This document shows, in pieces, positions 1 through 64,000 of a DNA stretch of 64,000 nt. The position numbers were made by a program, and so were the translations under genes. Each line of letters opens with the position of its first letter. Within the stretch, counting starts at the first letter, position 1. The notes under the pieces are model-generated. The model was not told where the DNA came from and did not search any database. It saw nothing but the letters and a program-made list of their open reading frames with translations. The stretch lies in assembly GCA_001029675.1 (NCBI GenBank), contig CP011210.1, positions 192,193 through 256,192 of the forward strand. Reading direction: 5' to 3'. The DNA comes from Candidatus Beckwithbacteria bacterium GW2011_GWC1_49_16. Lineage in GTDB: Bacteria > Patescibacteriota > Microgenomatia > UBA1400 > CG1-02-47-37.

Positions 1-390
1 TTTTCTTAAATGTCCGGATTGGTTTTGGGGCAGTAATTTATCAGTTACTTGCTTTTGAATTTTAAGAATCAGGGTTAAATCTAACTTGAGACTACCAGAC
101 GAAAGTTGCCGGTTAAGGTCTTTTAAGGCTTGGTTGTAGTTTAAAACTTCCCGCTCGCTGGCGCGGATAAATTTAGGTTTGTTTTTGAGAATCCTTTTTA
201 CCTCGGTTAGCGGCAAGGGGTTGCCTTCGATGTTGGTTGAGGCGAAGCTGGAGATTTCCCGGGCGTTTTTCTCCAAAGTGGCCAGCACGACATCGGGGAG
301 ACGCTGTCGGTTTAAATCGGCCACGAGTTTGGTGATTTTTTTTATTTGGTTTAAGAGCCGGTTGGTAATGGTGTAGCGGGGTTTAAACAT
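1..390 (-). CDS. Fic/DOC family protein, N-terminal 130 aa; gene continues beyond window start
   Basis: Minus-strand translation from ATG at 388-390 reads MFKPRYTITNRLLNQIKKITKLVADLNRQR...STNIEGNPLPLTEVKRIL..., matching the conserved N-terminal IEGNxL region of Fic proteins. Open to the window edge. Confidence 0.45.
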   Translation of the reverse strand, partial: MFKPRYTITNRLLNQIKKITKLVADLNRQRLPDVVLATLEKNAREISSFASTNIEGNPLPLTEVKRILKNKPKFIRASEREVLNYNQALKDLNRQLSSGSLKLDLTLILKIQKQVTDKLLPQNQSGHLRK

Positions 391-436
391 TAGTCTAATT
401 TTAGACGAAAACTAGACGATTGACAACCTTCAGGGT

Positions 437-1429
437 TTATCCTTGAAGGTGGGGAGTTTCCGGGAGAACGTCGGCCGGGGGTGTGTCCGGGGGGCGGGAG
501 CGGCGGCGCTTGAGAACAATCAGGGTTATTAGGGCAATTAGGGCAATTGCGATAAGGATAATTTCTTTGACCGGGATAATCCAGAAGTAAATCAAGCCCT
601 CGATGGGAACATTAGTGTCGCCGGCAGTGGCGGTCAATTTAGCGGCGTAACGGCCCAAGCGGTACTTGCCGGGGACTTCGAAGTCATAAGTGCGGGAGGC
701 AAAAGGAAAGATGTTTTTTTCCTCGAGTTCAAACTCGGCGACAGTGTTGTTGACCATGTTGGTGACGCTGACACTACCGGTGGGGCGGAGGTGGACGTCG
801 CCCAGGTTTTCGATCTCGGCAAAAAGCTTGATCGGGCCGTAGTAGGCAAATGTTTTCTCGACTGAAAATTCTTTTAAGAGTGCGGCCTCGGTGACGTCGC
901 CGATGACGTTAAGATAAACCAGGGTGCCGGTGCGTTGTTCAATGCCCGAGCCGCCGCCGACAACAGTGTCCCCCCCGCCGCCAATTTGCCCCTCGGTGAT
1001 CGGTTTATAGGTGACCATGGCGTAGTGGCCGCCGGCCAGCGCGTCGGCGGGAATGGCGATTAACAGGTCGACGACGGCGGTTTGGCCGGGGGCGACCAAA
1101 ACTTTGTCGGGTGAGGTGGTCAGCCAGGATTTGAGGCTCCAGCGGCCGGAAACGGCTTCAGAGACGGCGACGGGAGTACCTTGGTTGTTGGTGACGATAA
1201 AGTCAGAAGTTTCGATGCTAAAGGCGAGTTCTTGGTCAGAACCGTTGGAAACCTTTAAAGTTTCCTGGAGGGTGGCGCCGGGCAGGGCTTCGACTTCCAG
1301 CCTGGGAGGAACGGCGGTGATGGTGATTTCGCTTGGGGCAGGCGGGGCGACTTGCCCAAAAACAGATCGTAGATTGTAGGTGGTAGATAGTAGAAGGGAA
1401 AAGAGGAGGAGGGGCAGGAGGCGTTTCAT
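437..1429 (-). CDS. cell-surface protein with signal peptide and C-terminal TM anchor plus basic tail (DUF916/DUF3324-like, CscA-like topology)
   Basis: N-terminal signal peptide MKRLLPLLLFSLLL and a C-terminal hydrophobic segment followed by KRRRSRPP. Paralogous to the 2906..3970 gene. Confidence 0.5.
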   Translation of the reverse strand: MKRLLPLLLFSLLLSTTYNLRSVFGQVAPPAPSEITITAVPPRLEVEALPGATLQETLKVSNGSDQELAFSIETSDFIVTNNQGTPVAVSEAVSGRWSLKSWLTTSPDKVLVAPGQTAVVDLLIAIPADALAGGHYAMVTYKPITEGQIGGGGDTVVGGGSGIEQRTGTLVYLNVIGDVTEAALLKEFSVEKTFAYYGPIKLFAEIENLGDVHLRPTGSVSVTNMVNNTVAEFELEEKNIFPFASRTYDFEVPGKYRLGRYAAKLTATAGDTNVPIEGLIYFWIIPVKEIILIAIALIALITLIVLKRRRSRPPDTPPADVLPETPHLQG

Positions 1430-1432
1430 AAT

Positions 1433-2896
1433 TTAAAACGTCGCGGTGGCGGTATAAGTGACGTTGTTTTCGTAGTCGCCGGCCGACTGTGTAGTATCGA
1501 CCACCAAGCGGTAGCAGACATAAAGGTCCTCGGTGGTGGAGGGAGTAGAGGTGTTGGACATAATCTGTAAGACCGCGTCGCTGTCGTCGGGAGTCTCGCT
1601 GGCCGTGGCCGTTGAGGGCACCATGCGGGCACAGTAATCGGCGCCGCCGGCGCAACTGCCGGTGACAGTATCATATTCAAACGGGACGGTAGTAGCATCG
1701 ATGTTTTCGAGCGAAAAACCAAATCCGGAGACGTCGTTTTCCGTCGACCAATCACCGCTGGTGGTGTCGGTGCAATCTTCGCCGTCGCAGTCGGTGTTTT
1801 CAATTTCGGTCGTGTGGTCGCCGCCGATTGACAGTTGGTCGTCGGAGATAACGGTGACAGCATAGCCGCCGAGAGCGTTGGTGACGGCGGAGAGTTTCTG
1901 GGCGGCGTCGTTAAAGGCGGCTAGGGTTACCGCGCCGAAAGGAACGGTGGTGGCGGTAGTGGTGACGTCGGTGGTGACGCCGCAGCGTGAACCGCTGGCA
2001 GCCTCGCCGGCAACGGTGAAGGTGATCGAGGGGTCGACGGTGGCGGTGACCCGGACCGACTCGATGACGGCGATCTTGATAGTGGTGGAGTCGAGCACCG
2101 GGTAGTCGCTGGTGCGGGAGCCTAAGTGTTGAACGGTGACGGTGTAGGTGTCGGCGGTGCCGGCAGCGTGTCCGGTAGCGGCAACGGGGTTGATCAGGTC
2201 GGTAGCGCCGCCGTCGCCGATGGTGAAGGTTAAGCTGGCATTGACATTGTTAGTGCCGTTGTAGCGGGCCTCAAAGCAGTGGTTGCCGGCGGAGCAAAAA
2301 GTGCCGCCGGAAACGGTGGCGGTGGGTGATTCCCAGGAAGTGACGCCGCCGCCGGTGGGAGCGGTTAAATCGCCGGCGACAATGCTGTTGAAGTCAAAGC
2401 CGTCGTGGTTGGGGATGCCGTCGTTGACGCCGTTGGTGCCTGAGGGAATCAAAATTCTGATGGCGCCGTTGGGGATGGCGGTAGCAGTGGTGAAAGCCAG
2501 GGTGTGGGTGGCCGAGCGGGTGGCAATCACCAGGTCGTCGTCTTCAACATCGCCGGAGGCCAGGCCGGCGGTGATGGTGAATTCGTCGGTGTCGATGATG
2601 TCGTCGACGGTGTAAGTCGAGCCGGTAGAGCCGTCGCCGATCCAGGTAGTGTCACCGGTGAAAAGGTTAGCGGTAGAAGTAGAGGGCATGCCCGAAGTGT
2701 TGACTTTGACGATGGTGGTGCCGACAGTGTGGGCGCCGTTTAACGAGCCGTAGTAGGACAGGCGCGAGGTGGACAGGGTGTCTTTGACCGAGGTTAAGTT
2801 GGCTGAATCAAGCTCGGGGGGGCGGACTAAAAGGGCGCCTTGGATGGAGAGGGCGAGTAGAGTTGAGATTAAGACTTTGGCTAAAAAACGTTTCAC
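1433..2896 (-). CDS. secreted Thr/Gly-rich surface protein (WxL-like architecture, C-terminal AGDYENxVTY motif)
   Basis: 487 aa with a signal peptide and low-complexity T/G/S-rich body. Its C-terminus ...SAGDYENNVTYTATATF parallels the C-terminus of the 3972..4694 protein. Confidence 0.45.
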   Translation of the reverse strand: MKRFLAKVLISTLLALSIQGALLVRPPELDSANLTSVKDTLSTSRLSYYGSLNGAHTVGTTIVKVNTSGMPSTSTANLFTGDTTWIGDGSTGSTYTVDDIIDTDEFTITAGLASGDVEDDDLVIATRSATHTLAFTTATAIPNGAIRILIPSGTNGVNDGIPNHDGFDFNSIVAGDLTAPTGGGVTSWESPTATVSGGTFCSAGNHCFEARYNGTNNVNASLTFTIGDGGATDLINPVAATGHAAGTADTYTVTVQHLGSRTSDYPVLDSTTIKIAVIESVRVTATVDPSITFTVAGEAASGSRCGVTTDVTTTATTVPFGAVTLAAFNDAAQKLSAVTNALGGYAVTVISDDQLSIGGDHTTEIENTDCDGEDCTDTTSGDWSTENDVSGFGFSLENIDATTVPFEYDTVTGSCAGGADYCARMVPSTATASETPDDSDAVLQIMSNTSTPSTTEDLYVCYRLVVDTTQSAGDYENNVTYTATATF

Positions 2897-2905
2897 CAGT
2901 TAATC

Positions 2906-3970
2906 TTATTTCTTTTTAAAGAATTCTGTCAAGGATGATTTCCTCATAAAATTCCTACCAAAAAGGTAGAAGTTAATGATCAAAAACAGCGCCAGCAGGG
3001 CTTTGTAGGGTAGGACTAGAAACTTGATGGTAGCGGAAACGGTGTTGGTGGTATCGGCCGGGGTAATTTGGGCGGTGGCGGAGTAGAGGCCCAAAGGGAA
3101 AAGGGGATTCCAACCAACAACACACCCGGTGTGTAAGTTTCTTTCACACCGGGTGTGTTCGAGTGAAGTAAGCGATCTGGTGGAGCCGGCCAAAATGTTG
3201 TCTTCACGCAGAGGCAAGACGGCGCTTGACTGACCAAACATGTTGGTGACGGTGATTGAACCGACGGCTTTGAGTTTGGTTTGGGAGGTGTTTTTGACCC
3301 GGAGGGTAAAGCCGATGGGGTCGAAAGAATCCAATAAGGAGAGTCCTCGAAGGGAACCTTCAAGGACTCTCCTTGAAGGTCTGAACTCTTCTATTTTGGC
3401 GTTTCTGACCGGTTGGCCGTCGCGGGAAACGGTCAGCAGGATATTGGCGCCGATAGCGGCGCGGGAGAGGCTGCCCGAGCCGCCGATTAGGCCCTCGGTG
3501 TCGGAGTCGAAAAGAAAGGTTAAGGAGTGATCGGCGTCGGCAGCGGTTTCCGGGACGCGGATTTTCAAAACCAGCTCCTGGGTGGCGCCGGCGGCAAGCG
3601 CAAAGCGGGCGGGAAGATCAAGGTCGGCGTTTTGCAGGGAGAAATAGCTCACTGTCGGAGAAACTTCATTGGGGAGGACTTCGACGTGGCCGAGCTCGTC
3701 AGCCGGGCGGAAAGGGACGATCCTGGCGGTAATGTTGGTGTCGTCGCCCATATTTTTCAAGCGGTAAACTTGGGTGATGGCGGTGCCGGGTTTGATGGTG
3801 ACTTCCAAAAGCGGCGGCCAGATGGAAAGAGAGGTGGTTTGCCCGTAAGCGGCTGGCGCTGCGTAAACCGTAAACAGTAAACCGTAAACGGTAATTATCA
3901 GAGGTAAAAATAAATTACCGAATGTCGTTTTTAATGTTCCTCCATTAAGGTCCGACCTTTTTGTAGGCAT
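2906..3970 (-). CDS. cell-surface protein, paralog of 437..1429 (signal peptide plus C-terminal TM anchor)
   Basis: The 2906..4162 ORF is probably initiated at the internal Met (MPTKRSDL...) at 3970, giving signal peptide LPLIITVYGLLFTVYAAPAAYG. LEVTIKPGTAITQVYRLKN resembles LEVEALPGATLQETLKVSN of the paralog. C-terminal TM plus RKSSLTEFFKKK tail. Contains in-frame palindromic element at 3121..3157. Confidence 0.5.
   Translation of the reverse strand: MPTKRSDLNGGTLKTTFGNLFLPLIITVYGLLFTVYAAPAAYGQTTSLSIWPPLLEVTIKPGTAITQVYRLKNMGDDTNITARIVPFRPADELGHVEVLPNEVSPTVSYFSLQNADLDLPARFALAAGATQELVLKIRVPETAADADHSLTFLFDSDTEGLIGGSGSLSRAAIGANILLTVSRDGQPVRNAKIEEFRPSRRVLEGSLRGLSLLDSFDPIGFTLRVKNTSQTKLKAVGSITVTNMFGQSSAVLPLREDNILAGSTRSLTSLEHTRCERNLHTGCVVGWNPLFPLGLYSATAQITPADTTNTVSATIKFLVLPYKALLALFLIINFYLFGRNFMRKSSLTEFFKKK
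3121..3157. repeat. palindromic element variant CACACCCGGTGTG-taagtttcttt-CACACCGGGTGTG, in-frame in surface-protein gene
   Basis: Exact inverted 13-mers. Read on the minus strand as HTRCERNLHTGCV. Confidence 0.9.
3863..3897. repeat. (GTAAACN)x5 heptamer tandem repeat in signal-peptide-coding region
   Basis: gtaaacc gtaaaca gtaaacc gtaaacg gtaatta. Encodes ITVYGLLFTVY. Confidence 0.8.
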
Positions 3971-3971
3971 A

Positions 3972-4694
3972 TTAATAGCCGGGGGTGGCGATAAAAGTGA
4001 CGGCATTTTCGTAGTCGCCGGCGGCTTGGGTGGCGGAAATATTAACTTTGTAAGTGGCGGTGGCGCTGCGGTCTTGGCCGACGTTGGCACTCGACATGAC
4101 AATTTGGGCGGTTTCGGCGGCAGAAGCATCGGCGAACTGCCTGAAGTAAGTAGAGTTGACAAAGTCGGCCGGAATGTCGTTACCGCTCATGTTGAAGCCA
4201 AAGCCGAAGTTGGCGCTATTGGTCCAGACGGCAGCGGTGGTTTCGTCGCAAGCGGTGTCGCAGGTGGTGTCAGGGATGGTGGTAGATGAGGTTTGCAGTT
4301 TCAAGGGGTGGTTGGCAAAGGCAGCGACCGAGTAGCCGCCCGCCCCGCCGGCAGAGACGGTTAGGGTGTTGGTTTGGGTAGAGAAGCTAGACGGGGTCAA
4401 AGCGCCAAAGTCGATGGACAGATCAGAGATGGTAAAGGCAAAAGCGATGATGGTTTTGATATAGGGGAAGCCAGCGCGGACGATGTAGCCGGTCGAATCG
4501 TATTGCCCCGGGGCGGTTTGGCCGACGGTGTCCAAAATATTGTAGTTATTCGAGGATTTACTGCCAGAAGTCATGTTGAGGTTGGTAAACTGGAGCTCAT
4601 AAGAGTCAGAAGACATGTTTTCGGCCCTGGCGGGCGTAAACCGTAATCCGTAAACCGTAATCAGTAAAATCAGACTCAAAAGCAGTTTTTTCAT
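3972..4694 (-). CDS. secreted surface protein (paralog of 1433..2896, C-terminal AGDYENAVTF motif)
   Basis: Signal peptide MKKLLLSLILLITVYGL. C-terminus AAGDYENAVTFIATPGY matches the 487-aa protein. Confidence 0.5.
   Translation of the reverse strand: MKKLLLSLILLITVYGLRFTPARAENMSSDSYELQFTNLNMTSGSKSSNNYNILDTVGQTAPGQYDSTGYIVRAGFPYIKTIIAFAFTISDLSIDFGALTPSSFSTQTNTLTVSAGGAGGYSVAAFANHPLKLQTSSTTIPDTTCDTACDETTAAVWTNSANFGFGFNMSGNDIPADFVNSTYFRQFADASAAETAQIVMSSANVGQDRSATATYKVNISATQAAGDYENAVTFIATPGY
4635..4669. repeat. (CGTAAWC)x4-5 heptamer tandem repeat in signal-peptide-coding region
   Basis: cgtaaac cgtaatc cgtaaac cgtaatc agtaaaa. Encodes ITVYGLRFTP. Confidence 0.8.
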
Positions 4695-5425
4695 TCGTCG
4701 GTCGCTTGGTCGATGGTTTGCTGCAACTTTTTGCCTGATTGGGCCAGCTTCTTGAGGTCTTGGTAGAGTTGGTTTAATTTTTCTCTTTGGTGATAAGGGA
4801 TACGGGATAGGTTAGTCGTAAGTTGAGAAACGATATCCATTGCTTGATCTATTTTGTTATGGAATTCTATAGAAAGCCAGATTAAAGTAGTTGATTCTTC
4901 GTCACTGATGGTTTGATTGAGGATTTTAGCTTGATGTTTGAGGACTTTTATTCTATTTTTTCCTTCTAGCAGTCTTATATATTGAGTGCCAAAGATAAGC
5001 GCCAGAGGAGCCATGAATATGAGAGAAAAGAGGTTGACCAGCTGGGAGTTGGTCAAAGGGGCCGAATTTATCAGAAAGAAGCCTACGAGTGCTAAAGAAG
5101 TGATGAAGCTTACTAAGGGCATGAGGAAGAGGCTCAAGCCGAAGAGGAGAAGGTAAAGTAAGAACAGAAGGGGGGAGTCGAGGCCGCCGGTGGACAAAAC
5201 CAGCAGCAAGGTCAAAATAGTGTAGATAATAGCTTTTGATATGTTTTGATATTTTATGTTAGATTTATGATGGCGCAGGAGCAGGTCGTGAAATAGATAA
5301 AACAGGATCAACAGGGCAGTCAGTTGCAAGGAAAACTTGGACAGTTCAGGATTTTCCCGCCAATAGAAAGAAAAAGCCACGGCGAAGATTAATAAAAGCG
5401 AGTTTAACAGTACGGGCAGGGTCAT
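4691..5425 (-). CDS. hypothetical membrane protein with C-terminal coiled-coil
   Basis: Four or more N-terminal hydrophobic helices followed by a charged helical C-terminus. Confidence 0.4.
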   Translation of the reverse strand: MTLPVLLNSLLLIFAVAFSFYWRENPELSKFSLQLTALLILFYLFHDLLLRHHKSNIKYQNISKAIIYTILTLLLVLSTGGLDSPLLFLLYLLLFGLSLFLMPLVSFITSLALVGFFLINSAPLTNSQLVNLFSLIFMAPLALIFGTQYIRLLEGKNRIKVLKHQAKILNQTISDEESTTLIWLSIEFHNKIDQAMDIVSQLTTNLSRIPYHQREKLNQLYQDLKKLAQSGKKLQQTIDQATDE

Positions 5426-5479
5426 AGAATTATTGTACTAGTAAATGTCGGTCGGCGTCAATTTTGGTATAATAGAGGT

Positions 5480-5776
5480 ATGGCTAACAAACTGCCGCGG
5501 CGCTTTGCCAAGTATTTCTGGGATGTGGATCCTAAAAAGATTGACTTGGTGGTAAATGACGACTACGTGATTAAAAGGATGTTAGATTTGAGTGAAACCA
5601 GTGGCATTAAGTGGTTGCTTAAGCGTTATGGTGTGGCCAAAATCAAGCAGGTGTTGCGTCACTCCCGAGGGATTAAAAGGAAAACGGCCTGGTTTTGGAT
5701 GAACGTTTTGAATTTACCAAAAGAGGAGATAAAGTGTTTAAGAACACCTTATCAGTCGACACCTTTCGGGGTTTAA
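5480..5776 (+). CDS. small protein upstream of the AbiEii-like gene (possible antitoxin/partner)
   Basis: 98-aa ORF overlapping the start of the downstream nucleotidyltransferase gene. No recognisable domain. Confidence 0.3.
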   Translation: MANKLPRRFAKYFWDVDPKKIDLVVNDDYVIKRMLDLSETSGIKWLLKRYGVAKIKQVLRHSRGIKRKTAWFWMNVLNLPKEEIKCLRTPYQSTPFGV

Positions 5777-6372
5777 AGCTGGTAGGCAAAAGCAAGATAT
5801 TGCCTGGTGCCTATTTGGCGGGCGGGACGGCGCTAGCCTTGAGGTTGGGGCACAGACGATCGGTAGATTTGGACTTTTTTACCAGAAAAAAATTTAATGA
5901 ACAGATTGTGGTGCGGCGACTAAAAAAGCTGGGCAAGTTTAAAGAGAAAACGGTTGATTGGCAAACGGTTATGGGTAGTCTATTTGGGGTAAGTTTTAGT
6001 TTATTTTATTTTGAGTATCCGTTAGTGGGGAAGACCGATCAGTTTGAAGGGGTAGCTATCGCTTCGCTTAAAGATATAGCGGCGATGAAGTTGAGGGCTA
6101 TAGGCGATCGGGGGACCAAGAGAGATTTTGTCGACCTGTTTTTTTTGGCCAAGGAAATGCGCTTGGCAGAAGTGTTTCAGCTTTACCATAAGAAGTTTGG
6201 CGGGCTTACGGAGCAAAAGTATCATTTGTGGCGGGCCTTAAACTACTTTGAAGATGCCGATAAGGACGTCTTGCCGAAAATGTTTAGGCCGGTCGAGTGG
6301 AGTCAAGTGAAGCGGTTTTTTAACGGCGAGGTGAAAAAGTTAGCCGCCGAGTTGAAGTTGACGCGGGGGTAG
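5695..6372 (+). CDS. nucleotidyltransferase AbiEii/AbiGii (DUF1814) family toxin-like protein
   Basis: Motif LAGGTALALRLGHRRSVDLDFF is characteristic of AbiEii-type nucleotidyltransferases. The start may be downstream of 5695. Confidence 0.6.
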   Translation: MDERFEFTKRGDKVFKNTLSVDTFRGLKLVGKSKILPGAYLAGGTALALRLGHRRSVDLDFFTRKKFNEQIVVRRLKKLGKFKEKTVDWQTVMGSLFGVSFSLFYFEYPLVGKTDQFEGVAIASLKDIAAMKLRAIGDRGTKRDFVDLFFLAKEMRLAEVFQLYHKKFGGLTEQKYHLWRALNYFEDADKDVLPKMFRPVEWSQVKRFFNGEVKKLAAELKLTRG

Positions 6373-6436
6373 AGATTTTTGATAAGTTGTGGTATAAAGT
6401 AACCTTAGTCTGCCCGAAAGGCGGATTTTTAGTATG
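6371..6436 (+). promoter_or_regulatory. conserved ~65-bp 5' leader (copy A) with tataaa box and CUGCC-CGAAA-GGCGG hairpin plus U-run immediately before ATG
   Basis: Near-identical to 6922..6988: gttgtggtataaa(g/c)taac...agtctgcccgaaaggcggatttttagtATGG. Confidence 0.4.
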
Positions 6437-6892
6437 GCGCCGGAGATTTTTTACCCAGACAATGATAGAGTCAAAGAATTGTCATTTCAACCGAGTCAGA
6501 GTTATTTAGGAATAGATTTAAAAGCTGAAGGAGGGGTTGATACAGAAGCAATTGATGACTTTGGAGTAGAAGTGGGTAAGCATATTGCTGGAACTTTAAC
6601 TCTTAAGTATGTGGTTGTGGAGGATTTAATGTTTGTTTTTTCGGGAAACGTTCAACACCTTGATTTTTGGAATTCAGCCGTAAAATTGACAGATCTAAAA
6701 ATTCAGGCAGCAGGGTTGTTGGTTTTACCTGATGAGTCCAACAGATTTGGTCTAAGAATGTTACGAAATGAGGCTCCAAGTATGGTGGGCAAGAATCTTT
6801 TTTTTGAGAGAGAATCGAAAGCATATACTGAGAAAGTTATCATTCCAGGCCTAGGTGAGGGGTTTTTATTATCAGAGCTTGGCGTTTTATAA
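6434..6892 (+). CDS. hypothetical protein
   Basis: 152-aa ORF directly downstream of conserved leader copy A. Confidence 0.35.
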   Translation: MAPEIFYPDNDRVKELSFQPSQSYLGIDLKAEGGVDTEAIDDFGVEVGKHIAGTLTLKYVVVEDLMFVFSGNVQHLDFWNSAVKLTDLKIQAAGLLVLPDESNRFGLRMLRNEAPSMVGKNLFFERESKAYTEKVIIPGLGEGFLLSELGVL

Positions 6893-6921
6893 AGCTTCTC
6901 AGTTCTTTGGCTTTTTTAAGC

Positions 6922-6988
6922 TAGAGTTTTTGGGCAGGTTGTGGTATAAACTAACTCAAGTCTGCCCGAAAGGCGGATTTTTAGTATG
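6922..6988 (+). promoter_or_regulatory. conserved ~65-bp 5' leader (copy B)
   Basis: Direct repeat of 6371..6436 ending at the ATG of the 6986 gene. Confidence 0.4.
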
Positions 6989-7708
6989 GGATTTGAAACA
7001 CAATCAGGATTACCAGGAAAACCACAATTTGGCTGGGATTCTCCTGCGACTCAAGAGGCGGTGGAGCGAGCCAAAAAAGCCACGATAAGGAAGATAGGTA
7101 AAGGAGAGTTGAAGTTAAGTTTGGGGCAGGGAGGTGGAGAGAGGGTTGTTAGCTATAGTTCAGGAATTAAGGTTGGGTTACCTTTGGAAGATGTAGCCAA
7201 GATTGCCCCGGGTAGGGACGGAAGTTTGTCTGTCGGCCGAATGCATTTAATGAGCCAATGGTTGAGGGCTTTTAACCTTTATGATTTGAGTTTTGATTCT
7301 GATTCAGAGAGTGTAAGAGTTATTAAAAACTTTAGATCTTCAGTGACGCTTGGAGGGTTCAGGCCAGCAGTGGATGTAATGGTGGGCGCTAGCGACTACC
7401 ACCATGGCGGAGTAAAGTTACCCGATGGTTATTGGTTTCTTAATAGCGCCAGAAGGGTTATTGGCGGGTTGATGCTGTTTTATGAGGGTGAGGATTTCGG
7501 CGCAGTGAGGGATAGGGGTTTCTTAGTGGTACAGCAAGGCGAGGATAATAAAACCGTGGCTGCTTTTCCGGACTACATGGGTCGACTTTGGCCGGTGCCG
7601 TTTGCGGAGCAGACAGGGCCTGGCCTGAAGAGGATGTTTGAGGAGGGAGGAGCTTTGGCAGCTTGGAATCCGGTGATAGGGGTTTGCGATCCGGAATTTA
7701 AAACATAA
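6986..7708 (+). CDS. hypothetical protein
   Basis: 240-aa ORF downstream of leader copy B. Confidence 0.4.
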   Translation: MGFETQSGLPGKPQFGWDSPATQEAVERAKKATIRKIGKGELKLSLGQGGGERVVSYSSGIKVGLPLEDVAKIAPGRDGSLSVGRMHLMSQWLRAFNLYDLSFDSDSESVRVIKNFRSSVTLGGFRPAVDVMVGASDYHHGGVKLPDGYWFLNSARRVIGGLMLFYEGEDFGAVRDRGFLVVQQGEDNKTVAAFPDYMGRLWPVPFAEQTGPGLKRMFEEGGALAAWNPVIGVCDPEFKT

Positions 7709-7763
7709 TTGGTGAGGGAGTAGATTTTTTTGTATACTCCCATTATCGGGAGTTTTTTGTTTT

Positions 7764-10310
7764 ATGAGTTTTGACCATAATAAAATCGAAGCCAAGTGGC
7801 GGAAGAAATGGCGGGAGTCTGGGCTATATAAGGTAGACCTTAAAGGCGCCAAAAAGCCCTTTTATAACTTAATGATGTTTCCATATCCTAGCGCCGAAGG
7901 GCTTCATGTGGGTAACATGTACGCTTTCACCGGGGCGGATTTTTACGGCCGGTTCCAGGCGATGCGGGGGCAAGAGGTGTTTGAGCCGATTGGGCTTGAC
8001 GGTTTTGGGATTCACAGCGAAAACTACGCCATCAAGATCGGCGCCCACCCGTCGCAGCAAGCCAAGGTGAGTCAGAAGCGCTTTTACGACCAACTATCCC
8101 GCATCGGTAACCGCTTTTCCTGGGAACAGCGTTTGGAGACTTACGATCCCGAGTACTACAAATGGACCCAGTGGCTGTTTATCAAGATGTTTGAGAAAGG
8201 GTTGGCGGTCAGGAAAAAATCGATGGTCAACTGGTGCCCGAGCTGTAAAACGGTTCTGGCCGACGAGCAGGTCGAGGGCGGGGTGTGTGAGCGGTGTAAG
8301 ACGCCGACGGTGAGAAAAGAGACCTATCAGTGGTTTTTCAAGATTACCGACTATGCCGACAGACTGCTTGGTAACATCGACAAGATCGACTGGCCGCAAA
8401 AGATTAAGACCGCCCAAAGGAATTGGATTGGTCGCAAAGAAGGCATTAACATCACTTACGAAATTAAAGGCAGCAAAAAAACAGTCACTTGTTTTACAAC
8501 CACGCCGGTGAATTTTGGCGCCACTTTTATTGTTATTGCTCCTGAACATGTGTTAGTAAAAGAAAGTAAGAACAAAAAAATCCAAGAATATGTCACTAAG
8601 GCACTGAAAAAAACTGAACAGCAGCGACAAATGGAAGGAAAAGAGAAAACCGGCGTTTTCACCGGGCTTTATGCTGTTAATCATGTCACCAAAAAAGAAA
8701 TTCCCATTTGGGTGGCAGATTTTGTCTTAAAAGACGTTGGCACTGGGGCGGTTCAGGGTTGCCCGGGGCATGATTTACGCGACTTTGAGTTTGCCAAGAA
8801 GTTTGGATTGCCGATTACACGGGTTGTGGTTGGTCCTGATGGGGACAGAAACGAAATTACCAGAAAGGAGCAAGTGATTCAGTCGGGAACGTCAGGAAAA
8901 ATGGTAAATTCAGACTTTTTGAACGGTATGGAGTTTAGTAAAGCAATGCAAAAAACCATGGATTACTTTGAAGAAAGGGGTTGGGGCGAAAGAGTGATTA
9001 GTTTTCACCTGCGCGATTGGCTCATATCCCGCCAACGCTACTGGGGGCCGCCGATACCGATGATTTTTTGTGATAAGTGCGAATGGCAGCCGGTGCCCGA
9101 GAAAGATTTGCCGGTGGAGTTGCCGTTCGTCAAAGACTATCAGCCTTTGGGCGAGGGTAAGGCGCCTTTGGAGAAAGCCCCGAAAGAGTGGCTTGAGGTC
9201 AAGTGCCCGAATTGCGGCGGGAAAGCCAGAAGAGAGACAGACGTCTCGGATACTTTTCTAGACTCAAGTTGGTATTTTTTACGTTATCCTTCGATTAAAT
9301 CCAATAAGGACAGTCTTCCCGGTACCGGAAAGACTGTCCTTAGGGAAAAACTGCCGTGGGATCAAGAGGTCACACGGCGCTGGCTGCCGGTCAACGCCTA
9401 CATTGGCGGCGCCGAGCACGCGGTGTTGCATCTTCTGTACTCGCGCTTTGTCTGGATGTGTTTAAGAGATTGGGGGTATTTGCCCAAAAGCCTGGGTGAC
9501 GAGCCGTTTCCGTTTTTGTATTCCCACGGCCTGTTAATCAAAGACGGTGCCAAGATGAGTAAAAGCCGCGGCAACGTGGTTATTCCTGACGAGTACATGG
9601 AAAAATTCGGCACCGACGCTTTGCGGATGTACTTGATGTTTATCGGCCCCTACGACCAGGGAGGGGATTTCCAAGATACGGGGATGATGGGGATGAGGAA
9701 GTTTTTGGATCGGGTGTGGCGGTTGGTGATTGCCATCCAGGACACTCCCGGAGTGAAAAATTCTGCCACTCCGGGAGTGTCTGAGGTGGGTCGCTTCCGG
9801 CATCAGACGGTAAAAAGAGTTACCCAGGCCATGGAAAACTTGCGCTACAACGTCGGTATCGCCGCTTTGATGGAGTATGTTAACTTCTTGGAATTTCACC
9901 TTAGATTACTCACTCCCGGAGTGAAAAATTCCTCCACTCCGGGAGTGGTTGTGGAAGCCGTCGAAACTTTAGTATTGCTGCTGGCGCCAATGGCACCGTT
10001 TATCAGCGAAGAGATGTGGCAGATGCTGCGCAAATCCGAAGCACGAAGCACGAAATTCGAATCCGTCCACCAGCAAGCTTGGCCGACTTTTGACGAAGAG
10101 AAAGCGCGCGCCGATAAAGTTGAAGTGGTGGTCCAGGTTAATGGCAAACTGCGCGCCCGGTTGAGCCTTGGTCGAGACGAAGCCCAAGACAAAGAGCAGG
10201 TGTTTAAGGCAGCCAAGTCAGAGGCGGCGGTCAAAAGATACCTTGAGAACAAAAAGCCGGTCAAGGAGATTTTTGTCAAGGGCAAGCTGGTTAACCTGGT
10301 GGTTAGATAA
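7764..10310 (+). CDS. leuS: leucyl-tRNA synthetase
   Basis: 848 aa with a class I HIGH-type motif (HVGN) and KMSKS (GAKMSKSRGN). Carries two in-frame palindromic inserts (TPGVKNSATPGV, TPGVKNSSTPGV) and a heptamer-repeat insert (SEARSTKFES). Confidence 0.95.
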   Translation: MSFDHNKIEAKWRKKWRESGLYKVDLKGAKKPFYNLMMFPYPSAEGLHVGNMYAFTGADFYGRFQAMRGQEVFEPIGLDGFGIHSENYAIKIGAHPSQQAKVSQKRFYDQLSRIGNRFSWEQRLETYDPEYYKWTQWLFIKMFEKGLAVRKKSMVNWCPSCKTVLADEQVEGGVCERCKTPTVRKETYQWFFKITDYADRLLGNIDKIDWPQKIKTAQRNWIGRKEGINITYEIKGSKKTVTCFTTTPVNFGATFIVIAPEHVLVKESKNKKIQEYVTKALKKTEQQRQMEGKEKTGVFTGLYAVNHVTKKEIPIWVADFVLKDVGTGAVQGCPGHDLRDFEFAKKFGLPITRVVVGPDGDRNEITRKEQVIQSGTSGKMVNSDFLNGMEFSKAMQKTMDYFEERGWGERVISFHLRDWLISRQRYWGPPIPMIFCDKCEWQPVPEKDLPVELPFVKDYQPLGEGKAPLEKAPKEWLEVKCPNCGGKARRETDVSDTFLDSSWYFLRYPSIKSNKDSLPGTGKTVLREKLPWDQEVTRRWLPVNAYIGGAEHAVLHLLYSRFVWMCLRDWGYLPKSLGDEPFPFLYSHGLLIKDGAKMSKSRGNVVIPDEYMEKFGTDALRMYLMFIGPYDQGGDFQDTGMMGMRKFLDRVWRLVIAIQDTPGVKNSATPGVSEVGRFRHQTVKRVTQAMENLRYNVGIAALMEYVNFLEFHLRLLTPGVKNSSTPGVVVEAVETLVLLLAPMAPFISEEMWQMLRKSEARSTKFESVHQQAWPTFDEEKARADKVEVVVQVNGKLRARLSLGRDEAQDKEQVFKAAKSEAAVKRYLENKKPVKEIFVKGKLVNLVVR
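9743..9779. repeat. palindromic element CACTCCCGGAGTG-aaaaattctgc-CACTCCGGGAGTG, in-frame in leuS
   Basis: Exact inverted 13-mers separated by 11 nt. Translated as TPGVKNSATPGV. Confidence 0.9.
9911..9947. repeat. palindromic element CACTCCCGGAGTG-aaaaattcctc-CACTCCGGGAGTG, in-frame in leuS
   Basis: Second copy 168 bp downstream of the first. Translated as TPGVKNSSTPGV. Confidence 0.9.
10033..10066. repeat. heptamer-type simple repeat insert (CGAAGCA x2.5) in leuS
   Basis: aaatccgaagcacgaagcacgaaattcgaatccg encodes SEARSTKFES. Related to the inserts in argS and truB. Confidence 0.7.
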
Positions 10311-11328
10311 ATTTGTCCAGGATGATATAGACGACCATGGCAAAGAAAGCCGAGGCGGGAATGGTTAAAAACCAAGCCAGAACGATTCTTCTGGCCGTGC
10401 CCCAGCTGACGGCACGATTGGCCCGGGTGGCGCCGACCCCCATGATCGAGCCGGAGATAGCGTGGGTGGTTGAAACCGGAAAACCCATAAAGCTTGAGGC
10501 AGCCAGCACTATGGCGCTGCCGGTTTCGGCGGCAAAACCCTGGTAGGGCCGCAGTTTGGTAATTTTTTTGGCCATGGTTTTGACGATCTTCCAGCCGCCG
10601 AGTAAAGTGCCCAAGGCAATAGTTAAGTTGACGCTGATAATCACCCAAAGGGGAACTTGAAAGTGAGTCAGAAAGCCTTGCTGGACCAAAAGAATGGTTA
10701 ATATCCCCATGACTTTCTGGCCGTCGTTTGAGCCGTGGGTGACGGAAAAGAAAAAGGAGGAGAAAATTTGTAACAGGCGAAAATAAGGGTTGATTTTGAC
10801 GGTAGAGAAACGGATAAACAAGCGGATAATCAGAGCGATAAACAGAAAAGTAAAGCTAAAAGAGATAACCGGCGAGGCGACCATGGGGATGATTACTTTG
10901 TTCCAAACGCCGATGAGGTTGACCGGCGACCAGCTTCTGGCAGCCGTGGCGCCGGCGCCGACCAGACCGCCGATCAAAACGTGGGATTCGGATATGGGCA
11001 AACCCCAGAACCAGGTGGCCACATCAAAAATCAAGCCGCCGATCAACGCCGCCAGGATGAGTTTGTAGCTGATGATGTTAGGGTCAATAATGCCTTGACC
11101 GATGGTGGCGGCCACAGCCGTGCCTAAAAGAACACCCATGAAGTTGCCCAACGCCGAGAGCATTACCGCTTGTCCGGGTTTTAAAACCCGGGTGGCGACG
11201 ATGGTGGCGATGGCGTTGGCCGCGTCAGAAAAGCCGTTCCAAAAAGCAAAAAAAAGACTCACCGCCAGGGTAAGAATAAACAACCCCATCAAAGGTTTTT
11301 CATGACAACTTTTTGAGTCAGGTTGCAA
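10303..11328 (-). CDS. inorganic phosphate transporter, PiT family
   Basis: Polytopic membrane protein with GFSDAANAIATIV and GSNDGQKVMGI motifs typical of PiT (PF01384). Confidence 0.85.
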   Translation of the reverse strand: MQPDSKSCHEKPLMGLFILTLAVSLFFAFWNGFSDAANAIATIVATRVLKPGQAVMLSALGNFMGVLLGTAVAATIGQGIIDPNIISYKLILAALIGGLIFDVATWFWGLPISESHVLIGGLVGAGATAARSWSPVNLIGVWNKVIIPMVASPVISFSFTFLFIALIIRLFIRFSTVKINPYFRLLQIFSSFFFSVTHGSNDGQKVMGILTILLVQQGFLTHFQVPLWVIISVNLTIALGTLLGGWKIVKTMAKKITKLRPYQGFAAETGSAIVLAASSFMGFPVSTTHAISGSIMGVGATRANRAVSWGTARRIVLAWFLTIPASAFFAMVVYIILDKFI

Positions 11329-11915
11329 AACTCTTCGATTTTGTCAGTGAGTGTCTCCAGGATCTCAAAAACTTCTTTTTTCTGGATGAGGCTTTTTATA
11401 TTTTTCTCCCGCATCAGTTGTTCGAGGCAGTCTAAAAGCAGGTTGTCGGCCTGGTTTTCCAGGCGGTGGATTTTTCTGGCGTGGGAGCGCATCTCTTTCT
11501 GGCTCATTTGTCTGATTTTGCCCACCAGCTTTTGCGATTCCTGGATCATAGCGTTAATAATTTGGGTGAACTGTTTAATTTTTAAGTTTTGACCGTCGAG
11601 CTTGTAAATGTTGATTCTTCTGGCTGAGGCTTGAACCAGGTCAATCAGGTCGTCGGCGGAGATGATTAGGTTGCCCAGGTCTTCGTGGTCGACAGGGGTG
11701 ATAAAGGTCTGGTTTAACTTGTCAAAAACGTCGGTGATGATGTTGTCGGCCTGGCTTTCCAGGTTTTCGATGAGGCGAACGGTTTTAGGGGAGAAGGCGC
11801 CTTTTTGTAAAGAATGATGGAGGAGGGCGGAGGCTTTGACCACCAGGTTGATGTGCTCGTCCAAAAGCTCAAAAAAAACTTTGTCTTGGGGGATGAGCCA
11901 GTCTTTGAGTTTCAT
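11289..11915 (-). CDS. DUF47 / PhoU-like phosphate transport regulator (Pit accessory protein)
   Basis: Immediately upstream of and overlapping the PiT gene. N-terminus MKLKDWLIPQDKVFFELL is typical of the TIGR00153 family. Confidence 0.8.
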   Translation of the reverse strand: MKLKDWLIPQDKVFFELLDEHINLVVKASALLHHSLQKGAFSPKTVRLIENLESQADNIITDVFDKLNQTFITPVDHEDLGNLIISADDLIDLVQASARRINIYKLDGQNLKIKQFTQIINAMIQESQKLVGKIRQMSQKEMRSHARKIHRLENQADNLLLDCLEQLMREKNIKSLIQKKEVFEILETLTDKIEEFCNLTQKVVMKNL

Positions 11916-11965
11916 ATGGCAATAAAAAGCTGCCGCCGGCAGCCAAGTTAATTTATAGACGCAAC

Positions 11966-12613
11966 TTGATCAGAAGTCAATCTTTGCCTAAAATTAAACT
12001 AATGGAGTTGGAGAGGTTGGTTAAAGAAAAGCCTTATTTGGTGACGGTGGCTTTGGTGGGGGCACTACTCATCGGCGTGGGCGTTCTTTCGGCGGCAATG
12101 ATTGCGGGGAGAGCCAGTTCGAGTGAGATTGAGATAGTAAGAAGTGGTGAGGAGGCCTTCGACGATGCTCAGGATAAAGAGATTTTTGTCGATGTTTCCG
12201 GGGCGGTGATCAAGCCGGGGCTTTACCAATTGGCGGCAGACGCCAGGGTCAACGACGCTTTGGCGGCGGCGGGGGGTTTGGATGAGGCAGCCGACCGGGA
12301 GTGGTTTGCCAAAAACATCAACTTAGCCCAGAAAGTTGAAGACGGAGCCAAAATTTTTATCCCGACTATCAGTGAAACCAGCAGTGAAAACTTGGGAGTT
12401 GGCGGTGGCGCGGCGGGGGAGACAGTCACCGGCAAAGTCAACGTCAACACGGCAACTGCCGCCGAATTAGATTTGTTATGGGGCATCGGACCGGCCACGG
12501 CGGAGAAGATCATTGCCAACCGGCCTTATTCAAGCGTCGAAGAACTGTTGGACAAGAAAGTGTTGAAGAGCAATGTTTATGAAACCAATCGCGACAAACT
12601 TACGGTTTATTAA
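11966..12613 (+). CDS. comEA: competence protein ComEA (SLBB domain plus helix-hairpin-helix)
   Basis: N-terminal TM, then EIFVDVSGAVIKPGLYQL (SLBB) and C-terminal GKVNVNTATAAELDLLWGIGPATAEKII (HhH). Confidence 0.85.
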   Translation: MIRSQSLPKIKLMELERLVKEKPYLVTVALVGALLIGVGVLSAAMIAGRASSSEIEIVRSGEEAFDDAQDKEIFVDVSGAVIKPGLYQLAADARVNDALAAAGGLDEAADREWFAKNINLAQKVEDGAKIFIPTISETSSENLGVGGGAAGETVTGKVNVNTATAAELDLLWGIGPATAEKIIANRPYSSVEELLDKKVLKSNVYETNRDKLTVY

Positions 12614-12638
12614 TAAGCTTCGGCTAAGCCTCTAGCCG

Positions 12639-13856
12639 ATGAGGGGCTTCAAGTGGTTTTTGATATGGTTTGTGGTTTTTTTAGTGAGATTCTGGTTTGA
12701 GGTTCAGGAGAAACAAAAGATAGCTAAGTTTGCCGGGGATGAAGTCAGGCTGACGGGAAGAATATCTTCTGTACCAATACTACAGGGTACCAGACAAAAC
12801 TTTGATTTAGGCCGGGTAAAGGTGGTGACCGAGCGCTTTCCGGAGTACCACTACGGCGATAGGCTAAGGCTTTCTGGCACTCTGGAGGAGAAGGTGTTAA
12901 CTCCAGGATACTCAAGGTTTAGCTTGGTGTATCCGAGCGTTTCCAAAATAGAGACTTATAGCACAAACTCTTGGGTTTTTAGGTTGAGAAGTAAGCTTGA
13001 AGGGATTTTTCGCCGGAACCTGCCGGAGCCTGAAGCTTCATTACTTTCCGGCATTGTTTTGGGGATTAAGTCGAGTTTGCCGTATGATTTCTGGCAAGCG
13101 TTAAGAAAGACGAGTACTTTACACATCGTGGTGGCTTCCGGCTACAACGTCACCGTGGTCATCGGCACGGTGATCAAGTATTTAGCCGGGTTAATCAAAC
13201 GAAGCTGGGCGGTGGGGTTAGGTGTGGCCGCGGTGGTGGTTTATACCCTGATGGCCGGGGGAGAGCCGGCGATTGTCCGGGCGGCGATCATGGGCAGTTT
13301 GGCTTATTTAGGCCAGGTTTTGGGTAGAAAAAGCGATGGAGTAAGGCTGCTTCTGGCAGCGGCGGGAGTGATGCTTTGGGTTGAGCCGAGCCTGGTTTAT
13401 GATGTCGGCTTCAGATTATCGGTGGCGGCTACCGCCGGGTTGTTGTTGATAGCCCCGCTTCTAGGCAAGGTGTTCGACCGGGTGGCACTCATTGGTAAAG
13501 ACTTATCCGAAACCACGGCGGCCCAGATTGCCGTCTGGCCGATACTTTTGACCACCTTTGGCCAGGTGAGTGCTTTTTCTATATTAATTAATGGTTTGAT
13601 ACTGTGGTTGGTGCCGATGATCATGGTTTTGGGGGCGGTGCTGGCAGGGGCGGGATTAGTTTTGGGGCCTTGGGCGGCTCCGATAGGCTGGCTTGCTTAT
13701 GGCCCGCTACACTTGATGGTGGGGGTGATTTCCTGGTTTGGCGGCTTGTCTTTTGTCAGTTGGACCGTGGATCTTAAAGCCTCGGTTATCGGCAGTTTCA
13801 CTTGGGTTTTTTTGTACTATCTGGTTTTGGGGGTGGTGATCTGGCGAAAAAGATAA
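12639..13856 (+). CDS. comEC: ComEC/Rec2 N-terminal part (DUF4131 plus competence membrane domain)
   Basis: LHIVVASGYNVTVV and a multi-TM competence domain. Ends 55 nt after the start of the next ORF, which continues in another frame. Confidence 0.75.
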   Translation: MRGFKWFLIWFVVFLVRFWFEVQEKQKIAKFAGDEVRLTGRISSVPILQGTRQNFDLGRVKVVTERFPEYHYGDRLRLSGTLEEKVLTPGYSRFSLVYPSVSKIETYSTNSWVFRLRSKLEGIFRRNLPEPEASLLSGIVLGIKSSLPYDFWQALRKTSTLHIVVASGYNVTVVIGTVIKYLAGLIKRSWAVGLGVAAVVVYTLMAGGEPAIVRAAIMGSLAYLGQVLGRKSDGVRLLLAAAGVMLWVEPSLVYDVGFRLSVAATAGLLLIAPLLGKVFDRVALIGKDLSETTAAQIAVWPILLTTFGQVSAFSILINGLILWLVPMIMVLGAVLAGAGLVLGPWAAPIGWLAYGPLHLMVGVISWFGGLSFVSWTVDLKASVIGSFTWVFLYYLVLGVVIWRKR

Positions 13857-14713
13857 ACCTAATTTTGTTTCTTTTAGTGTTGCTGGTGGGGTTGACCATC
13901 CGGCAGCTGCCGGACGATAAGCTTCATCTTATTTTTTGCGACGTCGGCCAGGGTGATGCGACGTTGATTTCTTACAAAAACTGGCAAATGCTGGTTGACG
14001 GCGGGCCGGGGGACGCGGTGGTTTCTTGTTTGGGAGAACACATGTCTTTTTGGGATAGGAAAGTGGAAGTTTTAGCCGTGACTCACCCCCAAGCAGACCA
14101 CATTATCGGTTTAGTTGAAGTGGTTAGGCGCTACCGGGTAGAAAAGGTAATTGCCGGAAGCTATCTAAACGACACGGCCGAGTTCAGGGCCTTTTACGAG
14201 GCGGTGACGGCCAAGAATTTGCCGGTATTCTCGCCGGTGCAAGGAGATAAATTTCGCCTGGGGCAAGTGGATTTGGCCGTGTTATGGCCAAGGCAGCAAA
14301 CCGGTGACCTGGCTTGGAACGGGCAGGGTCACGAGCTGGTCTTGGGGGCAGAGTATCAAGGCGAGATCAACGAAACCTCGTTTGTATTAAAAGGGACTTT
14401 CAGCGGGTTTGACTTTTTGTTGACCGGCGACATCGGTGAGGCGACGGAGCGACGGCTGGTGGACAAAGTGGGGCAAGTAGAGGTGTTGAAAGTGGCCCAC
14501 CATGGCAGCAAGTATTCATCAAGCGGGCAGTTTTTGGAGGAAGTCAGGCCGGAAGTGGCGGTAATATCAGCCGGACAAAACAACCGCTTTGGTCACCCGA
14601 CGGCAGAAACTTTGTCCCGGCTTGAAGCGGTGGGGGCCAAGGTGTTTCGCACCGACGAGATGGAAACGATTGAAATAGTCAGCGATGGGCAAAAATATTG
14701 GTTTGTGTTATAG
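13802..14713 (+). CDS. comEC: ComEC C-terminal metallo-beta-lactamase domain (separate ORF or frameshifted)
   Basis: DVGQGDATLI, VTHPQADHIIG and VAHHGSKYSSS are MBL-fold ComEC motifs. Overlaps the upstream ComEC part in a different frame. Confidence 0.75.
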   Translation: MGFFVLSGFGGGDLAKKINLILFLLVLLVGLTIRQLPDDKLHLIFCDVGQGDATLISYKNWQMLVDGGPGDAVVSCLGEHMSFWDRKVEVLAVTHPQADHIIGLVEVVRRYRVEKVIAGSYLNDTAEFRAFYEAVTAKNLPVFSPVQGDKFRLGQVDLAVLWPRQQTGDLAWNGQGHELVLGAEYQGEINETSFVLKGTFSGFDFLLTGDIGEATERRLVDKVGQVEVLKVAHHGSKYSSSGQFLEEVRPEVAVISAGQNNRFGHPTAETLSRLEAVGAKVFRTDEMETIEIVSDGQKYWFVL

Positions 14714-14741
14714 TAACAGGGAGAATATTTAGTCAACGAGT

Positions 14742-15515
14742 GTGGAGATAAAAATGGCTTTAAGAATCAGAGACCGGATCCTTTTGGGCCTGGCGGTGGG
14801 GGGAGAGATTTTGGACGCAATTGAGTCCGGTTCCCGGGCGTACCCGACCGAAAAGCTTTACACCTTCACGCCGCCGGGTTACTCAAAAAGGAAGTACCGC
14901 CACTTGGTAGGTAGGCTCGCGCGGGAAGATTTAATCAAAAGAGTGGTAATAAACGGTGGAGTACATTTTCGGATCGGCGATGCCGGAAGAAATCGGCTTA
15001 CCAGCTTGCGGCCGGCATTAAAACTTAAAAACAAACCTTGGGATGGGTTTTGGCGCTTGGTGGTGTTTGACGTGCCGGAAAGAGACAGGCGGAAAAGGGA
15101 TTTGTTGAGAAGAAAACTCAAGTTAATGGGTTTTGGGGCGTTGATGTACAGTACTTATATATCCCCTTACGACCAAGAAGAGAGTTTAGTGGAGTTTTTT
15201 AAACTCAATAAAATTCCCGACGTGCTGCTTTTGGAAGCCAAACAAAAAAACTTAGGGGAGCCCAAGAAGTTGGCCGAAAAAGCTTGGAATTTGAGTGGGA
15301 TTGCCAAAAGGTACTTAGCCGTTGCCGAACAGCTGACTACCAGGTTTGGCATAGGAAGCGTTCAAAAACGCGAGGACTTTTTGAAAAAGGTCTATGGCGA
15401 GTACCTCAAAGTTTTAACCGCCGACCCGTTTTTACCCAGAGACCTTTTACCCGATTCCTGGCCGGCGGAGAAAGTTAGAAAGATAGTTCTGGCCGCAGGG
15501 GTGGTGAAGGAGTAG
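14742..15515 (+). CDS. PaaX-like transcriptional regulator (wHTH plus PaaX_C-like domain)
   Basis: WDGFWRLVVFDVPERDRRKRDLLRRKLKLMGFGAL matches the PaaX C-terminal signature WDGxWxLVxFxxPE...R..LR..L...GFG. Confidence 0.5.
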   Translation: MEIKMALRIRDRILLGLAVGGEILDAIESGSRAYPTEKLYTFTPPGYSKRKYRHLVGRLAREDLIKRVVINGGVHFRIGDAGRNRLTSLRPALKLKNKPWDGFWRLVVFDVPERDRRKRDLLRRKLKLMGFGALMYSTYISPYDQEESLVEFFKLNKIPDVLLLEAKQKNLGEPKKLAEKAWNLSGIAKRYLAVAEQLTTRFGIGSVQKREDFLKKVYGEYLKVLTADPFLPRDLLPDSWPAEKVRKIVLAAGVVKE

Positions 15516-15530
15516 GTTTGAGGGTAGAAT

Positions 15531-17288
15531 ATGGTGATGAATCTTGAAGGGAAGATAAAAACAGCGATTGATAAAGTCTTGAAAGATTTTGGCGTTCCCG
15601 GAGGTGAATTTAAAGTGGAGCACCCCGAAAACGAGGCGCATGGGGATTATTCGGCCAACGTGGCTCTAGTTGCTGGAGGTGGGCGAGACTTAGCCGAGAA
15701 GATCACGGAGAAATTGAGAGCGGATAAAGGGTTGGAGGAAATTGCTTCGAAAATTAAGGTCGCAGGAGCCGGTTTTATTAATATATCAATCAAAACTGAC
15801 CATCTTATCACTCAAGCTGTTGAACTGCTAAAAGAAGGCTATATGGGGGGTAAAAGCACACGCCGCCAAGGCTTTGTGGGGCAAAGGATCATGGTCGAGT
15901 TTACTGACCCCAACCCTTTCAAGGAGTTTCATATCGGGCATCTTTACTCCAACATTGTCGGTGAGTCTTTGTGCCGGCTGCTTGAGGTGGAGGGAGCAGA
16001 GGTAAAGCGAGTTAATTATCAGGGCGATGTCGGTTTACATGTCGCCAAAGCCATTTGGGGCATGAAGCAGATGATCCAAAAAGATATAGATTTAAATAGT
16101 TTGAGTAAGAAATCTTTGCCTGAAAGGCAAAAGTTTATGGGTCAGGCTTACGCCATGGGGGCGACTGCCTACGAGGAAGACAAAAAGGCTAAAGAGGAGA
16201 TAGAGGTTTTAAATAAAAAGATTTACGAGCTTGATGATGACGTCAGGCAGTTATACGAGAAAGGTAGAGGTTGGAGCTTGGAGTATTTTGAGACGATTTA
16301 TAAGCGCTTGGGAACTAAGTTTGACGACTATTTTTTTGAAAGAGAAGTGGGTCAGGTGGGTTTAAAATTGGTTAAGGAGTTTTTGAAAAAAGGTGTCTTT
16401 GAAGAAAGCCAGGGGGCGGTGGTGTTTCCCGGAGAAAAGTATGGCCTTCATACCCGGGTGTTTGTCAATAAGCTAGGCCTGCCGACTTATGAAGCTAAGG
16501 ATTTGGGTCTGGCGCCGACCAAATACGGACGCTACCAATACGACCAATCGATTATCGTCACCGCCAACGAGATCGATGAGTACTTCAAGGTGGTAATTGC
16601 CGCTTTGAAAAAGATAAATCCTAAGCTGGGGAAGAAAACCCGCCACGTGTCGCACGGGATGGTCAAGCTGCCGGAGGGAAAGATGAGCTCGAGAACCGGC
16701 AAGATCGTCACCGGCGAGTGGCTGCTTGATGAAGCCCGCGCCAGAGCTTTGAAAATTATGGCGGAGGCAGAGATTAGTGAAGAGGAGAAAGAAATAATCG
16801 CCGAGCAGGTGGGCCAAGCGGCGGTCAAGTACGCGTTACTCAAAACCGGCATTGGCCAGGACGTGGTGTTTAACTTTGGCACCTCGGTATCGTTTGAGGG
16901 CAACTCCGGGCCGTATCTTCAATATACTTACGCCAGAGCGCAGAGCGTCTTGGCAAAATCCGAAACTCGAAGCACGAAGCACGAAAAAATTTCGGATTTC
17001 GGATTTCGGATTTCGGATTTAGCACCAGAGGAACTCGCAGTGCTGCGCTGGCTTTACCGCTACGGGGAAGTGGTGGATGAGGCGGCGGCGGAGTTGTCAC
17101 CCAACCTGGTAGCCAACTTCCTTTTCGAGCTAGCCCAGCGTTTCAACAGTTTTTACAATAAAATGCCGATTTTGAAAGCCAAAGACGAAAAGATTAAGAG
17201 TTTGCGTTTGCTACTGACGGCGGCGACGGCAGAGGTGGTTAAACGAGGTTTGTATCTTTTGGGGATTCAGTCCCCGGAGAAGATGTAG
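15531..17288 (+). CDS. argS: arginyl-tRNA synthetase
   Basis: HIGH motif (FHIGHLYS), Arg-tRNA synthetase core and DALR anticodon-binding C-terminus. Contains heptamer-repeat insert encoding ETRSTKHEKISDFGFRISD. Confidence 0.95.
   Translation: MVMNLEGKIKTAIDKVLKDFGVPGGEFKVEHPENEAHGDYSANVALVAGGGRDLAEKITEKLRADKGLEEIASKIKVAGAGFINISIKTDHLITQAVELLKEGYMGGKSTRRQGFVGQRIMVEFTDPNPFKEFHIGHLYSNIVGESLCRLLEVEGAEVKRVNYQGDVGLHVAKAIWGMKQMIQKDIDLNSLSKKSLPERQKFMGQAYAMGATAYEEDKKAKEEIEVLNKKIYELDDDVRQLYEKGRGWSLEYFETIYKRLGTKFDDYFFEREVGQVGLKLVKEFLKKGVFEESQGAVVFPGEKYGLHTRVFVNKLGLPTYEAKDLGLAPTKYGRYQYDQSIIVTANEIDEYFKVVIAALKKINPKLGKKTRHVSHGMVKLPEGKMSSRTGKIVTGEWLLDEARARALKIMAEAEISEEEKEIIAEQVGQAAVKYALLKTGIGQDVVFNFGTSVSFEGNSGPYLQYTYARAQSVLAKSETRSTKHEKISDFGFRISDLAPEELAVLRWLYRYGEVVDEAAAELSPNLVANFLFELAQRFNSFYNKMPILKAKDEKIKSLRLLLTAATAEVVKRGLYLLGIQSPEKM
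16965..17020. repeat. composite simple repeat in argS: CGAAGCA x2 followed by (TTCGGAT)x4, flanked by inverted AAATCCGAAA / TTTCGGATTT
   Basis: The tandem 7-mers and the inverted 10-mers can both be read directly from the sequence. The repeat is in-frame in argS. Confidence 0.8.
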
Positions 17289-17293
17289 TGCCC

Positions 17294-18736
17294 CTAGTAT
17301 TCAATAAATCCAGGAATGTCTCTGGGATCAATACCGGGGTTTTCGTCTAGGATTTGCTCTCTCTCTTTTTGGGTGATGGGTCTGAGCCCGTGGGGTTGGT
17401 GGATTTTTTGGACTCTGCTACCTATATTTCTTGAGGCGTAGATGAGGAAGAAGACGATGGTAAGTCCCGTGCCTCCATAGCACAAAAGAGGGGTCCAGAA
17501 AGATTTTGTCTCATCGGCGCCCGGAGTTAATGGGGTTACTAGGGTGTTAGGAATTTCGAGTTTTGGTCTGCCAGTAGAAGACGGGAGAGGGGCAGCGGCA
17601 TAACTGGTAGCGGTTTTGTTGGCATTTTTAACGGCGTTGGTGGCTTCAAGGTTGGCCCGGTGTTCTTCAAGTGCCTCGAAAGGGGTTCGGTGAAGGGAGT
17701 AAGGAATGGGTTGTTTATAGTAGTCTTCGGTTTTTGGTAGTTGGTTTTGGACAGGAAGCTGTAAGTCCTTTAAGAGGGTCCAGTAGCGGTTGTGGACGGG
17801 GCGGAGGCCGAGATCGGAAACATAATTTTCTCCAGTGCCTTCAACCAGGGCATAAGTTTCACCGTTGGGACCTTCGGTGAGCTCATAGACGGTGACGCTG
17901 GTACCCAGAGGTAGAGGATAACTGAAACTATCCAGGGCGATGTCGTAGTCGGGTTCTTGAGTGTAGGTTAACAGCGGGCGGGGAAAGTCATGGGGGCTGG
18001 CTTTTAGACCGAAGGCGTTCCAGAAGTCATTTTCTAAGTTGGGGTTTTGTTGCAGATAGAATTCATACAGATCTCCCAGGGCAAGCTTAGGAGAGTCGTA
18101 TGGAGCCAGTTGTTTAAAGTTTTCTTGGAATTTTTCTGGTATGACGATGGCTTCCTGGGCTAGATTTTGGGTAAAAAAGCCGCTTTCCAGATGCCGTTGG
18201 TTGAGTTCTTTGACTATGATATCAATCTCACCGCCGAGGCTGGCTTGAGCTAGTTGTTCCCGGTCGAGGGCGATGATGAAAGAGAAAAGATCGTTAGCTC
18301 TGGGTTGAAAGGTAAGTAAAGCAATGGCTTTGTCCGAGCCAGGATCGAGACTAAGGCGATGGACGGTAAGGGGTTGACCGGTATACTGTGGCGGACCCTG
18401 CTTTTGGTATTCGAGGGGTTTATCTCTGGAAAAAAGTTTGTCTTCATAGACGTTGCCTTTAAGAATGTTGAGGGTTTGGTTACCAGTTTGAGAAAAAGCT
18501 TGGCGATATACGTCAAAACCTTCACCGTTTTGGTCAATGATCGAAAAGACTTCAAACTCGGCGTCGGCAGAAAGAGTAATAGTGCCGATGCCTGGTCCTA
18601 AGGGAAAAGGCTCGATAGTTGATTCCTGCTCTGGTTTAAGTAGACCGCCGCAGGCTGACTCAACGGCTGCTCCGGCCGCAAATATAGTAGCGACTTTGAG
18701 AAAGTTTCTTCTAGAAAGTTGTTCTGCTGCTGGCAT
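17294..18736 (-). CDS. predicted Tat-secreted protein with C-terminal TM anchor
   Basis: N-terminal twin-arginine motif SRRNFLKVATIFAAGAAV and a C-terminal hydrophobic helix. Confidence 0.5.
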   Translation of the reverse strand: MPAAEQLSRRNFLKVATIFAAGAAVESACGGLLKPEQESTIEPFPLGPGIGTITLSADAEFEVFSIIDQNGEGFDVYRQAFSQTGNQTLNILKGNVYEDKLFSRDKPLEYQKQGPPQYTGQPLTVHRLSLDPGSDKAIALLTFQPRANDLFSFIIALDREQLAQASLGGEIDIIVKELNQRHLESGFFTQNLAQEAIVIPEKFQENFKQLAPYDSPKLALGDLYEFYLQQNPNLENDFWNAFGLKASPHDFPRPLLTYTQEPDYDIALDSFSYPLPLGTSVTVYELTEGPNGETYALVEGTGENYVSDLGLRPVHNRYWTLLKDLQLPVQNQLPKTEDYYKQPIPYSLHRTPFEALEEHRANLEATNAVKNANKTATSYAAAPLPSSTGRPKLEIPNTLVTPLTPGADETKSFWTPLLCYGGTGLTIVFFLIYASRNIGSRVQKIHQPHGLRPITQKEREQILDENPGIDPRDIPGFIEY

Positions 18737-18760
18737 AAACCTCTATTATACTATAGGGCT

Positions 18761-20113
18761 TTAAATCAGGGAAGAGAGCAGGAATAAAAACAGCAGCCCC
18801 GGTTGAAGCGTCAGGGGGTAGTGATCGAAAAGGCCGAGGAAGAGAAGTAAGCCGTAAAGCGTAATCGGTAAGCTGTAATTTTTAGATTTTATCGCCCGGT
18901 AGAAAGGAGAAAAGATCAAGTAAAGGAAGCCGGCCAGTCCCAAAATTCCGGTTTCGGCCAGGATCAATAGATAGACGTTGTGGACCGGTTGTAAAAAGCG
19001 GGTGGTGGCGGGAATTAAGCCGTAGCGGTCCATGATGACGGTGAAGTTGTTCAGTCCGACCCCGGTGAGCGGGGATTCTTTAACCATGGACAGGGCCATT
19101 TGGGTTAACTGCGACCGGCGGCTGAAGGAAGATTGGGGGGCCAAAAAGCTCAAGTTTTGGGCAAAGACCAAAAACAGCAGTAAAACTCCGGCGTAGAAAG
19201 CGACTAGCTTGACAGCAACTGATTTCACTCCCGGAGTGAAAAATTCCTCCACTCCGGGAGTGGGATTACTAAGCCGGTCCTGCCAGAAAGAAAAGCGGGG
19301 CAGGTCTTTGATCAGGGCCAACTGTTTGGCGCGGAGCTTTTGTTTGAGCGAGTCGGTTTGAAGCAAAGTTGCTGCCGGCAGGCCGATTAACAAAAACCCC
19401 AGCCAGGCGGAGAGGGAAAAGGTGAGGAATAAGCTGGCTACGCCAGCGGTAATCAGTAATCCGTAATAGGTAGTGCGTAAAAAGTTGACCTTCAAGGATA
19501 AACCCTGAAGGTGCTGGCGGATAACTAGCGGCAGGGTGACGGCCAAAAAGCCGCCTAGAACGTTAGGATGGGGAGTGGTGCCCAAAGGCGGGACTTTGAG
19601 CGAGCCGTCAAACCAGGTGATTTTGTCGATACCCGGTGTCGCGTCGGTGTAGGGTTGTTCGCCCAGAAACCAAAAGCCAAAGATTGAAGACTGGTTTAAC
19701 CATTGAGTCAGAGCCAGAAGCGATTGGAATAAAACCGCCAGGCTTAAGGTTTTGGCAATTGAGGGAAGGTGGATTTTAAGGTCAATGTGGCGGCGGATCC
19801 AGAGGCTAAAAAGAGATAGCTCAAAAAATTTAAGCCATTTGTAGGCGGCCGGCACGAACGAGGCGGAAAAAATTACTGAAGGTAAAAGTAAAGCTAAAAA
19901 AACGGCCGTGGGGCCACGACCTTTTGGTCGGGACGAAGAACTAAACCACAGGCCAAGAAGTAAGAATATGAGAAAGTCGGTAAGATAGACGGTGGGGACA
20001 AGATAGTCGACCAGGGTGCCGGAGACGTATGATGAGGGCAGAATAAAGTGACGGGCAAGATTAGTGGGCAGAAGAAAGAGGATTAAATAGAAAAGCCGGT
20101 ATTGCCAGACCAT
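18761..20113 (-). CDS. polytopic membrane protein, possibly O-antigen ligase/polymerase-like
   Basis: More than 10 predicted TM helices. Contains in-frame palindromic element (TPGVEEFFTPGV) and two GTAANNN heptamer repeats (ITLYGLL, TTYYGLLIT). Confidence 0.35.
   Translation of the reverse strand: MVWQYRLFYLILFLLPTNLARHFILPSSYVSGTLVDYLVPTVYLTDFLIFLLLGLWFSSSSRPKGRGPTAVFLALLLPSVIFSASFVPAAYKWLKFFELSLFSLWIRRHIDLKIHLPSIAKTLSLAVLFQSLLALTQWLNQSSIFGFWFLGEQPYTDATPGIDKITWFDGSLKVPPLGTTPHPNVLGGFLAVTLPLVIRQHLQGLSLKVNFLRTTYYGLLITAGVASLFLTFSLSAWLGFLLIGLPAATLLQTDSLKQKLRAKQLALIKDLPRFSFWQDRLSNPTPGVEEFFTPGVKSVAVKLVAFYAGVLLLFLVFAQNLSFLAPQSSFSRRSQLTQMALSMVKESPLTGVGLNNFTVIMDRYGLIPATTRFLQPVHNVYLLILAETGILGLAGFLYLIFSPFYRAIKSKNYSLPITLYGLLLFLGLFDHYPLTLQPGLLFLFLLSSLI
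18844..18871. repeat. (GTAANNN)x4 heptamer repeat
   Basis: gtaaagc gtaatcg gtaagct gtaattt. Encodes ITLYGLL in a TM helix. Confidence 0.6.
19226..19262. repeat. palindromic element CACTCCCGGAGTG-aaaaattcctc-CACTCCGGGAGTG, in-frame in membrane protein gene
   Basis: Identical to the second leuS copy. Read on the minus strand as TPGVEEFFTPGV. Confidence 0.9.
19448..19482. repeat. (NGTAATN)x5 heptamer repeat
   Basis: ggtaatc agtaatc cgtaata ggtagtg cgtaaaa. Confidence 0.55.
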
Positions 20114-20153
20114 TAAAAATTACTATAGCATAATCTGTGTTATACTCGAGCTT

Positions 20154-21428
20154 ATGAGATTAAAACCTCAAAAAAAATTACTGAAAAACGGCTTGACTTT
20201 GGTGACGGTGCCGATGGGCTCGGCTTCGGTTTCGGCGGTGCTTTTGGTGCGGGTGGGCAGCCGGGACGAGTCGGTGAGTGTAAACGGCATGTCTCACTTT
20301 TTGGAGCACATGGTGTTTAAAGGCACCAAAAAGTGGCCGACGTCACGGGAGATGAACCAGGTGATCGATTCTGTAGGCGGAGTGTATAACGCCTTTACCT
20401 CGCACGAGAATACCGGTTTTTGGGTCAAGCTAGCCAAAAAACACCTGAAGCTGGGTTTGGAGTATTTGCAACAGGCAGTGTTTGAGCCGCTGTTGCCGGC
20501 TGACGAACTTGAGCGGGAGCGGGGAGTGATTTTGGAAGAAATCAAGATGTACGAGGACAACCCGATGGCCAACGTAGCCAAGAGCTTTGTGGCCCAGCTT
20601 TACCAAGGCACAACTTTAGGCCAGCAGATTATCGGTACTGCCGCTAACATCAGAAGTTTAAAAAGAGACCAGTTTTACCGGCATCTTAAGCGTTGGTACC
20701 AGCCTAAAAATATGGTCTTGACCGTGGCCGGGGGAATTGACGGCAACGTCGGCCGCCTGGCGACAGAGGTTTTCAACAATAACTTTACCAGTCAGGTGAA
20801 GTTTGCCCGCCGGGTGAAAGAGATCAAAGTGGAAAAAACCGACAAAATTAGAGTAGTGAGTAAGGATATTAAGCAAGCTCACTTTTGTTTAGGAATGACC
20901 ACTTTCAGAAGGGGTCACCAAGACCGCTATGCCCTGGCAGTGTTAAACACGGTTTTGGGGGCCAACTCGAGTTCCCGGCTGTTTGAAGAAATCAGGAATA
21001 AGCGAGGGTTGGTTTATTACGTCAGAACCGGGCTCAATAGTTTTTACGAAACCGGCTATTTAGTGGCCCAGGCAGGCTGCGACGTAAAAAGAGTTGGCGA
21101 GGCGGTCAAGGTGACTGTCGGTGAGTACGACAAGATGACGGGCAGGGTCAGCGGCATTACCGACGAGGAGTTAACCCGGGCCAAAGAATATCTCAAAGGC
21201 AGATTAGCTTTGGACTTGGAGGATAGCCAGGAGGTGGCCGGCATGTTTGGTGAAGATTTGCTGATGGAAAATAAGTTGAGGCCGGTGGAGGAGCTCTATC
21301 GGGGAGTAGAAAAAGTGACGGCGGTCGACGTCACCAGAGTGGCCAAGGCCATTTTTAGCCCCGAGCGTTTGCGCTTGACCGTAGTCGGGCCATTTAAGGG
21401 GAAAAATGAGTTTGCTAAGCTGGTATGA
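20154..21428 (+). CDS. M16 family (pitrilysin/insulinase-like) zinc peptidase
   Basis: Inverted zinc-binding motif HxxEH (SHFLEHMVFKGT) near the N-terminus. Confidence 0.85.
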   Translation: MRLKPQKKLLKNGLTLVTVPMGSASVSAVLLVRVGSRDESVSVNGMSHFLEHMVFKGTKKWPTSREMNQVIDSVGGVYNAFTSHENTGFWVKLAKKHLKLGLEYLQQAVFEPLLPADELERERGVILEEIKMYEDNPMANVAKSFVAQLYQGTTLGQQIIGTAANIRSLKRDQFYRHLKRWYQPKNMVLTVAGGIDGNVGRLATEVFNNNFTSQVKFARRVKEIKVEKTDKIRVVSKDIKQAHFCLGMTTFRRGHQDRYALAVLNTVLGANSSSRLFEEIRNKRGLVYYVRTGLNSFYETGYLVAQAGCDVKRVGEAVKVTVGEYDKMTGRVSGITDEELTRAKEYLKGRLALDLEDSQEVAGMFGEDLLMENKLRPVEELYRGVEKVTAVDVTRVAKAIFSPERLRLTVVGPFKGKNEFAKLV

Positions 21429-22279
21429 CAGTTTTCTTGCTGGCATTTATCGCGATGGTAAGTTTAGGGGTAGGTTGGTTTTTTGCCGCTCGGTCGTCAA
21501 AGGATATGGATCCGCTTGCTTCGATGTTTATGTTTCAGCTAGTCGGGATACCTTTTTTCTTACTGCTTTTACCCTGGGCTCCAGCTGGATTTAATAGCGG
21601 TTTGTGGTTGCCGATTTTTTTGGTGGGAGTCTACGAAACCTTTGTGATGTTGTTGCTGTTTTATACAATGAGAATTGGTGATATCAGCGTGGTTTTTCCT
21701 ATAACTACAGGAGGTTATGCGCTGGTGGCCTTTGTTTTAGGCTGGCTGTTTTTACACGAAACAACATCGTTGGCCAGGATTTTAGGCATGTTATTGGTGA
21801 TTTTGGGGATAGTTTTGGTTTCAGCTAAGACTACAAAAGAAAAGATAAGGCAAAAAACCGGACTCAAAAAGGGAGCTTTGCCTGCTATGTTGGTCGCAGT
21901 TGGTACTGGGTTATATTTATTTTTGGTGGGGTTGGTAGCAAGGGGAAGTAGTTGGTTTGTGACGGCGTTGGGGATAAGAATAGCTATTTCGCTCACGGCC
22001 CTCATGCTGTTGTTGGTGAAGAGAGTAAGTCTTAAAAAGTTGTGGCAGGGGGTGGTGTGGCAGTGGATTTTGCCGGCAGCTTTTTTAGATGTTTTGGGGT
22101 TTTCCTTTTACAACATGGTAGTGGTTCAAGCCGAAGTCTCTTACGCCACGATTATGATTTCGGCCCAGTCTTTGATAACGGTGCTTCTGGGTTATTTTGT
22201 CTTAAAAGAGCAGGTTGTCAGGCGTCAGTGGGCGGGAATATTTTTGGCCATTGGCGGTTTGGTGATTTTACAGCTTTGA
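21425..22279 (+). CDS. DMT/EamA-like 10-TM transporter
   Basis: Two-fold repeated 5-TM architecture. Confidence 0.55.
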   Translation: MTVFLLAFIAMVSLGVGWFFAARSSKDMDPLASMFMFQLVGIPFFLLLLPWAPAGFNSGLWLPIFLVGVYETFVMLLLFYTMRIGDISVVFPITTGGYALVAFVLGWLFLHETTSLARILGMLLVILGIVLVSAKTTKEKIRQKTGLKKGALPAMLVAVGTGLYLFLVGLVARGSSWFVTALGIRIAISLTALMLLLVKRVSLKKLWQGVVWQWILPAAFLDVLGFSFYNMVVVQAEVSYATIMISAQSLITVLLGYFVLKEQVVRRQWAGIFLAIGGLVILQL

Positions 22280-22296
22280 TGGTGTATATTTAATCT

Positions 22297-22767
22297 ATGG
22301 CCAAAGAGCAGTCGGTAGTTTTAGTTAAACCGGACGGGTTACAGCGGGGGTTGTTGGGCGAGATGGTCAGCCGGTTTGAGAGGAAGGGGTTGAAGTTGGT
22401 GGCAGTCAAGATGATGAGACTAACGGATGAGATTTTGGATCATTGGTACGAGCATCACAAGGACAAGGATTTTTTTGACGAGCTTAAATCTTTCATGAAG
22501 TCGGCGCCGATTGTGGCCATGCTGTGGCAGGGGGTGGAGGCGGTGGCGGTGGTGAGAAAGCTTTGCGGCACTACTTCGGGCCGTGAGGCCGAGGCCGGTT
22601 CGATCAGAGGCGATTTTTCCATCAGCCAACAATTGAATCTGATCCACGCGTCAGACAGCGTCGATAATGCCGACAGGGAAAGAAAACTTATTTTCAAAGA
22701 CGGCGAGATAATCGATTGGGAAAGCGCGGCCGAGGCTTTGGTTTATTCGGCGGCAGAGAGAAGTTAA
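22297..22767 (+). CDS. ndk: nucleoside diphosphate kinase
   Basis: SVVLVKPDG...RGDFSIS...NLIHASD matches the NDK catalytic His motif. Confidence 0.95.
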   Translation: MAKEQSVVLVKPDGLQRGLLGEMVSRFERKGLKLVAVKMMRLTDEILDHWYEHHKDKDFFDELKSFMKSAPIVAMLWQGVEAVAVVRKLCGTTSGREAEAGSIRGDFSISQQLNLIHASDSVDNADRERKLIFKDGEIIDWESAAEALVYSAAERS

Positions 22768-23138
22768 AGGTTTTTAAGAAAGTTTTTGATTCTGTTTCTG
22801 TCTTCGTTTGGTTTGTTCCCTTTATAGTATATCTCAATAAAAATAATCTTAGAGTTTGATTTGAGAAAGGCGTAGATGACTCTTAGTCCACTTCTTGAGC
22901 CTTTACCAAAGAGGGATTTACAGGCAAATTTCTTGATTTTACAGATATCAACTTTCTGGCTACAAAGTTCTGGAATTGGGAAAATGCTGCGGTTATCTGT
23001 GTTTTGAAGGTAAAGAAGTTCTATCGTGGTCTTTTTGACAAGGTTAAAGTCTTCGTGAAGGGTTCTTAAGCGTTTCTTTAGCTTCTTAAAATCCTTTTTA
23101 AATTCTGGAGTCTGTTCATAGATTAGATTTATCGTCAT
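22764..23138 (-). CDS. putative toxin (RelE/ParE-like fold) partnered with the Panacea-domain antitoxin
   Basis: 124 aa overlapping the upstream HTH-DUF4065 gene by ~23 nt. Pattern GKGSRSGLRVIYAF...IIFIEIYYKGNK resembles RelE/ParE toxins. Confidence 0.45.
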   Translation of the reverse strand: MTINLIYEQTPEFKKDFKKLKKRLRTLHEDFNLVKKTTIELLYLQNTDNRSIFPIPELCSQKVDICKIKKFACKSLFGKGSRSGLRVIYAFLKSNSKIIFIEIYYKGNKPNEDRNRIKNFLKNL

Positions 23139-23874
23139 AGCTTCTTACAGACGTTTCATCGGTGCGATAAAAGACTGCTTCGTATTCTATTTGTTGGCCT
23201 TGTTTGGCGGTAATAAAGGGAACATCTTTATGAGAGTAGACGCTTAAGTCGTTGGCGTTTTTATCCGAGAGCCTATTTAAGACTTCGTCGATGTGTTTGA
23301 TTTCTCTGGCAGTGAGTAAGTTGATATTTGGGGAACGATTAGGCAGATACTTCTTTTGATCGTACTGGAAGTATTTGCTTTTAACTTGGACGATTTCTTT
23401 TTTCTTTTCCATGTCCTGAATAACTTGGTCGAACATTGCCGGGGTGGGACCATGGTGGTTTTTAACATAAGCTGCCCCTATCAATTGCTCTTCAAATTTT
23501 TCGTAAAAGTCAAAGTCGATAAAGTAGAGTAGCTTGTAGATAACGGTTTTACCTACGTTACGCTTGGCGCCGACTTTTTCCAGGACGTAAAGCAAAACCT
23601 CTTTGAACTTGTCCACTTTTTCTTGAGGAATACTGATGCGGATGGTGTCATTTTTAATGAGAGGTTTTTTAGCTTTGGTGATCATAACTGTGATTTTAGG
23701 AAGATTAAGTATTGACTCAAGTCTTTTTAACTCTTTCAGGGTGAGTTCCCGAGAACCCTTTTCTACTAATATGTATGTCGGGCGAGAGATACCTAGTTTT
23801 TTAGCCAGGTAGGCTTGAGATAAACCTAGTTCTGTCCGTTTCTTTCTGATGATGCTTTCAAGAGATTGAACCAT
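23116..23874 (-). CDS. HTH_XRE plus Panacea (DUF4065) domain antitoxin-like protein
   Basis: N-terminus LGLSQAYLAKKLGISRPTYILVEKG is an XRE HTH. C-terminus KTVIYKLLYFIDFDFYEKFEEQLIGAAYVKNHHGPTPAMF matches the DUF4065/Panacea signature (KLxKLLY...W.HGPV). Confidence 0.6.
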   Translation of the reverse strand: MVQSLESIIRKKRTELGLSQAYLAKKLGISRPTYILVEKGSRELTLKELKRLESILNLPKITVMITKAKKPLIKNDTIRISIPQEKVDKFKEVLLYVLEKVGAKRNVGKTVIYKLLYFIDFDFYEKFEEQLIGAAYVKNHHGPTPAMFDQVIQDMEKKKEIVQVKSKYFQYDQKKYLPNRSPNINLLTAREIKHIDEVLNRLSDKNANDLSVYSHKDVPFITAKQGQQIEYEAVFYRTDETSVRSYDDKSNL

Positions 23875-23945
23875 AAACCGCTACCAGTTTAGCAGGTGTA
23901 AAGAATTTTTGTCAAGTCTTAGAGTAAGAAATGTTGACACAGAAC

Positions 23946-24080
23946 TTACTTTTTATTGACGTATTTCCACAGGGTCATGATGGCCAGAACCAAAAGGATT
24001 AGGACTAGGATGTAGATGAGCCAGCCGAAAAACATGACAGAGCCGCCTCCCCAACCGTTCATCATTTGATATCCCCACAT
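23946..24080 (-). CDS. small hydrophobic peptide (44 aa) with strong SD
   Basis: GGAGGTGA lies 7 nt upstream of the ATG. Product is MWGYQMMNGWGGGSVMFFGWLIYILVLILLVLAIMTLWKYVNKK. Confidence 0.3.
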   Translation of the reverse strand: MWGYQMMNGWGGGSVMFFGWLIYILVLILLVLAIMTLWKYVNKK

Positions 24081-24539
24081 TTTGCCTCACCTCCTTTAAC
24101 AAGAGAGTTTTTAACTTGAAGCGTGATCTTTAAGTTTTTTTCGTAAAGTCTTTATCTCGTTGATAATCTCATCCCTGATTTCATAGAGTTCATCCTGGAA
24201 AGATTTAGAGTTTTCATTTAAGCCTTGATTCGTGACTAACTTGTCTGATTTGATCATTACGTTATTATTGTTGGTGATTGACGAGTGGTTGTTAATTGGT
24301 CGGGGTGGCCCGCCTAAGGCGGGCGGCCTGTCGCCTAAGGCGACCGCTCTGCCAACTGATAATTTTTGCTTTAACCATTTTCTTCCTTGCCCAGACTTAA
24401 GTTGTCTTTCTCTTTTCTTAGTTTTGTATATTTAGATTGACCGGAATTATGTTCATGAATCCGCCTTTTAAGATTATTAGTATGTCCAATGTAATGTCTT
24501 TCATTTTTATAACTTTTAATGACGTAGACGTAATACATG

Positions 24540-24612
24540 TCGGAGAGCCGGGATTCGAACCCGGGACCTCGTCGTCCCGAACGACGCGCGCTACCAACTG
24601 CGCTACTCTCCG
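24540..24612 (-). tRNA. tRNA-Pro (anticodon CGG)
   Basis: Hand-folded cloverleaf: acceptor CGGAGAG/CTCTCCG, D-arm GCGCAGTTGGTAGCGC, anticodon loop TTCGGGA, T-arm CCGGG-TTCGAAT-CCCGG. No encoded CCA. Confidence 0.85.
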
Positions 24613-24680
24613 TAACCGGCGATTCGTCTAAGGCGGGCGACCGCGCTACTCCGCCTCAGGCGGACGCTACACCCCGTGGG

Positions 24681-24752
24681 TGCCCCCACCAGGAGTCGAA
24701 CCTGGATTAGAGGTTTAGGAAACCTCTGTTCTATCCATTAAACTATGGGAGC
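24681..24752 (-). tRNA. tRNA-Arg (anticodon CCU)
   Basis: Acceptor GCTCCCA/TGGGGGC, anticodon stem GAGGT/ACCTC with loop TTCCTAA, T-arm CCAGG-TTCGACT-CCTGG. Confidence 0.85.
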
Positions 24753-24808
24753 TAGTGAACCTGAAAGGATTATAGCAAATTTATATTTGGTATAATCATT
24801 CTGTTTTT

Positions 24809-26371
24809 ATGATGGCAGAACGAGAAAAAAAACAGCAGCTTCATCCCGGTATGGTAATACATGCGGAAAAGTTGCTTGATGAAGCTGGAGCAAGAAATAA
24901 GAATTATAATGAATTACTGAATCAGGGACGAAGGCAAAAGATAGTTGAGTTTCTTGGAGAAGGAACTGTTTTTAACAACTACACTCAAGCATACATGGAG
25001 GCTTTTGTGGCAGCAGACGAAGTGTTAACCCTCGATCATGGTTTAGAGGGTTTAAAAGTGCTTCCGTCCTTGAAACGGGTAGCGTTGGTTTTTGGAGAAG
25101 ACTTGCCTCCACAGGAAGGAATTTTTAGGCGCCTAGAGGACATTATGTTTGACACTCAATTTTTTGCAGATAGGCATTATGATAAGAGAGAAATTGGGCA
25201 GGGTTTGAGCGGTTTACAGAAAATGATTGCCTTTTACTATAACGCCACGGAGGTAAAGTTGAGATTTATACCTATGGAAGAAAAACTGTATGATGATGCT
25301 TGGTTCACATATTTGGGTCAGATGTTAATAGAGCGAAGAATTTGGAATAACCTAGACAGTTTTAGGGGGGAAGACAGTTTTGAAACAATGGTTAACTTTC
25401 ATAAATACTACAAAGTTAACGCCTCTCATGTTTTTGCACACATTAGAAGAATTCCTAGTGGTAGATACTTAGAATTAAGCGCTAGAGATACGTCTGAACC
25501 AAGAGAGAGGGTGTTGTCTTTTCAAAGAGATGTGATTGATATCGAAGATTTACTAGAGGGAGAAGAAAATTTTTCTTTAGTCGATCTAGAAACGCTCGCG
25601 GAAAGATTATCGAAAAAGCATCAAACTATAATGGGGCAGCTTTTAGCTGGTCAAAGTCAAAAGATGCTTATAGAAGGTGGTTTTAAAAGAAGAGAAATTC
25701 AGTTAGCGACGTTTGAATTTGGCAAAGTGCTGGCAGAATTAGACGAGAAGTATAAAGGCTTGATAGTTGCTGAAAAGCAAAAACAAGCGAACATGAAAGA
25801 ATTATGGGAGAATTTGCATATGGCGACGAGATATCTAACCCTCAGAGAGTTTTTTAATCATGTTTCAAGGTTGGGTCAAAGAGAAAGGTTTGCAATGCTG
25901 AAAATGACTGGTTACTCCGACCCGGGAAAATCTCTAAAGGAATCGGCGCAGGCCCATGGATTTTCAGGAGAGTTAATTATAATGAGGGATTTTAGCAGCG
26001 CCGTAAAATCATTAACCGAATCAGTTTCTAAATATAAACTTATTGACGAAAATAGTTCTCTAAAGATCAATCCTAAAAAATTAGTAAGGGAATCAGAAAA
26101 TGTTAGATCTTTTAGGGTTGAAAAGGAGAGAGCTTTGAGGCCTGATGGACGGGGTAAAATAGTTGATAATATGATGTTATCCAGCGACGGCGAATTTATG
26201 AATTTATTGCCGTCTCATTTGCGCCGAACTTTTCTTTTGTTAATCGAACTAAACGATGATGGAGAATCATTGAAGCACAGTCGACAATCATTAATCAATA
26301 AATATGGATTGGGTTCAGGCAGATTGGATCGTCATATTGCTTCGATTAAAAGGGTGATTGAAGATTATTAA
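24809..26371 (+). CDS. hypothetical protein (520 aa, no recognisable domain)
   Basis: Long ORF adjacent to the tRNA pair. No signal peptide or TM. Confidence 0.45.
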   Translation: MMAEREKKQQLHPGMVIHAEKLLDEAGARNKNYNELLNQGRRQKIVEFLGEGTVFNNYTQAYMEAFVAADEVLTLDHGLEGLKVLPSLKRVALVFGEDLPPQEGIFRRLEDIMFDTQFFADRHYDKREIGQGLSGLQKMIAFYYNATEVKLRFIPMEEKLYDDAWFTYLGQMLIERRIWNNLDSFRGEDSFETMVNFHKYYKVNASHVFAHIRRIPSGRYLELSARDTSEPRERVLSFQRDVIDIEDLLEGEENFSLVDLETLAERLSKKHQTIMGQLLAGQSQKMLIEGGFKRREIQLATFEFGKVLAELDEKYKGLIVAEKQKQANMKELWENLHMATRYLTLREFFNHVSRLGQRERFAMLKMTGYSDPGKSLKESAQAHGFSGELIIMRDFSSAVKSLTESVSKYKLIDENSSLKINPKKLVRESENVRSFRVEKERALRPDGRGKIVDNMMLSSDGEFMNLLPSHLRRTFLLLIELNDDGESLKHSRQSLINKYGLGSGRLDRHIASIKRVIEDY

Positions 26372-26379
26372 GATTTTTC

Positions 26380-27525
26380 TTAATACTTGAAATTTAAGCT
26401 CGGTTGGCGGTCGAGCTTTTTAGGGTTTTTGACAAAGTCTTTTTTGAGGAATTTGAAGTAAGCAGCTACGGCGATCATGGCGGCGTTGTCGGTGAAGAGT
26501 TTTTTGGAAAAAGGCAGGTAGACGGGTAGGTTATGGCCGCGGGCGACGCGGCGCAGCTGGCGGCGGATGTAGAGATTAGAAATAACGCCGCCGCCCAAAA
26601 GGATGCCTTTAGGCTGGGTTTTTTTAATGGCAAGCTCGAGCTTGCCGGTCAAACTGTCGGCGACGGCTTTTTGGAAAGAGGCGGCCAGGTTGTGGGTGAA
26701 ATTTAAGCTAAGGGTCTGACCTTTTTTATTTTGGATGATATACAGAGCAGCGGTTTTAAGGCCGGAGAAAGAAAAGTTTAAGTCTTTGGAGTGCTGCATG
26801 GGTACGGGCAGGGGGATTTTGGCTATAGCCAGCGGCGAAGCTTTACGGGCCAGTTCCTCAATGATCGGGCCGCCGGGGTAGCCCAATTTAAGCATTTTGG
26901 CCAGTTTATCCAAGGCCTCGCCGGCAGCGTCGTCCAGAGTTTCGCCCAAAAGTTGATAACGGCCGATGGCGTGGACAAGAACAAGTTGGGTGTGGCCGCC
27001 GGAAACGAGGAGAGCTAGCAAGGGGAATTTGATAGACACACCCGGTGTGGGGGATTTCTTCACACCGGGTGTGTTGGGTAAGGCCAGGGGTGAAAGCAGA
27101 TGTCCTTCCATGTGGTTGACGGCGATTAGAGGCAGATGGAGGTAGGCGGCGAGCTTGCGGGCAGTAGCGATGCCGACTTCCAGGGCCGGGGCCAGGCCTG
27201 GGCCAACGGTGACGGCGATGGCGTCGAGAGAATCCGTCAAGGTCGGACCTTTCGCCTGCCGGCGAGCCCTGCTTGGCTGGCTGCCAGGCATTCCTTTTAA
27301 GGTCCGACCTTGCCTGCGCGCTCGCATCAGCGCCTCCCGCACCACATAGTCGATTTTTTCTTGGTGGGCGCGCTTGGCCAGATGGGGGACGACCCCGCCG
27401 TACTTTTTGTGGATGTTAATTTGGGAGGCGATGACGTTGGAGAGGATTTTGCGGCCGCGGCTGACGGCGGCGGCGGTTTCGTCGCAGGAAGTGTCGATGG
27501 CTAGAATTAAAGGCTGTTTCATCAA
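26380..27525 (-). CDS. tsaD: tRNA N6-adenosine threonylcarbamoyltransferase TsaD (Kae1/YgjD family)
   Basis: LILAIDTSCDETAAAV...GGVVPHLAKRAH N-terminal signature and GGGVISN C-terminal motif. Carries in-frame palindromic insert TPGVKKSPTPGV. Confidence 0.9.
   Translation of the reverse strand: MMKQPLILAIDTSCDETAAAVSRGRKILSNVIASQINIHKKYGGVVPHLAKRAHQEKIDYVVREALMRARRQGRTLKGMPGSQPSRARRQAKGPTLTDSLDAIAVTVGPGLAPALEVGIATARKLAAYLHLPLIAVNHMEGHLLSPLALPNTPGVKKSPTPGVSIKFPLLALLVSGGHTQLVLVHAIGRYQLLGETLDDAAGEALDKLAKMLKLGYPGGPIIEELARKASPLAIAKIPLPVPMQHSKDLNFSFSGLKTAALYIIQNKKGQTLSLNFTHNLAASFQKAVADSLTGKLELAIKKTQPKGILLGGGVISNLYIRRQLRRVARGHNLPVYLPFSKKLFTDNAAMIAVAAYFKFLKKDFVKNPKKLDRQPSLNFKY
27037..27073. repeat. 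palindromic element variant CACACCCGGTGTG-ggggatttctt-CACACCGGGTGTG, in-frame in tsaD
   Basis: Exact inverted 13-mers. Minus-strand reading gives TPGVKKSPTPGV. Confidence 0.9.
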
Positions 27526-27885
27526 AGCATTTTACCACTTTTTCACACTGGTAAAAACAGGTAAATAGACGGCGGAAGGGTGACGACTTCTATATAATTA
27601 TAGGTTCTATGGGCTTCGGTAATTATTTTGTTAGTGGCCGAGTTTGACTCGGTTCTTTGGGTGGTAAAACGTCAAATTCCGTGAAAACTAAGAAAAAAGC
27701 TGACTCAAGATTTAAAAACGAGCAGCAAACGTGTTCAATTATTGATTTAAGATCAGTTTTATTTGGTGAATGTTGGGTTAAAAAAACTTTTTCAACCTGG
27801 AATCAGTCATTTGGCGATAAATTAATATAGGCTTTTAAAAAATTGGAAACAAGACAAGAAGAAGATTTTAAGCTATGATAGCAGT

Positions 27886-28242
27886 ATGCCGGAAGTGTTA
27901 ATGGCGGTTTTGCCAATGATTTTATGGTTTGTCGAGCGCTTATTGCCTTTTCCGGCAGTAGTGGAAGAGGTGGCCAAGGCTTTGGTGGTGGTTAGGGCTG
28001 ATGGGCGGCGCCAAGCTTTCTTCTTGGGTTTGATTTTCGGCTTGTCCGAGGCTTTTTTGTTTTTAGTCAACGCCAACCTGCTGGCGGACTTGACCGGCTT
28101 TTGGCGGCGGCTACTTTTTACCGTGCCGATGCACGGCGTCACCGCCGGGCTGATTATGTTGTGGGGAAAACGCTACTGGTGGTTGGGTTTGCCTCTGGCG
28201 ATGCTGGCACACGCTTGGTTCAATCTAAGAATTGCGAGCTGA
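27886..28242 (+). CDS. small membrane protein with PrsW/CPBP-like motifs
   Basis: EEVAK (EExxK), MHGV (xxxH) and HAWFN (HxxxN) spaced as in CPBP/PrsW intramembrane proteases. Only 118 aa. Confidence 0.35.
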   Translation: MPEVLMAVLPMILWFVERLLPFPAVVEEVAKALVVVRADGRRQAFFLGLIFGLSEAFLFLVNANLLADLTGFWRRLLFTVPMHGVTAGLIMLWGKRYWWLGLPLAMLAHAWFNLRIAS

Positions 28243-30538
28243 CCCACCAGGATTGACCGGAGTCTTGCCGGCTAAAGTCGATACGGGACCAATCATCACT
28301 GGTTTCAAAGACATAAACATCCAGGCTGGTTTTGACGGCCATGACTACGGCCGCGGCCGGGTCGGGTTTGAAGCGTACGTTGACGCTTGAGCCTTCAGGC
28401 ACGGTCAGGCGTTTGGGAGTGGCCTCTCCCAGCACCTGTTTTTCCTGTTTGACGTTGACTTCTTGAGGCAGGGGTGAAGGTGAGGCCGAGGGTGAAGGTG
28501 AGGCCGGGGCGACTTCTAGGATTGTCGGTTCGGGTGCGCTTTTGGGCCGGAGTAAGGCCTGGGTGATGATGACGGTGACGATGGTGGTTGCCAGGATCAC
28601 CAGCGGGATCAGGGCAGGGTTAGATATAAGCCGCCGCCAATCACCCGGCGTTGCCGCTGCGGTCAACGATTTTGGTTTGGTTGCCTTGGTGGATTTAAAC
28701 CTGATCTGACGCATATAAATGGTCAGGAAGACAAAACCGGCAATGACAATGATGATGATTCCCCAGACGGCGACGGCCTGAACGCCGCCGATAAAGCCGA
28801 AGATCGAGCCGGTGCCCGAGGCTTGGGCTACCAGGTCTTGAAGACGGGCCATGTTGGTATTGACGCCATTAAGCTCGAGCTGGGCTTCGCGGTAGGTGCG
28901 GATGCGGTTTTCCGGGGCGATGGCTTTGCTTTGGGCTAAAAGAATTTTATTGACGGTGACGTCGATTTCCGACTTTAACACCGTGCCTTGGGCAAAGTAA
29001 CTGGTTTTTTCCAGCGGCCTTAAGAGTTCGGCTGCCTGGTTTTTGAGCGCATCCAGCTCGGAGGCCGTCAGCTGCCAAATGTCTTCAACCTCGACGGCCA
29101 CCAGCTTGGTTTCTTGGGGTTTTAAAGTGTAGGAGCCGGAGACAAACAACGCCTCTTCGGTGGTGTCGTAATGGGTTTCCAGGGACGGGTCGAGGCCGAT
29201 GATGTTTTCGGTTTTTAACTCCCGGGGCAGGAAAAACTTTAAGGGGACGGTTTGGCTGATGACGCTTGATGGGTTGGTGATGACCGCCCTAAAGATGATG
29301 CTGCCTTCTTCAAGCCATAGAGAGCGGATCGGGTCGCCCGGCCTGACGGCCAGAAGCTGGCGGTTTAAGCCAAGTAAGGCTTTGAGATTAAAAAGCAGAT
29401 TTTTTAAGTTGAGTTTTTTATCTTTGTTTGTCTTGGTGGGTTGAATCAAGCTGCCTCCGCCGGGATACTGGTTTAAGGCGAGAACCTGTTTTTCCATGGC
29501 GGTGACACTGGTGGTTAAAAGTGTTTCTCCCTGCCCTTGCCAGTTTTCCAGAAGCAGGGCCAGTTTTTGGTTTTGGTTTTCCAGAGCGGCGTCGCGGGCG
29601 GCGACATATGCCAGGAAACCAAAAAGCGTTGCTTGGGCGCTGGTATCGCCTGGGTGGCCAACAAAACTTTTCAACTGGTCTAGGTTTTGGTTCTGGACGG
29701 CTAGGTTAATGGCTTTGATTACCGGCGCATCCCAGTCATTAACTAGCGCGGTCAGAGCCGAAGGGTTAGTAAACAAAATGGCGCTGCCTGACTGGACCCA
29801 ATCATAAAGGGCTTGGGCGTGTTTCCGGCTTTGCTCGAGTTTGACGTTCAGGTCGGGAATGGTCTGGCCCTCCTCCAAAGACAAAGACACCACCGGGGCG
29901 TTGACCAGTTTTTCCAGAAGCACCCGCTGTTGCTGTTGTTCTTGGGTAATGGCGGTAATTTGCTGGGCCGGGCCGGAGGTGGAAGTGGTGACGGCCGAAG
30001 TCCAGATGTTGGCGATAAGATCGCCAAAGGTAGTCAAGGAGCGGGTGGAGTGATCCCAAATGTCGGCAATCAAATCGCCGAAGTCAGTTAAAGAGCGAGA
30101 AGAGTAGGACCAGACCTCGGCAGCGGTTAGTCCGGGAGAAGGCGAGGCGGCCGAGGCCGTCACCTCAAAGGTTTTGTCGATACATAAATAGTCGGCGCCC
30201 GAGCTGCAGCACAGAGTAGTCGGGTAAAGCCCCTCGGTCGTATCAATAGTCGCGTCGTAATGATACCAGGCGTCAATCGGGGCAGTGATGCCGTCAATGT
30301 CTAAAAAACTGCTGCCGTTAGGGTATGAGGCGGTCAAATCACAACTGGCGTCGGTATCCAAGGCGTACTCATCGTCATACAAAAACTCGCCGATGGTGCA
30401 GGTAGCGGAAGTGGGGCACTGTTGATAGGTGGCGGCTAGTGCCGGTCGGGCCGGGAGCAAAAAAGCCAGGGCAAGCAGGTAGAACATGCCATCAGCTTTT
30501 ATTTTTCTTGCTTTTGGTTGGGGGGCTGTCGTTTTCAT
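28220..30538 (-). CDS. large membrane-anchored surface protein with C-terminal SH3b-like domain
   Basis: Signal peptide likely from the internal Met (MFYLLALAFLLPARPALA). Internal TM helices, a tandem ~19-aa repeat (SRSLTDFGDLIADIW / TRSLTTFGDLIANIW) and an SH3-like C-terminus. Confidence 0.5.
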   Translation of the reverse strand: MKTTAPQPKARKIKADGMFYLLALAFLLPARPALAATYQQCPTSATCTIGEFLYDDEYALDTDASCDLTASYPNGSSFLDIDGITAPIDAWYHYDATIDTTEGLYPTTLCCSSGADYLCIDKTFEVTASAASPSPGLTAAEVWSYSSRSLTDFGDLIADIWDHSTRSLTTFGDLIANIWTSAVTTSTSGPAQQITAITQEQQQQRVLLEKLVNAPVVSLSLEEGQTIPDLNVKLEQSRKHAQALYDWVQSGSAILFTNPSALTALVNDWDAPVIKAINLAVQNQNLDQLKSFVGHPGDTSAQATLFGFLAYVAARDAALENQNQKLALLLENWQGQGETLLTTSVTAMEKQVLALNQYPGGGSLIQPTKTNKDKKLNLKNLLFNLKALLGLNRQLLAVRPGDPIRSLWLEEGSIIFRAVITNPSSVISQTVPLKFFLPRELKTENIIGLDPSLETHYDTTEEALFVSGSYTLKPQETKLVAVEVEDIWQLTASELDALKNQAAELLRPLEKTSYFAQGTVLKSEIDVTVNKILLAQSKAIAPENRIRTYREAQLELNGVNTNMARLQDLVAQASGTGSIFGFIGGVQAVAVWGIIIIVIAGFVFLTIYMRQIRFKSTKATKPKSLTAAATPGDWRRLISNPALIPLVILATTIVTVIITQALLRPKSAPEPTILEVAPASPSPSASPSPLPQEVNVKQEKQVLGEATPKRLTVPEGSSVNVRFKPDPAAAVVMAVKTSLDVYVFETSDDWSRIDFSRQDSGQSWWVSSQFLD

Positions 30539-30671
30539 TTAAAGCCCGCCTGAATTCGTTGGTGGCCCGGCGGATGCCTCGGGCCAGTTCCGGCAGTTTA
30601 TCGCCGCCGAAAAACAGCATCAAGACCAGGGCTATGACGATAATCTCGCCCAGACCAATATTGGCAAACAT
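30492..30671 (-). CDS. tatA: twin-arginine translocase TatA/E family protein, copy 1 (59 aa)
   Basis: MFANIGLGEIIVIALVLMLFFGGDKLPELARGIRRATNEFRRA. Too short for the ORF track. Confidence 0.8.
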   Translation of the reverse strand: MFANIGLGEIIVIALVLMLFFGGDKLPELARGIRRATNEFRRALNENDSPPTKSKKNKS

Positions 30672-30674
30672 TGA

Positions 30675-30842
30675 TTATTCTTTTTCTTTGATGGCCTCTT
30701 TGAGGTCTTTGGAGGCTTTTTTAATCTCCACCTTAGACTGGCCCAAATTTTTACCCATCTTAGGCAAAAATTTGGCGCCAAAGAGCACCAACAAAACGAC
30801 CGCTATGATGATAATCTCGGTCGTTCCCAGGTTAGCAAACAT
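30675..30842 (-). CDS. tatA: TatA/E family protein, copy 2 (55 aa)
   Basis: MFANLGTTEIIIIAVVLLVLFGAKFLPKMGKNLGQSKVEIKKA. Confidence 0.8.
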   Translation of the reverse strand: MFANLGTTEIIIIAVVLLVLFGAKFLPKMGKNLGQSKVEIKKASKDLKEAIKEKE

Positions 30843-30869
30843 GGTTTCTCCTTTCTTGTTGGGGTAATT

Positions 30870-31013
30870 TTATTTTTCTTTGCTGGCCCGCCTAAATTCT
30901 TTAATAGCTTGGCCAATACCCCGCATCAATTCGGGGATTTTTTTGCCGCCGAATAAAAGGATGATGATGACGGCGATGACGATGATTTCGGTGCTGCCGA
31001 TGTTACGAAACAT
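30870..31013 (-). CDS. tatA: TatA/E family protein, copy 3 (47 aa)
   Basis: MFRNIGSTEIIVIAVIIILLFGGKKIPELMRGIGQAIKEFRRASKEK. Confidence 0.8.
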   Translation of the reverse strand: MFRNIGSTEIIVIAVIIILLFGGKKIPELMRGIGQAIKEFRRASKEK

Positions 31014-31016
31014 TAA

Positions 31017-31196
31017 TTATTCACCCCCTTCATCTTCCTCTTTAAAGGCTTTTTGGATGTCTTTTTTGGCGCCTTTTAACTCCCGGCCGGCCTGGCCCAA
31101 GCCCCGGGCCAGTTCCGGTAGTTTTTTACCGCCAAACAGCACCAGTAAAACGACAAGAATGACGATAATTTCGACAGCGCCTAAGTTTTTAAACAT
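31017..31196 (-). CDS. tatA: TatA/E family protein, copy 4 (59 aa)
   Basis: MFKNLGAVEIIVILVVLLVLFGGKKLPELARGLGQAGRELKGAKKD. Confidence 0.8.
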   Translation of the reverse strand: MFKNLGAVEIIVILVVLLVLFGGKKLPELARGLGQAGRELKGAKKDIQKAFKEEDEGGE

Positions 31197-31911
31197 AACT
31201 TCTATTAAATATTAGCGTCAGTTCAAAAAGAAGTAAAGGGGGAATTGTCAGAATAGTTAAAGAGACGATGTCGTTGGGGGGGAGTAAGGCTACCAGGATC
31301 AAGATGGCGGTGTAAATATAGCGGCGGGAGCGTTTGAGGGACAAGGGCGACAGGACGTGAAGCTGGATCAGCCCGGAAAGGACGATCGGCAGTTGGAACA
31401 CTAGAGCCATGAGGATGCCGGTAGAGATGATTTGCCTTAAAAACCCGCTTAGATCCCAGAGGTTTTCGACGGCGAAGTCGGCCGAGACTTGGGTATAAAG
31501 GCTAATTATAAACTGGATGATCCAGGCGCCGAAGGCAAAGCCGACGACAAATAAAATCAGGCTGACGGGGTAGAGGCGTACCAGCAAGCGGTATTCTTTA
31601 GCCCTTAAAGCCGGGCTGATAAAGCGGATCAGATAAAAACCCAAAAGCGGCAGGGACACGCTCAAGCCGGTCAAGACACCGGAACTGACGGCCAGGTCAA
31701 TAAACTGGTAAGGGGAGGTCAAAACCAGGTTGATACCTTCGAGATTAAATAGGTGCATGATGGTTTTAATGATCGGTTGGTAATAAATAAAGCCCAGGGC
31801 ACCGCCGCCGATAAAGACGGCGATGACATGGAATAAGCGCTTTTGGGCTTCCTTTAAGTAGGGCAGGTATTTGGCAATGGCTTGGTCCCGGTAGTCTAAT
31901 TTAGGGCTCAT
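31189..31911 (-). CDS. tatC: twin-arginine translocase subunit TatC
   Basis: 6-TM protein with the TatC N-terminus (YLPYLKEAQKRLFHVIAVFIGGGALGF). Directly upstream of the tatA array on the same strand. Confidence 0.85.
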   Translation of the reverse strand: MSPKLDYRDQAIAKYLPYLKEAQKRLFHVIAVFIGGGALGFIYYQPIIKTIMHLFNLEGINLVLTSPYQFIDLAVSSGVLTGLSVSLPLLGFYLIRFISPALRAKEYRLLVRLYPVSLILFVVGFAFGAWIIQFIISLYTQVSADFAVENLWDLSGFLRQIISTGILMALVFQLPIVLSGLIQLHVLSPLSLKRSRRYIYTAILILVALLPPNDIVSLTILTIPPLLLFELTLIFNRSYV

Positions 31912-33245
31912 TTAAGTGAAGCTAGAGTGGCTTTGGTTTTGGCGTCTTTAAGGGTTTTGGCAGCTGAACCGGTGACGGTGTGGCCGCTGGTAATTACTTC
32001 ATCCCAAACACCATTGACGATATTAGTGATGTCGTCTCCGGTGACCGCGCCGCCGGTGTCAATGAATGTTCCAACACTGCCCACGCTTTGAGTCGAACCG
32101 GCAGTATTCCCCGAGAAAGTATTATGGAGGCGGATGCCGGTCCGGACTACCCCGTTACCGACATTGATGCCGTAGCTGGTATTGTTGTAGATGATATTAT
32201 TTTCAAAGATATTGTCGGTTGAGTTGCTGCCGGTGATGACCACTCCGTCGGCGGGCGTGGGGACTGTGCCGCTGCCGGTGACAATACATTTTCTTACCGT
32301 CGACAGGGTAGTGTAGTCACCCATATTGATTCCGTTACCCTTGCAGTTTTCCACCACACAGGTTTCTACGATTGTTCTGGCGCTTGAGCTGATATCGATG
32401 CCGCTGCCGGTCGCGCCATATACCCAGCAGTCTTCGATTTGTGCCCGGTCACCGGTAACGGTGATGCCGTTGTCAGTGCCGCCGGCGGCAGTTGTAATGT
32501 AAAAGCCGGATACCTCCACATTGTCTGCCTGAATATTGATCGTTGGGGAACCCTCGGTACCTGTTAGTTTGAATGGGTATCCTGGGCCTCTTAGTTTTAA
32601 GTTGTCAATGGTGATATCTAAGGTTTCGGTAGTGGTCACGCCGCCGCTGGTGGTTGATAAAGCAAAAATGATGTCGCCCGCGCCGGCGCCGGGGGTGGCT
32701 AGCTGTTGGGCCCGATCAAAAGTCAAGACCGCATTAGCTGGAGTGGTACCATCGTTTCCGTCATTGCCTTTGGTCGGATCAGGGTTCCAGTACCAAATAC
32801 TACCAATGGATTTATTTTTTCCCCGCAAAGATTCCAAAAGGTATAAAGTGGCGTAGTCGGCGTCGGCCTGGATGATCGTCGGCGAGGACGACTGGGCAAT
32901 CACCACTTGGGTAAAGGCAGTCGGGTAGATGGGATTGTTGGCATAGTCATTGATGGCCACCAAATTGCCGCCGGAAACAGTACAAAGGATTGTGCCGGAT
33001 AGGCCGTCTCTGGCCTCAAACGACAACCGCCAGTTATTGATCAGCTCCAAAGTAATGCCGATGTAAGAGCCGCCGCCCAGGGGTTGTTTACCGTAGGCAT
33101 TAGCAATCGTGCCGTAATCTAAGTTAATTAACTGTTCCTCATAAAGCCGGATTTGGTCGTGAAGATCCTGAATTTCTACCGAGGTCTGGGGGGCGTCCAC
33201 TTGGATAATTCTTTCGTATTTAAAAAAAGTTAATGCGGCAGGCAT
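31908..33245 (-). CDS. right-handed parallel beta-helix repeat protein (pectate-lyase/tailspike-like), no signal peptide
   Basis: Repeated GxxG/NxxI rungs: GITVTGDRAQIEDCWVYGATGSGIDISS...CKGNGINMGD...NNIIYNNTSYGINVGNG. Confidence 0.55.
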   Translation of the reverse strand: MPAALTFFKYERIIQVDAPQTSVEIQDLHDQIRLYEEQLINLDYGTIANAYGKQPLGGGSYIGITLELINNWRLSFEARDGLSGTILCTVSGGNLVAINDYANNPIYPTAFTQVVIAQSSSPTIIQADADYATLYLLESLRGKNKSIGSIWYWNPDPTKGNDGNDGTTPANAVLTFDRAQQLATPGAGAGDIIFALSTTSGGVTTTETLDITIDNLKLRGPGYPFKLTGTEGSPTINIQADNVEVSGFYITTAAGGTDNGITVTGDRAQIEDCWVYGATGSGIDISSSARTIVETCVVENCKGNGINMGDYTTLSTVRKCIVTGSGTVPTPADGVVITGSNSTDNIFENNIIYNNTSYGINVGNGVVRTGIRLHNTFSGNTAGSTQSVGSVGTFIDTGGAVTGDDITNIVNGVWDEVITSGHTVTGSAAKTLKDAKTKATLASLK

Positions 33246-33246
33246 G

Positions 33247-34092
33247 TTAAGAATCTAAATAAACTGAAATTTTTAATTCTGGGATCAAACGTTTATTTCT
33301 GTAAATATAATTTACATCAGGATTGATCTTAATCGCCAGATAATTTTTGGGAATCTTCGATAATTCTTGCCCGGTTTGATTAAAGCTTTGATTAGTCTCA
33401 TCAAGCTGAAAACAAATCAGCCGCATGGCTGATTTGGGTGAAAAGGGTAAGCCTGATTGGTTAATCACCAGTTTTTTTTGCCCTGCCGGTTGGTAAAAGT
33501 TGATCGGAATTAGCCCCCGGTCCATCAAGGCCACAAACCGGCCGATATTTTCGGCCACTACCCGGCTAAACTCTGTTTTTTTGGCTTTTTGACCGGGGTG
33601 ATCTCTAAGATGCTCTAAAAGGTGGCGGTTAACCAAGTGGATTTGTCCTCGTTTGTCTTGAGCAAAAAACACTAATGAATTGTTGTATTGAAACAGGGGA
33701 GTCAATCGGTATTGTTTAAAAATTGGTACAATTTTCTCATCAATTCTGGCCGCAGTTAGATCAAGTAAATTCGGATCATTGACCAAAAAGGCCCTAGTTT
33801 TGGTGTTATAAATTCTTAATCTCAAGTTTTTGACGGCAATTTTTACTAGATTTACCGTCAAATTATCGTTGGCAGCACAAGTCAAAACAATTTGTTTTGT
33901 CCGGGTGTTTATTTTCATTGCCGCCATCATTTTTGTCTCTGGGTAAGATATCAGCAAGGTTTGATTTTTACCCTTTTTTACCTCAACTTCTCCGGTAAAG
34001 GTTAAAAGATAGTCGTTGATTTTTTGTAAGCACTTTTGTAAGTTGACAGAAGAGTTGGTGCTTATCAGCCTATAGGTTACAAGCTTTGCCAT
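33247..34092 (-). CDS. hypothetical protein
   Basis: 281-aa ORF. No recognisable domain. Confidence 0.4.
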   Translation of the reverse strand: MAKLVTYRLISTNSSVNLQKCLQKINDYLLTFTGEVEVKKGKNQTLLISYPETKMMAAMKINTRTKQIVLTCAANDNLTVNLVKIAVKNLRLRIYNTKTRAFLVNDPNLLDLTAARIDEKIVPIFKQYRLTPLFQYNNSLVFFAQDKRGQIHLVNRHLLEHLRDHPGQKAKKTEFSRVVAENIGRFVALMDRGLIPINFYQPAGQKKLVINQSGLPFSPKSAMRLICFQLDETNQSFNQTGQELSKIPKNYLAIKINPDVNYIYRNKRLIPELKISVYLDS

Positions 34093-34099
34093 TTAATGG

Positions 34100-34429
34100 T
34101 TACTTAACCAATTTTTTGAGCTTTTCGGCTTGGACAATGTCGTTTTTTAAAACTTTAATCATGCCGTCAATCCGCTTGAGTTCGTTTCTTTCTTTTTTGA
34201 TCGCTTCCTCAAATACTTTGATGTTCTGCTTGATTTTATTCTGGTATCTTTTTAAATCATTAACACCATAGCCGCGGATAATTTTGATTTTTTCCAGCTC
34301 TGCCTTTGACGGAATCGAGCTAACGATTGGCGTCGATGATGGCAATGATTTGGAAGAGCCTTTGGATCTCTTTTTCTTCGGCATCGATTTGATCCTGAAA
34401 TAATTTAATATTGCGGCGGCGGCGGGCAA
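34100..34429 (-). CDS. coiled-coil protein (possibly frameshift-linked to 34320..34502)
   Basis: Lys/Glu-rich heptad pattern. Overlaps a 60-aa ORF that carries a similar motif (NIKLFQDQIDAEEKEIQRL vs NIKVFEEAIKKERNELKRI). Confidence 0.3.
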   Translation of the reverse strand: MPAAAAILNYFRIKSMPKKKRSKGSSKSLPSSTPIVSSIPSKAELEKIKIIRGYGVNDLKRYQNKIKQNIKVFEEAIKKERNELKRIDGMIKVLKNDIVQAEKLKKLVK

Positions 34430-34506
34430 TTTCGTCCTCCAGGGCAGGCTTACTGTAGCGCAAGGCTTCCTCTTTGGTGACCGGAAGGGTCGGGTCGGTC
34501 ATCTGG

Positions 34507-34779
34507 TTATCCCCAAAAACGTTTTTTCCGGGCAGGTTTATTAGTTTTACCCTTGGCGATTTTGCTTGGTTTTTTGGCAGTTTTTTTACTGGCTAATTTG
34601 GCTGCTTTTTTTTGGGCTTTCTTTTTGGCGGCCAAAAGGCGGTCGATAGCCCGGGTCAGTTTTTCTTGAGAAGGTTCCCGGAAACGGACTACTCCTGACG
34701 CGTCCCGGGCGATGTGAAGGATTTTCGCACCACCATCATATGAGGAAACCGAGAGTTGATAGCCTTTATGGTATTTCAT
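34507..34779 (-). CDS. small protein with Lys-rich histone-H1-like tail
   Basis: C-terminus KKKAQKKAAKLASKKTAKKPSKIAKGKTNKPARKK. Confidence 0.4.
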   Translation of the reverse strand: MKYHKGYQLSVSSYDGGAKILHIARDASGVVRFREPSQEKLTRAIDRLLAAKKKAQKKAAKLASKKTAKKPSKIAKGKTNKPARKKRFWG

Positions 34780-34785
34780 AAGTTA

Positions 34786-37338
34786 TTAACTAAAGATCGT
34801 ATCGGTGCTTCTAATCACAGACACGGTCATGCCGTTACTGGTAATTGTTGAGTCCTGTTCAAAGGGGATCATTCTCGGGGCAGCAGTAGAGTGCCGGGCG
34901 CGGACCCGGGTGAAAACAGTGGTGTCATAAACAACTTGGACTGTTTCCGAGTCTTCCGATCCGATCGAGCCGGTAGTTTCGTGAACATCGATAAATGGCA
35001 CATAAAGCGTGTCATTGGTGGCTTCCGGGGCAATCGGCAGGGTGTTAATTTCATAGCCGTCAGTGTTGGTAAAGCCGGTTACGGTGGTCATGTTAACGTT
35101 GTCATCGTCAACTACTTCGGTGATATAACCGACTGCGCCGTTGGCAGTGCGCCGGATTAAGTCACCCACTTTAGCGGTGGCAAAAGCACCGGTATCTTGG
35201 ATATGGGTGGTGGTATTGCCGGTGGCGTCTGATGTCAAACCGGTGGTTGAGTCTAAAGTGAAAACACTGCCGCTCCAGGAGGCAAAGCGGATTCGGTATT
35301 CGGTATTGGCACTATCATCCACAATTCTCAATACTCCGCCGACGGTTTTGCCTGGTTCGTCAATCCTGATTGTTTGGTTGACAGTTAAACTGGTGCCGCC
35401 GGCAGCCTCGCCGCCGACACAGGTGTAGTAGTTTTTTTCAATATCACCGCCAGAGCCGGTCAATCTAAAGACGGCGATTCTGTCGCCTTCAATCGTTTTA
35501 TTAACAGTAACGTTTACCTTAATTGGGGCCAGTCTCACTGTACCGCCGTCATCAACCAGCTGAAAATTATTTAAGTCAGAATCCAGACGATCGTTAAGGT
35601 AAACTCCTGGGGCACAGAAGAACTTGCCGCCGGCGAAGGTGCCGAAAGGAGCGGCGCTGATTGGGGTAATGGTAGCGATTGTTGCCCCGGTTGGGTTTAT
35701 AGTTACACCGCCGCCGGTAATGCTACCGCCGCCGGCAGTAAAAGTTCCCCGGGAATCTCTTAAAATCAGGATATCATCTGTAGAGTTATGGTTAGTACAG
35801 GTGCCAGTTGCGCCGGTGCCGGCTTGGGTGACTACTGTTCCGGTAGTGATAGTGCCGTCGTCGCTGGTATAGCCGGAGATTTTGTAATCAGAGCCGATAT
35901 AAGATTCGCCGATAACCGTGGCTGCACCCGGGTCAATGTCGTCGGCATTTAGGTTGCGCCTGGTAATGTATTTTGTCCACTGGTAGACTTTGCCGACTGA
36001 ATTTTGATTACAGTCAATGACGATCGAGTAGTTTTCATTTGTCCCGTTTTCGTCAACGTCAAAACTGCCTCCGTCGGCCATTCCGCCGAAAGCAAGCGTT
36101 GCGGGAGTGCCGCTTTCCCAAAATGTCGTCCCTGAAGTTGTTGCCGGTCCGGCAACAACCGGAGCCGAAGCGGTGATCGTGCCGCTGCCGTCGCCATCTG
36201 ATTGAGTCGAGAAAACATATTCTTGAATGACGGTATCGCTAGCAGAAAAATCAGTGATCGGTTCACCGAGTAGGTAATAGTAAATATAGTTGTTGTCGGT
36301 ATCAATGGCGGTAATCACTCCGCGCTTGGTAGTTGTAGCCCAAGTATTGGCGCCGGAGTTGGTCCAATATATATAGTTACCAACATCAAAGTTTGCCACA
36401 GAGGCAGTCATTGTCATTCGGCTGTAGCCGGTTGGATTGTCCAGGTCAGTACCGGTTTGAAGCGGGATAGGGTTACGACCCACCACCCCGGCAGTAGTGA
36501 TCAAGTCCACAGTATAGTAGGAATAGGTTTTGGAGTATTGCCGGGCATAGACTTTGATCCAGCCTTCGTCGGTTTCCGCACCCAACTCCTGGACGTTGAT
36601 CAAAATGTCGATATGGTCGGTGGACAAACCTGTAGTTTTGTCGCTCCACCAGTCGCTTTGGGTGTCTTTGTAGGCGGTTAAATAGGCACCGTCTTGATAG
36701 ACGTAAATATGAGTGTAGTTTTCAATCGCACCGATGGAATAGATATTGGCCCAGAGCGATTCGCCGGCGGAAACGGCCGCGGCCGATTGGGTAGCGGTGT
36801 GGGTGTTACAGGTAATACCGCCTGAGGTTGAGTTCCAGTCGTTAGCGAGAGCATTGTTAGCTGGCCTGATCCACAAGGTGCTGCCGGCGCCGGTGCCTTT
36901 TACATCCAAGAGCGTCCCGGAGTCGAGGTCGGTGTCGTGGCTGATGGTCTCACCGATGTCGCCAGCAACGATATTGGTATTGTTGCAGGTGACTTTGACG
37001 ATACCGACATTGCCGGTGCCGTCACCCGGCAGGTCTCTTTGCCATTCAGCCGTTTTTAAAGCACCGCCATAGAGGTGTTCGACCGTGGTTCGGTCAATAA
37101 ACCAGGGGTCTTTATCGCCTGTGTCAATAATGCCGATGGTGTACTCGGTCGGGGTCTGGGCGGACATGGGCACGCCGTCGTCCATCTGGGTGAGTTCGTC
37201 AAAGAGGTCCTGGAGAGCCGAGTAGAGTTCATTGATCGTTCTGGTGCCGGTGTCCGATCCGGTCCAAACAATCCGCTTCTGCCGATTTTCGGCGCCGTAG
37301 TAAACTGTGAAGTCACCGCTTAAAATAGTGTCTGACAT
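34786..37338 (-). CDS. giant fibre/tail-fibre-like protein (850 aa, Thr/Gly-rich beta-rich, no signal peptide)
   Basis: N-terminal module ...TINELYSALQDLFDELTQMDDGVPMSAQTP... is shared with the 82-aa ORF at 38548..38796. Long low-complexity T/G/S/N-rich body. Confidence 0.5.
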   Translation of the reverse strand: MSDTILSGDFTVYYGAENRQKRIVWTGSDTGTRTINELYSALQDLFDELTQMDDGVPMSAQTPTEYTIGIIDTGDKDPWFIDRTTVEHLYGGALKTAEWQRDLPGDGTGNVGIVKVTCNNTNIVAGDIGETISHDTDLDSGTLLDVKGTGAGSTLWIRPANNALANDWNSTSGGITCNTHTATQSAAAVSAGESLWANIYSIGAIENYTHIYVYQDGAYLTAYKDTQSDWWSDKTTGLSTDHIDILINVQELGAETDEGWIKVYARQYSKTYSYYTVDLITTAGVVGRNPIPLQTGTDLDNPTGYSRMTMTASVANFDVGNYIYWTNSGANTWATTTKRGVITAIDTDNNYIYYYLLGEPITDFSASDTVIQEYVFSTQSDGDGSGTITASAPVVAGPATTSGTTFWESGTPATLAFGGMADGGSFDVDENGTNENYSIVIDCNQNSVGKVYQWTKYITRRNLNADDIDPGAATVIGESYIGSDYKISGYTSDDGTITTGTVVTQAGTGATGTCTNHNSTDDILILRDSRGTFTAGGGSITGGGVTINPTGATIATITPISAAPFGTFAGGKFFCAPGVYLNDRLDSDLNNFQLVDDGGTVRLAPIKVNVTVNKTIEGDRIAVFRLTGSGGDIEKNYYTCVGGEAAGGTSLTVNQTIRIDEPGKTVGGVLRIVDDSANTEYRIRFASWSGSVFTLDSTTGLTSDATGNTTTHIQDTGAFATAKVGDLIRRTANGAVGYITEVVDDDNVNMTTVTGFTNTDGYEINTLPIAPEATNDTLYVPFIDVHETTGSIGSEDSETVQVVYDTTVFTRVRARHSTAAPRMIPFEQDSTITSNGMTVSVIRSTDTIFS

Positions 37339-37432
37339 AGCAGGCTATAAAGTTCAGTATGGGTGGTTTTTCAAACCCTGTCAAGTAGGAGTCCTTGACA
37401 TAGACTTTAATAAAAGTTAGACTTTCGTTAAA

Positions 37433-38566
37433 ATGAAGTTATATAAAAGAAAGGTATTCTCTGTTATCCAACGGCTGGTGGAAAGAGAAAAGTCGTTGGT
37501 GATTACCGGTGGAAGACAGGTAGGTAAGTCATCGGTTTTGCTTTACCTAAAGGAGTGGTTAGAGCGTCAAGGTAAACGGACGGTTTTCTACGATTTGAAC
37601 TTTTCGGATGGGCCGTTTAACCTGGCAGCCGATTTAACCGCCAAGGGGGTAGGCGGCGACCAGCCGGTTTATGTTTTGGTAGATAACTGGCGGCCGGAAG
37701 CAGGCGGGGAGCTTGAGAAAAACTTTCATCTGGTGGCCGCCAGCGCGGTCAAAGCCTTTCTGCCCGCCTCGGCCCGGGCGGTGGAAGTGCTACCTTTGTC
37801 TTTTGCCGAGTTTTTAGAGTTTAAAGCGGCAGACCCAAAAGACGCGTCCCAATGGCCGGAGCTTTACCGGGAGTTTGTTAGCTACGGTGGTTTTCCGGCA
37901 GTGGTGCTGGAGCCGGTAGTGGAGCAAAAGAAGCAAGTTTTGTGGCAGATAGTGGATCTTTATTTAAGAAAAGACCTTAGCGATTTGGCCCGGATCAAGG
38001 ACCCTACTAAGTTTTACCAGCTGCTTTCGGCCCTGGCCGGCAGATCCGGTCAGGTTCTAGACATGATGGCTCTGACCCGGGAACTGAAAGTGTCTTTTCC
38101 CACCCTGAAAAAGTATCTGGCGATATTGGAGCAGACTTTACTGGTGCAGACGGTCAAACCTTACAGCCGCCAGCCGGAGAGGGAGATCAGCAAAAGCCCC
38201 AAGGTGTATTTTTTGGACAGCGGCCTGATGTCACTTTTATGGTTGAACCAGTTTTCAACCAAGATTCTTGAGCCGGTGTTTGCTACCAACGTCTTTGCCG
38301 AGTTGGTTAAGAAGGTGGGCCGGGAGGCGGTCGGCTTTTGGCGCACCAAAGCCGGGGCCGAGGTCGATTTTGTGGTTGAAAAGGGCGGCGGCGACCTGCC
38401 TGCCGGCAGGCAGATTTTGGCCGTTGAGGCCGAAGTCAACTTCGACCGCTTTAGCCCCAAAGACATCAATAGTTTCAAGCGCCGCTACGACCCCAAGCGC
38501 TGGCGGGTGATCGGGCTGACCGGAGAAAAAATGGCCAAAAACGGCTTTTACCCTTGGGAGATGTGA
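37433..38566 (+). CDS. AAA-family ATPase (AAA_14 plus DUF4143)
   Basis: Walker A VITGGRQVGKSSVLLYL and the DUF4143-type C-terminal region. Lies between the fibre-like genes. Confidence 0.65.
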   Translation: MKLYKRKVFSVIQRLVEREKSLVITGGRQVGKSSVLLYLKEWLERQGKRTVFYDLNFSDGPFNLAADLTAKGVGGDQPVYVLVDNWRPEAGGELEKNFHLVAASAVKAFLPASARAVEVLPLSFAEFLEFKAADPKDASQWPELYREFVSYGGFPAVVLEPVVEQKKQVLWQIVDLYLRKDLSDLARIKDPTKFYQLLSALAGRSGQVLDMMALTRELKVSFPTLKKYLAILEQTLLVQTVKPYSRQPEREISKSPKVYFLDSGLMSLLWLNQFSTKILEPVFATNVFAELVKKVGREAVGFWRTKAGAEVDFVVEKGGGDLPAGRQILAVEAEVNFDRFSPKDINSFKRRYDPKRWRVIGLTGEKMAKNGFYPWEM

Positions 38567-38796
38567 CCCTTTAAAAATTTTCGGCTGGCTTTATCAATAG
38601 TCCAGCCATTGATCAGTTTAAACTCGTCCTTGGCTTGGGCCTTTATCGGAATGTCGTAGCGCATGTTTTCCGGCTCGTCAAACAGATCCATGAGAAATGA
38701 GTATAGTTGTTTGGCGTTGTAACTTTTACCGCTGCCTTTTTCCTGGCAGCTGATGGTCTTGGTTTTAAAGTCGACTTGAAAAACTGTTGGCGTCAT
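38548..38796 (-). CDS. small protein sharing the N-terminal module of the 850-aa fibre protein
   Basis: NAKQLYSFLMDLFDEPENMRYDIPIKAQAKDEFKLINGWTI parallels TINELYSALQDLFDELTQMDDGVPMSAQTPTEYTIGII. Confidence 0.35.
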   Translation of the reverse strand: MTPTVFQVDFKTKTISCQEKGSGKSYNAKQLYSFLMDLFDEPENMRYDIPIKAQAKDEFKLINGWTIDKASRKFLKGHISQG

Positions 38797-38797
38797 A

Positions 38798-40735
38798 TTA
38801 GGTATTAGAATCTATTCTCAGGGTGACTTGTAGGTCTAACCCCGTGCTTGATGCGATCGTTGCAGTAGTGCTAAGCGGAACATATCTTGTGTATCCGGTA
38901 GAACTTTTTCGTACCCTGACATAACAATCAGCCGGAGTGGCTCCGGCAAAAGAGCCGGAAGCAACCCCAGAGGCATTGGTGTCGGTATTGAGAATCTCGC
39001 TATCGTCTGAAGTTAGGAACACAGCTGTCTGTGCCAGTTCTATCGGATCGGTGGCGGTATCGTTCACAGTTATGGTTATCGGCACTGATCCCTGGAAAAC
39101 GACTATTCCCGTATTGGTAGAGGGGTTTGAGGTGCCCGACTTTGATATCACCAGCGCGTCTTGGGGAGAAGTTGAGTTGTGGACGTCTTTTTCATTGCCG
39201 TTGAAGTTTAGGTCAGTGTAGGTAATCGGGGTAGTCACGCTGTAGGCATCGGATGAATCCCACCGATTGTCGGATCCATTGGCAAGACCGGCTGCACAAA
39301 CCAAATTATTATTATCAGTAATGCTGGTCACCGTGGCGTACGATCCGTCGATTTCGTTATAGGCTATATCGTTCACCGCCGCAGTGGTCAGGAAAGAGGC
39401 CGAGCTGTCCGTCAGCGTCACTCCTGTTGCGTCCGGGGTGGTGACTGTTCCCGTGGCCACTCCGGGTATGGTATCGTGCTCTATGCCGTGGGCTACATCA
39501 GAGCTGGCGTGGCTGTTGGCCAAGAAGTTACATTTTTGTATATTGATCGAACTGTTCCAAAGCAGGGCTGATCGGTTGCTGGCATCAGCCGTGCCGTCGT
39601 CATAGACGGTGGTGAAGTTACAGTTTCTGATTTGTACCCCTCCCACCGGATCAAACTGCTCGCAACCCGAAAAAGAACTTGAAAATAATTTGTGTGCCGT
39701 ATTTGTTCCCCAAGTTAGTGACCCAGATAAACTTTCAAAAGAACAGGCGTACCATTCGCTGGTGTTTACACTCCCGTTATCAAAGGAGATGTTGACGTGG
39801 TAGGTGGAATTACCTACTACTGACCAGCCGTTTCGTCCCGAATCAGAACCTACAGGCTTTCCGATTATTATCGAGTTTGTGCCCGTACCCCCGACACAAT
39901 TAATATCAAAATAGTCAAGCGGCACCGAATTGGTAAAAGAAGTGCCGTCATAATACCGGGGCTCTGCTACGAATATTTTTGAATTGATATCAGACAAGGT
40001 TGAGTCGGTGGCGGCAGTCGTATCTCCCAAAATTAATTTTCCGTTTAGTTCGACGGCTGTTTGTGAATCGTTTAGGGACTGGATAATGCCATGCCGATTG
40101 GTGGTTTCGTTGGCCAGAAGGTCGGCAACCAAAGCATCGCTGGTCGATGTTCCTGTGACTGTGATCCCGGTGCCTACCCTGATTTGATCAACCACCAGGT
40201 TGTCAAAACGGGCCGTAGCCGTGGTATCTGCGAATAGGCCAAAATATCTGACTGCTGCCAGGTTTATTGCCGTACCCGAACTGGCCGATACGGTTTCGGT
40301 TGGGTCCAGGACAAACCTTTTCCAACCTCCGGAATAGTTATCTTTGCCATAAAAATACCACAGGTGGTACTGCGTGGCCGATGGCGTGGAGCTCTCCAGA
40401 AATACCCCAAAACCACCGGTATTTTTGGTCTGCAGTAGTCCGGCCGCCAAAAAGTTCCCCCAGATGTACACCATTTGCCCAAAAGCATTGCCGCCGCCGG
40501 TAAAGTCTAGCGTGTTGCCAGCACCGATGTCTGCGTACAGTGCTACTCTTTTATTGTTGGAAGTAATTGTCACGGCACCCGTTCCTTCAATAGCGCCATC
40601 GGCCACACCTATTGATGGCGTAGCTCCGCCTGCGGTAATCTTGATCACTCCCCAGCCGGTTGTCGAATCGGCGGTATTGACCACGCCGTTGCTGGTTGGT
40701 CCGGTTGTTCCGTTCCAGGTGACTGTCGCTGCCAT
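38798..40735 (-). CDS. giant fibre-like protein (645 aa, beta-helix-like repeats, no signal peptide)
   Basis: T/G/S/N-rich low-complexity protein with repeated NxxG rungs. Confidence 0.5.
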   Translation of the reverse strand: MAATVTWNGTTGPTSNGVVNTADSTTGWGVIKITAGGATPSIGVADGAIEGTGAVTITSNNKRVALYADIGAGNTLDFTGGGNAFGQMVYIWGNFLAAGLLQTKNTGGFGVFLESSTPSATQYHLWYFYGKDNYSGGWKRFVLDPTETVSASSGTAINLAAVRYFGLFADTTATARFDNLVVDQIRVGTGITVTGTSTSDALVADLLANETTNRHGIIQSLNDSQTAVELNGKLILGDTTAATDSTLSDINSKIFVAEPRYYDGTSFTNSVPLDYFDINCVGGTGTNSIIIGKPVGSDSGRNGWSVVGNSTYHVNISFDNGSVNTSEWYACSFESLSGSLTWGTNTAHKLFSSSFSGCEQFDPVGGVQIRNCNFTTVYDDGTADASNRSALLWNSSINIQKCNFLANSHASSDVAHGIEHDTIPGVATGTVTTPDATGVTLTDSSASFLTTAAVNDIAYNEIDGSYATVTSITDNNNLVCAAGLANGSDNRWDSSDAYSVTTPITYTDLNFNGNEKDVHNSTSPQDALVISKSGTSNPSTNTGIVVFQGSVPITITVNDTATDPIELAQTAVFLTSDDSEILNTDTNASGVASGSFAGATPADCYVRVRKSSTGYTRYVPLSTTATIASSTGLDLQVTLRIDSNT

Positions 40736-40792
40736 ATTTCTACTTTACGACAAAATGTAACTTAGCAAAAGGGGGTAGGTGATGTGTTATGG

Positions 40793-41275
40793 TCAATCGT
40801 CATCGTCATCGTCATCGGGGGTAAAGGGGTTGGGGGCAGCCGCAATTTTTTCGTGAGCCGAGTGGAGCATTCCCTGAAGTAAAAGCAGGGCTGTCGGTAA
40901 AAGTAGGGCCAGACCAGCGGCCGCCAGAGAAAACGACCATTCCAGCGTTACCATCTTTGAGGCAGTAGCAGTTTGCTGAAGCGCATAAAGCTGCATCAAG
41001 CCGGCAATTACCAATAAGCTGCCGCCTTTAGCCAGGTGGGCCGATTCAAAGAAAGAAAAGACCCATAAAGGGGATAAAAACAAGCCTAAAGCCCGGATAA
41101 AAATAATCGCCGCGGTAAAGGGATAAGTGTTAAAGAAGGTTTGGTTTAAAAAGACGTAGGGCGAGGAAGGTTTAATGGTTAAAGGATCAATTCCGGACTG
41201 CAAAACATAGGTTAACAAAAACAGTCCGCCGATGATTGCCAAAACATATTCTTTGCCGATTTTCATTAAGCTCAA
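40793..41275 (-). CDS. hypothetical membrane protein with poly-Asp C-terminus
   Basis: 4-5 TM helices. C-terminal DDDDDD is encoded by a (GTCATC)n repeat at 40795..40818. Confidence 0.4.
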   Translation of the reverse strand: MSLMKIGKEYVLAIIGGLFLLTYVLQSGIDPLTIKPSSPYVFLNQTFFNTYPFTAAIIFIRALGLFLSPLWVFSFFESAHLAKGGSLLVIAGLMQLYALQQTATASKMVTLEWSFSLAAAGLALLLPTALLLLQGMLHSAHEKIAAAPNPFTPDDDDDDD

Positions 41276-41281
41276 TTTAGC

Positions 41282-42265
41282 CTAATCGTGCCAGCGTTTC
41301 AAGTGGAGGCGGTAGAAATAGAGGTTAGCTAGAAAAAATAATGCCGAAAAGGTTAATCCGATAATCAGCGTAGCTTTTGGCAGATTTTCCTCGGCGGCAG
41401 TTAAGACAAGCGAGGGTTTGGCGGTAACAAAAATCGTCCACGAGGCATTGCCGACAGTGACGTATTTTTTAGTATGTAGCAAAGCAGGAAATTTCATCGG
41501 ATCAAACTCCGGGTCGGAATCAAAGAGTAAGTGTTCAGTTCCGGGAGGGGAATCATAGTGATCGTGGAAGATGGCAAAGTCGATATCCGGCATGGGGTTT
41601 TGCCGGCCGAAAAGGGCGGTAAACAGGTCGGCATCCCGGAAAGCCAGGTTAACAAAACCGATCAGTTGACTGCGCCGTTCGTCGATACTTCTGGGTGTCT
41701 CGCCGCCGCGGTAAAGCGGTGCCGTTAGAAAAAATCCCGGCCGATTGGTGGTGACCAAAGTAAAAGGTTGACTGGAGAGAATTTCGCCGCTGTCGCGTAC
41801 CTGCTCTAAAAAGGCTTTTCGTTCCTGCCTGGTGTTGTGGTCAAATCCCAGGGCGGTTTCCCGGTCGGCAAGCGGTTCAATATAAACAGTAATCAATTTT
41901 TCGCCCCGGCGCTCAAAAAAGGCCACCGAGGAAATACCGGGATAGTCATTGAGTAGGTTCAGCGAGGCAGTATAGGCGCTAAATTCTTCTTTAGTAACTC
42001 CAGAGTTACTGCCGGCCCAGAACGCTTGGAGTCCCTTGAGAGTGGTGACGTGGGTGAGCATGCGCTCTTCAATCCACTGCTGCACCCGCTCGCTGGTTTG
42101 CTCGAAGATTTTTTGTTTTTCCCTTGCCAGAGTTTTCTGGGTCAGAGAGTATGCCAGCAGGGTAGTTACCAACAACAGAATATTCAGGCCGCTCAGCACC
42201 GTCAGGAATTTTTTATCCTGTTGGTGTTCGGCCGGTTGGTTAAAAGATGTCTTCAAAGTCGTCAT
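41282..42265 (-). CDS. CHASE-like extracytoplasmic sensor domain protein flanked by two TM helices (no output domain)
   Basis: TM at the N-terminus and at the C-terminus (LIIGLTFSALFFLANLYFY) with a ~250-aa periplasmic domain between. Confidence 0.45.
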   Translation of the reverse strand: MTTLKTSFNQPAEHQQDKKFLTVLSGLNILLLVTTLLAYSLTQKTLAREKQKIFEQTSERVQQWIEERMLTHVTTLKGLQAFWAGSNSGVTKEEFSAYTASLNLLNDYPGISSVAFFERRGEKLITVYIEPLADRETALGFDHNTRQERKAFLEQVRDSGEILSSQPFTLVTTNRPGFFLTAPLYRGGETPRSIDERRSQLIGFVNLAFRDADLFTALFGRQNPMPDIDFAIFHDHYDSPPGTEHLLFDSDPEFDPMKFPALLHTKKYVTVGNASWTIFVTAKPSLVLTAAEENLPKATLIIGLTFSALFFLANLYFYRLHLKRWHD

Positions 42266-43070
42266 AAATTAGGCCGTCGCGGCCGTCCCAATTAGTAGAA
42301 AAACCGGTACTGCCTGCAAAATAGCGGTAAGCGCCGGTATCGACGCCGGTTAAGGTTTCCCGTTGAATGTACCAGTTGCCGTTTTTGTCAGTAAAGCCGT
42401 AGTAGGCGAAGTCGGGATCGGAAGTGTCGTCGATTTGGGAGATGTTATAGCCGTCGGTGGGCTGTTTTTGAGCCGGATCAATGGCAGCGCCGCTTAAGTC
42501 TTTCAAGGCCACAGTGCCCGGCCCGGGCATGGAGCCGAAAAAGGTGGCCTGGGCTTCTTTAGACACCAACGACATGAAAAAGAGGGATAGTCCGGTCGAG
42601 CCGATGAGTTTAAGAAAGAGTCTCCGGTCGCGGTCGGAAATGCCGGCCGGCCCCGCCACTACCTTGCCGGAAAGCGGCGACTCACGGGTTTTTCCGGCAG
42701 TGGTGACGGTTTTAAAAAAAGTCAGCGGCTGAAAACCGGTGGGGAAACGGCGGGGCAGGGAACGGGGCCGGCGGACCAGCTCGAAGGCTAAATGATAAAT
42801 AAGCGGAACTAAAAGCAGGGGGAATACCAGCCCGGCAATTGAGCTGGCCGATTTGATCCCGGCCGCGCCGATCATGACTAAAACCAGCAAATTGTAAATT
42901 AAGAGCAGCCTTAAGAGCATAAGTTTTAGGGTATGGCAAAGACCGTAACCACGGTAATTAAAAGCAGGGTCAGGCTCAAGCGGAAGCCAAAGCTGGGTTG
43001 GAGCAAAAAACTTTTGAAAGAAAAAGAATCGCGGTAATGACTGATTTGGGGCTGATCGGGGAACAACCAC
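42240..43070 (-). CDS. hypothetical protein; C-terminal part likely a separate Tat-secreted protein
   Basis: Internal twin-arginine signal SDRDRRLFLKLIGSTGLSLFFMSLVSKEAQA is preceded by an in-frame GTG. The upstream part is hydrophobic. Confidence 0.4.
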   Translation of the reverse strand: MVVPRSAPNQSLPRFFFFQKFFAPTQLWLPLEPDPAFNYRGYGLCHTLKLMLLRLLLIYNLLVLVMIGAAGIKSASSIAGLVFPLLLVPLIYHLAFELVRRPRSLPRRFPTGFQPLTFFKTVTTAGKTRESPLSGKVVAGPAGISDRDRRLFLKLIGSTGLSLFFMSLVSKEAQATFFGSMPGPGTVALKDLSGAAIDPAQKQPTDGYNISQIDDTSDPDFAYYGFTDKNGNWYIQRETLTGVDTGAYRYFAGSTGFSTNWDGRDGLIYDDFEDIF

Positions 43071-43287
43071 TCGGCGTACTTTTGAACAAAGAGGCGGTTT
43101 TTGGCGGTTTGCCTGAACGCGGCTGCCAGAAAATAAGCCACCAGCGGCAGTAAAAAGATCAAGGTTACCCCCCGGCTGGCGGCGGCAATCAGCAGACAGA
43201 TGAGGCTGCCGTAGTAGAGTCGGTAGGCGCGCCAGCGCTTGCGCCGCAGTTTAGTTAGGATTAACAGTCGGTTGGCTTCGGCTTGGT

Positions 43288-43662
43288 TTAGCGGCGTAGG
43301 TAACCTCCTTGTTGGTAGGCGAGTAACAGGGCAATGGTTAAAAACAGCAACCGGTTTAACTGGACGGTCAGCGATACCGTTCGGTTGGAAAAAGCGTCGA
43401 TTAAAATGAGGCCTAAGCCCAAAAGAATTAAACCCCGGATGAGTTTTAAGGGCAGGTTTTTGCCGGCGGCGGCGGGGGAGGCGGGGTTGGTTTTCAGCGG
43501 AGCGCCCAAGAATTCCTCCAAAGAGGTTTGGGGAATGCGGAAGCGGCCTTGGTGTTTGGTACCCCGGCTGGCCTTAATCCGGCCTTCGTTTAAGTATTTA
43601 TAAAGGGTGTTGGTGGAACAGCCGACGATTTGGGCGGCTTTTCTGACAGTGTAGAGCTGCAT
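43288..43662 (-). CDS. excisionase/MerR-type HTH domain fused to TM helices
   Basis: MQLYTVRKAAQIVGCSTNTLYKYLNEGRI followed by two hydrophobic helices. Confidence 0.45.
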   Translation of the reverse strand: MQLYTVRKAAQIVGCSTNTLYKYLNEGRIKASRGTKHQGRFRIPQTSLEEFLGAPLKTNPASPAAAGKNLPLKLIRGLILLGLGLILIDAFSNRTVSLTVQLNRLLFLTIALLLAYQQGGYLRR

Positions 43663-43740
43663 GGGCAGGTTTTCTCTTGTTTTTTACAAGTTTTTACCAA
43701 TTGGGTTAATTCTATTGATCTATTTTGATGCTGTCAAGCC

Positions 43741-44391
43741 CTAGGGAACTACGTCTGCCAATCTAACCCAGCCTGATTGAGTGGAGTTTAGTTGAATTTT
43801 AAAAAAATCAGCGGCAAATTCCAGAGAGGGGAAAGTTTCTCCTGTCGTGGCGATGTCGATAATTTGACTATTTAAATTAGGTTGGGAGTAGATGTTGGCC
43901 GCCTGGTGGGAAATGGTGATTGTGCCCAGAGTAAATTGTGGCGTTGGCGACGGTTGGATATCGGGTAAAACCAAGAGTTCCGGGTCGATGGCAAGCGTCG
44001 GCGAGGGGGCGACTGCAGCGGTTGAGCAGACCGGGCAGTCCGGTTGAACCGGTTTGAGCCAAAAAGACAGTTGAAAGGTGATCAGACCCAGAACGGTAAG
44101 GCAGAAAACCACGATGACCACTCTTAGCGACCAGACGGCCTCCGAGGTTTTTTGGGGATTGGTTAAGTTGAGCCAAGAAAGAGCGGTCAAAGGAGCGACG
44201 ATGATTAGGTTGGCGGTTCTGACCGGGCCGGAAAGAAGCAGTAGGCTGGCCAGAAATATCACCGTCGAGGCGATGATGGTGTAAAGCTGGTAAAAGCGAA
44301 ACAGCTTTTTAGGCACAAACCGATTATAGCCATGTGTTATGATAATTGGTAGTATGCAAGAGTGTATTTTTTGCCAGATTGTGGCCGGCAA
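43741..44391 (-). CDS. membrane protein with C-terminal SH3b-like domain
   Basis: N-terminal TM helices. C-terminus ...IYSQPNLNSQIIDIATTGETFP...GWVRLADV resembles bacterial SH3. Confidence 0.4.
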   Translation of the reverse strand: MPATIWQKIHSCILPIIITHGYNRFVPKKLFRFYQLYTIIASTVIFLASLLLLSGPVRTANLIIVAPLTALSWLNLTNPQKTSEAVWSLRVVIVVFCLTVLGLITFQLSFWLKPVQPDCPVCSTAAVAPSPTLAIDPELLVLPDIQPSPTPQFTLGTITISHQAANIYSQPNLNSQIIDIATTGETFPSLEFAADFFKIQLNSTQSGWVRLADVVP

Positions 44392-44749
44392 ACTGCCCAG
44401 CTACAAGGTTTACGAGGATGAGGAGTTCTTGGCTTTTTTGGATATTTTTCCCAAATCAACCGGTCACACTTTGGTGATTCCTAAAAAGCACGTGGAGTGG
44501 GTGTGGGACCTGCCTGCCGGCAGGCAGGTTACTCCGAATTTAGGCAAGTACTTTGAAGTAGTGGGTAAAATTGCCAAAAACCACAGGAAACTGGCGCCCG
44601 ACGGGATTGTCCGGTCGATCATCTGGGGCTGGGAAGTGCCTCATGCTCATATTCATCTTCTTCCGGGAAAAAGTAACGACCTTTCGGGTGAGAAGCTGGG
44701 TGACGAGAAAATGAAGCAGATACAAAGGCAGTTTAGCCTCAAAAAATGA
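44339..44749 (+). CDS. HIT family hydrolase
   Basis: CIFCQI...FLDIFPKSTGHTLVIPKKH...HAHIHLLP histidine triad. Confidence 0.85.
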   Translation: MIIGSMQECIFCQIVAGKLPSYKVYEDEEFLAFLDIFPKSTGHTLVIPKKHVEWVWDLPAGRQVTPNLGKYFEVVGKIAKNHRKLAPDGIVRSIIWGWEVPHAHIHLLPGKSNDLSGEKLGDEKMKQIQRQFSLKK

Positions 44750-45732
44750 GGCTCGCACCCAAGTTTTGGTGGGGACTGGGGCTGGTTTTAATCCTTCACG
44801 GAGTTATGTTTTGGGTCAAGCAGAGTCAAAACCCGCTCTGGTACCAGCAGGATAACTATGTGGGTTATGCCAGGGGGTTGATTGAGGGTGGCGGGATTGA
44901 CCAACCGTGGTTGTTTCCCGGGTTGGCGATGTTGATCGCTGCCGCGGCCAAGGCGGTCGGCAGCGTGGTGGTAGCGGCAACAGGGGTGGCGGCAATAAGC
45001 TTGGCGGCGATTTACGCTTTAGCTTACTTAATGACTTATGATTGGTTATTTGCCGCGATGATTAGCTTGTTTCCGCCGATAGTGTTTGAGCAGACGAGTA
45101 AAGTGAGTACGACCGGCTTAGTGGTGGCGGGCTGGCTTGGTGCCTACTACCTCTACAGTAAGCGGCGGGGCTATTGGGCCAGCTTGGTGACGGTTTTATC
45201 GGCTTTGGTGAGGCCGGTGGCGGTGATTTTGGGCGTAGCTTGGCTGATAGATTTAGGCACAAAGGGGAAGTATAAAGAGGCGTTGATTAACGGATTGATT
45301 TTGGGGTTGTTTCCCATGGGCTTGTGGCTGTTTAACCGGCAAGTGTTTGGCGAGGGGGTGTTTTATCAAGCAAAAATGTACCAAACTTTGGGGCCGGTGC
45401 GGGTGGGGATTGTTCAGTTTGGCAGGGACATTTTGCGGGCGGTTGATTGGGGCTACTGGCGGATTCTGGCTTCGGGTTTGACCTATTTGGGGCTGTCTTT
45501 GGTCTTGGTAGGGATGATAATAAAAAGCCGGGCCGAGGTTTTGATCAAGTGGTGGGCGGGGCTGACTTTGGTTTATGTTTTGGCAGTGGGGCCGGAGCCG
45601 CTGCTGGAGGAGTTTAGGCGTTACATTGCGGTTTTGTTTCCTTTGGGACTGGTGGTTTTATACCCGAGATTTAAGCCTTACCGGTTGGTCTTAGGAGTGC
45701 TGATGGTGATGTCTCTGGCGGCTTTTTGGTGA
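44746..45732 (+). CDS. hypothetical polytopic membrane protein
   Basis: About 9 TM helices. Possibly glycosyltransferase-C-like. Confidence 0.4.
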   Translation: MRLAPKFWWGLGLVLILHGVMFWVKQSQNPLWYQQDNYVGYARGLIEGGGIDQPWLFPGLAMLIAAAAKAVGSVVVAATGVAAISLAAIYALAYLMTYDWLFAAMISLFPPIVFEQTSKVSTTGLVVAGWLGAYYLYSKRRGYWASLVTVLSALVRPVAVILGVAWLIDLGTKGKYKEALINGLILGLFPMGLWLFNRQVFGEGVFYQAKMYQTLGPVRVGIVQFGRDILRAVDWGYWRILASGLTYLGLSLVLVGMIIKSRAEVLIKWWAGLTLVYVLAVGPEPLLEEFRRYIAVLFPLGLVVLYPRFKPYRLVLGVLMVMSLAAFW

Positions 45733-46775
45733 GGCGGGGTTTTGAGGTTGACCAAGACAACGCGGGCGCGTGATTTTTGAGCCAGAGTTAGCAGCGGTTT
45801 TAGGGTGCGGCCGGCCCACTCGACGGCGGCGACGGTTTTGGTTTTGAGGCGATCTTCAAGATGAAGCTGATAAAACTCCTCGATGTGACTAAGCCGCCAA
45901 GTGTCAAGGTGTAAAAACTTGCCGAAAACTTTATAGCGGCGGAAGGGGTATTCTCTTTCGATGGTGTAGGTGGGCGAAACGATGGTTTGAGGGATTTTAA
46001 GAAACCGGCCGATGCCTTTGGCAAACTGGGTTTTGCCCGAGCCAAGGTCACCAATGAGCAAAAACAGCAAGGGTTTTTTCTGTAAATCGTTCCAGTGTGC
46101 CAGCATCAGTTTTTGGGCCAAGTCGCTTGTTTCTTGAGGAGAGTGGGTGGTAACACTTTCCGCACTCCCGGAGTGGGGGAATTTTTCACTCCGGGAGTGA
46201 AGGAGTTTAATTTTGCCTTCGCGCAGAATCAGCGGATCATCCAGAGTGGTATCGACCACGGTGGAGGCCGGGCGGCGGGGGAGTTTACCAACATCAATAA
46301 TAAAATCAATCAAACTTTGCTGTTTTCGGCTGGTGTGTTTCAAAAGTTGGGAGATGGAATAAGGCTTGGGTTTGTAGGAGACATTGGCAGAAGTGGCGGT
46401 GATGGGGCGTCCCAGCCTGCCAGCGAGCGCCAGCGCTACCGGGTGATCAGGAATGCGGATCCCCAGAGTGCCGGTTTCTGACTCCACTCCCGGGGCGACT
46501 TTGCCCCGGCCCCACGACACCACAGTCAACGGTCCGGGTAAAAACTTTCTGTATAAGTTTTTAGCAGAGGTATTTAGTTTGACATATTTTGATGCCATGG
46601 TTTGGTCAGCGACGGCCACTGATAAAGGTTTGCCTTCGCGGCGGGATTTGTAGGCAAGTAATTTGGCGACCGCCTTTTTGCTGGTGGCGTCGACGCCGGC
46701 ACCGTAACACGTTTCGGTGGGGTAGATCACCAGGCCGTGGGCTTTTAAGACTTTGACGGCTTGGGTGATTTCCAT
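45678..46775 (-). CDS. fused L-threonylcarbamoyladenylate synthase TsaC (YrdC domain) and TsaE (YjeE P-loop) protein
   Basis: N-terminus VIYPTETCYGAGVDA...GIRIPDHPVALALAGRLGRPITATSAN is the YrdC domain. C-terminus LLFLLIGDLGSGKTQFAKGI...SPTYTI...HLDTWRL is TsaE. The palindromic insert (HSRSEKFPHSGSAE) sits in the inter-domain linker. Confidence 0.8.
   Translation of the reverse strand: MEITQAVKVLKAHGLVIYPTETCYGAGVDATSKKAVAKLLAYKSRREGKPLSVAVADQTMASKYVKLNTSAKNLYRKFLPGPLTVVSWGRGKVAPGVESETGTLGIRIPDHPVALALAGRLGRPITATSANVSYKPKPYSISQLLKHTSRKQQSLIDFIIDVGKLPRRPASTVVDTTLDDPLILREGKIKLLHSRSEKFPHSGSAESVTTHSPQETSDLAQKLMLAHWNDLQKKPLLFLLIGDLGSGKTQFAKGIGRFLKIPQTIVSPTYTIEREYPFRRYKVFGKFLHLDTWRLSHIEEFYQLHLEDRLKTKTVAAVEWAGRTLKPLLTLAQKSRARVVLVNLKTPPHQKAARDITISTPKTNR
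46163..46199. repeat. palindromic element CACTCCCGGAGTG-ggggaattttt-CACTCCGGGAGTG, in-frame at the TsaC/TsaE junction
   Basis: Exact inverted 13-mers separated by an 11-nt spacer. Confidence 0.9.
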
Positions 46776-48082
46776 TACTTAAGGTTAATCGAGTACAGAT
46801 TGGGGGGCTGGTTTGAACCGCCGTTTAAGGAGGCCAGAATTATCAGCCTGGAGCCGTTGGGCCAGGGATAGGCAAAGTCGTCGGAAAAAGGGCCGGCGTA
46901 GACGGTATCCTGGTTGGTGCCGTCGTATTCACCGATAACGATTTTACCCTCCTGGACTAAAATGTAGTGGCGGGAATCGGGGAACCACTGGACGGGCTGG
47001 AAGTGAATCGGGCTGTAGCGGTGGGAAAGAGTTTCGAGGGAGGAATCTTTCACTCCGGGAGTGTCAGTTGCAGGCGCAGCTGCCAGCCAGAAATTTTTGT
47101 CTTCTTCCAAGTCATAGATGTAAATGTTGTCTTTTTCAAGGTTGCGCCTTTGAACTTGGGTGGAGGAGGCTGGTACCGGCGGGATTAAGTTCTCTGGGAT
47201 GGTAAGAGTTTCCACAGCGGTGTACATCAGCTTGTCTTCGTCGGGTGACCAGTAGACGGCTCGGGCCGACTCGGTGGCAACTTTTTGCATAAATTCGGGC
47301 AGAAGGACTAGCCGTTCGTGGTCTTTTTTATCCAAAAGCTCGTGCCATTCTGAAAGGGTTACCGGCAGCCTGGCGGTGGCGTCTTTTAGGGTGGCGATGT
47401 CATTGAGGCTTGATACGGAAAGGAGAATGTTACGCTCGTCCGGCTGATTAAGGTTGACGCTAACCAGGATTTGGGATGAGTCGGGCGACCAGGTGAGACG
47501 GGCAACGGTAAAGTCAAAGTCCGGGTGGGGCCGGGAGATTTGCCGGGGCTCGGAGTTGAAGCCAAAGGGGCGGTCGAAAAGGTCTAAAACGTAGAGGCCA
47601 TTTTTGTCGTTGGTGGTGGCGTTGCCGACGGCAAAGGCGATCTTCTGGCCGTCGGGCGAGGGGGTGAGATTTAAAGCTCCGGAAAAAGTCAGGGGTTTTA
47701 AGTCGGGGACAGAGGGGAAGAGCCGGGCGTTGGTTTGGGCGACCAGTTCTGCCTCCAAAACCAAAGTTTTTTCCCAGGGAATGTAGCCGTCTTGGGCGAT
47801 TTTGACCCGGTACTGGCCCGGGGGCAAGTTTAAGGTGTCGTCGGTGGCGGTGGTCAACTTGTCGTTTAAAAAGACGCTGGCACCGCGGGGTACGGAGTTG
47901 GCGGCGAGCAACCCCGTGCCCTGTAAGGCCCGACTAGCCAGCGACGGCCGGTAGCCCCGGGCAAGCCTGATGGCAAAGTAAGTGCCGGTGACAAAAAACA
48001 AGACGGCCACGATGACGATCAAAAGCCTTGGGGTGCGCTGGAACATGGTAGCGGTATTATACCTTAATTTATAATCAGCCAA
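46775..48082 (-). CDS. PEGA-domain plus TolB-like beta-propeller repeat protein, N-terminal TM anchor
   Basis: PEGA motif (RGASVFLNDKLTTATDDTLNLPPGQYRVKIAQDGYIPWEKTL) and repeated WSPDxxxL propeller blades. Contains a half-site of the palindromic element (TPGVKDSS). Confidence 0.55.
   Translation of the reverse strand: MADYKLRYNTATMFQRTPRLLIVIVAVLFFVTGTYFAIRLARGYRPSLASRALQGTGLLAANSVPRGASVFLNDKLTTATDDTLNLPPGQYRVKIAQDGYIPWEKTLVLEAELVAQTNARLFPSVPDLKPLTFSGALNLTPSPDGQKIAFAVGNATTNDKNGLYVLDLFDRPFGFNSEPRQISRPHPDFDFTVARLTWSPDSSQILVSVNLNQPDERNILLSVSSLNDIATLKDATARLPVTLSEWHELLDKKDHERLVLLPEFMQKVATESARAVYWSPDEDKLMYTAVETLTIPENLIPPVPASSTQVQRRNLEKDNIYIYDLEEDKNFWLAAAPATDTPGVKDSSLETLSHRYSPIHFQPVQWFPDSRHYILVQEGKIVIGEYDGTNQDTVYAGPFSDDFAYPWPNGSRLIILASLNGGSNQPPNLYSINLK
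47050..47062. repeat. solo half-site CACTCCGGGAGTG of the palindromic element
   Basis: Followed by ...gcaggcgca..., which also occurs in the spacer of the GT4 copy. Confidence 0.7.
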
Positions 48083-50796
48083 TCAATGGTGGTGTTGGCG
48101 TTGACCGGGTAGTTGGTAAAGACGGTAAACTGGTTTTTATCTGGTTCTTTGATCACCCAGTATTTGGTGGCGGGCGAGTAAGACGAGGTAAAAGTGATGA
48201 TGACTTGGGAAGAATCGGTCAAGCGGTCGGTAGCGACAATGGCGTGATTGTTTCCGGTCGGAATTAGGACGGAGCCGGCAGCAGACAGATTTAGGCGGGA
48301 AAAACTAGCCGAGCCGGAAGAGTCGATGGCGCCCACCAGGCCTTCGATGTCGTTATAGAAAGTCAGGGCGGAGTTGGTAGCCAAAGTGACGCTTAGGTCT
48401 TGCCCTGGCGGTGGTTTTAGCTCGGAAGCGATTAGGGTTGGGGTGGTGATTGATTCTGATACCGCCAGCCTGCCGCTGATGGCGACGTTGCCGGCGGCGT
48501 CCAGAGTCATGACTCCGGCCAGAAAGTTGATGGCGCCGACCCCGCCGGGTTGAAGATAAAGGGTGTTGGAGCACTTCTCGGAGGTGGCCGAAGGGTCTCC
48601 TCCGAGGTGGGTGGGACAGGGTAAAGTAGAGATAGAGTTACCAGTAATCAGTAAATTGTCGTTTAGGTTTAGGGAGTTGGTGACTTTAAGGTTGGTGATA
48701 GTGGCTTGGCCGAGAACGGCCAGGTATTCGGAGAAAAAGCCGGAGTCGGCGCTAAGCGAGTTAAGATCAAGATGCCCGGAAGGGCTGGCCGTCGGGGCAG
48801 AGGCCAACAGAGCCGAGGCGGTGGCTGTTGAGTCGGGGTCGGCGGCGGCGGAAGCGGTGGCGCTGGTTTGCTGATAAGAAGCGACCAGGTCTTTGATTTT
48901 TTCTTTGAGGCCGTCGATGGCGGAAGCGTTAATGGATTTGGCGGTGAGTGTTCCGGAAACGGAAACGTCGCCGGTGATCTTTAAGGCTTGCCGGTCGGTA
49001 AGAGCCACGATTAAGTCTTGGTCAGAAACCGGTTTAATGAAGTTGGTGGTCAGCGCCTGGCCGACAGGGTCGGTGGAGACGTAGGGAGTAATCAGGGCTT
49101 CAAGGCGGCCGACGCGCTCATAGAGGTCCAAGATATAAAGGACGTTGTTTTCCACTCGTTCTAAGATAGCCATAATTGAAGTGGAGATGTTGAGGCCGGA
49201 GTTTTGGATTTCTTCCTGGCTGGGGACGCCGGGCAGGTGGTGGTAGGTGGCGATAAAGTCTTTGAGGGCGATGGGCGAGAGAAGTTGATAGCCAGTTTCA
49301 AAAACGTAGTCGGGGACGGCAGTGCCGTTGATGGTGACAGTGCCGCCGTCGGCGATGGTGATGCCGTTGCCGGCGTTGTCAAACAGCTTTAAGCCGGAGT
49401 CGTTGGTGGCCTCGATGAGATTGTCGGAAAGTTTGATGTTTTTAACGGTTAGCTCGTTATCAAAGTTGCCCTGTTTGGCATTTAGCTTGAAGCTCGCGCT
49501 GATGCCATAGCTGGTCTCGCCGCCCACACCTAAGCCGCCGGAAAAAACCAGATAGCCGTCCAGGTCGTTGGAGATAGAGTCGCCGTAGTCGGAGAAGGTT
49601 AGCCCGGTAGCGAGGGTTATGTCTCCGGCCAAAGACAAGCCGATGCCAGGAGCGGCAGGGTCGAGAAAGTAGGCAGAGTTATCAGAGTCGATCAGTTTGG
49701 GTGCGTAAAGGTTGCCTGAAATCAAGGTCGGTTGGGACAGGGTAATGGGGTAGACAGCGTCGTCGTCGATGGTGAGTAAAGTTTGGGCCGCGCCGCCCAA
49801 AACGCTAAAGGCGCTGTTGACTCCGGCCAAAGTCAATTTCAGGGAGGTGGCCGAGCTGGTGGCTAAGTCTCCTAAGGTTATATCTAGGTCGGTTTTGTTG
49901 GCGGTAAGGCTGGTGTTGCCGGCGTCGTAAAGGTTTTGGATGCTTGACTTGCCTGAAGGGGAGGCGGTGGGGTTTAGGTTGACCCAGTCTAAGCCGTCAA
50001 AGTAGTTGAGGTTGCCGGTGTTTTTGTCAACGTAGAGGCTGCCGACCTGATTTTCTGGTTGGTCGGTGGGAATGAATTTTAGGACCGGGGTAGTCAGGCT
50101 GCCTTGGATGAGGGCGTCATTCTTAAGATAAAAATTGCCTTTTTGATCTAAAAAAGACAGGGTGCCGGTGTCGCTGCCGATAGTAATCTGGCCGTTTAAA
50201 AAATTGGCTACCGAAGGCAGGGCGACTTCGACTTGAGAAGGGATGGCTAGTTGTTCAATGGCAGGGCTGGCGATTTCTTGATTGCCTCTGACATAAAAGT
50301 AGGTGGCCAGAGCCAGGCCGGTAAAGATTGCGGTTAGTCCTAGGTAGACTAAGGGTTTATGGGGTAGACTGGTTATTTGAAGCGGGGTTGGCGGTTTTTC
50401 CTTGGTCTCCGGCGACGGAGTCACGGGCAAGGTTTTGGGGGAAATTTGGGCTAAAATTTGTTTTAGGGTTTTTTCTGAATAGCCGGTATTGCCGGTTTTG
50501 TCGATGGTGAGTTTTAATCTTTTTTCTCTGGTCCAACGCCGCACTGTAGCCGGGGAAACTTTCAACAGCAACGAGGCCTGGTTTAAATCTAAGAGCCGGT
50601 CGGTGGGCGGCGGGTCAAACTGGCCGGTTTTGATGCCAACTAGGGTTTTTAGGTGTTGGTCGGTGTAGCGGCGTTGGTTACCGATGGTGCGGGTCGGGTT
50701 GACTAGTCCGGAGTCTTCCCAGCGGCGCAGGGTTTTGGGGTGAACGCCGACAAACTTGGCGGCAGCGGAGACGGAGTAGTGGTTTTGATCGGGCAA
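48064..50796 (-). CDS. membrane-spanning protein with two N-terminal cytoplasmic MerR/excisionase-type HTH domains and a huge extracellular domain (910 aa)
   Basis: AAKFVGVHPKTLRRWEDSGLV and ASLLLKVSPATVRRWTREKRL HTH pair, one TM helix (LVYLGLTAIFTGLALATYFYV), then an ~800-aa S/T/G-rich extracytoplasmic region. Confidence 0.5.
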   Translation of the reverse strand: MPDQNHYSVSAAAKFVGVHPKTLRRWEDSGLVNPTRTIGNQRRYTDQHLKTLVGIKTGQFDPPPTDRLLDLNQASLLLKVSPATVRRWTREKRLKLTIDKTGNTGYSEKTLKQILAQISPKTLPVTPSPETKEKPPTPLQITSLPHKPLVYLGLTAIFTGLALATYFYVRGNQEIASPAIEQLAIPSQVEVALPSVANFLNGQITIGSDTGTLSFLDQKGNFYLKNDALIQGSLTTPVLKFIPTDQPENQVGSLYVDKNTGNLNYFDGLDWVNLNPTASPSGKSSIQNLYDAGNTSLTANKTDLDITLGDLATSSATSLKLTLAGVNSAFSVLGGAAQTLLTIDDDAVYPITLSQPTLISGNLYAPKLIDSDNSAYFLDPAAPGIGLSLAGDITLATGLTFSDYGDSISNDLDGYLVFSGGLGVGGETSYGISASFKLNAKQGNFDNELTVKNIKLSDNLIEATNDSGLKLFDNAGNGITIADGGTVTINGTAVPDYVFETGYQLLSPIALKDFIATYHHLPGVPSQEEIQNSGLNISTSIMAILERVENNVLYILDLYERVGRLEALITPYVSTDPVGQALTTNFIKPVSDQDLIVALTDRQALKITGDVSVSGTLTAKSINASAIDGLKEKIKDLVASYQQTSATASAAADPDSTATASALLASAPTASPSGHLDLNSLSADSGFFSEYLAVLGQATITNLKVTNSLNLNDNLLITGNSISTLPCPTHLGGDPSATSEKCSNTLYLQPGGVGAINFLAGVMTLDAAGNVAISGRLAVSESITTPTLIASELKPPPGQDLSVTLATNSALTFYNDIEGLVGAIDSSGSASFSRLNLSAAGSVLIPTGNNHAIVATDRLTDSSQVIITFTSSYSPATKYWVIKEPDKNQFTVFTNYPVNANTTIDWLIIN

Positions 50797-51020
50797 AGGT
50801 TTACCTCTTGAAATGTCTAACTTTGTACAATGGTTGGACTGTTTTCACGATCCAGTATGGACTATATTAAAAAGGCTGTCAAGGTGGGGAAAATGAGATA
50901 AAATTGCTATAAATAGTTATATATTGTTATACTTATTGAGGCTTTAGAGAGAGTTAAATGATGTTTTTTGATATGTTTTGATAGTGACTAGTTTTTGCCA
51001 GTTGAGATTAAATTGGTGGC

Positions 51021-52073
51021 GTGCTAAATTTATTCACCATGGCGATGATTCAAAAAGTAGGCATAGATTTAGGCACGGCCAACTCGGTGGTGTATTTGGC
51101 GGGCAGCGGCATAGTGCTGGCCGAACCGACGGTGGTAGCGGTGACGGTGGAAGACAACCGGGTGGTGGCGGTGGGTAACGAAGCCAAAGAAATGCTGGGG
51201 AGGACTCCGGAAAACATTGTCGCTTCAAAGCCGATGCGCGACGGGGTGATTGCCGATTACGTGGTCACCGAAGCGATGTTGCGGTATTTTTTGCAGAAAG
51301 TGGCCGGGCGAAACTTGATTTTTAAACCGGACGTGATGATTTGCGTTCCCGCCGGTTGTACTCAAGTAGAGAGAAGAGCGGTTGAAGACGCCACCTACGC
51401 TGCCGGAGCCAGAGAAGTGTATATCATTCACGAGCCGTTTGCGGCGGCTTTGGGAGCCGGGGTGCCGGTGGGCGAGGCCTCGGGCAACATGATTGTCGAC
51501 ATGGGCGGCGGTTCGTCTGAAGCGGCAGTGATCTCTTTAGGCGGGGTGGTAGTGGCCAAGGGTATCCGGGTGGCCGGCAATAGCCTGGACGACGCCATCG
51601 CCGGTTTTGTCAGGAAAAAACACGGCCTGGTGGTGGGCGAGAGGATGGCCGAGGAGATAAAGATCAACTTGGGCCGAGCGTCGAGCGAAGTTGAAACCAC
51701 GAACCACGAACCACGAACCACGAACCAGAAAATGCGGGTCAAAGGCAGGGACAGCATCCAAGGCTTACCCAAATCAGTCGAGGTGACGGCAGAAGAGATT
51801 GAAGAGGCGATTAAACCTAAATTATCCCAGATCGTCGGCATGGTTAAGTCGGTTTTAGAGGAGATTCCGCCGGAGCTATCCAGCGACATTATTGATAAGG
51901 GGATTGTGATGAGCGGCGGGACGAGCCTGCTAACTAACCTGGACAAGTTACTGACTGCCGAGACCGGCGTTCCCTGCCACATTGCCGAAGAGCCGATGCT
52001 TTGCGTCGCCCGCGGCACGGGGATTGCTTTGGATAACCTGGAGCTTTACAAGCGGGCGATTAGTAAGAGGTAG
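51021..52073 (+). CDS. mreB: rod-shape-determining protein MreB
   Basis: IGIDLGTANSVVY, actin-fold phosphate motifs and GGGSSEAAV. The start may be the internal Met at ~51039. Contains (CACGAAC)x4 insert encoding ETTNHEPRTTNQ. Confidence 0.9.
   Translation: MLNLFTMAMIQKVGIDLGTANSVVYLAGSGIVLAEPTVVAVTVEDNRVVAVGNEAKEMLGRTPENIVASKPMRDGVIADYVVTEAMLRYFLQKVAGRNLIFKPDVMICVPAGCTQVERRAVEDATYAAGAREVYIIHEPFAAALGAGVPVGEASGNMIVDMGGGSSEAAVISLGGVVVAKGIRVAGNSLDDAIAGFVRKKHGLVVGERMAEEIKINLGRASSEVETTNHEPRTTNQKMRVKGRDSIQGLPKSVEVTAEEIEEAIKPKLSQIVGMVKSVLEEIPPELSSDIIDKGIVMSGGTSLLTNLDKLLTAETGVPCHIAEEPMLCVARGTGIALDNLELYKRAISKR
51698..51725. repeat. (CACGAAC)x4 perfect heptamer tandem repeat inside mreB
   Basis: The four perfect 7-mers can be read directly from the sequence. 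Confidence 0.85.
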
Positions 52074-52074
52074 C

Positions 52075-52845
52075 TTAGCGGTGTTTGACTACCAGTTTTC
52101 TGGCAGTCTTGGCAAAGTTTTTGTCGCCGATTAAGCCCTGGGCAACTTGAAAGTATTGTTCAGCTAGGCCGTATTCTTGGGCGGTAGTGTAAACTACCCC
52201 GTTAAAATACTTTTGCCTAGCCTCGGTTTCCAATCCGAACTGGTAATAGCGATTATTAGGCTGAAAGCCCCTGTCTCTTGCTTTTTTACCTAGGGTTAAG
52301 GCGTCAATCCTGTCTCCCAGAGAGGGTTTAAACTCTAAGTCATCAAAGGCATGACCTAGTTCATGGCCGGCTTTTTGGGCAAAAACCAGAAGACTTTCGC
52401 CAGAGGTGAGGCCGAAGTGCTCGGCGTATGCCTCGCGGCTTGCCAGGGCTATTTCTATTGGTTTTAGCTGACCTAAAAAGCCTGCCTTATATCTTGAGTG
52501 AGCAAAACTTTCATTGCCGGTGAGAGCGTTCATGGCGGGAAGAGTGTTAAATATTTCAACCTTAACCCCTTTAAGGTGAAGGGCATTAATGCCTCGTTGT
52601 ACTGCTTCGATTACACCCTGTTCGTAGTTGCGCCTAATGTTAGAGACAATTTGAGTTTGAAAGTTTCTTAAACGATCGATCGGACCAAGTCTTAACTCAA
52701 AAACTTTAGGGATATACCCTTCCTCAATGCCGGCGTAATGAGCAATTTGGGCAATAGGGTCTATTGAGTAAAGGTTTCTTAGGGGTTTTCTGGTGGGGGT
52801 GGTTTCGCTTTGTTTTGGAGAGGGTAGATCGCCGCGGTTGTCCAT
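52075..52845 (-). CDS. hypothetical protein with HExxH zinc-metallopeptidase-like motif
   Basis: AGHELGHAFDD. Confidence 0.35.
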   Translation of the reverse strand: MDNRGDLPSPKQSETTPTRKPLRNLYSIDPIAQIAHYAGIEEGYIPKVFELRLGPIDRLRNFQTQIVSNIRRNYEQGVIEAVQRGINALHLKGVKVEIFNTLPAMNALTGNESFAHSRYKAGFLGQLKPIEIALASREAYAEHFGLTSGESLLVFAQKAGHELGHAFDDLEFKPSLGDRIDALTLGKKARDRGFQPNNRYYQFGLETEARQKYFNGVVYTTAQEYGLAEQYFQVAQGLIGDKNFAKTARKLVVKHR

Positions 52846-52922
52846 AGGTAAATTTTACCACGACCATCGATTTACTTTCCCCCTTGACAATTTTCACGCG
52901 GGTGTGCGACACTTAAATATTG

Positions 52923-53456
52923 ATGTTTGCCAGAATGAAATACAAATGGCTTAAAAACAAGAAAAAGATTTTAGGGTTTGGTGGGCTTTCGGTGGCAGTA
53001 GTCGGCTTGGCAGTAGGGGTATCTTTAGTCCAAAGAAGTCAAAGACTCGAAAGTCAAGCTAGAAGTGAACAGGTAAATCCGTGCGGGTACGGACTGGATT
53101 GTACCGACAAACCCATTACAGGAGCAACGAGTTGTGTTGATCAATATGGAGGAAATTCTTACTGTTGTCCGGAAAACTCTATTAGGTGGTACGGAGCCTG
53201 TGTGGAGAAATGTGGGTCGGGCTTAAGCTGTTGGGATTATCCTGTCCAGGGTGCTTCTCGCTGTATTGTTATTACTAACAAGATAACTGAGACTTACTGT
53301 TGTCCAAAGGATAAGCCATGGAACCTAAATGGCGTTTGCAACCCGGCGCCTAGACGTTTTCGTCCTAACCCAGTCAATAAACCGACATCTTCTCCAGAAG
53401 GAGAGTCGGGAGTTCCTGGATTGCCGGAAGTGTCGGGCCAACCCATTCCTCTATAG
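52923..53456 (+). CDS. small secreted Cys-rich protein, paralog A
   Basis: Signal peptide MFARMKYKWLKNKKKILGFGGLSVAVVGLAV. 12 Cys in the mature part (CCPEN...CCPKD). Confidence 0.5.
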   Translation: MFARMKYKWLKNKKKILGFGGLSVAVVGLAVGVSLVQRSQRLESQARSEQVNPCGYGLDCTDKPITGATSCVDQYGGNSYCCPENSIRWYGACVEKCGSGLSCWDYPVQGASRCIVITNKITETYCCPKDKPWNLNGVCNPAPRRFRPNPVNKPTSSPEGESGVPGLPEVSGQPIPL

Positions 53457-53531
53457 AGTTAGTTTTTTACACACGGTTGATTACTTTCCCCCTTGACAAT
53501 TTTCACGCGGGTGTGCGACACTTAAATATTG

Positions 53532-54023
53532 ATGTTTGCCAGAATGAAGTTTAAGTGGTTAAAAAACAAGAAAAAGATTTTAGGGTTTGGCGGGCTTTCG
53601 GTAGCGGTGGTGGGACTGGCAGTAGCTTTAACAGCGCTTCAAACAGGGGGTTTGGATATCCGCTCTCTGGCTTCTCCACCAAAAACCAATGAGTTCTGTG
53701 AAGTGATAAGAAAAAACGACCCGAATTGTGAAAGAGTCCCCAGCAAATTAAAAAATTGCTGTCAGTCAACACCTTCGCCATCACCGACACCGACACCATC
53801 ACCGACACCTTTAGTATCCCCAACACCTGGAGACGGGAGTTTACCAGCTTGTCCAGCCGGAACAGATGCTGATAGATGTATCGATGTTGACCAGCCGAAT
53901 GATATTGTTGGAGGGGTTTGTTTGTCTGAAATTGATAGTGGAGAAACAACTTATACGGCCTGTTGCGCTGAAGGGAAGAAGCCGGTTTATGATTTTGACA
54001 GTGCTAAGTACATCTGCCAGTAG
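53532..54023 (+). CDS. small secreted Cys-rich protein, paralog B
   Basis: 5' region and signal peptide near-identical to paralog A, then a divergent Cys-rich mature domain with a (SPTP)n linker. Confidence 0.5.
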   Translation: MFARMKFKWLKNKKKILGFGGLSVAVVGLAVALTALQTGGLDIRSLASPPKTNEFCEVIRKNDPNCERVPSKLKNCCQSTPSPSPTPTPSPTPLVSPTPGDGSLPACPAGTDADRCIDVDQPNDIVGGVCLSEIDSGETTYTACCAEGKKPVYDFDSAKYICQ

Positions 54024-54067
54024 TTAGAAAAGATTAGTGGTTTCTGCGGGCGGGGAGGGGAAGTGAG

Positions 54068-55147
54068 CTAGGCAAGAAAATAGGTGTTAAGGGTAAACCG
54101 GTATTGTTCCAGGAATAATCTCTTGACGTGGTATAAGTTGTTTGTTTCATAAAACAAAATCAGGGCTTGTTTGTATTCGTTCTCATCGAGACTGCGGTAC
54201 GACAAAGGGAAATAATCGTTAGCCAAAAGGATGGCGTTGGCAATCATCCTGGCCGTGCGTTTGTTGCCATCGGCAAATGGCTGGATATAGGCAATCAAAG
54301 TAGAGGTCAGTGAGGCTTTTTCCAAAGGGTAATCGATGGCGTTAATGGTTTTAAGCGTCTGCTCCAGAGTCTGTCTAATCTGCCACTGGTTCCCCGGCGG
54401 CTGATAAGTAGTTCCGGTAATGCCCACCGCCTGCTTTCTCATGCCGCTGCCGATGTTTAAGTTTTTGGTGAGCGTGTTGTGGAGCTCTAGTAGGTCGGTA
54501 AGGGTTATTTTTTTAAACTCCCGTCTGTGGGCGACAATAGTCTTAAAAGCATCTTTATGATTCAAAATCATGATGGCTTCCTCTTTGGTGCGGCCGCTAG
54601 CCTCCTGACCCTGCTTGATGAGTGTCTCTGTCTCCAGTAAGGTATAGGTGTTGCCTTCGATTTTTGAAGATTTCCAGGAAAGTTCAATCACGTAGCGCTC
54701 GAGTTCACGATTAAGAATGGCGGGTTCAAGGGTTTTGGTCGCAGCGGTGAAGGAACGGGAAATGCCAGTCAGTTCTTGGCGCTCTTGAGAAGTGATTATT
54801 CCCGGTAGCCTCTCAAATATGTCGGTGGTAAACGATTTTAGGACGGATTTTCGCTCGTCAGGGTTAAGGGTAAAATATTGTTCCAGGTCAACGTAAGTGA
54901 TTAAGGGATGAACGTTTTTAGCCCGGTAGACGCGGCTGGGCCCACTGCCAGCGGCAACTGCCAGTCGGTTTTTGATAAGATGTTTTAAGTCTCTGGCCAG
55001 GGTGGCTTTGGAAACAGCAAAAACCGAGGGTAACTTGGCCGCTATTTGTTCCCGGGACAATTCGGCCTGTTGAGCGAAGAGGTTGAGGATGGATTTTTGC
55101 CTGTAATTAAGTGATATCGTCTCATTCATACTGTCTAATCGTCTCAT
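54068..55147 (-). CDS. Fic/DOC family protein with N-terminal wHTH; degenerate Fic motif (QPFADGNKRTAR)
   Basis: Canonical HPFx[DE]GNGRxxR appears as YIQPFADGNKRTARMIAN, with the catalytic His replaced by Gln. Confidence 0.6.
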   Translation of the reverse strand: MRRLDSMNETISLNYRQKSILNLFAQQAELSREQIAAKLPSVFAVSKATLARDLKHLIKNRLAVAAGSGPSRVYRAKNVHPLITYVDLEQYFTLNPDERKSVLKSFTTDIFERLPGIITSQERQELTGISRSFTAATKTLEPAILNRELERYVIELSWKSSKIEGNTYTLLETETLIKQGQEASGRTKEEAIMILNHKDAFKTIVAHRREFKKITLTDLLELHNTLTKNLNIGSGMRKQAVGITGTTYQPPGNQWQIRQTLEQTLKTINAIDYPLEKASLTSTLIAYIQPFADGNKRTARMIANAILLANDYFPLSYRSLDENEYKQALILFYETNNLYHVKRLFLEQYRFTLNTYFLA

Positions 55148-55190
55148 AATGAGACGATGAACGCAAGCGAAGTTGTGTTAAGATTTACTC

Positions 55191-56354
55191 ATGATAATCG
55201 GCATTGATGCGTCGAGGGCGTATAGCAAAGACCGGGCCGGGGTGGAGAATTATTCCAATGAGTTAATCTGGGAGATGGTCAGGTTGCCGGAAGCAAAAAG
55301 CCATCAGTTTCGGCTTTATGTCCGGGCGGGGGCAAAGGTAGATGATGAGGTGAGGGGAAAAGAAAATGTCGAGGTAGTGGAGATCCCCTGGCCGAGGTTG
55401 TGGACGCAAGGGGGGTTGGCGTTGGAGTGTTTGGTGCGGCCGCCGGACGTTTTGTTTATTCCGGCTCACACTTTGCCGGTAATAAGAAGGTCGAGTTTGA
55501 AAACAGTGGTCACCATTCACGGCGTCGAGTACGAGTATTTGCCCGAGTATTACCGTTGGCCGCAAAAACTTTATCTTAATCGTTCCACCGAGTACGCGGT
55601 TGAGAGAGCCGACAAAATCATTGCTGTTTCCAATTGGGTTAAAAAGGAGTTGGTTAGTCGCTTAGGAGGGGATGAGAAGAAGATTCAAGTGATTTATGAG
55701 GGGGTAGGAAGAAGGTTTTTGGCCGCGGCAGAAACGGGACTTAATAAAAAGTTTTTCCGCCAAGTCAAGCACAAGTACGGTTTGCCGGACAGCTACTTGT
55801 TGTTTGTGGGCACAATCCAGCCGAGAAAGAACCTGGAGAAGTTGATTGAGGCGTTTGCGAAGGTAATACACTCCGGGAGTGTGCCGCAGGCGCAACACCA
55901 CTCCGGGAGTGAACCGCATTTAGTCATTGCCGGGAAAAAGGGCTGGATGTACCAGGAGATTTACGCCGCGCCGAAAAAGTTTGGCGTGGCCGACAAGGTC
56001 AAGTTTATCGGCCGGGTGGCCGATTACGACTTACCGGCGGTTTATCAAGGGGCGGAGGCGCTGGTTTATCCGAGTCTAATGGAGGGTTTTGGCTTGCCGG
56101 TGTTGGAAGCGTTTACTTTAGGCATTCCGGTTATCACTTCCGATCGCGGAGCGCTAAAAGAAGTCGCGGCCGCCGCCGCTTTACAGATAGATCCGGAAAA
56201 TGTCAGTCATTTAGCAGACGCGATCGGTTTGGTGCTAAAAAACCGGCAGTTGCGCGAGGGTTTAAGGGAAAAAGGCCTGGGACGGGCTCGAGAGTTTTCT
56301 TGGCAAAAAGCCGCCCTAGCCACTTTGAGCCTGGTCACCGATGTGGTAAAATAG
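55191..56354 (+). CDS. glycosyltransferase family 4 (GT-B)
   Basis: GTIQPRKNLEKLIEAF and YPSLMEGFGLPVLEAFTLGIPVITSDRGALKEV (the EX7E region). Carries a palindromic-element variant encoding HSGSVPQAQHHSGSE. Confidence 0.85.
   Translation: MIIGIDASRAYSKDRAGVENYSNELIWEMVRLPEAKSHQFRLYVRAGAKVDDEVRGKENVEVVEIPWPRLWTQGGLALECLVRPPDVLFIPAHTLPVIRRSSLKTVVTIHGVEYEYLPEYYRWPQKLYLNRSTEYAVERADKIIAVSNWVKKELVSRLGGDEKKIQVIYEGVGRRFLAAAETGLNKKFFRQVKHKYGLPDSYLLFVGTIQPRKNLEKLIEAFAKVIHSGSVPQAQHHSGSEPHLVIAGKKGWMYQEIYAAPKKFGVADKVKFIGRVADYDLPAVYQGAEALVYPSLMEGFGLPVLEAFTLGIPVITSDRGALKEVAAAAALQIDPENVSHLADAIGLVLKNRQLREGLREKGLGRAREFSWQKAALATLSLVTDVVK
55869..55911. repeat. palindromic-element variant: CACTCCGGGAGTG x2 in direct orientation with 17-nt spacer, in-frame in GT4 gene
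   Basis: cactccgggagtg-tgccgcaggcgcaacac-cactccgggagtg. Confidence 0.8.
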
Positions 56355-57739
56355 GCTTAGTGTTATTGACTTCGATTAACCCCATTAACGGCAAGCCCTT
56401 AGGTTCGGTGAGGATGGCTACCAAGAAAGACGTCGAGGAGACGGTGGCCATGGCCAGAAGGAAACTCAAAGGCTGGAGGAGTTTGACACTCAAAAAACGG
56501 GCGGCGATTTTAGTCAAGTTGGCGGGTCTGTTACGAAAAAATCAAGAGAAACTGGCTGAATTAATTTCCCAAGAGATGGGCAAGCCTTTGACAGAAGCGG
56601 CCGACGAGGTCGAATCAACCGCTGAATATGTTGACTACTTCGTCAAGGAGGGATTAAAGGTTTTGGCAGACGAGAGTCTTTTTAAGCGGAAAACCGGGGT
56701 GAGTTTGATTCGTTACGACCCGGTTGGGGTGGTGGCGGTAATCAAAGCCTGGAACTTTCCGGTCAAGGTGCCGTTGTGGTCGATCGTGCCGGCTTTGCTT
56801 GCCGGCAACACCGTGGTTTACAAGCCGTCCGAGTACGTGCCTTTGGTGAGCCAGGAATTGGTTAAACTTATCTTTAGCGCCGGAGTGCCCCGCGAGGCTT
56901 TCGGGGTGGTTTATGGCCGGGGTAAAGTGGGAGAGATGTTGGTGGAGCAAGATATCGACATGATTTCTTTCACCGGCTCCACCAAGGTGGGTAAAGACAT
57001 TGCTCAAAAGGCAAGCGGGCGGTTAGTCAAGCTGGTCTTGGAGTTGGGCGGCAGTTCGCCGGCTTTGGTTTTAAAAGACGCGGACCTTGACCTGGCGGCC
57101 GAGAGGATTGTTTGGAGCCGGTTCAGAAACTGCGGCCAGGTTTGCGGCGCCATCAAAAGGGTTTACGTCGAGGAGGCGGTGGCCGATAAATTCATTGCTA
57201 AGGTGGTAGAGAAAGTTAAAGCCTTAAGGGTAGGCGACCCGCTGGACAAAAAGACCGCGATGGGGCCGCTGGTAAGCGAAAGGCAGCTGCGGCGGTTTCA
57301 GGATCAAGTCACCCGGGGCGTGGTGGCCGGCGGCAGGATCATCAGCGGCGGGCGCCGCATCAGGAAAGGAAAGCTGGCAGAGGGTTGGTTTCATGAGCCG
57401 ACGGTGATGGTTTACGTGTCCAACAAAAATCCGGTGATGCAGGAAGAGGTGTTTGGGCCTTTGCTTCCGGTGATGCGCGTGGTCAGTTTCTCGGCTGGGT
57501 TAACTTTCGCCAATGACAACCCTTATGGCTTAACGGCGGCGGTGTTTACCCGGTCTAAGCTTAAGGCCAACCGGGCGGTTGAGACGCTCGTGGCCGGGTC
57601 GGTCTATGTCAACGAGGCAGGCTTTTTGTCGCCTGAATCTCCCTGGAGCGGGTTAAAAAACAGCGGATTAGGGGTGGAAAACTCGCGCCACGGGCTTTTA
57701 GAGTTTGTTCATAAGAGACATGTTTATTTTAGGGGTTAG
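56300..57739 (+). CDS. NAD(P)-dependent aldehyde dehydrogenase family protein
   Basis: KAWNFPVKVPLWSIVPALLAGN, ELGGSSP and catalytic-Cys region NCGQVCGAIKRVYV. The 5' end overlaps the GT4 gene, so the true start may be downstream (e.g. ATG at 56414). Confidence 0.85.
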   Translation: MAKSRPSHFEPGHRCGKIGLVLLTSINPINGKPLGSVRMATKKDVEETVAMARRKLKGWRSLTLKKRAAILVKLAGLLRKNQEKLAELISQEMGKPLTEAADEVESTAEYVDYFVKEGLKVLADESLFKRKTGVSLIRYDPVGVVAVIKAWNFPVKVPLWSIVPALLAGNTVVYKPSEYVPLVSQELVKLIFSAGVPREAFGVVYGRGKVGEMLVEQDIDMISFTGSTKVGKDIAQKASGRLVKLVLELGGSSPALVLKDADLDLAAERIVWSRFRNCGQVCGAIKRVYVEEAVADKFIAKVVEKVKALRVGDPLDKKTAMGPLVSERQLRRFQDQVTRGVVAGGRIISGGRRIRKGKLAEGWFHEPTVMVYVSNKNPVMQEEVFGPLLPVMRVVSFSAGLTFANDNPYGLTAAVFTRSKLKANRAVETLVAGSVYVNEAGFLSPESPWSGLKNSGLGVENSRHGLLEFVHKRHVYFRG

Positions 57740-58355
57740 GGTCGACCAGACTTCGACAAGTTCAGCGTTAAAAAAGGTGGCCTCCTGGGTTAAGGAGAGA
57801 GAAAAACGCTATATTGTCACCCCAAATCCGGAAATGATTGTCGCCGCTCAGAAAGACGAAGAGTTTAGGCGGATTTTGAACAGAGCCGATTTAGCCATTC
57901 CTGACGGAGTCGGTTTGCGCTTGGCCGATAGAAGGCTTCAGCGAGTGGCAGGGGCTGATTTGATGTTGGCTTTGATCAAACAAGGCTACAAAACTTTACT
58001 GGTCGGCGGCCGGCCGGGGGTAGCGCAAAGAGCGGCGGAGAGATTAGGAGTTTTGGGCATGACCGAACCAAGCGTGGCGGCAATTAACAAGATTAAGCCT
58101 GATTTGTTGTTCGTGGCTCTCGGCCACGGTAAGCAGGAGAAATGGATTGCCAAGAATTTACCCAAACTCAAAGTCAAAGTGGCCATGGGCGTGGGCGGGG
58201 CTTTGGATTATATTGCTAAGCCCTGGTTGCGGGCACCGCGGCTACTTCAGGCGCTTGGCTTAGAGTGGTTGTGGCGGTTAGCGTTGCAGCCCTGGCGGGT
58301 AAGAAGGCAGTTGAGCTTAGTGAAGTTTTTGTGGCTGGTGTTGAAGAGGGGTTAA
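57705..58355 (+). CDS. WecG/TagA/CpsF family glycosyltransferase
   Basis: Typical GT26 length and N-terminal FILGVRVD...IVTPNPEMIV motif. Confidence 0.7.
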   Translation: MFIRDMFILGVRVDQTSTSSALKKVASWVKEREKRYIVTPNPEMIVAAQKDEEFRRILNRADLAIPDGVGLRLADRRLQRVAGADLMLALIKQGYKTLLVGGRPGVAQRAAERLGVLGMTEPSVAAINKIKPDLLFVALGHGKQEKWIAKNLPKLKVKVAMGVGGALDYIAKPWLRAPRLLQALGLEWLWRLALQPWRVRRQLSLVKFLWLVLKRG

Positions 58356-58576
58356 CTTTTCTCCTGTATCCCCAGAAGCCATAAGACGGCTTCTTTTTTG
58401 TAGCGGCGGTCGCCCCGGGAGTTTATCCTGATGGCCGGCAATTTGCCGCGCTTGCCCCAACGTTTGATGGTTAAGGGGGAAACGCGCAGCAGATCGGCGA
58501 CTTCACGGACGGTGAGTAAATCCGGCAGGTTATCAAGAGATACAGATTTACCTTTTGATACACTTTGATCGACCAT
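58352..58576 (-). CDS. excisionase/MerR-type HTH DNA-binding protein
   Basis: LLTVREVADLLRVSPLTIKRWGKRGKLPAIRI. Confidence 0.45.
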   Translation of the reverse strand: MVDQSVSKGKSVSLDNLPDLLTVREVADLLRVSPLTIKRWGKRGKLPAIRINSRGDRRYKKEAVLWLLGIQEKS

Positions 58577-58650
58577 GGCTTGTTCACAAGGCAGCTAATT
58601 ACTACTTCAAGTAGAGTTAATATATCAAAGTGTGATAGAGAATGTCAAGA

Positions 58651-59067
58651 CTACTTGAGCTCAACCTGGGCGCCGGCGGCTTCAAGCTTTTTCTTGGCTT
58701 CTTCGGCCTGCTCTTTTTTGAAAGTGCCGACTTCTTTGGGAGCGGCTTCGGCCAGGTCCTTGGCTTCTTTGAGGCCCAGTTCCTGGTTGACTTCGCGTAG
58801 AGCCTTGATCACGCCGATTTTGTTGGCGCCGGCTGATGCCAGCACCACCTGATACTCTGATTTTTCTTCGGCGGCGGGTGCGCCAGCCGATTCGCCGGCG
58901 GCGGGAGCCGCAGCAGCGACAGCCATCGTCGGAGCCGCGGAAACGCCGAACTTATTCTCTAAAGCCTTAACCAGTTCATTTAGTTCCAAAACCGATAGCT
59001 TCTCGATCGTGTCGATGATTTTCTGCAACGAGGCGGAAACTTTAATTTCTTTCTTGGTATCTGCCAT
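58651..59067 (-). CDS. rplL: 50S ribosomal protein L7/L12
   Basis: N-terminal dimerisation helix, Ala/Glu-rich hinge, C-terminal [14 protein letters not shown]...LKEAKDL...VELK. Confidence 0.95.
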
Positions 59068-59582
59068 TAAGATTTCACCGCCTTTAAAACGTAAACTAAA
59101 TTTCTAAAATTTGCTGACAAGACGTTGACGATGCCGGTTAAGGGGGATTTGATGGTGGCCACGGTTTTGCCAATGAGTTCCACCTTGGAGGGGAGTGTGG
59201 CCAATTCTTCAACTTGGACTTTAGCTAAAGGTTCTTTGACTAAAAAACCCAGCTTGATCGTGGGTAGTTCGTTTTCTTTAACAAACTGGGCCAGGGTTTT
59301 GATTGGGGCGATGGGGTCAGAGTAAGCAAAGAGGGTCATGGTCGGGCCTTCCAGCGTTTGGGCAAAATCCTCTGGCAGAGAGTACTTTTCTGCCTCAAGA
59401 GCTAGTTTAAGAAGCGAGTTTTTAGCCACAACCAGCTCGCCTTCTACCTCAAGGATTTGGCGGCGGAGTTTGCTTTGTTGGGCGACGGTCAGGCCGCGGT
59501 AGTCGGCCAGCACCACGGATTTGGCCCGGGAGAGTTTGTCTTGGAGTGTTTTAACCTGGTCTAAGTTTTTTTGAGAAGGCAT
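59067..59582 (-). CDS. rplJ: 50S ribosomal protein L10
   Basis: Position immediately upstream of rplL, 171 aa, L10-like sequence. Confidence 0.9.
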
Positions 59583-59657
59583 AATTTCCTCGGTAGGGTT
59601 TATCCGCCGGCTGGCTGACCTACTGTCTTAGGACAAAAGGCATTATATAATCAGACC

Positions 59658-60323
59658 ATGGATTTTGTAAAGGGTCAAGTTAATTTAGATGAGGATATTT
59701 TGGTGGTGGATAAGCCGGTGGGTTGGACCAGCCATGACGTGGTGGCTAAAATAAGAGGGGAGCTTGGTAAGCACGAAACTCGAAGCACGAAACTCGAAAC
59801 TAAAATCGGTCACGGGGGGACGCTGGATCCGTTTGCCACCGGGGTGCTTTTAATCTTGGTGGGGAAAGCCACCAGAAGGTTTGAAGAGATAAAAACTTGG
59901 GATAAGGAGTATGTGATGACGGTTAAATTAGGGGCGGCCACGACCACGGGCGATCCTGAAGGAGAGGTAACGGAAACCAGGCCGGTAACAGGGGTAAAAA
60001 GGGAAAGGGTAGAGAGGGCTTTGAGAGATTTGACGGGGTTTTACCAGCAACAAGTGCCGGCTTACTCGGCGGTAAAAGTAGGCGGGGAGAGGCTTTACGC
60101 CCTTGCCCGGGAGGGAAAAGAGGTCAAGTTGCCCCGGCGTCAGGTAGAGATCAAAGAGATTGAGCTAGTTGACCTTCAAGGTTTATCCTTGAAGGTAAGG
60201 GTGGTTTGCGGCAGCGGCACCTATATGAGGCAGTTGGCGGTGGATATAGGAGAAAAGCTTGATCTTCCCGCTCATGCGGCGGCTCTGCGCCGCACCCGGG
60301 TAGGTGACTATGAGTTATCTTGA
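59658..60323 (+). CDS. truB: tRNA pseudouridine(55) synthase TruB
   Basis: VVDKPVGWTSHDVV...GHGGTLDPFATGVLLILVGKATR catalytic Asp motif. Contains a 14-nt x2 repeat insert encoding HETRSTKLETK. Confidence 0.9.
   Translation: MDFVKGQVNLDEDILVVDKPVGWTSHDVVAKIRGELGKHETRSTKLETKIGHGGTLDPFATGVLLILVGKATRRFEEIKTWDKEYVMTVKLGAATTTGDPEGEVTETRPVTGVKRERVERALRDLTGFYQQQVPAYSAVKVGGERLYALAREGKEVKLPRRQVEIKEIELVDLQGLSLKVRVVCGSGTYMRQLAVDIGEKLDLPAHAAALRRTRVGDYELS
59771..59798. repeat. (GCACGAAACTCGAA)x2 tandem repeat inside truB
   Basis: Shares CGAAGCACGAAA with the leuS and argS inserts. Confidence 0.8.
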
Positions 60324-61038
60324 GTTAGATCAGCAGTTTACGGCAAAAGCCGGGATTGTTAGAACCAGCTATCCCCTTGAAAAGGGGACTTTTCAGTGGG
60401 TGGGATTTTCTAAGACGCGAGAAGGGCTTTGGGGAGAAGAACCGGAGAAGATTTTTAAAGAGGCCAGGTGGGGAGCGACTGAACCCTGGTGGCGGGGAAC
60501 CAGACTTGAAGTTCATGGGTCCACGAGAGAGACGGCATTCTTATTAATGGGAACGGCTAACTTCCAGGTGGCGGTAGGCATGGGCAAAAGAGGTGAGCTA
60601 CAAAAAGTGGAGGCAGTCAGTTTGAGTCAGGATGGTTACTGGGAACGGGTGTTGTGTTTTGATGTCGGAGGGGTGTGGACGTTTTCCCGGCCGGCGATTA
60701 AAGGGAATATGGACCTGTTCTGGCAGACTATGAGGGGGGTACTGTTGAGTGGTTTGGATTTTGAAGAACTGGTGAAACAGACTGTTTATTTACCGACCCC
60801 AGAGGGCGACCGGTCAGAAGTGGCCATGGAGCTTGACAAAAGCGGAGAGTATCTGCTGATTACTGACAACGACTGGAGAGGATGGCTCGGAGTGAATTTA
60901 GACGGGGTCGATGTAGAGGAAACTAATGATTTGGAAAAGTTGTTGGAGTTGGTTGGAGTGGTATCACCGAGCCAAGAACAGGCTGTCGACTTAAGGGAAG
61001 CGGCAGACAGGCTTTTAGGGGGTTTAATCTACTTTTAG
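60304..61038 (+). CDS. hypothetical protein co-oriented with and overlapping truB
   Basis: 244-aa ORF. No recognisable domain. Confidence 0.45.
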   Translation: MTMSYLELDQQFTAKAGIVRTSYPLEKGTFQWVGFSKTREGLWGEEPEKIFKEARWGATEPWWRGTRLEVHGSTRETAFLLMGTANFQVAVGMGKRGELQKVEAVSLSQDGYWERVLCFDVGGVWTFSRPAIKGNMDLFWQTMRGVLLSGLDFEELVKQTVYLPTPEGDRSEVAMELDKSGEYLLITDNDWRGWLGVNLDGVDVEETNDLEKLLELVGVVSPSQEQAVDLREAADRLLGGLIYF

Positions 61039-61830
61039 CCTGATCGACGGGCTCATGGAGGAGCAGAGAAAGACGGAGGCGATGTTTTTTTTGGCGACGG
61101 CGGCAAACGCCGCTTTGATGTTTTCCTCGAGTTTGGTGTTTTCAAAAGAGAGTTTACCGACGGCCAGGTGCAGTAGCGGCGCTTTAGCTTCGGAGCGGAA
61201 GCGAAGGCTGCCGCCTGCCAGTTTTTTCTTTAACTCCTCGGGTTTGTCGGAAACGGTGCCGGCTTTGGGGTTGGGCATGAGGCCCTTGGGGCCTAAAATC
61301 TTGGCGTATTGAGCCACTTTGGGCATGATTTGGGGTTCGGCTAGAAGCACGTCGAAGTCGATTTTGCCGGCCTTTAATTTGACCAAGGTGGCGTCCGAGG
61401 CGATCTCGACCTTTTTGGTCTTGCCCGAGCCGTGGGGCAGGGTTAACTCGCCTGAGAGTTTGTCGGTGTTCAAGTTGAAGTGGAGTTCGACCGTGGGGTC
61501 AAAGTTGACATGAGAAATTTCTTTTAACAGTTTGATGGCGTCACTTACCGGGTAGGCCTTGGTTTTGTCGATTTTGGCGCGGGCCTCTTGGTAGCGCTGG
61601 CTTCTGGCGTGCTTGACGCGCTTTTTTTTCTTTTTGGGTCCCGGCTTATCAGCCGCGGATCCTCGACCCCGACTAGAAGTCGTGGGTCGGGACTTTATCG
61701 GTTCGGGTTCGGGCTGTGTTTCCAGTTCCGGTTTTTTGATTCTAATCCTTTGGTCGCGAGTGCCCCCGGCTTTGTATTGGGCGGATTCTGACTGAGACAG
61801 GTCGATGACGGCGACTTTCTTTTTACCCAT
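61024..61830 (-). CDS. rplA: 50S ribosomal protein L1 with ~75-aa Lys/Pro-rich N-terminal extension
   Basis: C-terminal two-thirds matches L1 (KAYPVSDAIKLLKEIS...FDPTVELHFNL...). Directly downstream of rplK. Confidence 0.9.
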   Translation of the reverse strand: MGKKKVAVIDLSQSESAQYKAGGTRDQRIRIKKPELETQPEPEPIKSRPTTSSRGRGSAADKPGPKKKKKRVKHARSQRYQEARAKIDKTKAYPVSDAIKLLKEISHVNFDPTVELHFNLNTDKLSGELTLPHGSGKTKKVEIASDATLVKLKAGKIDFDVLLAEPQIMPKVAQYAKILGPKGLMPNPKAGTVSDKPEELKKKLAGGSLRFRSEAKAPLLHLAVGKLSFENTKLEENIKAAFAAVAKKNIASVFLCSSMSPSIRLKVD

Positions 61831-62252
61831 TATTTCTCCACTTTAAGGCCCATCGACCGGGCCGAGCCGGCGACGATTTTTTTGGCGGCTTCAAGGTTGT
61901 TGGCGTTTAAGTCTTCCATTTTTTCTTCAGCAATTTTAGTCAGCTGTTCCTGGGTGATGGTGGCGACCTGATCGCGGCCGGGAGCCTGCGATCCTTTTTC
62001 CAGCTTCAACTCTTTTTTAATAAACTCGGTCACCGGAGGCTTTTTTAAGACAAAATCGAAAGAACGGTCTTCGTAGACGGTGATCACTGCCGGGATAACA
62101 CCGGACATAGTTTTGGTTTTTTCGTTGTAGGAGTTTACAAAGTCCATGATCGCCACACCGTGCTGGCCAAGAGCCGGGCCGACGGGCGGGGCCGGGTTGG
62201 CTTTACCGGCGGGCAGGTTGAGTTTGAGAACGACTTTGACTTTTTTGGCCAT
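61830..62252 (-). CDS. rplK: 50S ribosomal protein L11
   Basis: [33 protein letters not shown]. Confidence 0.95.
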
Positions 62253-62271
62253 ACTTGTCCGCCTAGGGCGG

Positions 62272-62293
62272 AAAAAAACCCGCTCACAGCGGG
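62272..62293 (-). terminator. intrinsic terminator/attenuator hairpin (CCCGCUGUGAGCGGG plus U7) between the Cys-rich gene and rplK
   Basis: Perfect 5-bp GC stem with a 5-nt loop followed by seven U on the minus strand, ~20 nt upstream of the rplK ATG. Confidence 0.4.
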
Positions 62294-62387
62294 AATTAGT
62301 TAAAATATTCTAGCGCAATTCCCTGAGAATCGCTCCCAGCCGACTAGCGTCGGCTAGTAAGGAGAGTATAGCAAAGCTGAAGAAGAC

Positions 62388-63269
62388 TTACAAGCACTGG
62401 CCGGTGCAGCGGTTAAGACAAATCGACCGGGATCCGGGCAGAATGCTTAGCTCGGGGAAGAGAGTGAAGACGGCATCGCACTGGGCGCTACAAGCGTTAC
62501 AGCTGATGCCGCCTAGGCTGGCCGAACCCCCTGGAATGCCCTCCCCGCCGATACCGTTAGTCGCATTGGATGCGTCTTGTGAGACAGTTGAGGTAGTTGT
62601 GGATGTGTCACTGCTGGTTCCTGTACAACTGGCTTGGTAGACCGCCAAAGCGGTTTGGCAGTTGGCTTGTTGGGCTCTTTTGCCGTATTTACAAAAAGGC
62701 ACCCCGGCGTCTTTGGCAATAGTAAAAGCCAGAGCGCTGCAGTCGTCGTTTCGGGGCAGGTCAAAAGAGCCGCAGCCTTCGTCGTGGAGCCTTTGGTAGC
62801 ATTCCTGAAACTTAACATCATCGCAGGGGACGGGGTAATTACAGGAGCCGCCGCTGCACAAAGAGGTGCCGCTTTGGCACGCTTGGGGGACGTTTCCCGG
62901 CGGCGGGTTGCCTCCGGATGAGCTGGGGGGGTCTTGGGGTGGAGGGTTATTATCAACGCAGCTCCAGCCATTACCACCATATTCTCCAATTGAACAGCGT
63001 TGTCCGTCACCGCATTCCTCAACCTTATTCCAATCACCGTTTTTACATTGAAAGACAGCGCTAATCCCTCCGGGCCTGTTGCAAGCAAAGGCGCCTTCTA
63101 AGTTGTCATTACAGCTTGCCGCCGGAGAATTTATGCCACCCGCCAAAGATCTGGTCCGGGTGGGGGACTGGGCAAGAAGGTAAGCAAAGCCGAGGCCGGC
63201 GACCAAGACCAGGCCGATGACAGCTTTGAGTAAAACGGAGAGCTTCTTGAGCCTATAAAACAGGGCCAT
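62388..63269 (-). CDS. secreted Cys-rich protein (28 Cys) inserted between nusG and rplK
   Basis: Signal peptide/TM LLKAVIGLVLVAGLGFAYLLA, then repeated C-x-C/G-rich modules with a PPPQDPP linker. Confidence 0.5.
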   Translation of the reverse strand: MALFYRLKKLSVLLKAVIGLVLVAGLGFAYLLAQSPTRTRSLAGGINSPAASCNDNLEGAFACNRPGGISAVFQCKNGDWNKVEECGDGQRCSIGEYGGNGWSCVDNNPPPQDPPSSSGGNPPPGNVPQACQSGTSLCSGGSCNYPVPCDDVKFQECYQRLHDEGCGSFDLPRNDDCSALAFTIAKDAGVPFCKYGKRAQQANCQTALAVYQASCTGTSSDTSTTTSTVSQDASNATNGIGGEGIPGGSASLGGISCNACSAQCDAVFTLFPELSILPGSRSICLNRCTGQCL

Positions 63270-63286
63270 CAGGGATCATTATAACC

Positions 63287-63880
63287 TTAGATTTTCTGAA
63301 CTTGCAAGAAGTCAAGCTCGACGGGGGTTTCACGGCCAAAGATGGACACCAAAACTTTGACCTTGCCGCGTTCGTTGTCGATACTCTCCACCGAGCCCAG
63401 AAAGTCGGCAAACGGCCCTTCGATAATTTTGACGGCCTCGCCGATGGTGAAGGCGGCCTTGTACTTGGGCGCCTCCATCTCCATGAACTTCAAGATGTTT
63501 TTGACTTCGGAGGCGGGCAGAGGGGTGGGTTTGTTGCCGGCGCCGACAAAGCCGGTAACACCCTGGGTGGTGCGGACCGCCAGCCAGGAGTCGTCGGTGA
63601 GGATCATTCTGACCAAAAGATAGCCGGGGAAAAGTTTTTCCCTGACGTTTTGCTTTTGACCTTTTTTGATCTGAATCTTGTTTTGGGTGGGGATTAAGAC
63701 TTCGAGGATCGAGTCAGTCAAGTTCATGGTTTTGACTCTTTGCTTTAAGCCTTGGGCGACTTTGTGCTCGTGGCCGGAGTAGGTGTGGACCACAAACCAG
63801 TTGGCTTTTTTACTGTCCTTATCGGAAATGACGATGTGGTTTTCCGAATCGGGTTGGGTTTTCTTTTTGGTTTTTACCAT
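63287..63880 (-). CDS. nusG: transcription termination/antitermination factor NusG
   Basis: NGN domain (WFVVHTYSGHEHKV) and KOW C-terminus (GEAVKIIEGPFADFLGSVESIDNERGKVKVLVSIFGR). Confidence 0.9.
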   Translation of the reverse strand: MVKTKKKTQPDSENHIVISDKDSKKANWFVVHTYSGHEHKVAQGLKQRVKTMNLTDSILEVLIPTQNKIQIKKGQKQNVREKLFPGYLLVRMILTDDSWLAVRTTQGVTGFVGAGNKPTPLPASEVKNILKFMEMEAPKYKAAFTIGEAVKIIEGPFADFLGSVESIDNERGKVKVLVSIFGRETPVELDFLQVQKI

Positions 63881-63882
63881 AT

Positions 63883-64000
63883 TTATTTGACTATCAGGCC
63901 GACCAGTTTAGTAAACAGGTAGTCGAGGCCGCCCAGCAGGGCGCCGGTGACGGCGCTGACGCCGATGACGATGCCGGTTAATTTGACCACCTGGTTTTTT
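63883..64000 (-). CDS. secE: preprotein translocase SecE, C-terminal fragment (gene continues beyond window end)
   Basis: Minus-strand reading ...KNQVVKLTGIVIGVSAVTGALLGGLDYLFTKLVGLIVK*. Sits directly upstream of nusG as in the canonical secE-nusG arrangement. Confidence 0.6.
   Translation of the reverse strand, partial: KNQVVKLTGIVIGVSAVTGALLGGLDYLFTKLVGLIVK

Follow-up and report, generated by a model that had tools for sequence, protein, structure and literature searches.

Short palindromic doublets translated in frame within essential genes of a Candidatus Beckwithbacteria genome: a probable REPIN-like family of the Candidate Phyla Radiation

Palindromic repeats within and between bacterial genes

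REPIN and REP-RAYT systems are known from Escherichia coli and Pseudomonas (PMC3116915, PMC3337134, PMC5581495). They are built from a short, GC-rich palindromic unit, two inverted copies of which are joined by a short spacer to form one hairpin; singlets are remnants of such doublets, the sequence populations are genome-specific, the same repeats stand on both sides of a solitary Y1/HUH transposase gene, and the target is not duplicated. Each of these features recurs in the repeat family described here, which was encountered in the genome of Candidatus Beckwithbacteria bacterium GW2011_GWC1_49_16, a member of the Candidate Phyla Radiation (CPR). Unlike REPINs, the CPR element is only 37–39 nt in total, has 13-nt units and lacks a GTAG/CGTC tag; it lies inside ORFs and is translated, whereas REPINs are extragenic; its hosts are CPR bacteria of the Microgenomates, with several RAYT paralogues per ~1-Mb genome; and those RAYTs are divergent. 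To our knowledge, RAYT-driven REPIN transposition has yet to be reconstituted in vivo in any system.

Intragenic GTAG/CGTC REPs have been reported in other bacteria (Di Nocera et al., 2013, PMC3733652). As in CPR, their singlets and dimers encode tens of extra residues, their hosts include tRNA synthetase genes, and the same site is sometimes occupied in related species. There, however, the families are mostly intergenic, with a minority of copies lying within genes, and these bear the tetranucleotide tag, whereas the CPR copies are embedded in ORFs much as random positions are and show a strong frame preference. The initial annotation of this DNA had instead likened the repeats to Rickettsia palindromic elements (RPEs), which, as summarised in later accounts, are ~105–146 bp long and have no transposase assigned to them (Ogata et al., 2000, as cited in PMC3733652 and PMC3184786). 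The analogy is fair for in-frame behaviour, RPEs being described as palindromic repeats inserted in frame into functional genes, essential ones included, where the protein surface is permissive; as a known class, REPs or REPINs with a cognate RAYT fit better. The 37–39 nt length and the CPR host set the element apart from the RPE-1 to RPE-8 consensus families of Rickettsia, and nothing pointed to a relationship in sequence, a distinction drawn from their descriptions rather than from consensus alignment. The PARCEL repeats (PMC2996958) are likewise palindromic coding repeats readable on either strand, but they occur in tandem within genes for surface proteins in Mollicutes and protists. The CPR element, by comparison, is a dispersed hairpin insertion in housekeeping enzymes. 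Fungal mitochondrial GC clusters and double-hairpin elements are very short mobile palindromes or double hairpins; in compact genomes they enter coding as well as rRNA regions and remain in frame. Unlike the CPR element, they belong to organelle genomes, are mobilised differently and have no RAYT. A literature search found no account of such elements in CPR genomes, in line with the initial view that no equivalent had been described.

Copies in the window and the proteins that carry them

The window is the whole stretch of 64,000 nucleotides analysed here (positions 192,193 to 256,192 of contig CP011210.1). Searched with the arm CACWCCSGGWGTG at no more than one mismatch, it yields 16 matches, against 0.11 expected from 100 dinucleotide shuffles; perfect hairpins number 36 records, against 0–9 in shuffles. 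Full copies follow the consensus CACWCCCGGWGTG-N11-CACWCCGGGWGTG, in which a 13-nt arm, an 11-nt spacer and a second 13-nt arm make up 37 nt. The window holds six full copies, one truncated copy, one rearranged pair and one degenerate candidate (Table 1), all within long ORFs and with the frame preserved in every one, so that the family of palindromic in-frame elements first noticed here is real. Folded as RNA, the element forms strong hairpins (−26.6 to −31.5 kcal/mol; z-scores −5.8 to −7.9) with stems of 13–16 bp. The two copies at 9911 in leuS and 19226 in the Wzy_C-like gene are identical over all 37 bases. In the rearranged pair of the GT4 gene, the arms lie 30 nt apart around a 17-nt spacer, and GT4 orthologues lack the segment.

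Table 1. Copies of the palindromic element in the 64-kb window, with host genes and encoded peptides
Type	Position	Host gene (span, strand)	Peptide	Sequence or protein context
Full copy	3121..3157	hypothetical gene, 2906-4162(-)	HTRCERNLHTGCV	arms CACACCCGGTGTG / CACACCGGGTGTG, spacer TAAGTTTCTTT
Full copy	9743..9779	leuS, 7764-10310(+)	TPGVKNSATPGV, residues 661-672	loop between helices 638-659 and 672-691
Full copy	9911..9947	leuS, 7764-10310(+)	TPGVKNSSTPGV, residues 717-728	loop between helices 695-716 and 727-740
Full copy	19226..19262	Wzy_C/O-antigen-ligase-like gene, 18761-20113(-)	TPGVEEFFTPGV	spacer antisense to gene
Full copy	27037..27073	tsaD, 26380-27525(-)	TPGVKKSPTPGV, residues 152-163	loop after NHMEGH metal-binding motif
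Full copy	46163..46199	Sua5/TsaC-TsaE fusion, 45678-46775(-)	HSRSEKFPHSGS, residues 193-205	
Truncated copy	47039..47063	PEGA-domain gene, 46775-48082(-)	TPGVKDSS	one arm and spacer
Rearranged or decayed pair	55869..55911	GT4 glycosyltransferase gene, 55191-56354(+)	HSGSVPQAQHHSGS	two identical CACTCCGGGAGTG arms
Possible decayed copy, weak	39434..39470	gene 38798-40735(-)		ATACCCGGAGTG...CACCACCCCGGAC

Comparison with orthologues supports the proposal, also made at the outset, that the elements arose as in-frame insertions specific to the lineage and lie in surface loops and linkers of essential genes. The Thermotoga maritima TsaD and Thermus thermophilus LeuRS, both of solved structure, have gaps at the insert positions, and the LeuRS inserts are absent from most of 60 LeuRS orthologues and patchily distributed among relatives. 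Relative to empty sites in orthologues, filled ones show a net change of +39 nt (L115 against L096) and +42 nt (GT4 site 1). On an AlphaFold model of LeuRS (mean pLDDT 84.9), the inserts map to low-confidence loops between helices: of the four segments that fall below a pLDDT of 50, three are palindrome inserts (516-527, 664-669 and 720-724, the last two lying within the copies at 9743 and 9911, respectively), while the fourth, 601-603, is not. In the Sua5/TsaC-TsaE fusion, the insert forms the linker between the domains at 9-187 and 211-327. What did not hold was the claim that the type of peptide follows the strand, since the copies at 19226 and 27037 lie in minus-strand genes yet read TPGV..TPGV; the copies at 3121 and 46163 read HTRCERNLHTGCV and HSRSEKFPHSGS, respectively, and the GT4 pair reads HSGSVPQAQHHSGS.

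Metagenome-assembled genomes supply most of the matches to the family, and one might suspect an artefact of assembly or sequencing. The chance of this is negligible: the collection lists this LeuRS protein, identical in sequence, in 59 blocks that derive from independent projects, a closed 1.05-Mb genome among them; the copies are in frame; and diverged variants occupy orthologous sites. LeuRS, the only host gene checked in this respect, does not vary in the presence of the inserts within this species: all variants (at least 97% identical) carry both copies, and thus give no sign of current mobility here.

Symmetry, reading frame and turnover across the family

Searches of other genomes recovered further copies, and the family extends well beyond one genome: it is widespread in Microgenomates and reaches some other small-celled lineages. 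GTDB representative genomes contribute 66 loci and metagenomes more than 105, giving 167 distinct copies, mostly from Microgenomates. In 161 of the 167, the three free positions of the second arm are the exact reverse complement of those in the first, and each 13-mer is itself palindromic, with both the within-arm and the between-arm symmetry kept in 156, a conservation that is partly an ascertainment effect, as the search pattern required intact arms. In L043 and L041, the arms are not self-palindromic, yet pair with each other. The spacers are genome-specific and the family falls into genome-specific subfamilies, the mean spacer distance being 2.07 within a genome versus 5.94 between genomes. 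Direct repeats at the element boundaries occur at chance level (k = 2–6, four boundary offsets), and hence no target-site duplication is seen. GTAG, CTAC, CGTC or GACG stands near the ends of 5–15 of 162 copies, about as often as by chance, and the flank consensus contains no such tag.

The double symmetry might also be read as the mark of a nucleic-acid signal kept by the host and not primarily mobile, be it a site on the chromosome bound by a dimeric protein, a sequence for DNA uptake, or a hairpin through which translation or stability of the mRNA is modulated. In keeping with such a signal, the arms are retained at orthologous sites whose flanking codons have diverged, element orientation is biased relative to the gene, and competence genes adjoin leuS, with ComEA and ComEC encoded in the window. 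We nonetheless regard it as improbable. The copies add 13–14 codons and are not products of point mutation, their spacers differ from genome to genome, solo and decayed copies are common, the distribution among relatives is patchy, and the host genes share neither a function nor a fixed position of the insert. Their density, ~1 per 14 kb, also lies far below that of known uptake sequences. DNA uptake sequences in particular, which occur ~1 per kb and arise mainly by substitution, were rejected on finding ~6 full copies in 84 kb (the window plus 10 kb on each side), as insertions of 39–42 nt.

Reading frame is the second constraint. With orthologues collapsed to 76 independent sites, the three phases are represented 50/22/4, and about half of the sites (41 of 76) share a single frame and orientation, TPGV with an A-first spacer, giving the favoured peptide T-P-G-V-K-x-x-x-T-P-G-V. 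Selection at the level of the peptide probably causes this bias. A separate explanation would have the motif TPGVK..TPGV selected for a function of its own, such as a modification or cleavage site, the DNA palindrome being a by-product. The strong excess of this frame would suit it, as would the coincidence of the three free arm positions with third-codon positions in the TPGVK frame. However, at 26 of the 76 sites the same DNA encodes HSRS/HTRC or LPEC peptides, the synonymous positions are nearly invariant in DNA, some copies lie outside long ORFs, and others flank transposase genes in non-coding DNA. Copies in other frames and non-coding copies have largely refuted this account already, leaving it very improbable. 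As to location, at least 50 open codons on both sides surround 69% of 134 copies, compared with 63% of random positions.

Over time, the occupants of a given site change. At tsaD, the tsaC-tsaE linker, GT4 site 2 and the LeuRS sites, the arm types, orientations, phases and even palindrome families differ among orthologues, which, together with the genome-specific spacers, bears out the early impression of an evolving, dispersed family. The same codon position in tsaD holds variants in L030, L152 and L089; the tsaC-tsaE linker holds a degenerate copy in L030, a solo arm in L068 and a flipped copy in L129; and the site of the copy at 3121 is occupied in another phase in L063 and L108. Solo arms are present in L068 and L159, and the remnant of an older copy lies beside a new one in L154 and L122.

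A RAYT transposase in relatives and the proposed origin of the element

Ten Y1_Tnp ORFs were found in the 1.24 Mb of sequence examined. Scores against Pfam PF01797 are 31–35 bits (gathering score 23), and the HUH (HFH) motif is present as CLMPNHFHFL and the RYIHxNP motif as RYIHLNP. The best family is NCBIfam REP_Tyr_transpos, yet with 46–51 bits against a cut-off of 80, so that gene context, too, is needed to assign the proteins to RAYT and not to IS200; similarity to TnpA-REP of E. coli, whose structure is solved (4er8), is weak (E = 0.13). The genes are solitary and lie between housekeeping genes, with no tnpB partner adjacent where neighbours are on record (L174 and L181, and related RAYTs in L175 and L177). 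In the related contigs L157, L174, L181 and L164, a CACWCCSGGWGTG doublet stands just upstream of the Y1 gene and an arm just downstream. The proteins of the first three are 64–71% identical and share this geometry. More broadly, related RAYTs (57–71% identity) have related CAC-N-CC...GG-N-GTG hairpins on their flanks, and RAYTs of other clades have other palindromes there, such that RAYT relatedness tracks hairpin type. The likely cognate RAYT is known from these contigs and not from the 84 kb covered of this 1.05-Mb genome, where neither the window nor the 10 kb on either side contains a Y1_Tnp/RAYT ORF. Records for CPR include more than 7,600 RAYT-like proteins, for which the literature yielded no published treatment; on the best reading, REP-RAYT systems are abundant in Microgenomates.

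We therefore favour, at a probability of roughly 0.7, the reading that each 37-mer is a REP doublet, a REPIN-like element in miniature, from a RAYT-served family that is intragenic and translated. Two 13-nt REP units inverted around an 11-nt spacer would fold, as a single strand, into a 13-bp hairpin. The likely enzyme, a solitary Y1/HUH tyrosine transposase whose own gene is flanked by the same arms, is predicted to recognise the hairpin in single-stranded DNA and to copy or move the element without duplicating its target; it would thus be the RAYT that mobilises the element, and the element may still be active. Surviving copies would be intragenic because these genomes have almost no intergenic space. 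Selection would retain only stop-free insertions in multiples of three (net +39 or +42 nt) in tolerant loops and linkers, and would favour the frame and orientation that give the flexible peptide. Once inserted, copies would remain palindromic and turn over at the same site through re-insertion, conversion, spacer inversion and collapse to solo arms, a turnover that would make them resemble the other copies of their own genome more than orthologues elsewhere.

A selfish palindrome in the manner of RPEs or MITEs, unrelated to RAYT, is the main competitor, and an unlikely one. It would have been spread by another transposase, by recombination or by replication slippage, or would consist of immobile relics, and it would adjoin RAYT genes only because REP-like hairpins accumulate around such genes. 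It accords with the in-frame copies in essential genes, as in RPEs, with the lack of a RAYT in 84 kb of this genome, with the fixation of the LeuRS copies in the species, and with the distant RAYT of L164, which carries the same arms as the L157 type at only 33–36% identity (its N-terminus looks damaged). Against it stand the recurrence of the doublet-upstream, arm-downstream geometry in L157, L174 and L181, the tracking of hairpin type by RAYT relatedness, the 37–39 nt of the elements compared with more than 100 nt for RPEs, and the absence of target-site duplication, which is expected of Y1 enzymes, unlike DDE-type MITEs. A MITE derived from a DDE transposon was rejected for the same absence, despite its inverted arms.

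Returning to REP doublets served by a RAYT, a more specific form of the idea is tentative: a REPIN lineage may have specialised for the ORFs of gene-dense CPR genomes, with variable arm positions that are synonymous in the preferred frame, a flexible Thr-Pro-Gly-Val linker, and a domesticated RAYT that continually renews the element at the same permissive sites of essential enzymes.

REPs are extragenic by name; this CPR family and its likely transposase extend REP-RAYT systems to the Candidate Phyla Radiation, to bacteria with some of the smallest genomes known, and do so mainly within genes, including leuS, tsaD and tsaC/tsaE. In frame choice, loop hot spots and fixed-site turnover, they make a clean natural experiment in the mutual accommodation of selfish DNA and proteins. 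The element explains part of the length variation in CPR housekeeping proteins. In practice, such repeats add spurious "motifs" to protein families, and they may break metagenome assemblies, as many RAYT contigs are ~1 kb long. If the specialisation for ORFs is true, the element would be a long-lived intragenic genomic symbiont, one that would provide CPR proteins with loops and domain linkers, such as the joint of the TsaC-TsaE fusion.

The window's copies and their distribution

The proposal that the window harbours a family of 37-bp palindromes is borne out by counting, as 16 arms match CACWCCSGGWGTG with at most one mismatch against 0.11 in dinucleotide shuffles, and six of the copies are full. 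These six dominate the list of perfect hairpins (stem of at least 9 bp, loop of 3–15 nt), which comprises 36 records in the window versus 0–9 in shuffled sequence. Folded as RNA, the 37-mers reach −26.6 to −31.5 kcal/mol (z-scores −5.8 to −7.9), and an Rfam scan of the window, which matched only two tRNAs, placed no known RNA family on them. Two subfamilies are present, one combining T/A-type arms with AAAAATTCYBC spacers and the other A/T-type arms with AAGAAATCCCC or AAAGAAACTTA. Spacer orientation tracks the host gene (five of six sense) and not the DNA strand (three versus three). The GC skew is strongly positive over the whole 64 kb (0.08–0.32) and never changes sign.

Repeats in the window and the peptides encoded by the 37-mers
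Feature	Coordinates	Sequence or structure
Full 37-mer copies (six)	starts 3121, 9743, 9911, 19226, 27037, 46163	13-mer, 11-nt spacer, reverse-complement 13-mer
Truncated 37-mer copy	47039-47063	one arm and spacer
Pair of identical arms	55869-55911	arms 30 nt apart
Doubtful decayed 37-mer copy	39434-39470	
leuS 37-mer peptides		TPGVKNSATPGV and TPGVKNSSTPGV
tsaD 37-mer peptide		TPGVKKSPTPGV
wzy-like gene 37-mer peptide		TPGVEEFFTPGV
TsaC-TsaE fusion linker 37-mer peptide	residues 193-205, between domains 9-187 and 211-327	HSRSEKFPHSGS
Hypothetical-gene 37-mer peptide		HTRCERNLHTGCV
GT4 arm-pair peptide		HSGSVPQAQHHSGS
Near-perfect 38-nt palindrome, in-frame leuS insert	9305-9342 (residues 516-527)	TAAGGACAGTCTT-CCCGGTACCGGA-AAGACTGTCCTTA
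Second palindromic family	421-450, 3356-3380, 19488-19512, 60172-60196	ACCTTCAAGG-N5-CCTTGAAGGT
Perfect 22-nt palindrome	38393-38416, 44507-44530; weakly 19365-19388	ACCTGCCTGCCGGCAGGCAGGT
7-nt-period repeats	10032-10067, 16953-17023, 51695-51730, 59776-59811	AAATCCG AAGCACG AAGCACG ...
GTTTACG-type heptamer runs	3861-3908, 4634-4681, 18845-18878, 19440-19473	
Direct-repeat pair	6370-6437 and 6922-6989	68 nt, 87% identity
Direct-repeat pair	52872-53016 and 53481-53625	145 nt, 91% identity

Elsewhere, 66 stretches from GTDB representative genomes contain the exact 13-N11-13 pattern, as do at least 105 metagenomic stretches, whose contigs are not always assignable to genomes; viral contigs gave no match. 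The GTDB stretches belong mostly to Microgenomates (Beckwith-, Curtiss-, Woese- and Gottesmanbacteria), with some in Paceibacteria, Berkelbacteria and Omnitrophota. Several of the MAGs with the pattern carry Pseudomonadales or Gammaproteobacteria labels. Proteins of at least three of these (CAYGFS01, CAYFZD01, CAYICL01) are 60–90% identical to Microgenomates proteins, so these MAGs look mislabelled. The same appearance extends to the MAGs deposited as "uncultured Pseudomonadales" or "Gammaproteobacteria" behind the fetched stretches L010-L012, L018-L020, L029, L030, L034-L036, L044, L052, L055 and L059, the pair L010 and L043 exemplifying this identity to Microgenomates.

Of 167 distinct copies, a set built from intact arms, whose conservation is thus partly by construction, 161 show perfect reverse complementarity between their two arms at the three free positions. 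Among the few copies whose arms are not self-palindromic yet still pair with each other are L041 and L043, so what is conserved is the 13-bp hairpin. At least 50 open codons lie on both sides of 69% of copies versus 63% of random positions in the same DNA; the copies are as embedded in long open frames as random positions are. In lineages other than Microgenomates, the frames around many copies are short and the palindromy runs on into the flanks, as in ordinary intergenic REPs. A flank consensus, GAYCCC on both sides, was dropped because the contributing copies are not independent, many being orthologues or paralogues of one protein. Independent assemblies, together with orthologous copies that have diverged, rule out an artefact of sequencing or assembly; the window's sequence, which belongs to Candidatus Beckwithbacteria (Microgenomates, CPR), is identical to a Rifle aquifer genome and was also recovered in many other samples.

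In-frame insertion into loops and linkers

By Pfam, the hosts of the 37-mers are LeuRS (two copies), a Wzy_C-like membrane protein, TsaD, the Sua5/TsaC-TsaE fusion, a PEGA-domain protein and a GT4 glycosyltransferase, together with one gene that has no Pfam match. As the initial annotation held, every copy in the window keeps the reading frame. Its further claim that the strand dictates the peptide gives way to a different rule, in which the phase and orientation of the element decide. At 76 independent sites, with orthologous sites collapsed, the element is read in the TPGV phase 50 times, in HSRS/HTRC 22 times and in LPEC four times, and 41 of the 76 combine the TPGV phase with the Lys-first spacer orientation. 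The 37-mer is open in five of the six frame-orientation combinations, and its three free arm positions are the third-codon positions of the TPGV frame. This frame bias and these third-codon positions point to selection on the translated peptide, and therefore to translation of the inserts; the results on spacer, frame and orientation are unaffected by the intact-arm requirement of the copy set. The notion that the repeat is itself a protein-level motif conflicts with the non-coding copies and with those read in other frames.

Comparison with orthologues upholds the claim of lineage-specific insertion. An alignment places a gap in Thermotoga maritima TsaD exactly over the tsaD insert, directly after the metal-binding NHxxxH motif, and Thermus thermophilus LeuRS has neither leuS insert. 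Both are also missing from most of 60 close LeuRS homologues, three of which (P0015, P0018, P0036) carry TPGV..TPGV at both same sites, while a fourth, P0024, has the related TSEVKEVHTSEV. AlphaFold models the window's LeuRS with a mean pLDDT of 84.9 and with four segments under 50. Two, 664-669 and 720-724, lie within the 37-mers, a third (516-527) corresponds to the other palindromic leuS insert, and the fourth (601-603) is not a palindrome insert. All three palindromic inserts are modelled as loops between helices. At residues 516-527, L025 has a CACTCC element and L063 another insert.

Filled and empty orthologous sites differ by +39 nt (L115 versus L096) and +42 nt (GT4 site 1), figures that give the insertion boundaries as net lengths only because the orthologues are too diverged to fix them exactly. 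The element is thus a dispersed hairpin repeat with a net insertion of 39–42 nt and no target-site duplication at its copies, sitting in frame in loops and linkers and apparently translated.

Turnover at fixed sites and a probable RAYT connection

The suspicion of an evolving family is supported by the spacers, whose mean distance is 2.07 within a genome versus 5.94 between genomes (77% versus 11% of pairs differing by at most 2 nt), and by the 10 of 25 sites common to several genomes at which spacer orientation or phase varies. At the tsaD site, the window has A/T-type arms, L030 T/A-type arms, L152 a flipped spacer and L089 a related 12-mer family, CACCCCGGGGTG, which L089 repeats at its tsaC-tsaE site. 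That second site holds a full copy in the window, a flipped one in L129, a degenerate one in L030 and a solo arm in L068; another solo arm occurs in L159. The arm-to-arm distance is 24 nt, so collapse to one arm keeps the frame. At GT4 site 2 the element exists in three differing phase and orientation states, and in L154 and L122 an older-arm remnant adjoins a full copy. In LeuRS, inserts recur at five or more sites, some of which are filled by unrelated palindromes in different genomes. Within the window's species, 90% protein clusters showed no LeuRS presence/absence polymorphism, as all full-length variants have both copies and the single departure is a frameshifted form, altered at a heptamer repeat unrelated to them.

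Low density, insertional origin, decay products and patchy distribution all disfavour a DNA or RNA signal used by the host, including a DNA-uptake signal. A source is suggested by RAYTs, the REP-associated solitary Y1 (HUH) tyrosine transposases. Probing with E. coli RayT and IS200 TnpA sequences, and then with a profile built from their matches, turned up ten ORFs resembling Y1 transposases in 1.24 Mb of DNA fetched from around the elements, with confirmation by Pfam and NCBIfam. The three ORFs examined have the HUH (HFH) and RYIHxNP motifs and pass Pfam Y1_Tnp, and their best NCBIfam match, below cut-off, is "REP-associated tyrosine transposase"; the best PDB match of the RAYT-like protein, a weak one, is the E. 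coli TnpA-REP structure. Upstream of the L157 RAYT, the doublet CACTCCCGGTGTG-N11-CACACCGGGAGTG stops one base before the start codon; beyond the stop codon lies a partial copy in inverted orientation. This geometry recurs around the RAYTs of L174 and L181 (71% and 64% identity to that of L157), and the L164 RAYT has a doublet upstream and a singlet within a 29-nt palindrome downstream. RAYTs of 57–65% identity are flanked by the related hairpins ACACCC-N4-GGGTGT and CACCCCGGGGGTG, and more distant clades by other palindromes, one type of which matches the window's second repeat family. Hairpin type largely tracks RAYT similarity groups. The RAYT genes are solitary, with housekeeping genes on either side, and RAYT-like homologues exceed 7,654 at E ≤ 1e-10, the named ones coming from Curtiss-, Levy- and other Patescibacteria. 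Such genes are very numerous in Microgenomates, and L177 has two different ones within 8 kb (2724-3395, 10001-10645). Many are found on contigs only about 1 kb long, a pattern suggesting that assemblies break at the repeats on either side of them.

What is observed is subfamilies specific to individual genomes, turnover at fixed sites and, in related genomes, RAYT genes with the element's arms on both sides. By analogy with IS200/IS605 and RAYT enzymes, a Y1 transposase would recognise the hairpin on single-stranded DNA and then copy or move it; selection would purge copies that break frame or fold and favour the Thr-Pro-Gly-Val-Lys reading, and re-insertion, conversion or hairpin-templated repair may maintain arm symmetry. 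No RAYT was found in the window or the 10 kb on each side, and a RAYT-independent selfish or relic element is possible for the window's own genome.

Other repeats and relation to known systems

The 37-mers share the window with several other repeats. Members of the second palindromic family all lie inside or at the end of ORFs, encode LQGLSLKV-type peptides and resemble palindromes flanking another RAYT clade (L113, L114, L031), with the loop ACTCT common to L114. The AAATCCG/AAGCACG repeats encode KSEARSTKFE-type peptides in leuS, the genes at 15531-17288 and 51021-52073, and a truB-like gene; the second copy is a long imperfect hairpin, and it is precisely at the leuS copy that one public LeuRS variant, P0125, has its frameshift. 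The GTTTACG-type runs fall in genes for three membrane or secreted proteins, where they specify hydrophobic segments of the ITVYGLL kind, and the 22-nt palindrome lies inside two unrelated ORFs, giving the peptide DLPAGRQ. Five different short repeats occupy the Wzy_C-like gene (18761-20113, minus strand): two heptamer runs, the 37-mer, a D20-like and a D7 palindrome. Both direct-repeat pairs cover the starts of adjacent paralogous genes together with the sequence upstream of them, and the 68-nt unit has TTGATA-N17-TATAAA and a small hairpin ahead of the ATG.

The comparison with Rickettsia palindromic elements (RPEs) drawn by the initial annotation holds for in-frame residence in essential genes, whereas the architecture matches that of REPINs, or REP doublets (PMC3116915, PMC3337134), and, with the RAYT, that of REPtrons (PMC3733652). 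Unlike classical REPs, the family has neither the GTAG/CGTC tag nor an extragenic location. The principle is not new, since RPEs and intragenic REPs, some of the latter in tRNA synthetase genes, have already been described (PMC3733652, PMC3184786). Just as the initial annotation was aware of no equivalent for such genomes, the literature covered, which was incomplete, contained no description of REP-RAYT systems or in-frame palindromes in CPR, or of the repeat sequence itself. What is new is the CPR lineage, the very small size of the element, gene interiors as its normal habitat, the strong frame preference and the evidence of turnover at orthologous sites in essential genes.

Follow-up and report, generated by a model that had tools for sequence, protein, structure and literature searches.

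The GTAAACC-type heptamer tracts found in genes for surface and membrane proteins of Candidatus Beckwithbacteria bacterium GW2011_GWC1_49_16 are best read as the local case of a lineage-wide class of unstable in-gene heptamers rather than as a dedicated surface-protein switch. We consider it probable that these are mutation-driven heptanucleotide microsatellites in coding DNA which are filtered by protein tolerance, in a lineage where period 7 is the dominant repeat class. The analysis was centred on a 64,000-nt stretch of the genome (hereafter the window).

Heptamer tracts in genes for secreted and membrane proteins

Tandem units, called by TRF and a periodicity scan as head-to-tail 7-nt units in about 3 copies or more, were recovered at all four sites where a first-pass annotation had placed them, in each case antisense to the ORF as that annotation had it, and its quoted peptides (ITVYGLLFTVY, ITVYGLRFTP, TTYYGLLIT and ITLYGLLLF) match the translations exactly. 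The tracts had been assigned to four different genes; there are three, two for secreted proteins of a surface-protein operon and one for a Wzy_C membrane protein, because those at 18844 and 19448 both lie within the ORF at 18761-20113. The genes and tracts, together with a further tract in the window, are as follows.

1364..1394, minus strand: TCTACNA (coding strand), 4.4 units, 79%, encoding LLLSTTYNLRS in the signal peptide of a 330-aa protein
2906..3970, minus strand: gene for a 354-aa protein, named DUF916 domain-containing in one source
3861..3894, minus strand: CGTAAAC (as read on the plus strand), 4.7 units, encoding ITVYGLLFTVY, residues 26-36 of the 354-aa protein
3972..4694, minus strand: gene for a 240-aa secreted protein without a Pfam family
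4635..4668, minus strand: CGTAAAC/CGTAATC, 4.9 units, encoding LLITVYGLRFT, part of the 240-aa protein's signal peptide
18761..20113, minus strand: gene for a 450-aa polytopic membrane protein with Pfam Wzy_C (O-antigen ligase/polymerase), holding two of the four named tracts
18844..18880, minus strand: degenerate heptamer tract of five units, encoding NYSLPITLYGLL within the hydrophobic C-terminal region of the Wzy_C protein (family D2)
19447..19470, minus strand: GTAATCN, about 3 units; its peptide TYYGLLITA opens a TM-like segment in the Wzy_C protein

The 4635-4668 tract has a 14-nt super-unit (95% identity at period 14), and in the tract at 18844-18880 only TTAC on the coding strand (GTAA on the plus strand) is conserved every 7 nt. 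The recurrence exceeds chance, as had been proposed: GTAAWCNGTAAWC, with at most one mismatch, has 16 matches in the window against 0.77 expected, a count reached by 0 of 100 shuffles, and of period-7 tracts the window contains 9, where 300 codon shuffles within genes gave 0.20 +/- 0.47. Four of the GTAAWCNGTAAWC matches in the window lie beyond the named sites, each an isolated two-unit match without further periodicity.

All four tracts had been placed in signal peptides or transmembrane segments, and for three of them this agrees with the segments called by a hydropathy threshold. In the 240-aa protein, the 4635 tract lies in the hydrophobic segment at the N-terminus (residues 4-22). The 3861 tract, which covers residues 26-36 since the gene starts at 3970, lies in the corresponding segment of the 354-aa protein (residues 20-38), and the 19447 tract coincides in part with residues 218-236 of the Wzy_C protein, a predicted TM-like segment. 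ITLYGLLLF (residues 417-425 of the latter) lies in a hydrophobic stretch below the threshold used for TM-like calls.

The tract at 1364-1394 is the third of heptamer type in the operon that contains the 240- and 354-aa genes. Leader tracts occupy codons 9-20, 26-36 and 12-22 of the 240-, 354- and 330-aa proteins, and both Wzy_C tracts are internal. A Sec-type layout (basic n-region, h-region of ~10-15 residues, small-residue c-region) fits all three operon proteins as judged from sequence; the 240-aa leader reads MKK, then LLLSLILLITVYGL, then RFTPARA, with EN beyond the predicted cleavage site. This protein has 877 Microgenomates homologues, all with an N-terminal hydrophobic leader, and among the matches listed the mature part starts immediately past it. 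By hydropathy, the 354-aa protein combines its N-terminal leader with a C-terminal TM-like anchor.

Orientation and translation follow from the genetic code

As 7 is coprime to 3, three units span all three frames and specify a 7-residue peptide. Antisense orientation is forced, because sense (CGTAAAC)n runs into TAA within three units; the antisense translation, V-Y-G-L-R-F-T, is tolerated nowhere but in signal-peptide or TM cores. Orientation and hydrophobic reading are thus both dictated by the genetic code. A survey of metagenomes covered 142 GTAAWC tracts on at least 120 contigs, and 0/142 lay in a sense ORF. At 3861 and 19447, where the tracts encode parts of a hydrophobic leader and of a TM-like segment, CTG (Leu) stands in place of CGG, the Arg codon. 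A-rich units instead yield hydrophilic peptides, placed in variable loops of LeuRS, ArgRS, MreB and TruB.

Equivalent arrays in housekeeping genes

The other arrays in the window are the following.

10037..10054, plus strand: CGAAGCA, 2.6 units, in LeuRS, encoding SEARSTK; an 8-residue insertion relative to T. thermophilus LeuRS
16961..17024, plus strand: composite tract in ArgRS, CGAAACT/CGAAGCA units followed by inverted ATTTCGG (4.6 units, 100% identical)
35289..35309, minus strand: ATTCGGT, 2.4 units, in an 850-aa ORF, encoding ANTEYRIR
51693..51731, plus strand: AACCACG, 4.7 units, 100% identical, in MreB, encoding ETTNHEPRTTNQK; a 9-residue insertion relative to solved MreB
59769..59801, plus strand: AAGCACG/AAACTCG units in TruB, encoding KHETRSTKLET; a 9-residue insertion relative to solved TruB (family D4)

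The LeuRS, ArgRS, MreB and TruB arrays are all in frame and as long as the leader tracts, and orthologues of LeuRS hold up to 5 tracts. The ArgRS tract encodes SETRSTKHEKISDFGFRISDLA within a variable linker, with zero net insertion relative to 2zue, and the unit pair of the TruB tract is that of the LeuRS and ArgRS tracts. With equivalent arrays in these four genes, repeats are not concentrated in surface genes over core genes, and a cassette specific to surface proteins is not supported.

In-frame insertions in genes of the window also include 37-nt palindromic elements; small DNA insertions into genes therefore occur in this genome.

Period 7 dominates in related genomes

In 1.21 Mb of loci from 80 related Microgenomates species, period 7 was the dominant repeat class, with 245 tracts against 30-85 for periods 6 and 8-11. 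Its density is ~10.7 per 50 kb, compared with 0 in 50 kb of E. coli. In these loci 123 of 217 tracts, from many unit families, lie within ORFs of at least 90 codons, and 43 of the 123 start in the first 45 codons. Among orthologous leaders, 16/77 (21%) contain at least 2.5 period-7 units, versus 0/308 control mature segments, and the unit differs from genome to genome.

Tract length varies by whole units

Close relatives of the window differ in tract length by exact whole units (7, 7 and 14 nt). Over 5.6 kb, contig L088 is identical to the window except for 1 SNP and a 14-nt (two-unit) deletion at 4635-4648, which shortens the leader ORF to 24 aa and detaches the mature domain of the 240-aa protein from its signal peptide. 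A 7-nt deletion allele breaks the frame of MreB in contig L086, and another, in the tract of LeuRS, breaks that frame in contig L087. These unit deletions are the sole indels of L086, L087 and L088 over 3.7-5.7 kb of near-identical sequence. The arrays are unstable by whole units, and since near-identical assemblies contain exact unit deletions, the suspicion that the tracts are slippage-prone was well founded. Among the four named tracts, a length variant was seen at 4635, in a single contig; the near-identical assemblies compared showed no length variant at the 3861, 18844 or 19447 tracts. For 102 assembly blocks the index lists the 240-aa protein intact, against that one contig with the deletion. 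Only deletions, and neither expansions nor reversals, were seen among the assembled contigs.

A 7- or 14-nt change always truncates the product (to 24-92 aa for leader tracts) and a 21-nt change preserves the frame. It is also observed that broken MreB and LeuRS appear as assembled consensus, in contigs rather than reads, which is odd for deleterious alleles.

Origin of the arrays and alternative explanations

Under the microsatellite explanation, arrays would be born and resized via replication slippage or short-repeat recombination, and selection would retain those whose translation is tolerated: T-rich sense strands may be kept in signal-peptide h-regions and TM helices, and A-rich ones in surface loops. 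A leader that lost or gained 1-2 units would no longer support export, as a by-product of mutation with an undemonstrated regulatory role. Heptanucleotides are the commonest class of long SSR in prokaryotes according to the cited excerpts, in which polymerase slippage is proposed (Mrazek 2007, via PMC4692102 and PMC4679880). Slippage alone does not explain how one unit comes to recur at unlinked loci of a genome, as CGTAAAC does in three genes and CGAAGCA/CGAAACT in LeuRS, ArgRS and TruB. Furthermore, single-unit growth would pass through frameshifted intermediates in essential genes, so that birth needs either 21-nt steps or ready-made arrays.

Regulated phase variation of secretion is possible, if unlikely. 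Leader tracts would then be kept as contingency loci in which slippage reversibly switches surface-protein export, as the first-pass annotation had proposed. The tracts do lie in 5' leaders, in three genes of one surface-protein operon, and heptamer-coded leaders recur in the orthologous operon of 21% of related species; a contingency-locus model also predicts such a strong concentration in the leaders of one surface operon. With units whose length is not divisible by 3, a shift of 1-2 units truncates the product, and an allele lacking two units, found in nature, strips the leader from the 240-aa protein; precedents exist in Neisseria opa and E. coli neuO (PMC3960869, PMC13183285, PMC13001214). 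However, with 3-5 units the arrays are short, and they are imperfect; known switches are far longer (21, and 3-53 in neuO; PMC13001214). Common ON and OFF alleles were not found: the leader is in frame (ON) in representatives of 76/77 related species and intact in >100 assembly blocks, and the genes are intact in all 47 long contigs examined, against 65.6% OFF among 64 neuO genomes. Two of the four named tracts are internal to a membrane enzyme, outside any leader. Moreover, LeuRS, ArgRS, MreB and TruB hold equal or longer perfect tracts, and MreB and LeuRS show similar deletions.

A less probable account still, which concerns origin only and is compatible with the microsatellite explanation, is that template switching, gene conversion or an unknown micro-element copies and pastes ready-made arrays, giving genome-specific unit families. 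A near-identical 26-nt array at 10030, 16961 and 59774 (85-92% identity; family D4) fits such movement, as do the in-frame palindromic elements and the finding of one unit in two leaders of a single genome (the window, L014, L057 and L032; both L077 leader tracts read CATTTGT). The two tracts of a pair share an identical unit in 5.9% of cases within a locus and 0.79% between loci, a 7.5-fold difference, and heptamer units are not over-represented as singletons beyond tracts. Against this, neither conserved flanks, target duplications nor an associated enzyme were found at the arrays, and array boundaries vary by locus. The leader similarity may be paralogy, since the 240-, 354- and 487-aa operon genes have further sequence in common (families D9 and D13).

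We regard it as very improbable that the I/T-V/L-Y-G-L-L motif was convergently selected in each protein with the nucleotide repeat as a by-product. An LLIT[FY]YLL-like motif is indeed common in leaders of 240-aa homologues, but the motif covers ~1.5 periods of a DNA repeat that extends over 3-5 units, and successive residues are drawn from different frames of one heptamer. Orthologous leaders contain unrelated units and peptides (PIFYILYSIF, FVICHLS, LIGLIGLIG), one DNA unit in L033 is hydrophilic in LeuRS and hydrophobic in a leader, and 99/142 metagenome GTAAWC tracts fall outside long ORFs (in ORFs of <100 codons or in none). An origin of the recurrence at the DNA rather than the peptide level is therefore supported.

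It is barely credible that errors of assembly or sequencing produced the tracts or their length variants: the variant contigs are short-read, MEGAHIT-style assemblies (k141_ names), the LeuRS and MreB frameshifts look deleterious and the MreB tract, perfect at period 7 over 33 nt, holds repeated 21-mers, but inspection of the 4635 and 10037 tracts revealed zero repeated 21-mers, making de Bruijn collapse unlikely there, the LeuRS deletion occurs in two contigs, the deletions are exact units, and the tracts are identical across dozens of independent assemblies, one a 1.05-Mb contig.

Comparison with known repeat systems

Cyanobacterial STRR units include CCCCAGT, TTGGTCA and CAACAGT. Membership of the STRR or TAACTGA families was rejected, as the units here are CGTAAAC, CGTAATC, CGAAGCA and others, inside genes. 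The 100-150-nt palindromic mobile elements of Rickettsia (RPE) are tolerated in frame in genes, and Borg repeats, where they lie in ORFs, have units that are a multiple of 3 in length; the arrays described here are neither such palindromes nor of such unit length. Like RPE, they add peptide segments that spare proteins, essential ones included, and, as in the excerpted account of Borg tandem repeats, in-gene repetitive DNA adds peptide segments while the protein survives (PMC9879509).

In Neisseria opa, slipped-strand changes in the copy number of CTCTT coding repeats in the leader region switch the frame (PMC3960869, PMC13183285). The arrangement here is similar in placing a short tandem repeat, with a unit not a multiple of 3, at the signal-sequence 5' end of a surface-protein gene. 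It differs in the 7-nt unit rather than 5, in having 3-5 imperfect units, in the lack of a family of OFF alleles among the assemblies compared, in the presence of the repeat class in housekeeping genes as well, and in the host, an uncultivated groundwater CPR bacterium. In E. coli K1 neuO, 5'-AAGACTC-3' is repeated in the 5' coding region, full-length product requires a unit count divisible by 3, and 3-53 perfect units are found, with 65.6% OFF of 64 neuO-carrying genomes (PMC13001214). This too is a heptanucleotide in 5' coding sequence, but the neuO repeat encodes a soluble N-terminal extension and is confined to a single phage-borne gene, with no genome-wide pattern.

The excerpts on long heptanucleotide SSRs describe cyanobacterial STRR, GGGNATC in Xanthomonas and Nostoc, and TAACTGA in Beggiatoaceae, which reads LITDN-stop forward and LSVISYQ in reverse (PMC4692102, PMC4679880). 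With this class the arrays have in common head-to-tail 7-nt units, an excess of period 7 and whole-unit length variation between relatives; as for TAACTGA, stop codons in the unit decide the orientation allowed in ORFs. Those SSRs are described in the excerpts as mainly intergenic, and a genome has a single fixed unit or a few of them. In the loci surveyed here, over half of the tracts lie in ORFs, and many unit families occur in frame and build signal peptides, TM segments and enzyme loops.

Implications for CPR biology

More tentatively, and with some doubt, we propose that Microgenomates may possess a lineage-wide heptamer mutational system that writes genome-specific 7-nt arrays in frame, spreads them between loci and leaves them unstable by units, so that natural populations would hold frame-off alleles of surface and core genes. 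Such a system would create signal-peptide cores, TM segments and enzyme loops, and would supply proteins with novel peptide sequence. The CPR bacteria, as yet uncultivated, combine very small genomes with a reliance on surface contact with hosts, and the finding touches both on how their surfaces vary and on the odd insertions in their proteins. If true, it would provide a simple genetic path to surface heterogeneity, and the resulting population-level on/off heterogeneity would be of a kind undescribed for CPR. It would also be a warning for annotation, where truncated or split gene calls, wrong starts and spurious low-complexity 'domains' may result. If heptamers create and disrupt leaders and loops as a matter of routine, they would explain many of the lineage-specific insertions in CPR housekeeping proteins. 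Stop-codon and frame arithmetic further provides a general rule predicting which simple repeats fit which protein parts.

Heptamer tracts are antisense within three surface and membrane protein genes

The first-pass annotation had described GTAAACC-type heptamer repeats at four places, each placed antisense within a different gene. Tracts were indeed present at all four, antisense to the ORF in every case and encoding the quoted peptides, but the genes number three, with the Wzy_C ORF (18761-20113) containing two of the tracts. Matches to GTAAWCNGTAAWC with at most one mismatch number 16 in the window, against 0.77 expected. Further GTAAWC sites at 8806, 41882, 48644 and 51248 were set aside as lone two-unit matches without periodicity. 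Scanning the window against Rfam and for tRNAs returned two tRNAs only, neither of them at a tract.

Heptamer tracts and the genes that carry them
1364-1394, heptamer-type tract in the leader of a 330-aa protein, a third gene of the operon encoding the 240- and 354-aa proteins
3861-3894, antisense to the ORF, CGTAAAC x4.7
4635-4668, antisense to the ORF, alternating CGTAAAC/CGTAATC x4.9, 95% at period 14
18844-18880, antisense to the ORF, decayed array whose coding strand retains only TTAC, at 7-nt spacing
19447-19470, antisense to the ORF, GTAATCN, about 3 units
ORF 2906-3970, 354-aa protein, named DUF916-containing by one source, with a hydrophobic N-terminal segment (residues 20-38) and a C-terminal anchor
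ORF 3972-4694, 240-aa protein, leader MKKLLLSLILLITVYGLRFTPARA|EN
ORF 18761-20113, 450-aa Wzy_C membrane protein, two tracts inside

In the genes it contains (DUF916 protein, small secreted proteins, membrane protein), this operon is similar to cell-surface clusters of the WxL/Csc type in Firmicutes. Its 240-, 487- and 330-aa genes have short stretches of similar DNA towards their 3' ends (1445-1492 versus 3984-4031; 1076-1107 versus 4020-4051 versus 4512-4543), which suggest a partial paralogy of the three. Direct repeats of 68 nt (87%; 6370-6437 and 6922-6989, just upstream of the consecutive genes 6434-6892 and 6986-7708) and of 145 nt (91%; 52872-53016 and 53481-53625) may be duplicated 5' regions. 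Around position 22758, some strains (contigs L097 and L101) carry an inserted YafQ-like toxin/RHH antitoxin pair that is absent from the window.

Reading-frame arithmetic confines the tracts to hydrophobic segments

Since 7 is coprime to 3, three successive units pass through every reading frame. A sense array of at least three CGTAAAC/CGTAATC units always terminates, because both units contain TAA, while its complement reads GTT TAC GGT TTA CGG TTT ACG and encodes V-Y-G-L-R-F-T. Among 142 GTAAWC tracts from public metagenomes (at least 120 contigs), none lay in a sense ORF, and for 99 the enclosing ORF was below 100 codons or absent. In the tracts at 3861 and 19447, which encode parts of a hydrophobic leader and a TM-like segment, CTG (Leu) replaces the expected Arg codon CGG; in the 240-aa leader the Arg of the repeat peptide comes downstream of the hydrophobic core. 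The positions that had been called functionally equivalent are therefore the sole places tolerant of such a peptide.

Period-7 arrays extend to housekeeping genes and across Microgenomates

Nine period-7 tracts were found in the window, against 0.20 +/- 0.47 in 300 within-gene codon shuffles, and none at periods 8 and 11. The remaining arrays are in frame within housekeeping genes.

Period-7 arrays in housekeeping genes of the window
LeuRS, CGAAGCA, peptide SEARSTK
ArgRS, CGAAACT/CGAAGCA, then perfect ATTTCGG x4.6
MreB, perfect AACCACG x4.7, peptide ETTNHEPRTTNQK
TruB, AAGCACG/AAACTCG

When aligned to solved structures, the MreB, TruB and LeuRS tracts form insertions of 8-9 residues, and the ArgRS tract lies in a variable linker to which it adds no net residues. 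Within ArgRS (16961-17024), heptamer arrays of opposite orientation adjoin (…CACGAAAAATTTCGG…), with a small palindrome, CGAAAAATTTCG, at the junction; inverted heptamer-repeat pairs have also been reported in Xanthomonas (PMC4692102).

We extended the analysis to 80 loci (together 1.21 Mb), each in a different Microgenomates species, fetched by way of aligned 240-aa protein homologues. These hold 245 period-7 tracts, compared with 30-85 for periods 6 and 8-11. Their density is about 10.7 per 50 kb, where a 50-kb E. coli control has 0. The units are varied and AT-rich. ORFs of at least 90 codons contain 123 of 217 tracts, 43 of which start within the first 45 codons. Leaders of the 240-aa family carry at least 2.5 period-7 units in 16 of 77 species, as opposed to 0 of 308 control segments from the mature part, and both units and peptides vary among genomes (PIFYILYSIF, LFTIHYSLF, STFYFLPS, LLLVTCYLL); a related Beckwithbacteria species (L008) retains a related TTAC period-7 leader. 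LeuRS orthologues have as many as five hydrophilic tracts. As to a possible replication-strand bias in how the units are oriented, the A-rich strand was the G-rich one for 74 of 99 ORF tracts, with intergenic tracts split 33 versus 30; since all the loci are syntenic, gene function is a confounder here. On the + strand of the window itself, GC skew is strongly and uniformly positive (+0.08 to +0.31 in 4-kb windows), independent of gene orientation. Some leaders (loci L006 and L007; homologues P0031, P0036, P0037, P0041 and P0047) instead carry 9-nt repeats, such as (ACTTATAGG)x3 encoding LIGLIGLIG, which are in frame and from which no frameshift can arise.

In the open-access literature we found no description of heptamer repeats in CPR/Patescibacteria/Microgenomates or in signal peptides. 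A heptanucleotide SSR excess in prokaryotes is already known in general (PMC4692102, PMC4679880).

Exact unit deletions in assembled contigs

Truncated members are present in 90%-identity protein clusters. Most of the length variants were explained by alternative starts (MreB, 344/342 aa; TruB, 207 aa; ArgRS, 583 aa), by scaffold gaps (P0129 on contig L089) or by a chimeric contig (P0136 on L090). In three assembled contigs that otherwise match the window, exact units are missing. From L088, 14 nt (CGTAAACCGTAATC) are absent at 4635-4648, alongside one SNP in 5.6 kb; its leader ORF stops after 24 aa, and the gene caller's new start, Met27, leaves no signal peptide. The MreB gene of L086 is one AACCACG unit short, and the LeuRS gene of L087 one CGAAGCA unit, with an identical truncated protein on a second contig. 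Graph collapse is an unlikely cause, since the 4635 and 10037 tracts have no repeated 21-mers. Simulation confirmed that unit changes shift the frame, 7 or 14 nt giving truncation and 21 nt keeping the frame.

Across eight genes, heptamer tracts are the site of three of about seven genuine indel alleles while making up about 3% of the sequence (by our coordinate tally). In one assembly (seen in L004 and in L094, ERZ28564412 scaffold_110), a 1-base deletion at the non-repeat position 7986 splits LeuRS into parts of 101 and 747 aa, so frameshifts outside tracts occur in these data too. Exact protein matches bear the name Candidatus Beckwithbacteria bacterium GW2011_GWB1_47_15, a CPR/Microgenomates organism of groundwater, so that the window belongs to it or to a strain nearly identical with it; contigs identical to the window come from a large number of aquifer assemblies and include one of 1.05 Mb.

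Palindromic elements in coding sequences

Coding sequences also contain, in frame, a palindromic element roughly 37 nt long, CACTCCCGGAGTG-N11-CACTCCGGGAGTG (variant CACACCCGGTGTG...), which is reminiscent of Rickettsia palindromic elements. Its arms have 11 matches in the window, against 0.05 expected.

Palindromic elements in the window
9743-9779 and 9911-9947 (LeuRS), 19226-19262 (Wzy_C), 46163-46199, copies of the 37-nt element
47051, 55869, 55899, half copies
3121-3157, 27037-27073, variant copies
421-450, 3351-3380, 19483-19512, 60167-60196, second family, ACCTTCAAGG-N-CCTTGAAGGT

The Wzy_C copy encodes PTPGVEEFFTPGV, and the LeuRS region with the element has about 6-7 extra residues in a gapped alignment against 1h3n. 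The contig L090 (Logan SRR3989338_52267) fuses the Wzy_C gene to LeuRS exactly at the common element (19225/9948); either its assembly is chimeric or it arose by recombination. Within the Wzy_C gene, the second-family copy at 19483 lies directly next to the heptamer tract 19447-19470.

Origin of the arrays and consequences for export

We conclude that the tracts are mutation-driven microsatellites, filtered by protein tolerance. Units are shared unevenly: tract pairs have an identical unit in 5.9% of cases within a locus versus 0.79% between loci, two leaders of one genome have a common unit in three loci (L014, L057 and L032), and LeuRS, ArgRS and TruB of the window share a near-identical 26-nt array (family D4). 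A preferred genome-wide oligomer was ruled out as the source, the units being no commoner than expected as single copies away from the tracts. Taken together, these observations make plain local slippage insufficient to explain unit sharing. A slippage model leaves without explanation the origin of genome-specific unit families and likewise the growth of arrays within essential genes, where one-unit steps are frameshifts. An alternative still in play, and one compatible with the microsatellite reading, is that ready-made arrays are copied from locus to locus.

The earlier proposal that leader tracts place export under phase variation has a switch-like architecture in its favour: their leader position recalls the CTCTT repeats of opa (PMC3960869, PMC13183285), their unit length and position the heptanucleotide in the 5' coding region of neuO (PMC13001214), and one natural OFF allele (L088) is known. 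Several observations nevertheless speak against a dedicated switch. Leader arrays have few, imperfect units, and no gain of a unit was observed; the intact 240-aa protein is found in 102 assembly blocks and the variant in one contig, the genes are intact in 47 of 47 long contigs examined, and the leader is in frame in 76 of 77 species. Moreover, arrays in core genes are equal or better, and undergo the same kind of deletion. As mutation-driven microsatellites, leader tracts that lose a unit would abolish export as a side effect, and selection may or may not make use of that loss.

Follow-up and report, generated by a model that had tools for sequence, protein, structure and literature searches.

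The genome of Candidatus Beckwithbacteria bacterium GW2011_GWC1_49_16, a tiny groundwater bacterium of the Candidate Phyla Radiation (CPR), raises the question of how tandem repeats with a unit of seven nucleotides come to lie inside genes such as leuS and mreB without destroying their reading frames, and where this DNA comes from. The stretch analysed here, hereafter the window, is 64,000 nucleotides long. A preliminary description of it had reported such repeats in leuS, argS, truB and mreB; all four repeat sequences were recovered and the peptides quoted for them do translate from the DNA. These four genes are not the whole set, and five further period-7 arrays were found, all in minus-strand ORFs (Table 1). 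The NCBIfam scores of the four host genes are far above the family cut-offs (leuS, 862 bits; MreB, 459; argS, 384; TruB, 195) and their matches extend over the full length of each family, that is, the host reading frame is kept.

Table 1. Period-7 arrays of the window, with positions counted from its first nucleotide.
Array	Positions	Strand	Repeat	Encoded peptide
leuS	10032..10061	+	AAATCCGAAGCACGAAGCACGAAATTCGAA, CGAAGCA x2.6 at 10037-10054	KSEARSTKFE
argS mini-foldback	16956..17021	+	AAATCCGAAACTCGAAGCACGAAGCACGAAAAAA then (ATTTCGG) x4.6	KSETRSTKHEKISDFGFRISDL
truB	59769..59801	+	14-nt unit (AAGCACGAAACTCG) x2.1 + CGAAACT	KHETRSTKLET
mreB	51693..51731	+	(AACCACG) x4.7 at 51695-51727	ETTNHEPRTTNQK
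Signal peptide, ORF 3972-4694	4635..4668	-	(GATTACG/GTTTACG)n on coding strand	ILLITVYGLRFT
Signal peptide, ORF ending 2906	3861..3894	-	(GTTTACG)n on coding strand	ITVYGLLFTVYA
Signal peptide, ORF 437-1429	1364..1394	-	imperfect, ACTATCT-like, coding strand	LLLSTTYNLRS
Wzy_C O-antigen-ligase-like membrane protein (18761-20113)	19447..19467	-	ATTACGG/ATTACTG, short, coding strand	YYGLLITA
Hypothetical ORF 34786-37338	35289..35309	-	(ACCGAAT) x2.4, short, coding strand	NTEYRIR

The period-7 repeats in the genes of the window are real and more frequent than chance would allow. In fact, nine near-perfect arrays were counted at period 7, against none at period 8, two at period 9 and a shuffle mean of 0.05. 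All nine are located in ORFs, with none intergenic, and consist of 2.4–4.7 head-to-tail units each, as determined by TRF and exact-period scans. With up to one mismatch allowed, CGAAGCACGAA occurs eight times in the window against 1.24 expected, a number reached in none of 100 shuffles. Furthermore, a Chisholmbacteria locus (L120) contains nine period-7 arrays versus zero to two at other periods, and in relatives heptamer arrays are built from many different units.

The likeness among the encoded peptides is a by-product of the DNA and not a protein motif. A CGAAGCA repeat translates into the same cyclic heptapeptide, RSTKHEA, in all three frames, because 7 and 3 share no factor. In every copy R-S-T is written CGA-AGC-ACG, with codons that make up only 8%, 22% and 14% of the Arg, Ser and Thr codons, respectively, in the genes of the window; this use of identical rare codons agrees with the earlier proposal of simple-sequence modules acting at the DNA level, as opposed to codon-level duplications. 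The CGAAGCA-type units are stop-free on both strands, and a copy would therefore be tolerable inside a gene provided that the total length is a multiple of three. None of the insert lengths 28, 35 and 56 nt, previously given as in frame, is divisible by three; the segments in fact added are six residues in LeuRS (in comparison with the E. coli enzyme), eight in MreB (in comparison with solved structures), nine in TruB (relative to homologues) and a module of 22 codons in ArgRS. The peptide E[TA]RSTK, attributed to all four genes, is shared by leuS, argS and truB; the mreB unit, CGAACCA, differs from CGAAGCA by one base and its peptide is different. A Lys/Arg-rich peptide present in three tRNA-binding enzymes might be taken for a selected motif, for example an RNA-binding patch of tRNA-handling enzymes, as the same description had hinted. 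This is extremely improbable, as the module is also found in frame in nine more proteins, all from other phyla, of which eight could be identified by eye (LeuRS, TopA, UvrA, GatA, NadE, DNA ligase, a cytochrome-c-assembly-like membrane protein and an MBOAT protein), and its copies elsewhere are mostly intergenic. The identity of the rare codons and the in-frame copies in unrelated proteins contradict the tRNA-binding reading, against which also stand the distribution and location of the inserts.

The inserts are specific to the lineage, as had been proposed. None of 119 TruB relatives (45–67% identity) carries that of truB, which lies immediately upstream of the strand with the catalytic GHGGTLDP. 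In LeuRS and in the MreB of Microgenomates the corresponding loops are hypervariable and the inserts are absent or replaced in relatives, while the argS module is located in a variable loop before the DALR anticodon-binding domain. In the AlphaFold models of TruB and MreB the pLDDT falls only at the inserts, that of TruB being modelled as coil with values of 50–70 (mean of the whole model, 93) and that of MreB having values below 50, as expected of disordered loops. Different units occupy the same loops in relatives: (AAATCAC)4 is found in the same loop of an MreB and (CAATTTT)3.4 in that of an ArgRS.

Beyond the window, related sequences form a foldback repeat of 100–490 nt, with arms built of 7-nt units, which was found in Planctomycetota, Aminicenantes, Desulfobacterota, many CPR groups and a DPANN archaeon. 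The consensus of the A-rich arm is AAATyCG-AAGCACG-AAGCACG-AAATyCG-AAACAAA... and that of the T-rich arm is ...TTTCGGA-TTTCGAT-ATTCGAA-TTTCGGATTT. Other genomes contain an 18-mer of this repeat at no fewer than 118 loci, against a chance expectation of about 17 by our own estimate, so that the motif recurs elsewhere, as a mobile-module reading had called for. The 5′ flank AAAT[TC] is common to 62 of 127 arrays, A-rich and T-rich arms are paired 100–490 nt apart at about 50 loci, and some genomes hold several foldback copies per 8 kb. Arms of about 70 nt are near-identical in Aminicenantes, Phycisphaerales, Saccharibacteria and Berkelbacteria, and an intergenic relative in Aminicenantes (L004) folds into a single long hairpin (z about –7). 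A profile of the arms, built only from non-CPR loci and with the 18-mer left out, matches three modules of the window, namely those of argS (E 8e-8 and 2e-5), leuS (right-arm profile on the minus strand, E 1e-3) and truB (E 7.5e-3). The leuS module consists of a single A-rich arm, and its 30-mer is exactly conserved in two foldback elements of Planctomycetota (L025 and L057) and one of Aminicenantes (L064). Judging from these similarities, the leuS, argS and truB arrays appear to be copies or fragments of foldback arms. The unit family CGAAGCA/CGAAATC/CGAACCA with its 100–490 nt foldback was not found described in the literature searched, nor were heptamer repeats in CPR, and the foldback repeat is apparently undescribed. 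A search of eight foldback loci against Rfam (E ≤ 1) gave nothing relevant, returning only chance matches to plant-miRNA-like hairpins and a tRNA. CsrA-type GGA sites, the heptad operators of RHH proteins and attC sites were considered as analogies for the arms and set aside, the layout of the arms being at odds with attC.

The most complete module is that of argS. Its A-rich arm (16956–16989; AAATCCG AAACTCG AAGCACG AAGCACG AAAAAA) is directly abutted by a T-rich arm, (TTTCGGA)n, at 16990–17021, giving a complete mini-hairpin of 65 nt with a predicted fold of –31.2 kcal/mol on the sense strand (z –6.4). The suggestion of a hairpin-forming mini-element thus holds for argS and does not extend to leuS, truB and mreB, whose single-arm arrays have no RNA structure (z > 0). 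In Chisholmbacteria, argS carries a homologous 65-nt element at the identical site and in the identical 7-nt register. In nucleotide sequence the two elements are 78.8% identical and the remainder of the gene 57.9%; at third positions the corresponding values are 81.8% and 35%. This synonymous conservation could reflect a function, such as that of an RNA hairpin, instead of recent arrival. An adaptive explanation, in which the argS hairpin controls translation or the stability of the mRNA or in which the arrays, above all three located in signal peptides, serve as contingency switches, would draw on the strength of this fold and on synonymous sites conserved across orders. As a general account we judge it very unlikely: the single-arm arrays are structureless and the Chisholmbacteria argS copy has a weak fold on the sense strand, with a z of only –2.6; the evidence on switching is given below with the slippage alleles. 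As a separate observation, the argS of Chisholmbacteria is followed, 4.4 kb downstream, by an IS200-like Y1 transposase, and no transposase family recurs near 70 foldback loci.

As for the origin of the modules, the probable explanation is, in our opinion, repeat DNA, selfish or neutral, that has passed through the filter of selection and would combine the behaviour of the Rickettsia palindromic elements (RPE) with that of heptanucleotide simple repeats. According to this model, the Beckwithbacteria genome, like those of its Microgenomates relatives, would accumulate tandem arrays of 7-nt units, and purifying selection would spare only the copies at permissive sites. A-rich arms, giving hydrophilic peptides, would persist in disordered surface loops of soluble enzymes, and T-rich units, giving hydrophobic peptides, in signal peptides and membrane segments; replication slippage would then alter the resident arrays by 7 or 14 nt at a time. 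We infer that the modules were inserted as DNA already formed, through transposition, recombination or uptake, and did not grow in place, and that they are presumably without function.

The minus-strand arrays of the window bear on the T-rich side of this model. Three of them are in the signal peptides of hypothetical secreted proteins: that at 4635–4668 codes for residues within the hydrophobic core of a signal peptide at the N-terminus, that at 3861–3894 belongs to an ORF of 354 aa whose likely start is MPTKRS..., and that at 1364–1394 is likewise N-terminal. Neither the TTACGG-type arrays, which are T-rich, nor the mreB array match the foldback arm profile, and both may have arisen in place.

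A purely local origin of all the arrays would dispense with an inserted module, a chance 7-nt duplication having grown by slippage and the likeness among units being due to a shared mutational bias and a filter for stop-free, tolerable units. Relatives contain heptamer arrays with a variety of units, and a general slippage bias could explain much of this without any element. In many bacterial genomes heptamers are reported as the long simple repeats that are over-represented (PMC4679880, PMC4692102), and a local origin also agrees with the different units held by the same loops in relatives, with the observed slippage by unit length, with the arrays that escape the profile and with the metagenomes, in which (CCACGAA)n abounds, as do its one-base variants, (CCACGAA)3 alone being found at 120 loci or more. 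We consider it unlikely nonetheless, as it has to face a leuS module of 30 nt that has non-periodic flanks and is identical in three genomes of other phyla, the conservation of flanks beyond the array, the low E-values of the arm profile, arms of about 70 nt shared by distant groups, and an argS element whose third positions are conserved in a gene otherwise saturated.

Mobility of the modules, also put forward in the preliminary description, is compatible with the data and undemonstrated, because no target-site duplication is visible at the in-frame copies, no pair of empty and filled sites was found for the full foldback, and no transposase or neighbour gene recurs beside 70 foldback loci. 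The intergenic copies end in TAAAT...ATTTA, where a TA duplication could be hidden. Pairs of arms enclosing an ORF-sized segment, as in an autonomous copy, were not found, and the eight loci in viral contigs are all pure (CGAAGCA)n without foldback, so that a phage vector is not indicated. A more far-reaching version can be offered only tentatively: the CGAAGCA/CGAAATC foldback might be an undescribed non-autonomous mobile element, spreading horizontally across bacterial phyla and DPANN archaea, which in gene-dense CPR genomes colonises permissive loops of essential proteins in frame and whose slippage intermittently frameshifts essential genes, a standing cost that selection would have to remove.

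Several known systems resemble the modules in part. The RPE, described, it is said, by Ogata and co-workers in 2000, are 100–150 bp long and confined to one genus. MITEs inserted in ORFs have been found in Coxiella (PMC5896051; reviews PMC2229807, PMC10969869). Like both, the modules are short, non-autonomous, hairpin-capable repeat DNA lying in frame in essential genes, with a lineage-specific presence, and add a surface peptide without destroying function; unlike both, they show no visible target-site duplication or parent transposase. They also differ from the RPE in being 30–66 nt long, made of 7-nt units, mostly single-arm and prone to slippage, and in their relation to elements of many phyla, including an archaeon, and sequence kinship to the RPE is not expected. 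Heptanucleotide repeats are known from the cyanobacterial STRR, the LSSR class of Mrazek et al. (2007), the TAACTGA of Beggiatoaceae and the GGGAATC of Xanthomonas (PMC4679880, PMC4692102); these repeats are described as mainly intergenic and under-represented in coding regions (PMC4692102). The arrays of the window share with them the tandem 7-nt units over-represented with respect to other periods, the one-base variants in neighbouring arrays, the occasional inverted arrangements, the patchy distribution across phyla with no known vector and the change of copy number by slippage. In contrast, every array of the window lies within an ORF and is in frame, the housekeeping genes leuS, argS, truB and mreB being hosts to four, and their unit family is embedded in a conserved foldback.

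If the preferred reading is correct, selfish DNA in protein-coding genes, so far reported from Rickettsia and few other lineages, extends to the CPR, and much of the variation that distinguishes the loops of CPR housekeeping proteins from one lineage to another would be repeat DNA and not adaptation. One specific module of about 70 nt, nearly identical in phyla as distant as Aminicenantes, Planctomycetota, CPR and Nanoarchaeia, calls for either a vector or a mechanism that generates it, a problem likewise unsolved for the TAACTGA and STRR heptamers. In practical terms, such inserts would create spurious “shared motifs,” inflate alignments and act as frameshift hot spots in the annotation of MAGs.

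Slippage polymorphism, which had been suggested as worth looking for, is present in the assemblies as unit-length deletions. A deletion of 7 nt in the mreB array splits the gene (L128), another of 7 nt breaks leuS (L129), and 14 nt are missing from the array of ORF 3972-4694 (L262), where the called gene has no signal peptide; the three contigs, aligned over 1.4–5.4 kb and all from one study, show no other mismatch. Slippage inside a gene is a frameshift, and in the preferred reading the arrays are therefore a mutational liability and not an adaptation. Simple repeats within ORFs do act as phase-variable contingency loci in Haemophilus, Neisseria and Mycoplasma (PMC11868660, PMC2651432), and the arrays of the window are similar in that their unit is not divisible by three, so that a slip of one unit shifts the frame, out-of-frame alleles of –7 and –14 nt exist, and three arrays are N-terminal in secreted proteins. 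Unlike those loci, however, they are short, and some of them lie in essential housekeeping genes; of the three variants, two disrupt leuS and mreB, both essential and single-copy, where switching off cannot be adaptive. Such variants are also rare, being carried by 1 contig in about 58 for mreB and by 2 in about 45 for leuS.

The three assemblies with frameshifted versions might instead suggest that the arrays are assembly artefacts or that the genes are pseudogenes, which is scarcely credible. Full-length, in-frame proteins prevail in every cluster and most public assemblies are in frame, in agreement with the family scores reported above. An ArgRS identical to that of the window is recorded in 63 assembly blocks, which come from several projects and assemblers, and six argS loci drawn from these are 99.8–100% identical with no indel in the array. 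Two apparent variants were set aside. The indels of L124 turned out to be a scaffold gap of Ns plus a 1-nt error, and a different module in the argS loop of a 99.8%-identical strain (P0364/L130) probably reflects a chimeric contig end, since the divergence sets in some 30 nt ahead of the element.

The repeat sequences quoted for leuS, argS, truB and mreB in the preliminary description were all found in the window where it had placed them, and the four genes were identified with scores far over the curated family cut-offs. It is now established that these segments are repeat DNA. The window holds nine near-perfect period-7 arrays and none of period 8, against 0.05 in shuffled sequences in a scan over all periods, and the 11-mer CGAAGCACGAA, with at most one mismatch, occurs eight times where 1.24 occurrences are expected. 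All nine arrays lie within ORFs and are read through without stops; the five outside the four named genes are all in minus-strand ORFs. The encoded proteins match exactly those of Candidatus Beckwithbacteria bacterium GW2011_GWC1_49_16 and its relatives; the host population belongs to the CPR/Microgenomates of Rifle groundwater and has a genome of 1.05 Mb. GC skew is strongly positive over the whole window (1-64000; 0.08-0.31 per 4 kb), independently of gene orientation; an unusual strand composition disparity is mentioned in a report on one complete Microgenomates genome (PMC7143001).

Coordinates of the repeats and related features (window positions unless a contig is named; arrays of the four named genes from Tandem Repeats Finder).
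Feature	Position	Unit or description	Arm-profile E-value	Deletion allele
leuS array	10037-10054	CGAAGCA × 2.6	1e-3	-7 nt (L129); LeuRS cut at 797 aa
argS arrays	16968-16985, then 16989-17020	CGAAGCA × 2.6, then ATTTCGG × 4.6	T-rich arm 8e-8; A-rich arm 2e-5	
mreB array	51695-51727	AACCACG × 4.7	no match	-7 nt (L128); MreB split, 246 + 113 aa
truB array	59769-59798	14-nt unit × 2.1	7.5e-3	
Signal-peptide array of ORF 3972-4694				-14 nt (L262); called gene without signal peptide
Arrays outside named genes	1364-1394, 3861-3894, 4635-4668, 19447-19467, 35289-35309	period 7, minus strand		
Near-palindrome pairs	9743-9786 and 9911-9954 (both leuS), 3121-3164, 19226-19269, 27037-27080, 46163-46206	CACTCCCGGAGTG ... 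CACTCCGGGAGTG		
Small inverted pair	421-450, 3351-3380, 19483-19512, 60167-60196	ACCTTCAAGG-N5-CCTTGAAGGT		
Local duplication	6370-6437 / 6922-6989	68 nt, 87% identical		
Local duplication	52872-53016 / 53481-53625	145 nt, 91% identical		
Extra segment	L122 and L126 17229-18133	absent at window ~22678-22758		
Arrays in Chisholmbacteria L120	2623-2670, 5106-5136, 10582-10618, 15148-15179, 15657-15682	period 7		
Y1 transposase gene	L119-L121 16349-17041 (L121 9090-9782)	PF01797, E 4e-10		
Divergence of L130	~16928 onward	~30 nt before the argS element		

The peptide E[TA]RSTK shared by LeuRS, ArgRS and TruB arises at the DNA level. Three 7-nt units make 21 nt, and (CGAAGCA)n therefore gives the same cyclic heptapeptide in every frame, RSTKHEA on the forward strand and CFVLRAS on the reverse, with stops in none of the six frames. 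In every copy R-S-T is spelled CGA-AGC-ACG, codons that make up 8% of Arg (CGA), 22% of Ser (AGC) and 14% of Thr (ACG) in the genes of the window; selection on the peptide would not fix synonymous codons, and the shared peptide is thus a DNA effect. The mreB unit, CGAACCA, is one base from CGAAGCA and its peptide differs. The link with tRNA binding, suggested by the presence of the peptide in three tRNA-binding enzymes, falls away, as in-frame copies were found in varied other genes of other phyla: twice in TopA of Kaiserbacteria, in an MBOAT protein of Gemmata, and elsewhere in UvrA, GatA, NadE, a DNA ligase and a cytochrome-c-assembly-like membrane protein. A copy with both arms present also lies in a Peribacteria LeuRS, at a site other than that of the window leuS.

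At least 118 stretches in a collection of species-representative genomes contain the 18-mer CGAAGCACGAAGCACGAA, against ~17 that we estimate by chance; among the hosts are Aminicenantes, Planctomycetota, Desulfobacterota, Omnitrophota, several CPR groups and one Nanoarchaeia MAG. It occurs in two contexts. The first consists of pure (CGAAGCA)n arrays adjoining arrays of other heptamers, and corresponds to the known STRR, or heptanucleotide simple repeat, pattern. The second is a conserved A-rich stretch of ~70 nt, (T)AAATyCGAAGCACGAAGCACGAAATyCGAAACAAATTCAAATGACCAAAATTCAAAATTCAAAAC, followed by a variable loop and then by a T-rich imperfect complement with the end ...GTTTCGGATTTCGATATTCGAATTTCGGATTT(A). 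Such paired arms, spaced 100-490 nt, are present at ~50 loci, and the 5' flank AAAT[TC] is common to 62 of 127 arrays. The Aminicenantes copy forms a single long hairpin, with z ~ -7 both as DNA and as RNA. An Rfam search with eight foldback loci matched no family, and no paper with these sequences was found when the literature was searched by sequence.

That three of the window segments, in argS, leuS and truB, belong to this cross-phylum family is established by a profile built only from T-rich arms of non-CPR loci, arms in which the search 18-mer is absent (E-values in the table). Furthermore, elements in three genomes, two of Planctomycetota and one of Aminicenantes, begin with the exact leuS 30-mer AAATCCGAAGCACGAAGCACGAAATTCGAA, and the argS segment is an entire loopless mini-foldback (sense strand -31.2 kcal/mol, z -6.4); no folding was found for the single-arm segments in the fold test.

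Comparison with orthologues and structures establishes both the lineage-specific occurrence of the segments and their location at permissive positions. The TruB insert is present in none of 119 relatives (45-67% identity), in which the loop is 4-9 residues shorter, and the loop is 9 residues shorter in solved TruB structures. MreB has 8 residues more than solved structures, in a loop ranging from ~5 to 45 residues across Microgenomates, and LeuRS has 6 more than that of E. coli, at a site occupied by a short loop in Peribacteria and by a different insert in Chisholmbacteria. The ArgRS loop before the DALR domain is variable in length everywhere and equally long in Pyrococcus, so that "insertion" holds here only relative to near relatives. 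In AlphaFold models made with orthologue alignments (mean pLDDT 93 for TruB, 86 for MreB), the TruB insert (residues ~40-49) is coil with pLDDT 50-70 and that of MreB (model residues 218-224) falls below 50. The T-rich arrays differ from these: their peptides are hydrophobic and make up the core of each of three N-terminal signal peptides, as well as a stretch of one Wzy-type membrane protein. Kyte-Doolittle values are -1.5 to -2.7 for A-rich arms, +1.3 to +1.7 for the three strongly T-rich arrays and +0.26 for the imperfect signal-peptide array of ORF 437-1429; this pattern of hydropathy and location would be expected if copies arrived at random and were then filtered by purifying selection.

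Other heptamers occupy the same loops in relatives, (CAATTTT)3.4 in one ArgRS (67% identity) and (AAATCAC)4 in one MreB, and Chisholmbacteria ArgRS has (GCAYGAA)n, (TTTCGGA)n and (AAATTCA)n or (AAAGTKA)n elsewhere in the gene. One Chisholmbacteria locus (L120) carries nine period-7 arrays in 22 kb, some within leuS and argS, with the extra unit families CCTCAAC, AAAGTKA and TAGGCAM. In several MreB relatives a low-complexity insert (VERVQEGSGFKAK...SRTDP) recurs at the loop that holds the mreB array of the window, and this insert may be another module.

Chisholmbacteria ArgRS (51% protein identity) carries a 65-nt foldback at the identical codon and in the identical 7-nt register. The element is 78.8% identical in nucleotides against 57.9% for the rest of the gene, and 81.8% against 35% at third positions; in the ArgRS comparison it is missing from relatives closer than Chisholmbacteria. 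The element may have come in, or been homogenised, long after the divergence of the genes; alternatively, it may be under constraint at the nucleotide level, or the site may be targeted. In Chisholmbacteria, a gene for an IS200-like Y1 transposase is found 4.4 kb downstream of argS, adjoining a TraG/VirD4-like gene. One contig, L130 (DNDB01000005.1), 99.8% identical to the window, diverges shortly before the argS element; its last ~160 nt bring in another repeat, GTCATTCTGACCCTGAGCTTGTCGAAGGAGAAGAATCTC, which translates as CHSDPELVEGEES. The contig end may be chimeric, or the strain may have a different module in its argS loop.

Insertion of pre-formed modules into the host genes is suggested by the exact 30-mer, by the conservation of the flanks and by that of synonymous sites. 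Against insertion, no target-site duplication was visible at the copies examined, and neither an autonomous partner between foldback arm pairs nor a recurrent transposase neighbouring the foldback loci was found. Phage contigs contained pure arrays only. A general 7-nt slippage bias, with growth in place, suffices to account for the mreB and TTACGG-type arrays, neither of which matched the arm profile; metagenomes abound in (CCACGAA)n and in variants of it that differ by one base, and passages in PMC4679880 (citing Mrazek et al., 2007) and PMC4692102 report such a bias in many prokaryotes. Some vector or generating process would be needed to account for one ~70-nt module in such distant lineages.

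The segments slip by whole units, as established by three contigs (L128, L129, L262), each from a different sample of one ENA study, in which a clean deletion of whole units is the sole difference over the 1.4-5.4 kb aligned. The slippage polymorphism that the preliminary description proposed to look for is real, and out of frame when it happens. The junction sequences of the deletion alleles are absent from the full-length sequence and, judging from the assemblies, a de Bruijn assembler should therefore have needed supporting reads to yield them. A majority of out-of-frame alleles, which would have pointed to artefacts or pseudogenes, was not seen among public assemblies: 63 assembly blocks contain the identical ArgRS protein, full-length proteins are the majority in each 90% cluster, and six independent loci, 99.8-100% identical to window 5531-27288, show no array indels. 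Two of these six (L122 and L126) have ~0.9 kb extra, in which a YafQ-like toxin is paired with an RHH antitoxin; this is a strain-level insertion/deletion polymorphism.

Rickettsia palindromic elements (RPEs) are in-frame selfish DNA within essential genes. By analogy, the window case would work like RPEs combined with heptanucleotide simple repeats. The window arrays are intragenic, which sets them apart from heptamer repeats described so far, and, in comparison with RPEs, the modules are much shorter, heptamer-built, slippage-prone and spread over phyla. No description of such modules was found in the searchable literature.

Other small repeats are dispersed in the window. A second in-frame family, presumably the "first class" of micro-insertions implied by the preliminary description, consists of pairs of 13-nt near-palindromes (with the variant CACACCCGGTGTG) with ~10 nt between them, and encodes TPGVKNS[AS]TPGV; both leuS copies are missing in LeuRS of Chisholmbacteria and Peribacteria, and the related GCACCCCGGGGTGTC comes after the heptamer array in one relative's mreB. 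A third repeat is a small inverted pair in four copies, one within truB. Finally, the duplicated 68-nt stretch lies directly upstream of two consecutive ORFs and might be a shared leader or promoter, and the 145-nt one is at the start of two neighbouring paralogous ORFs.
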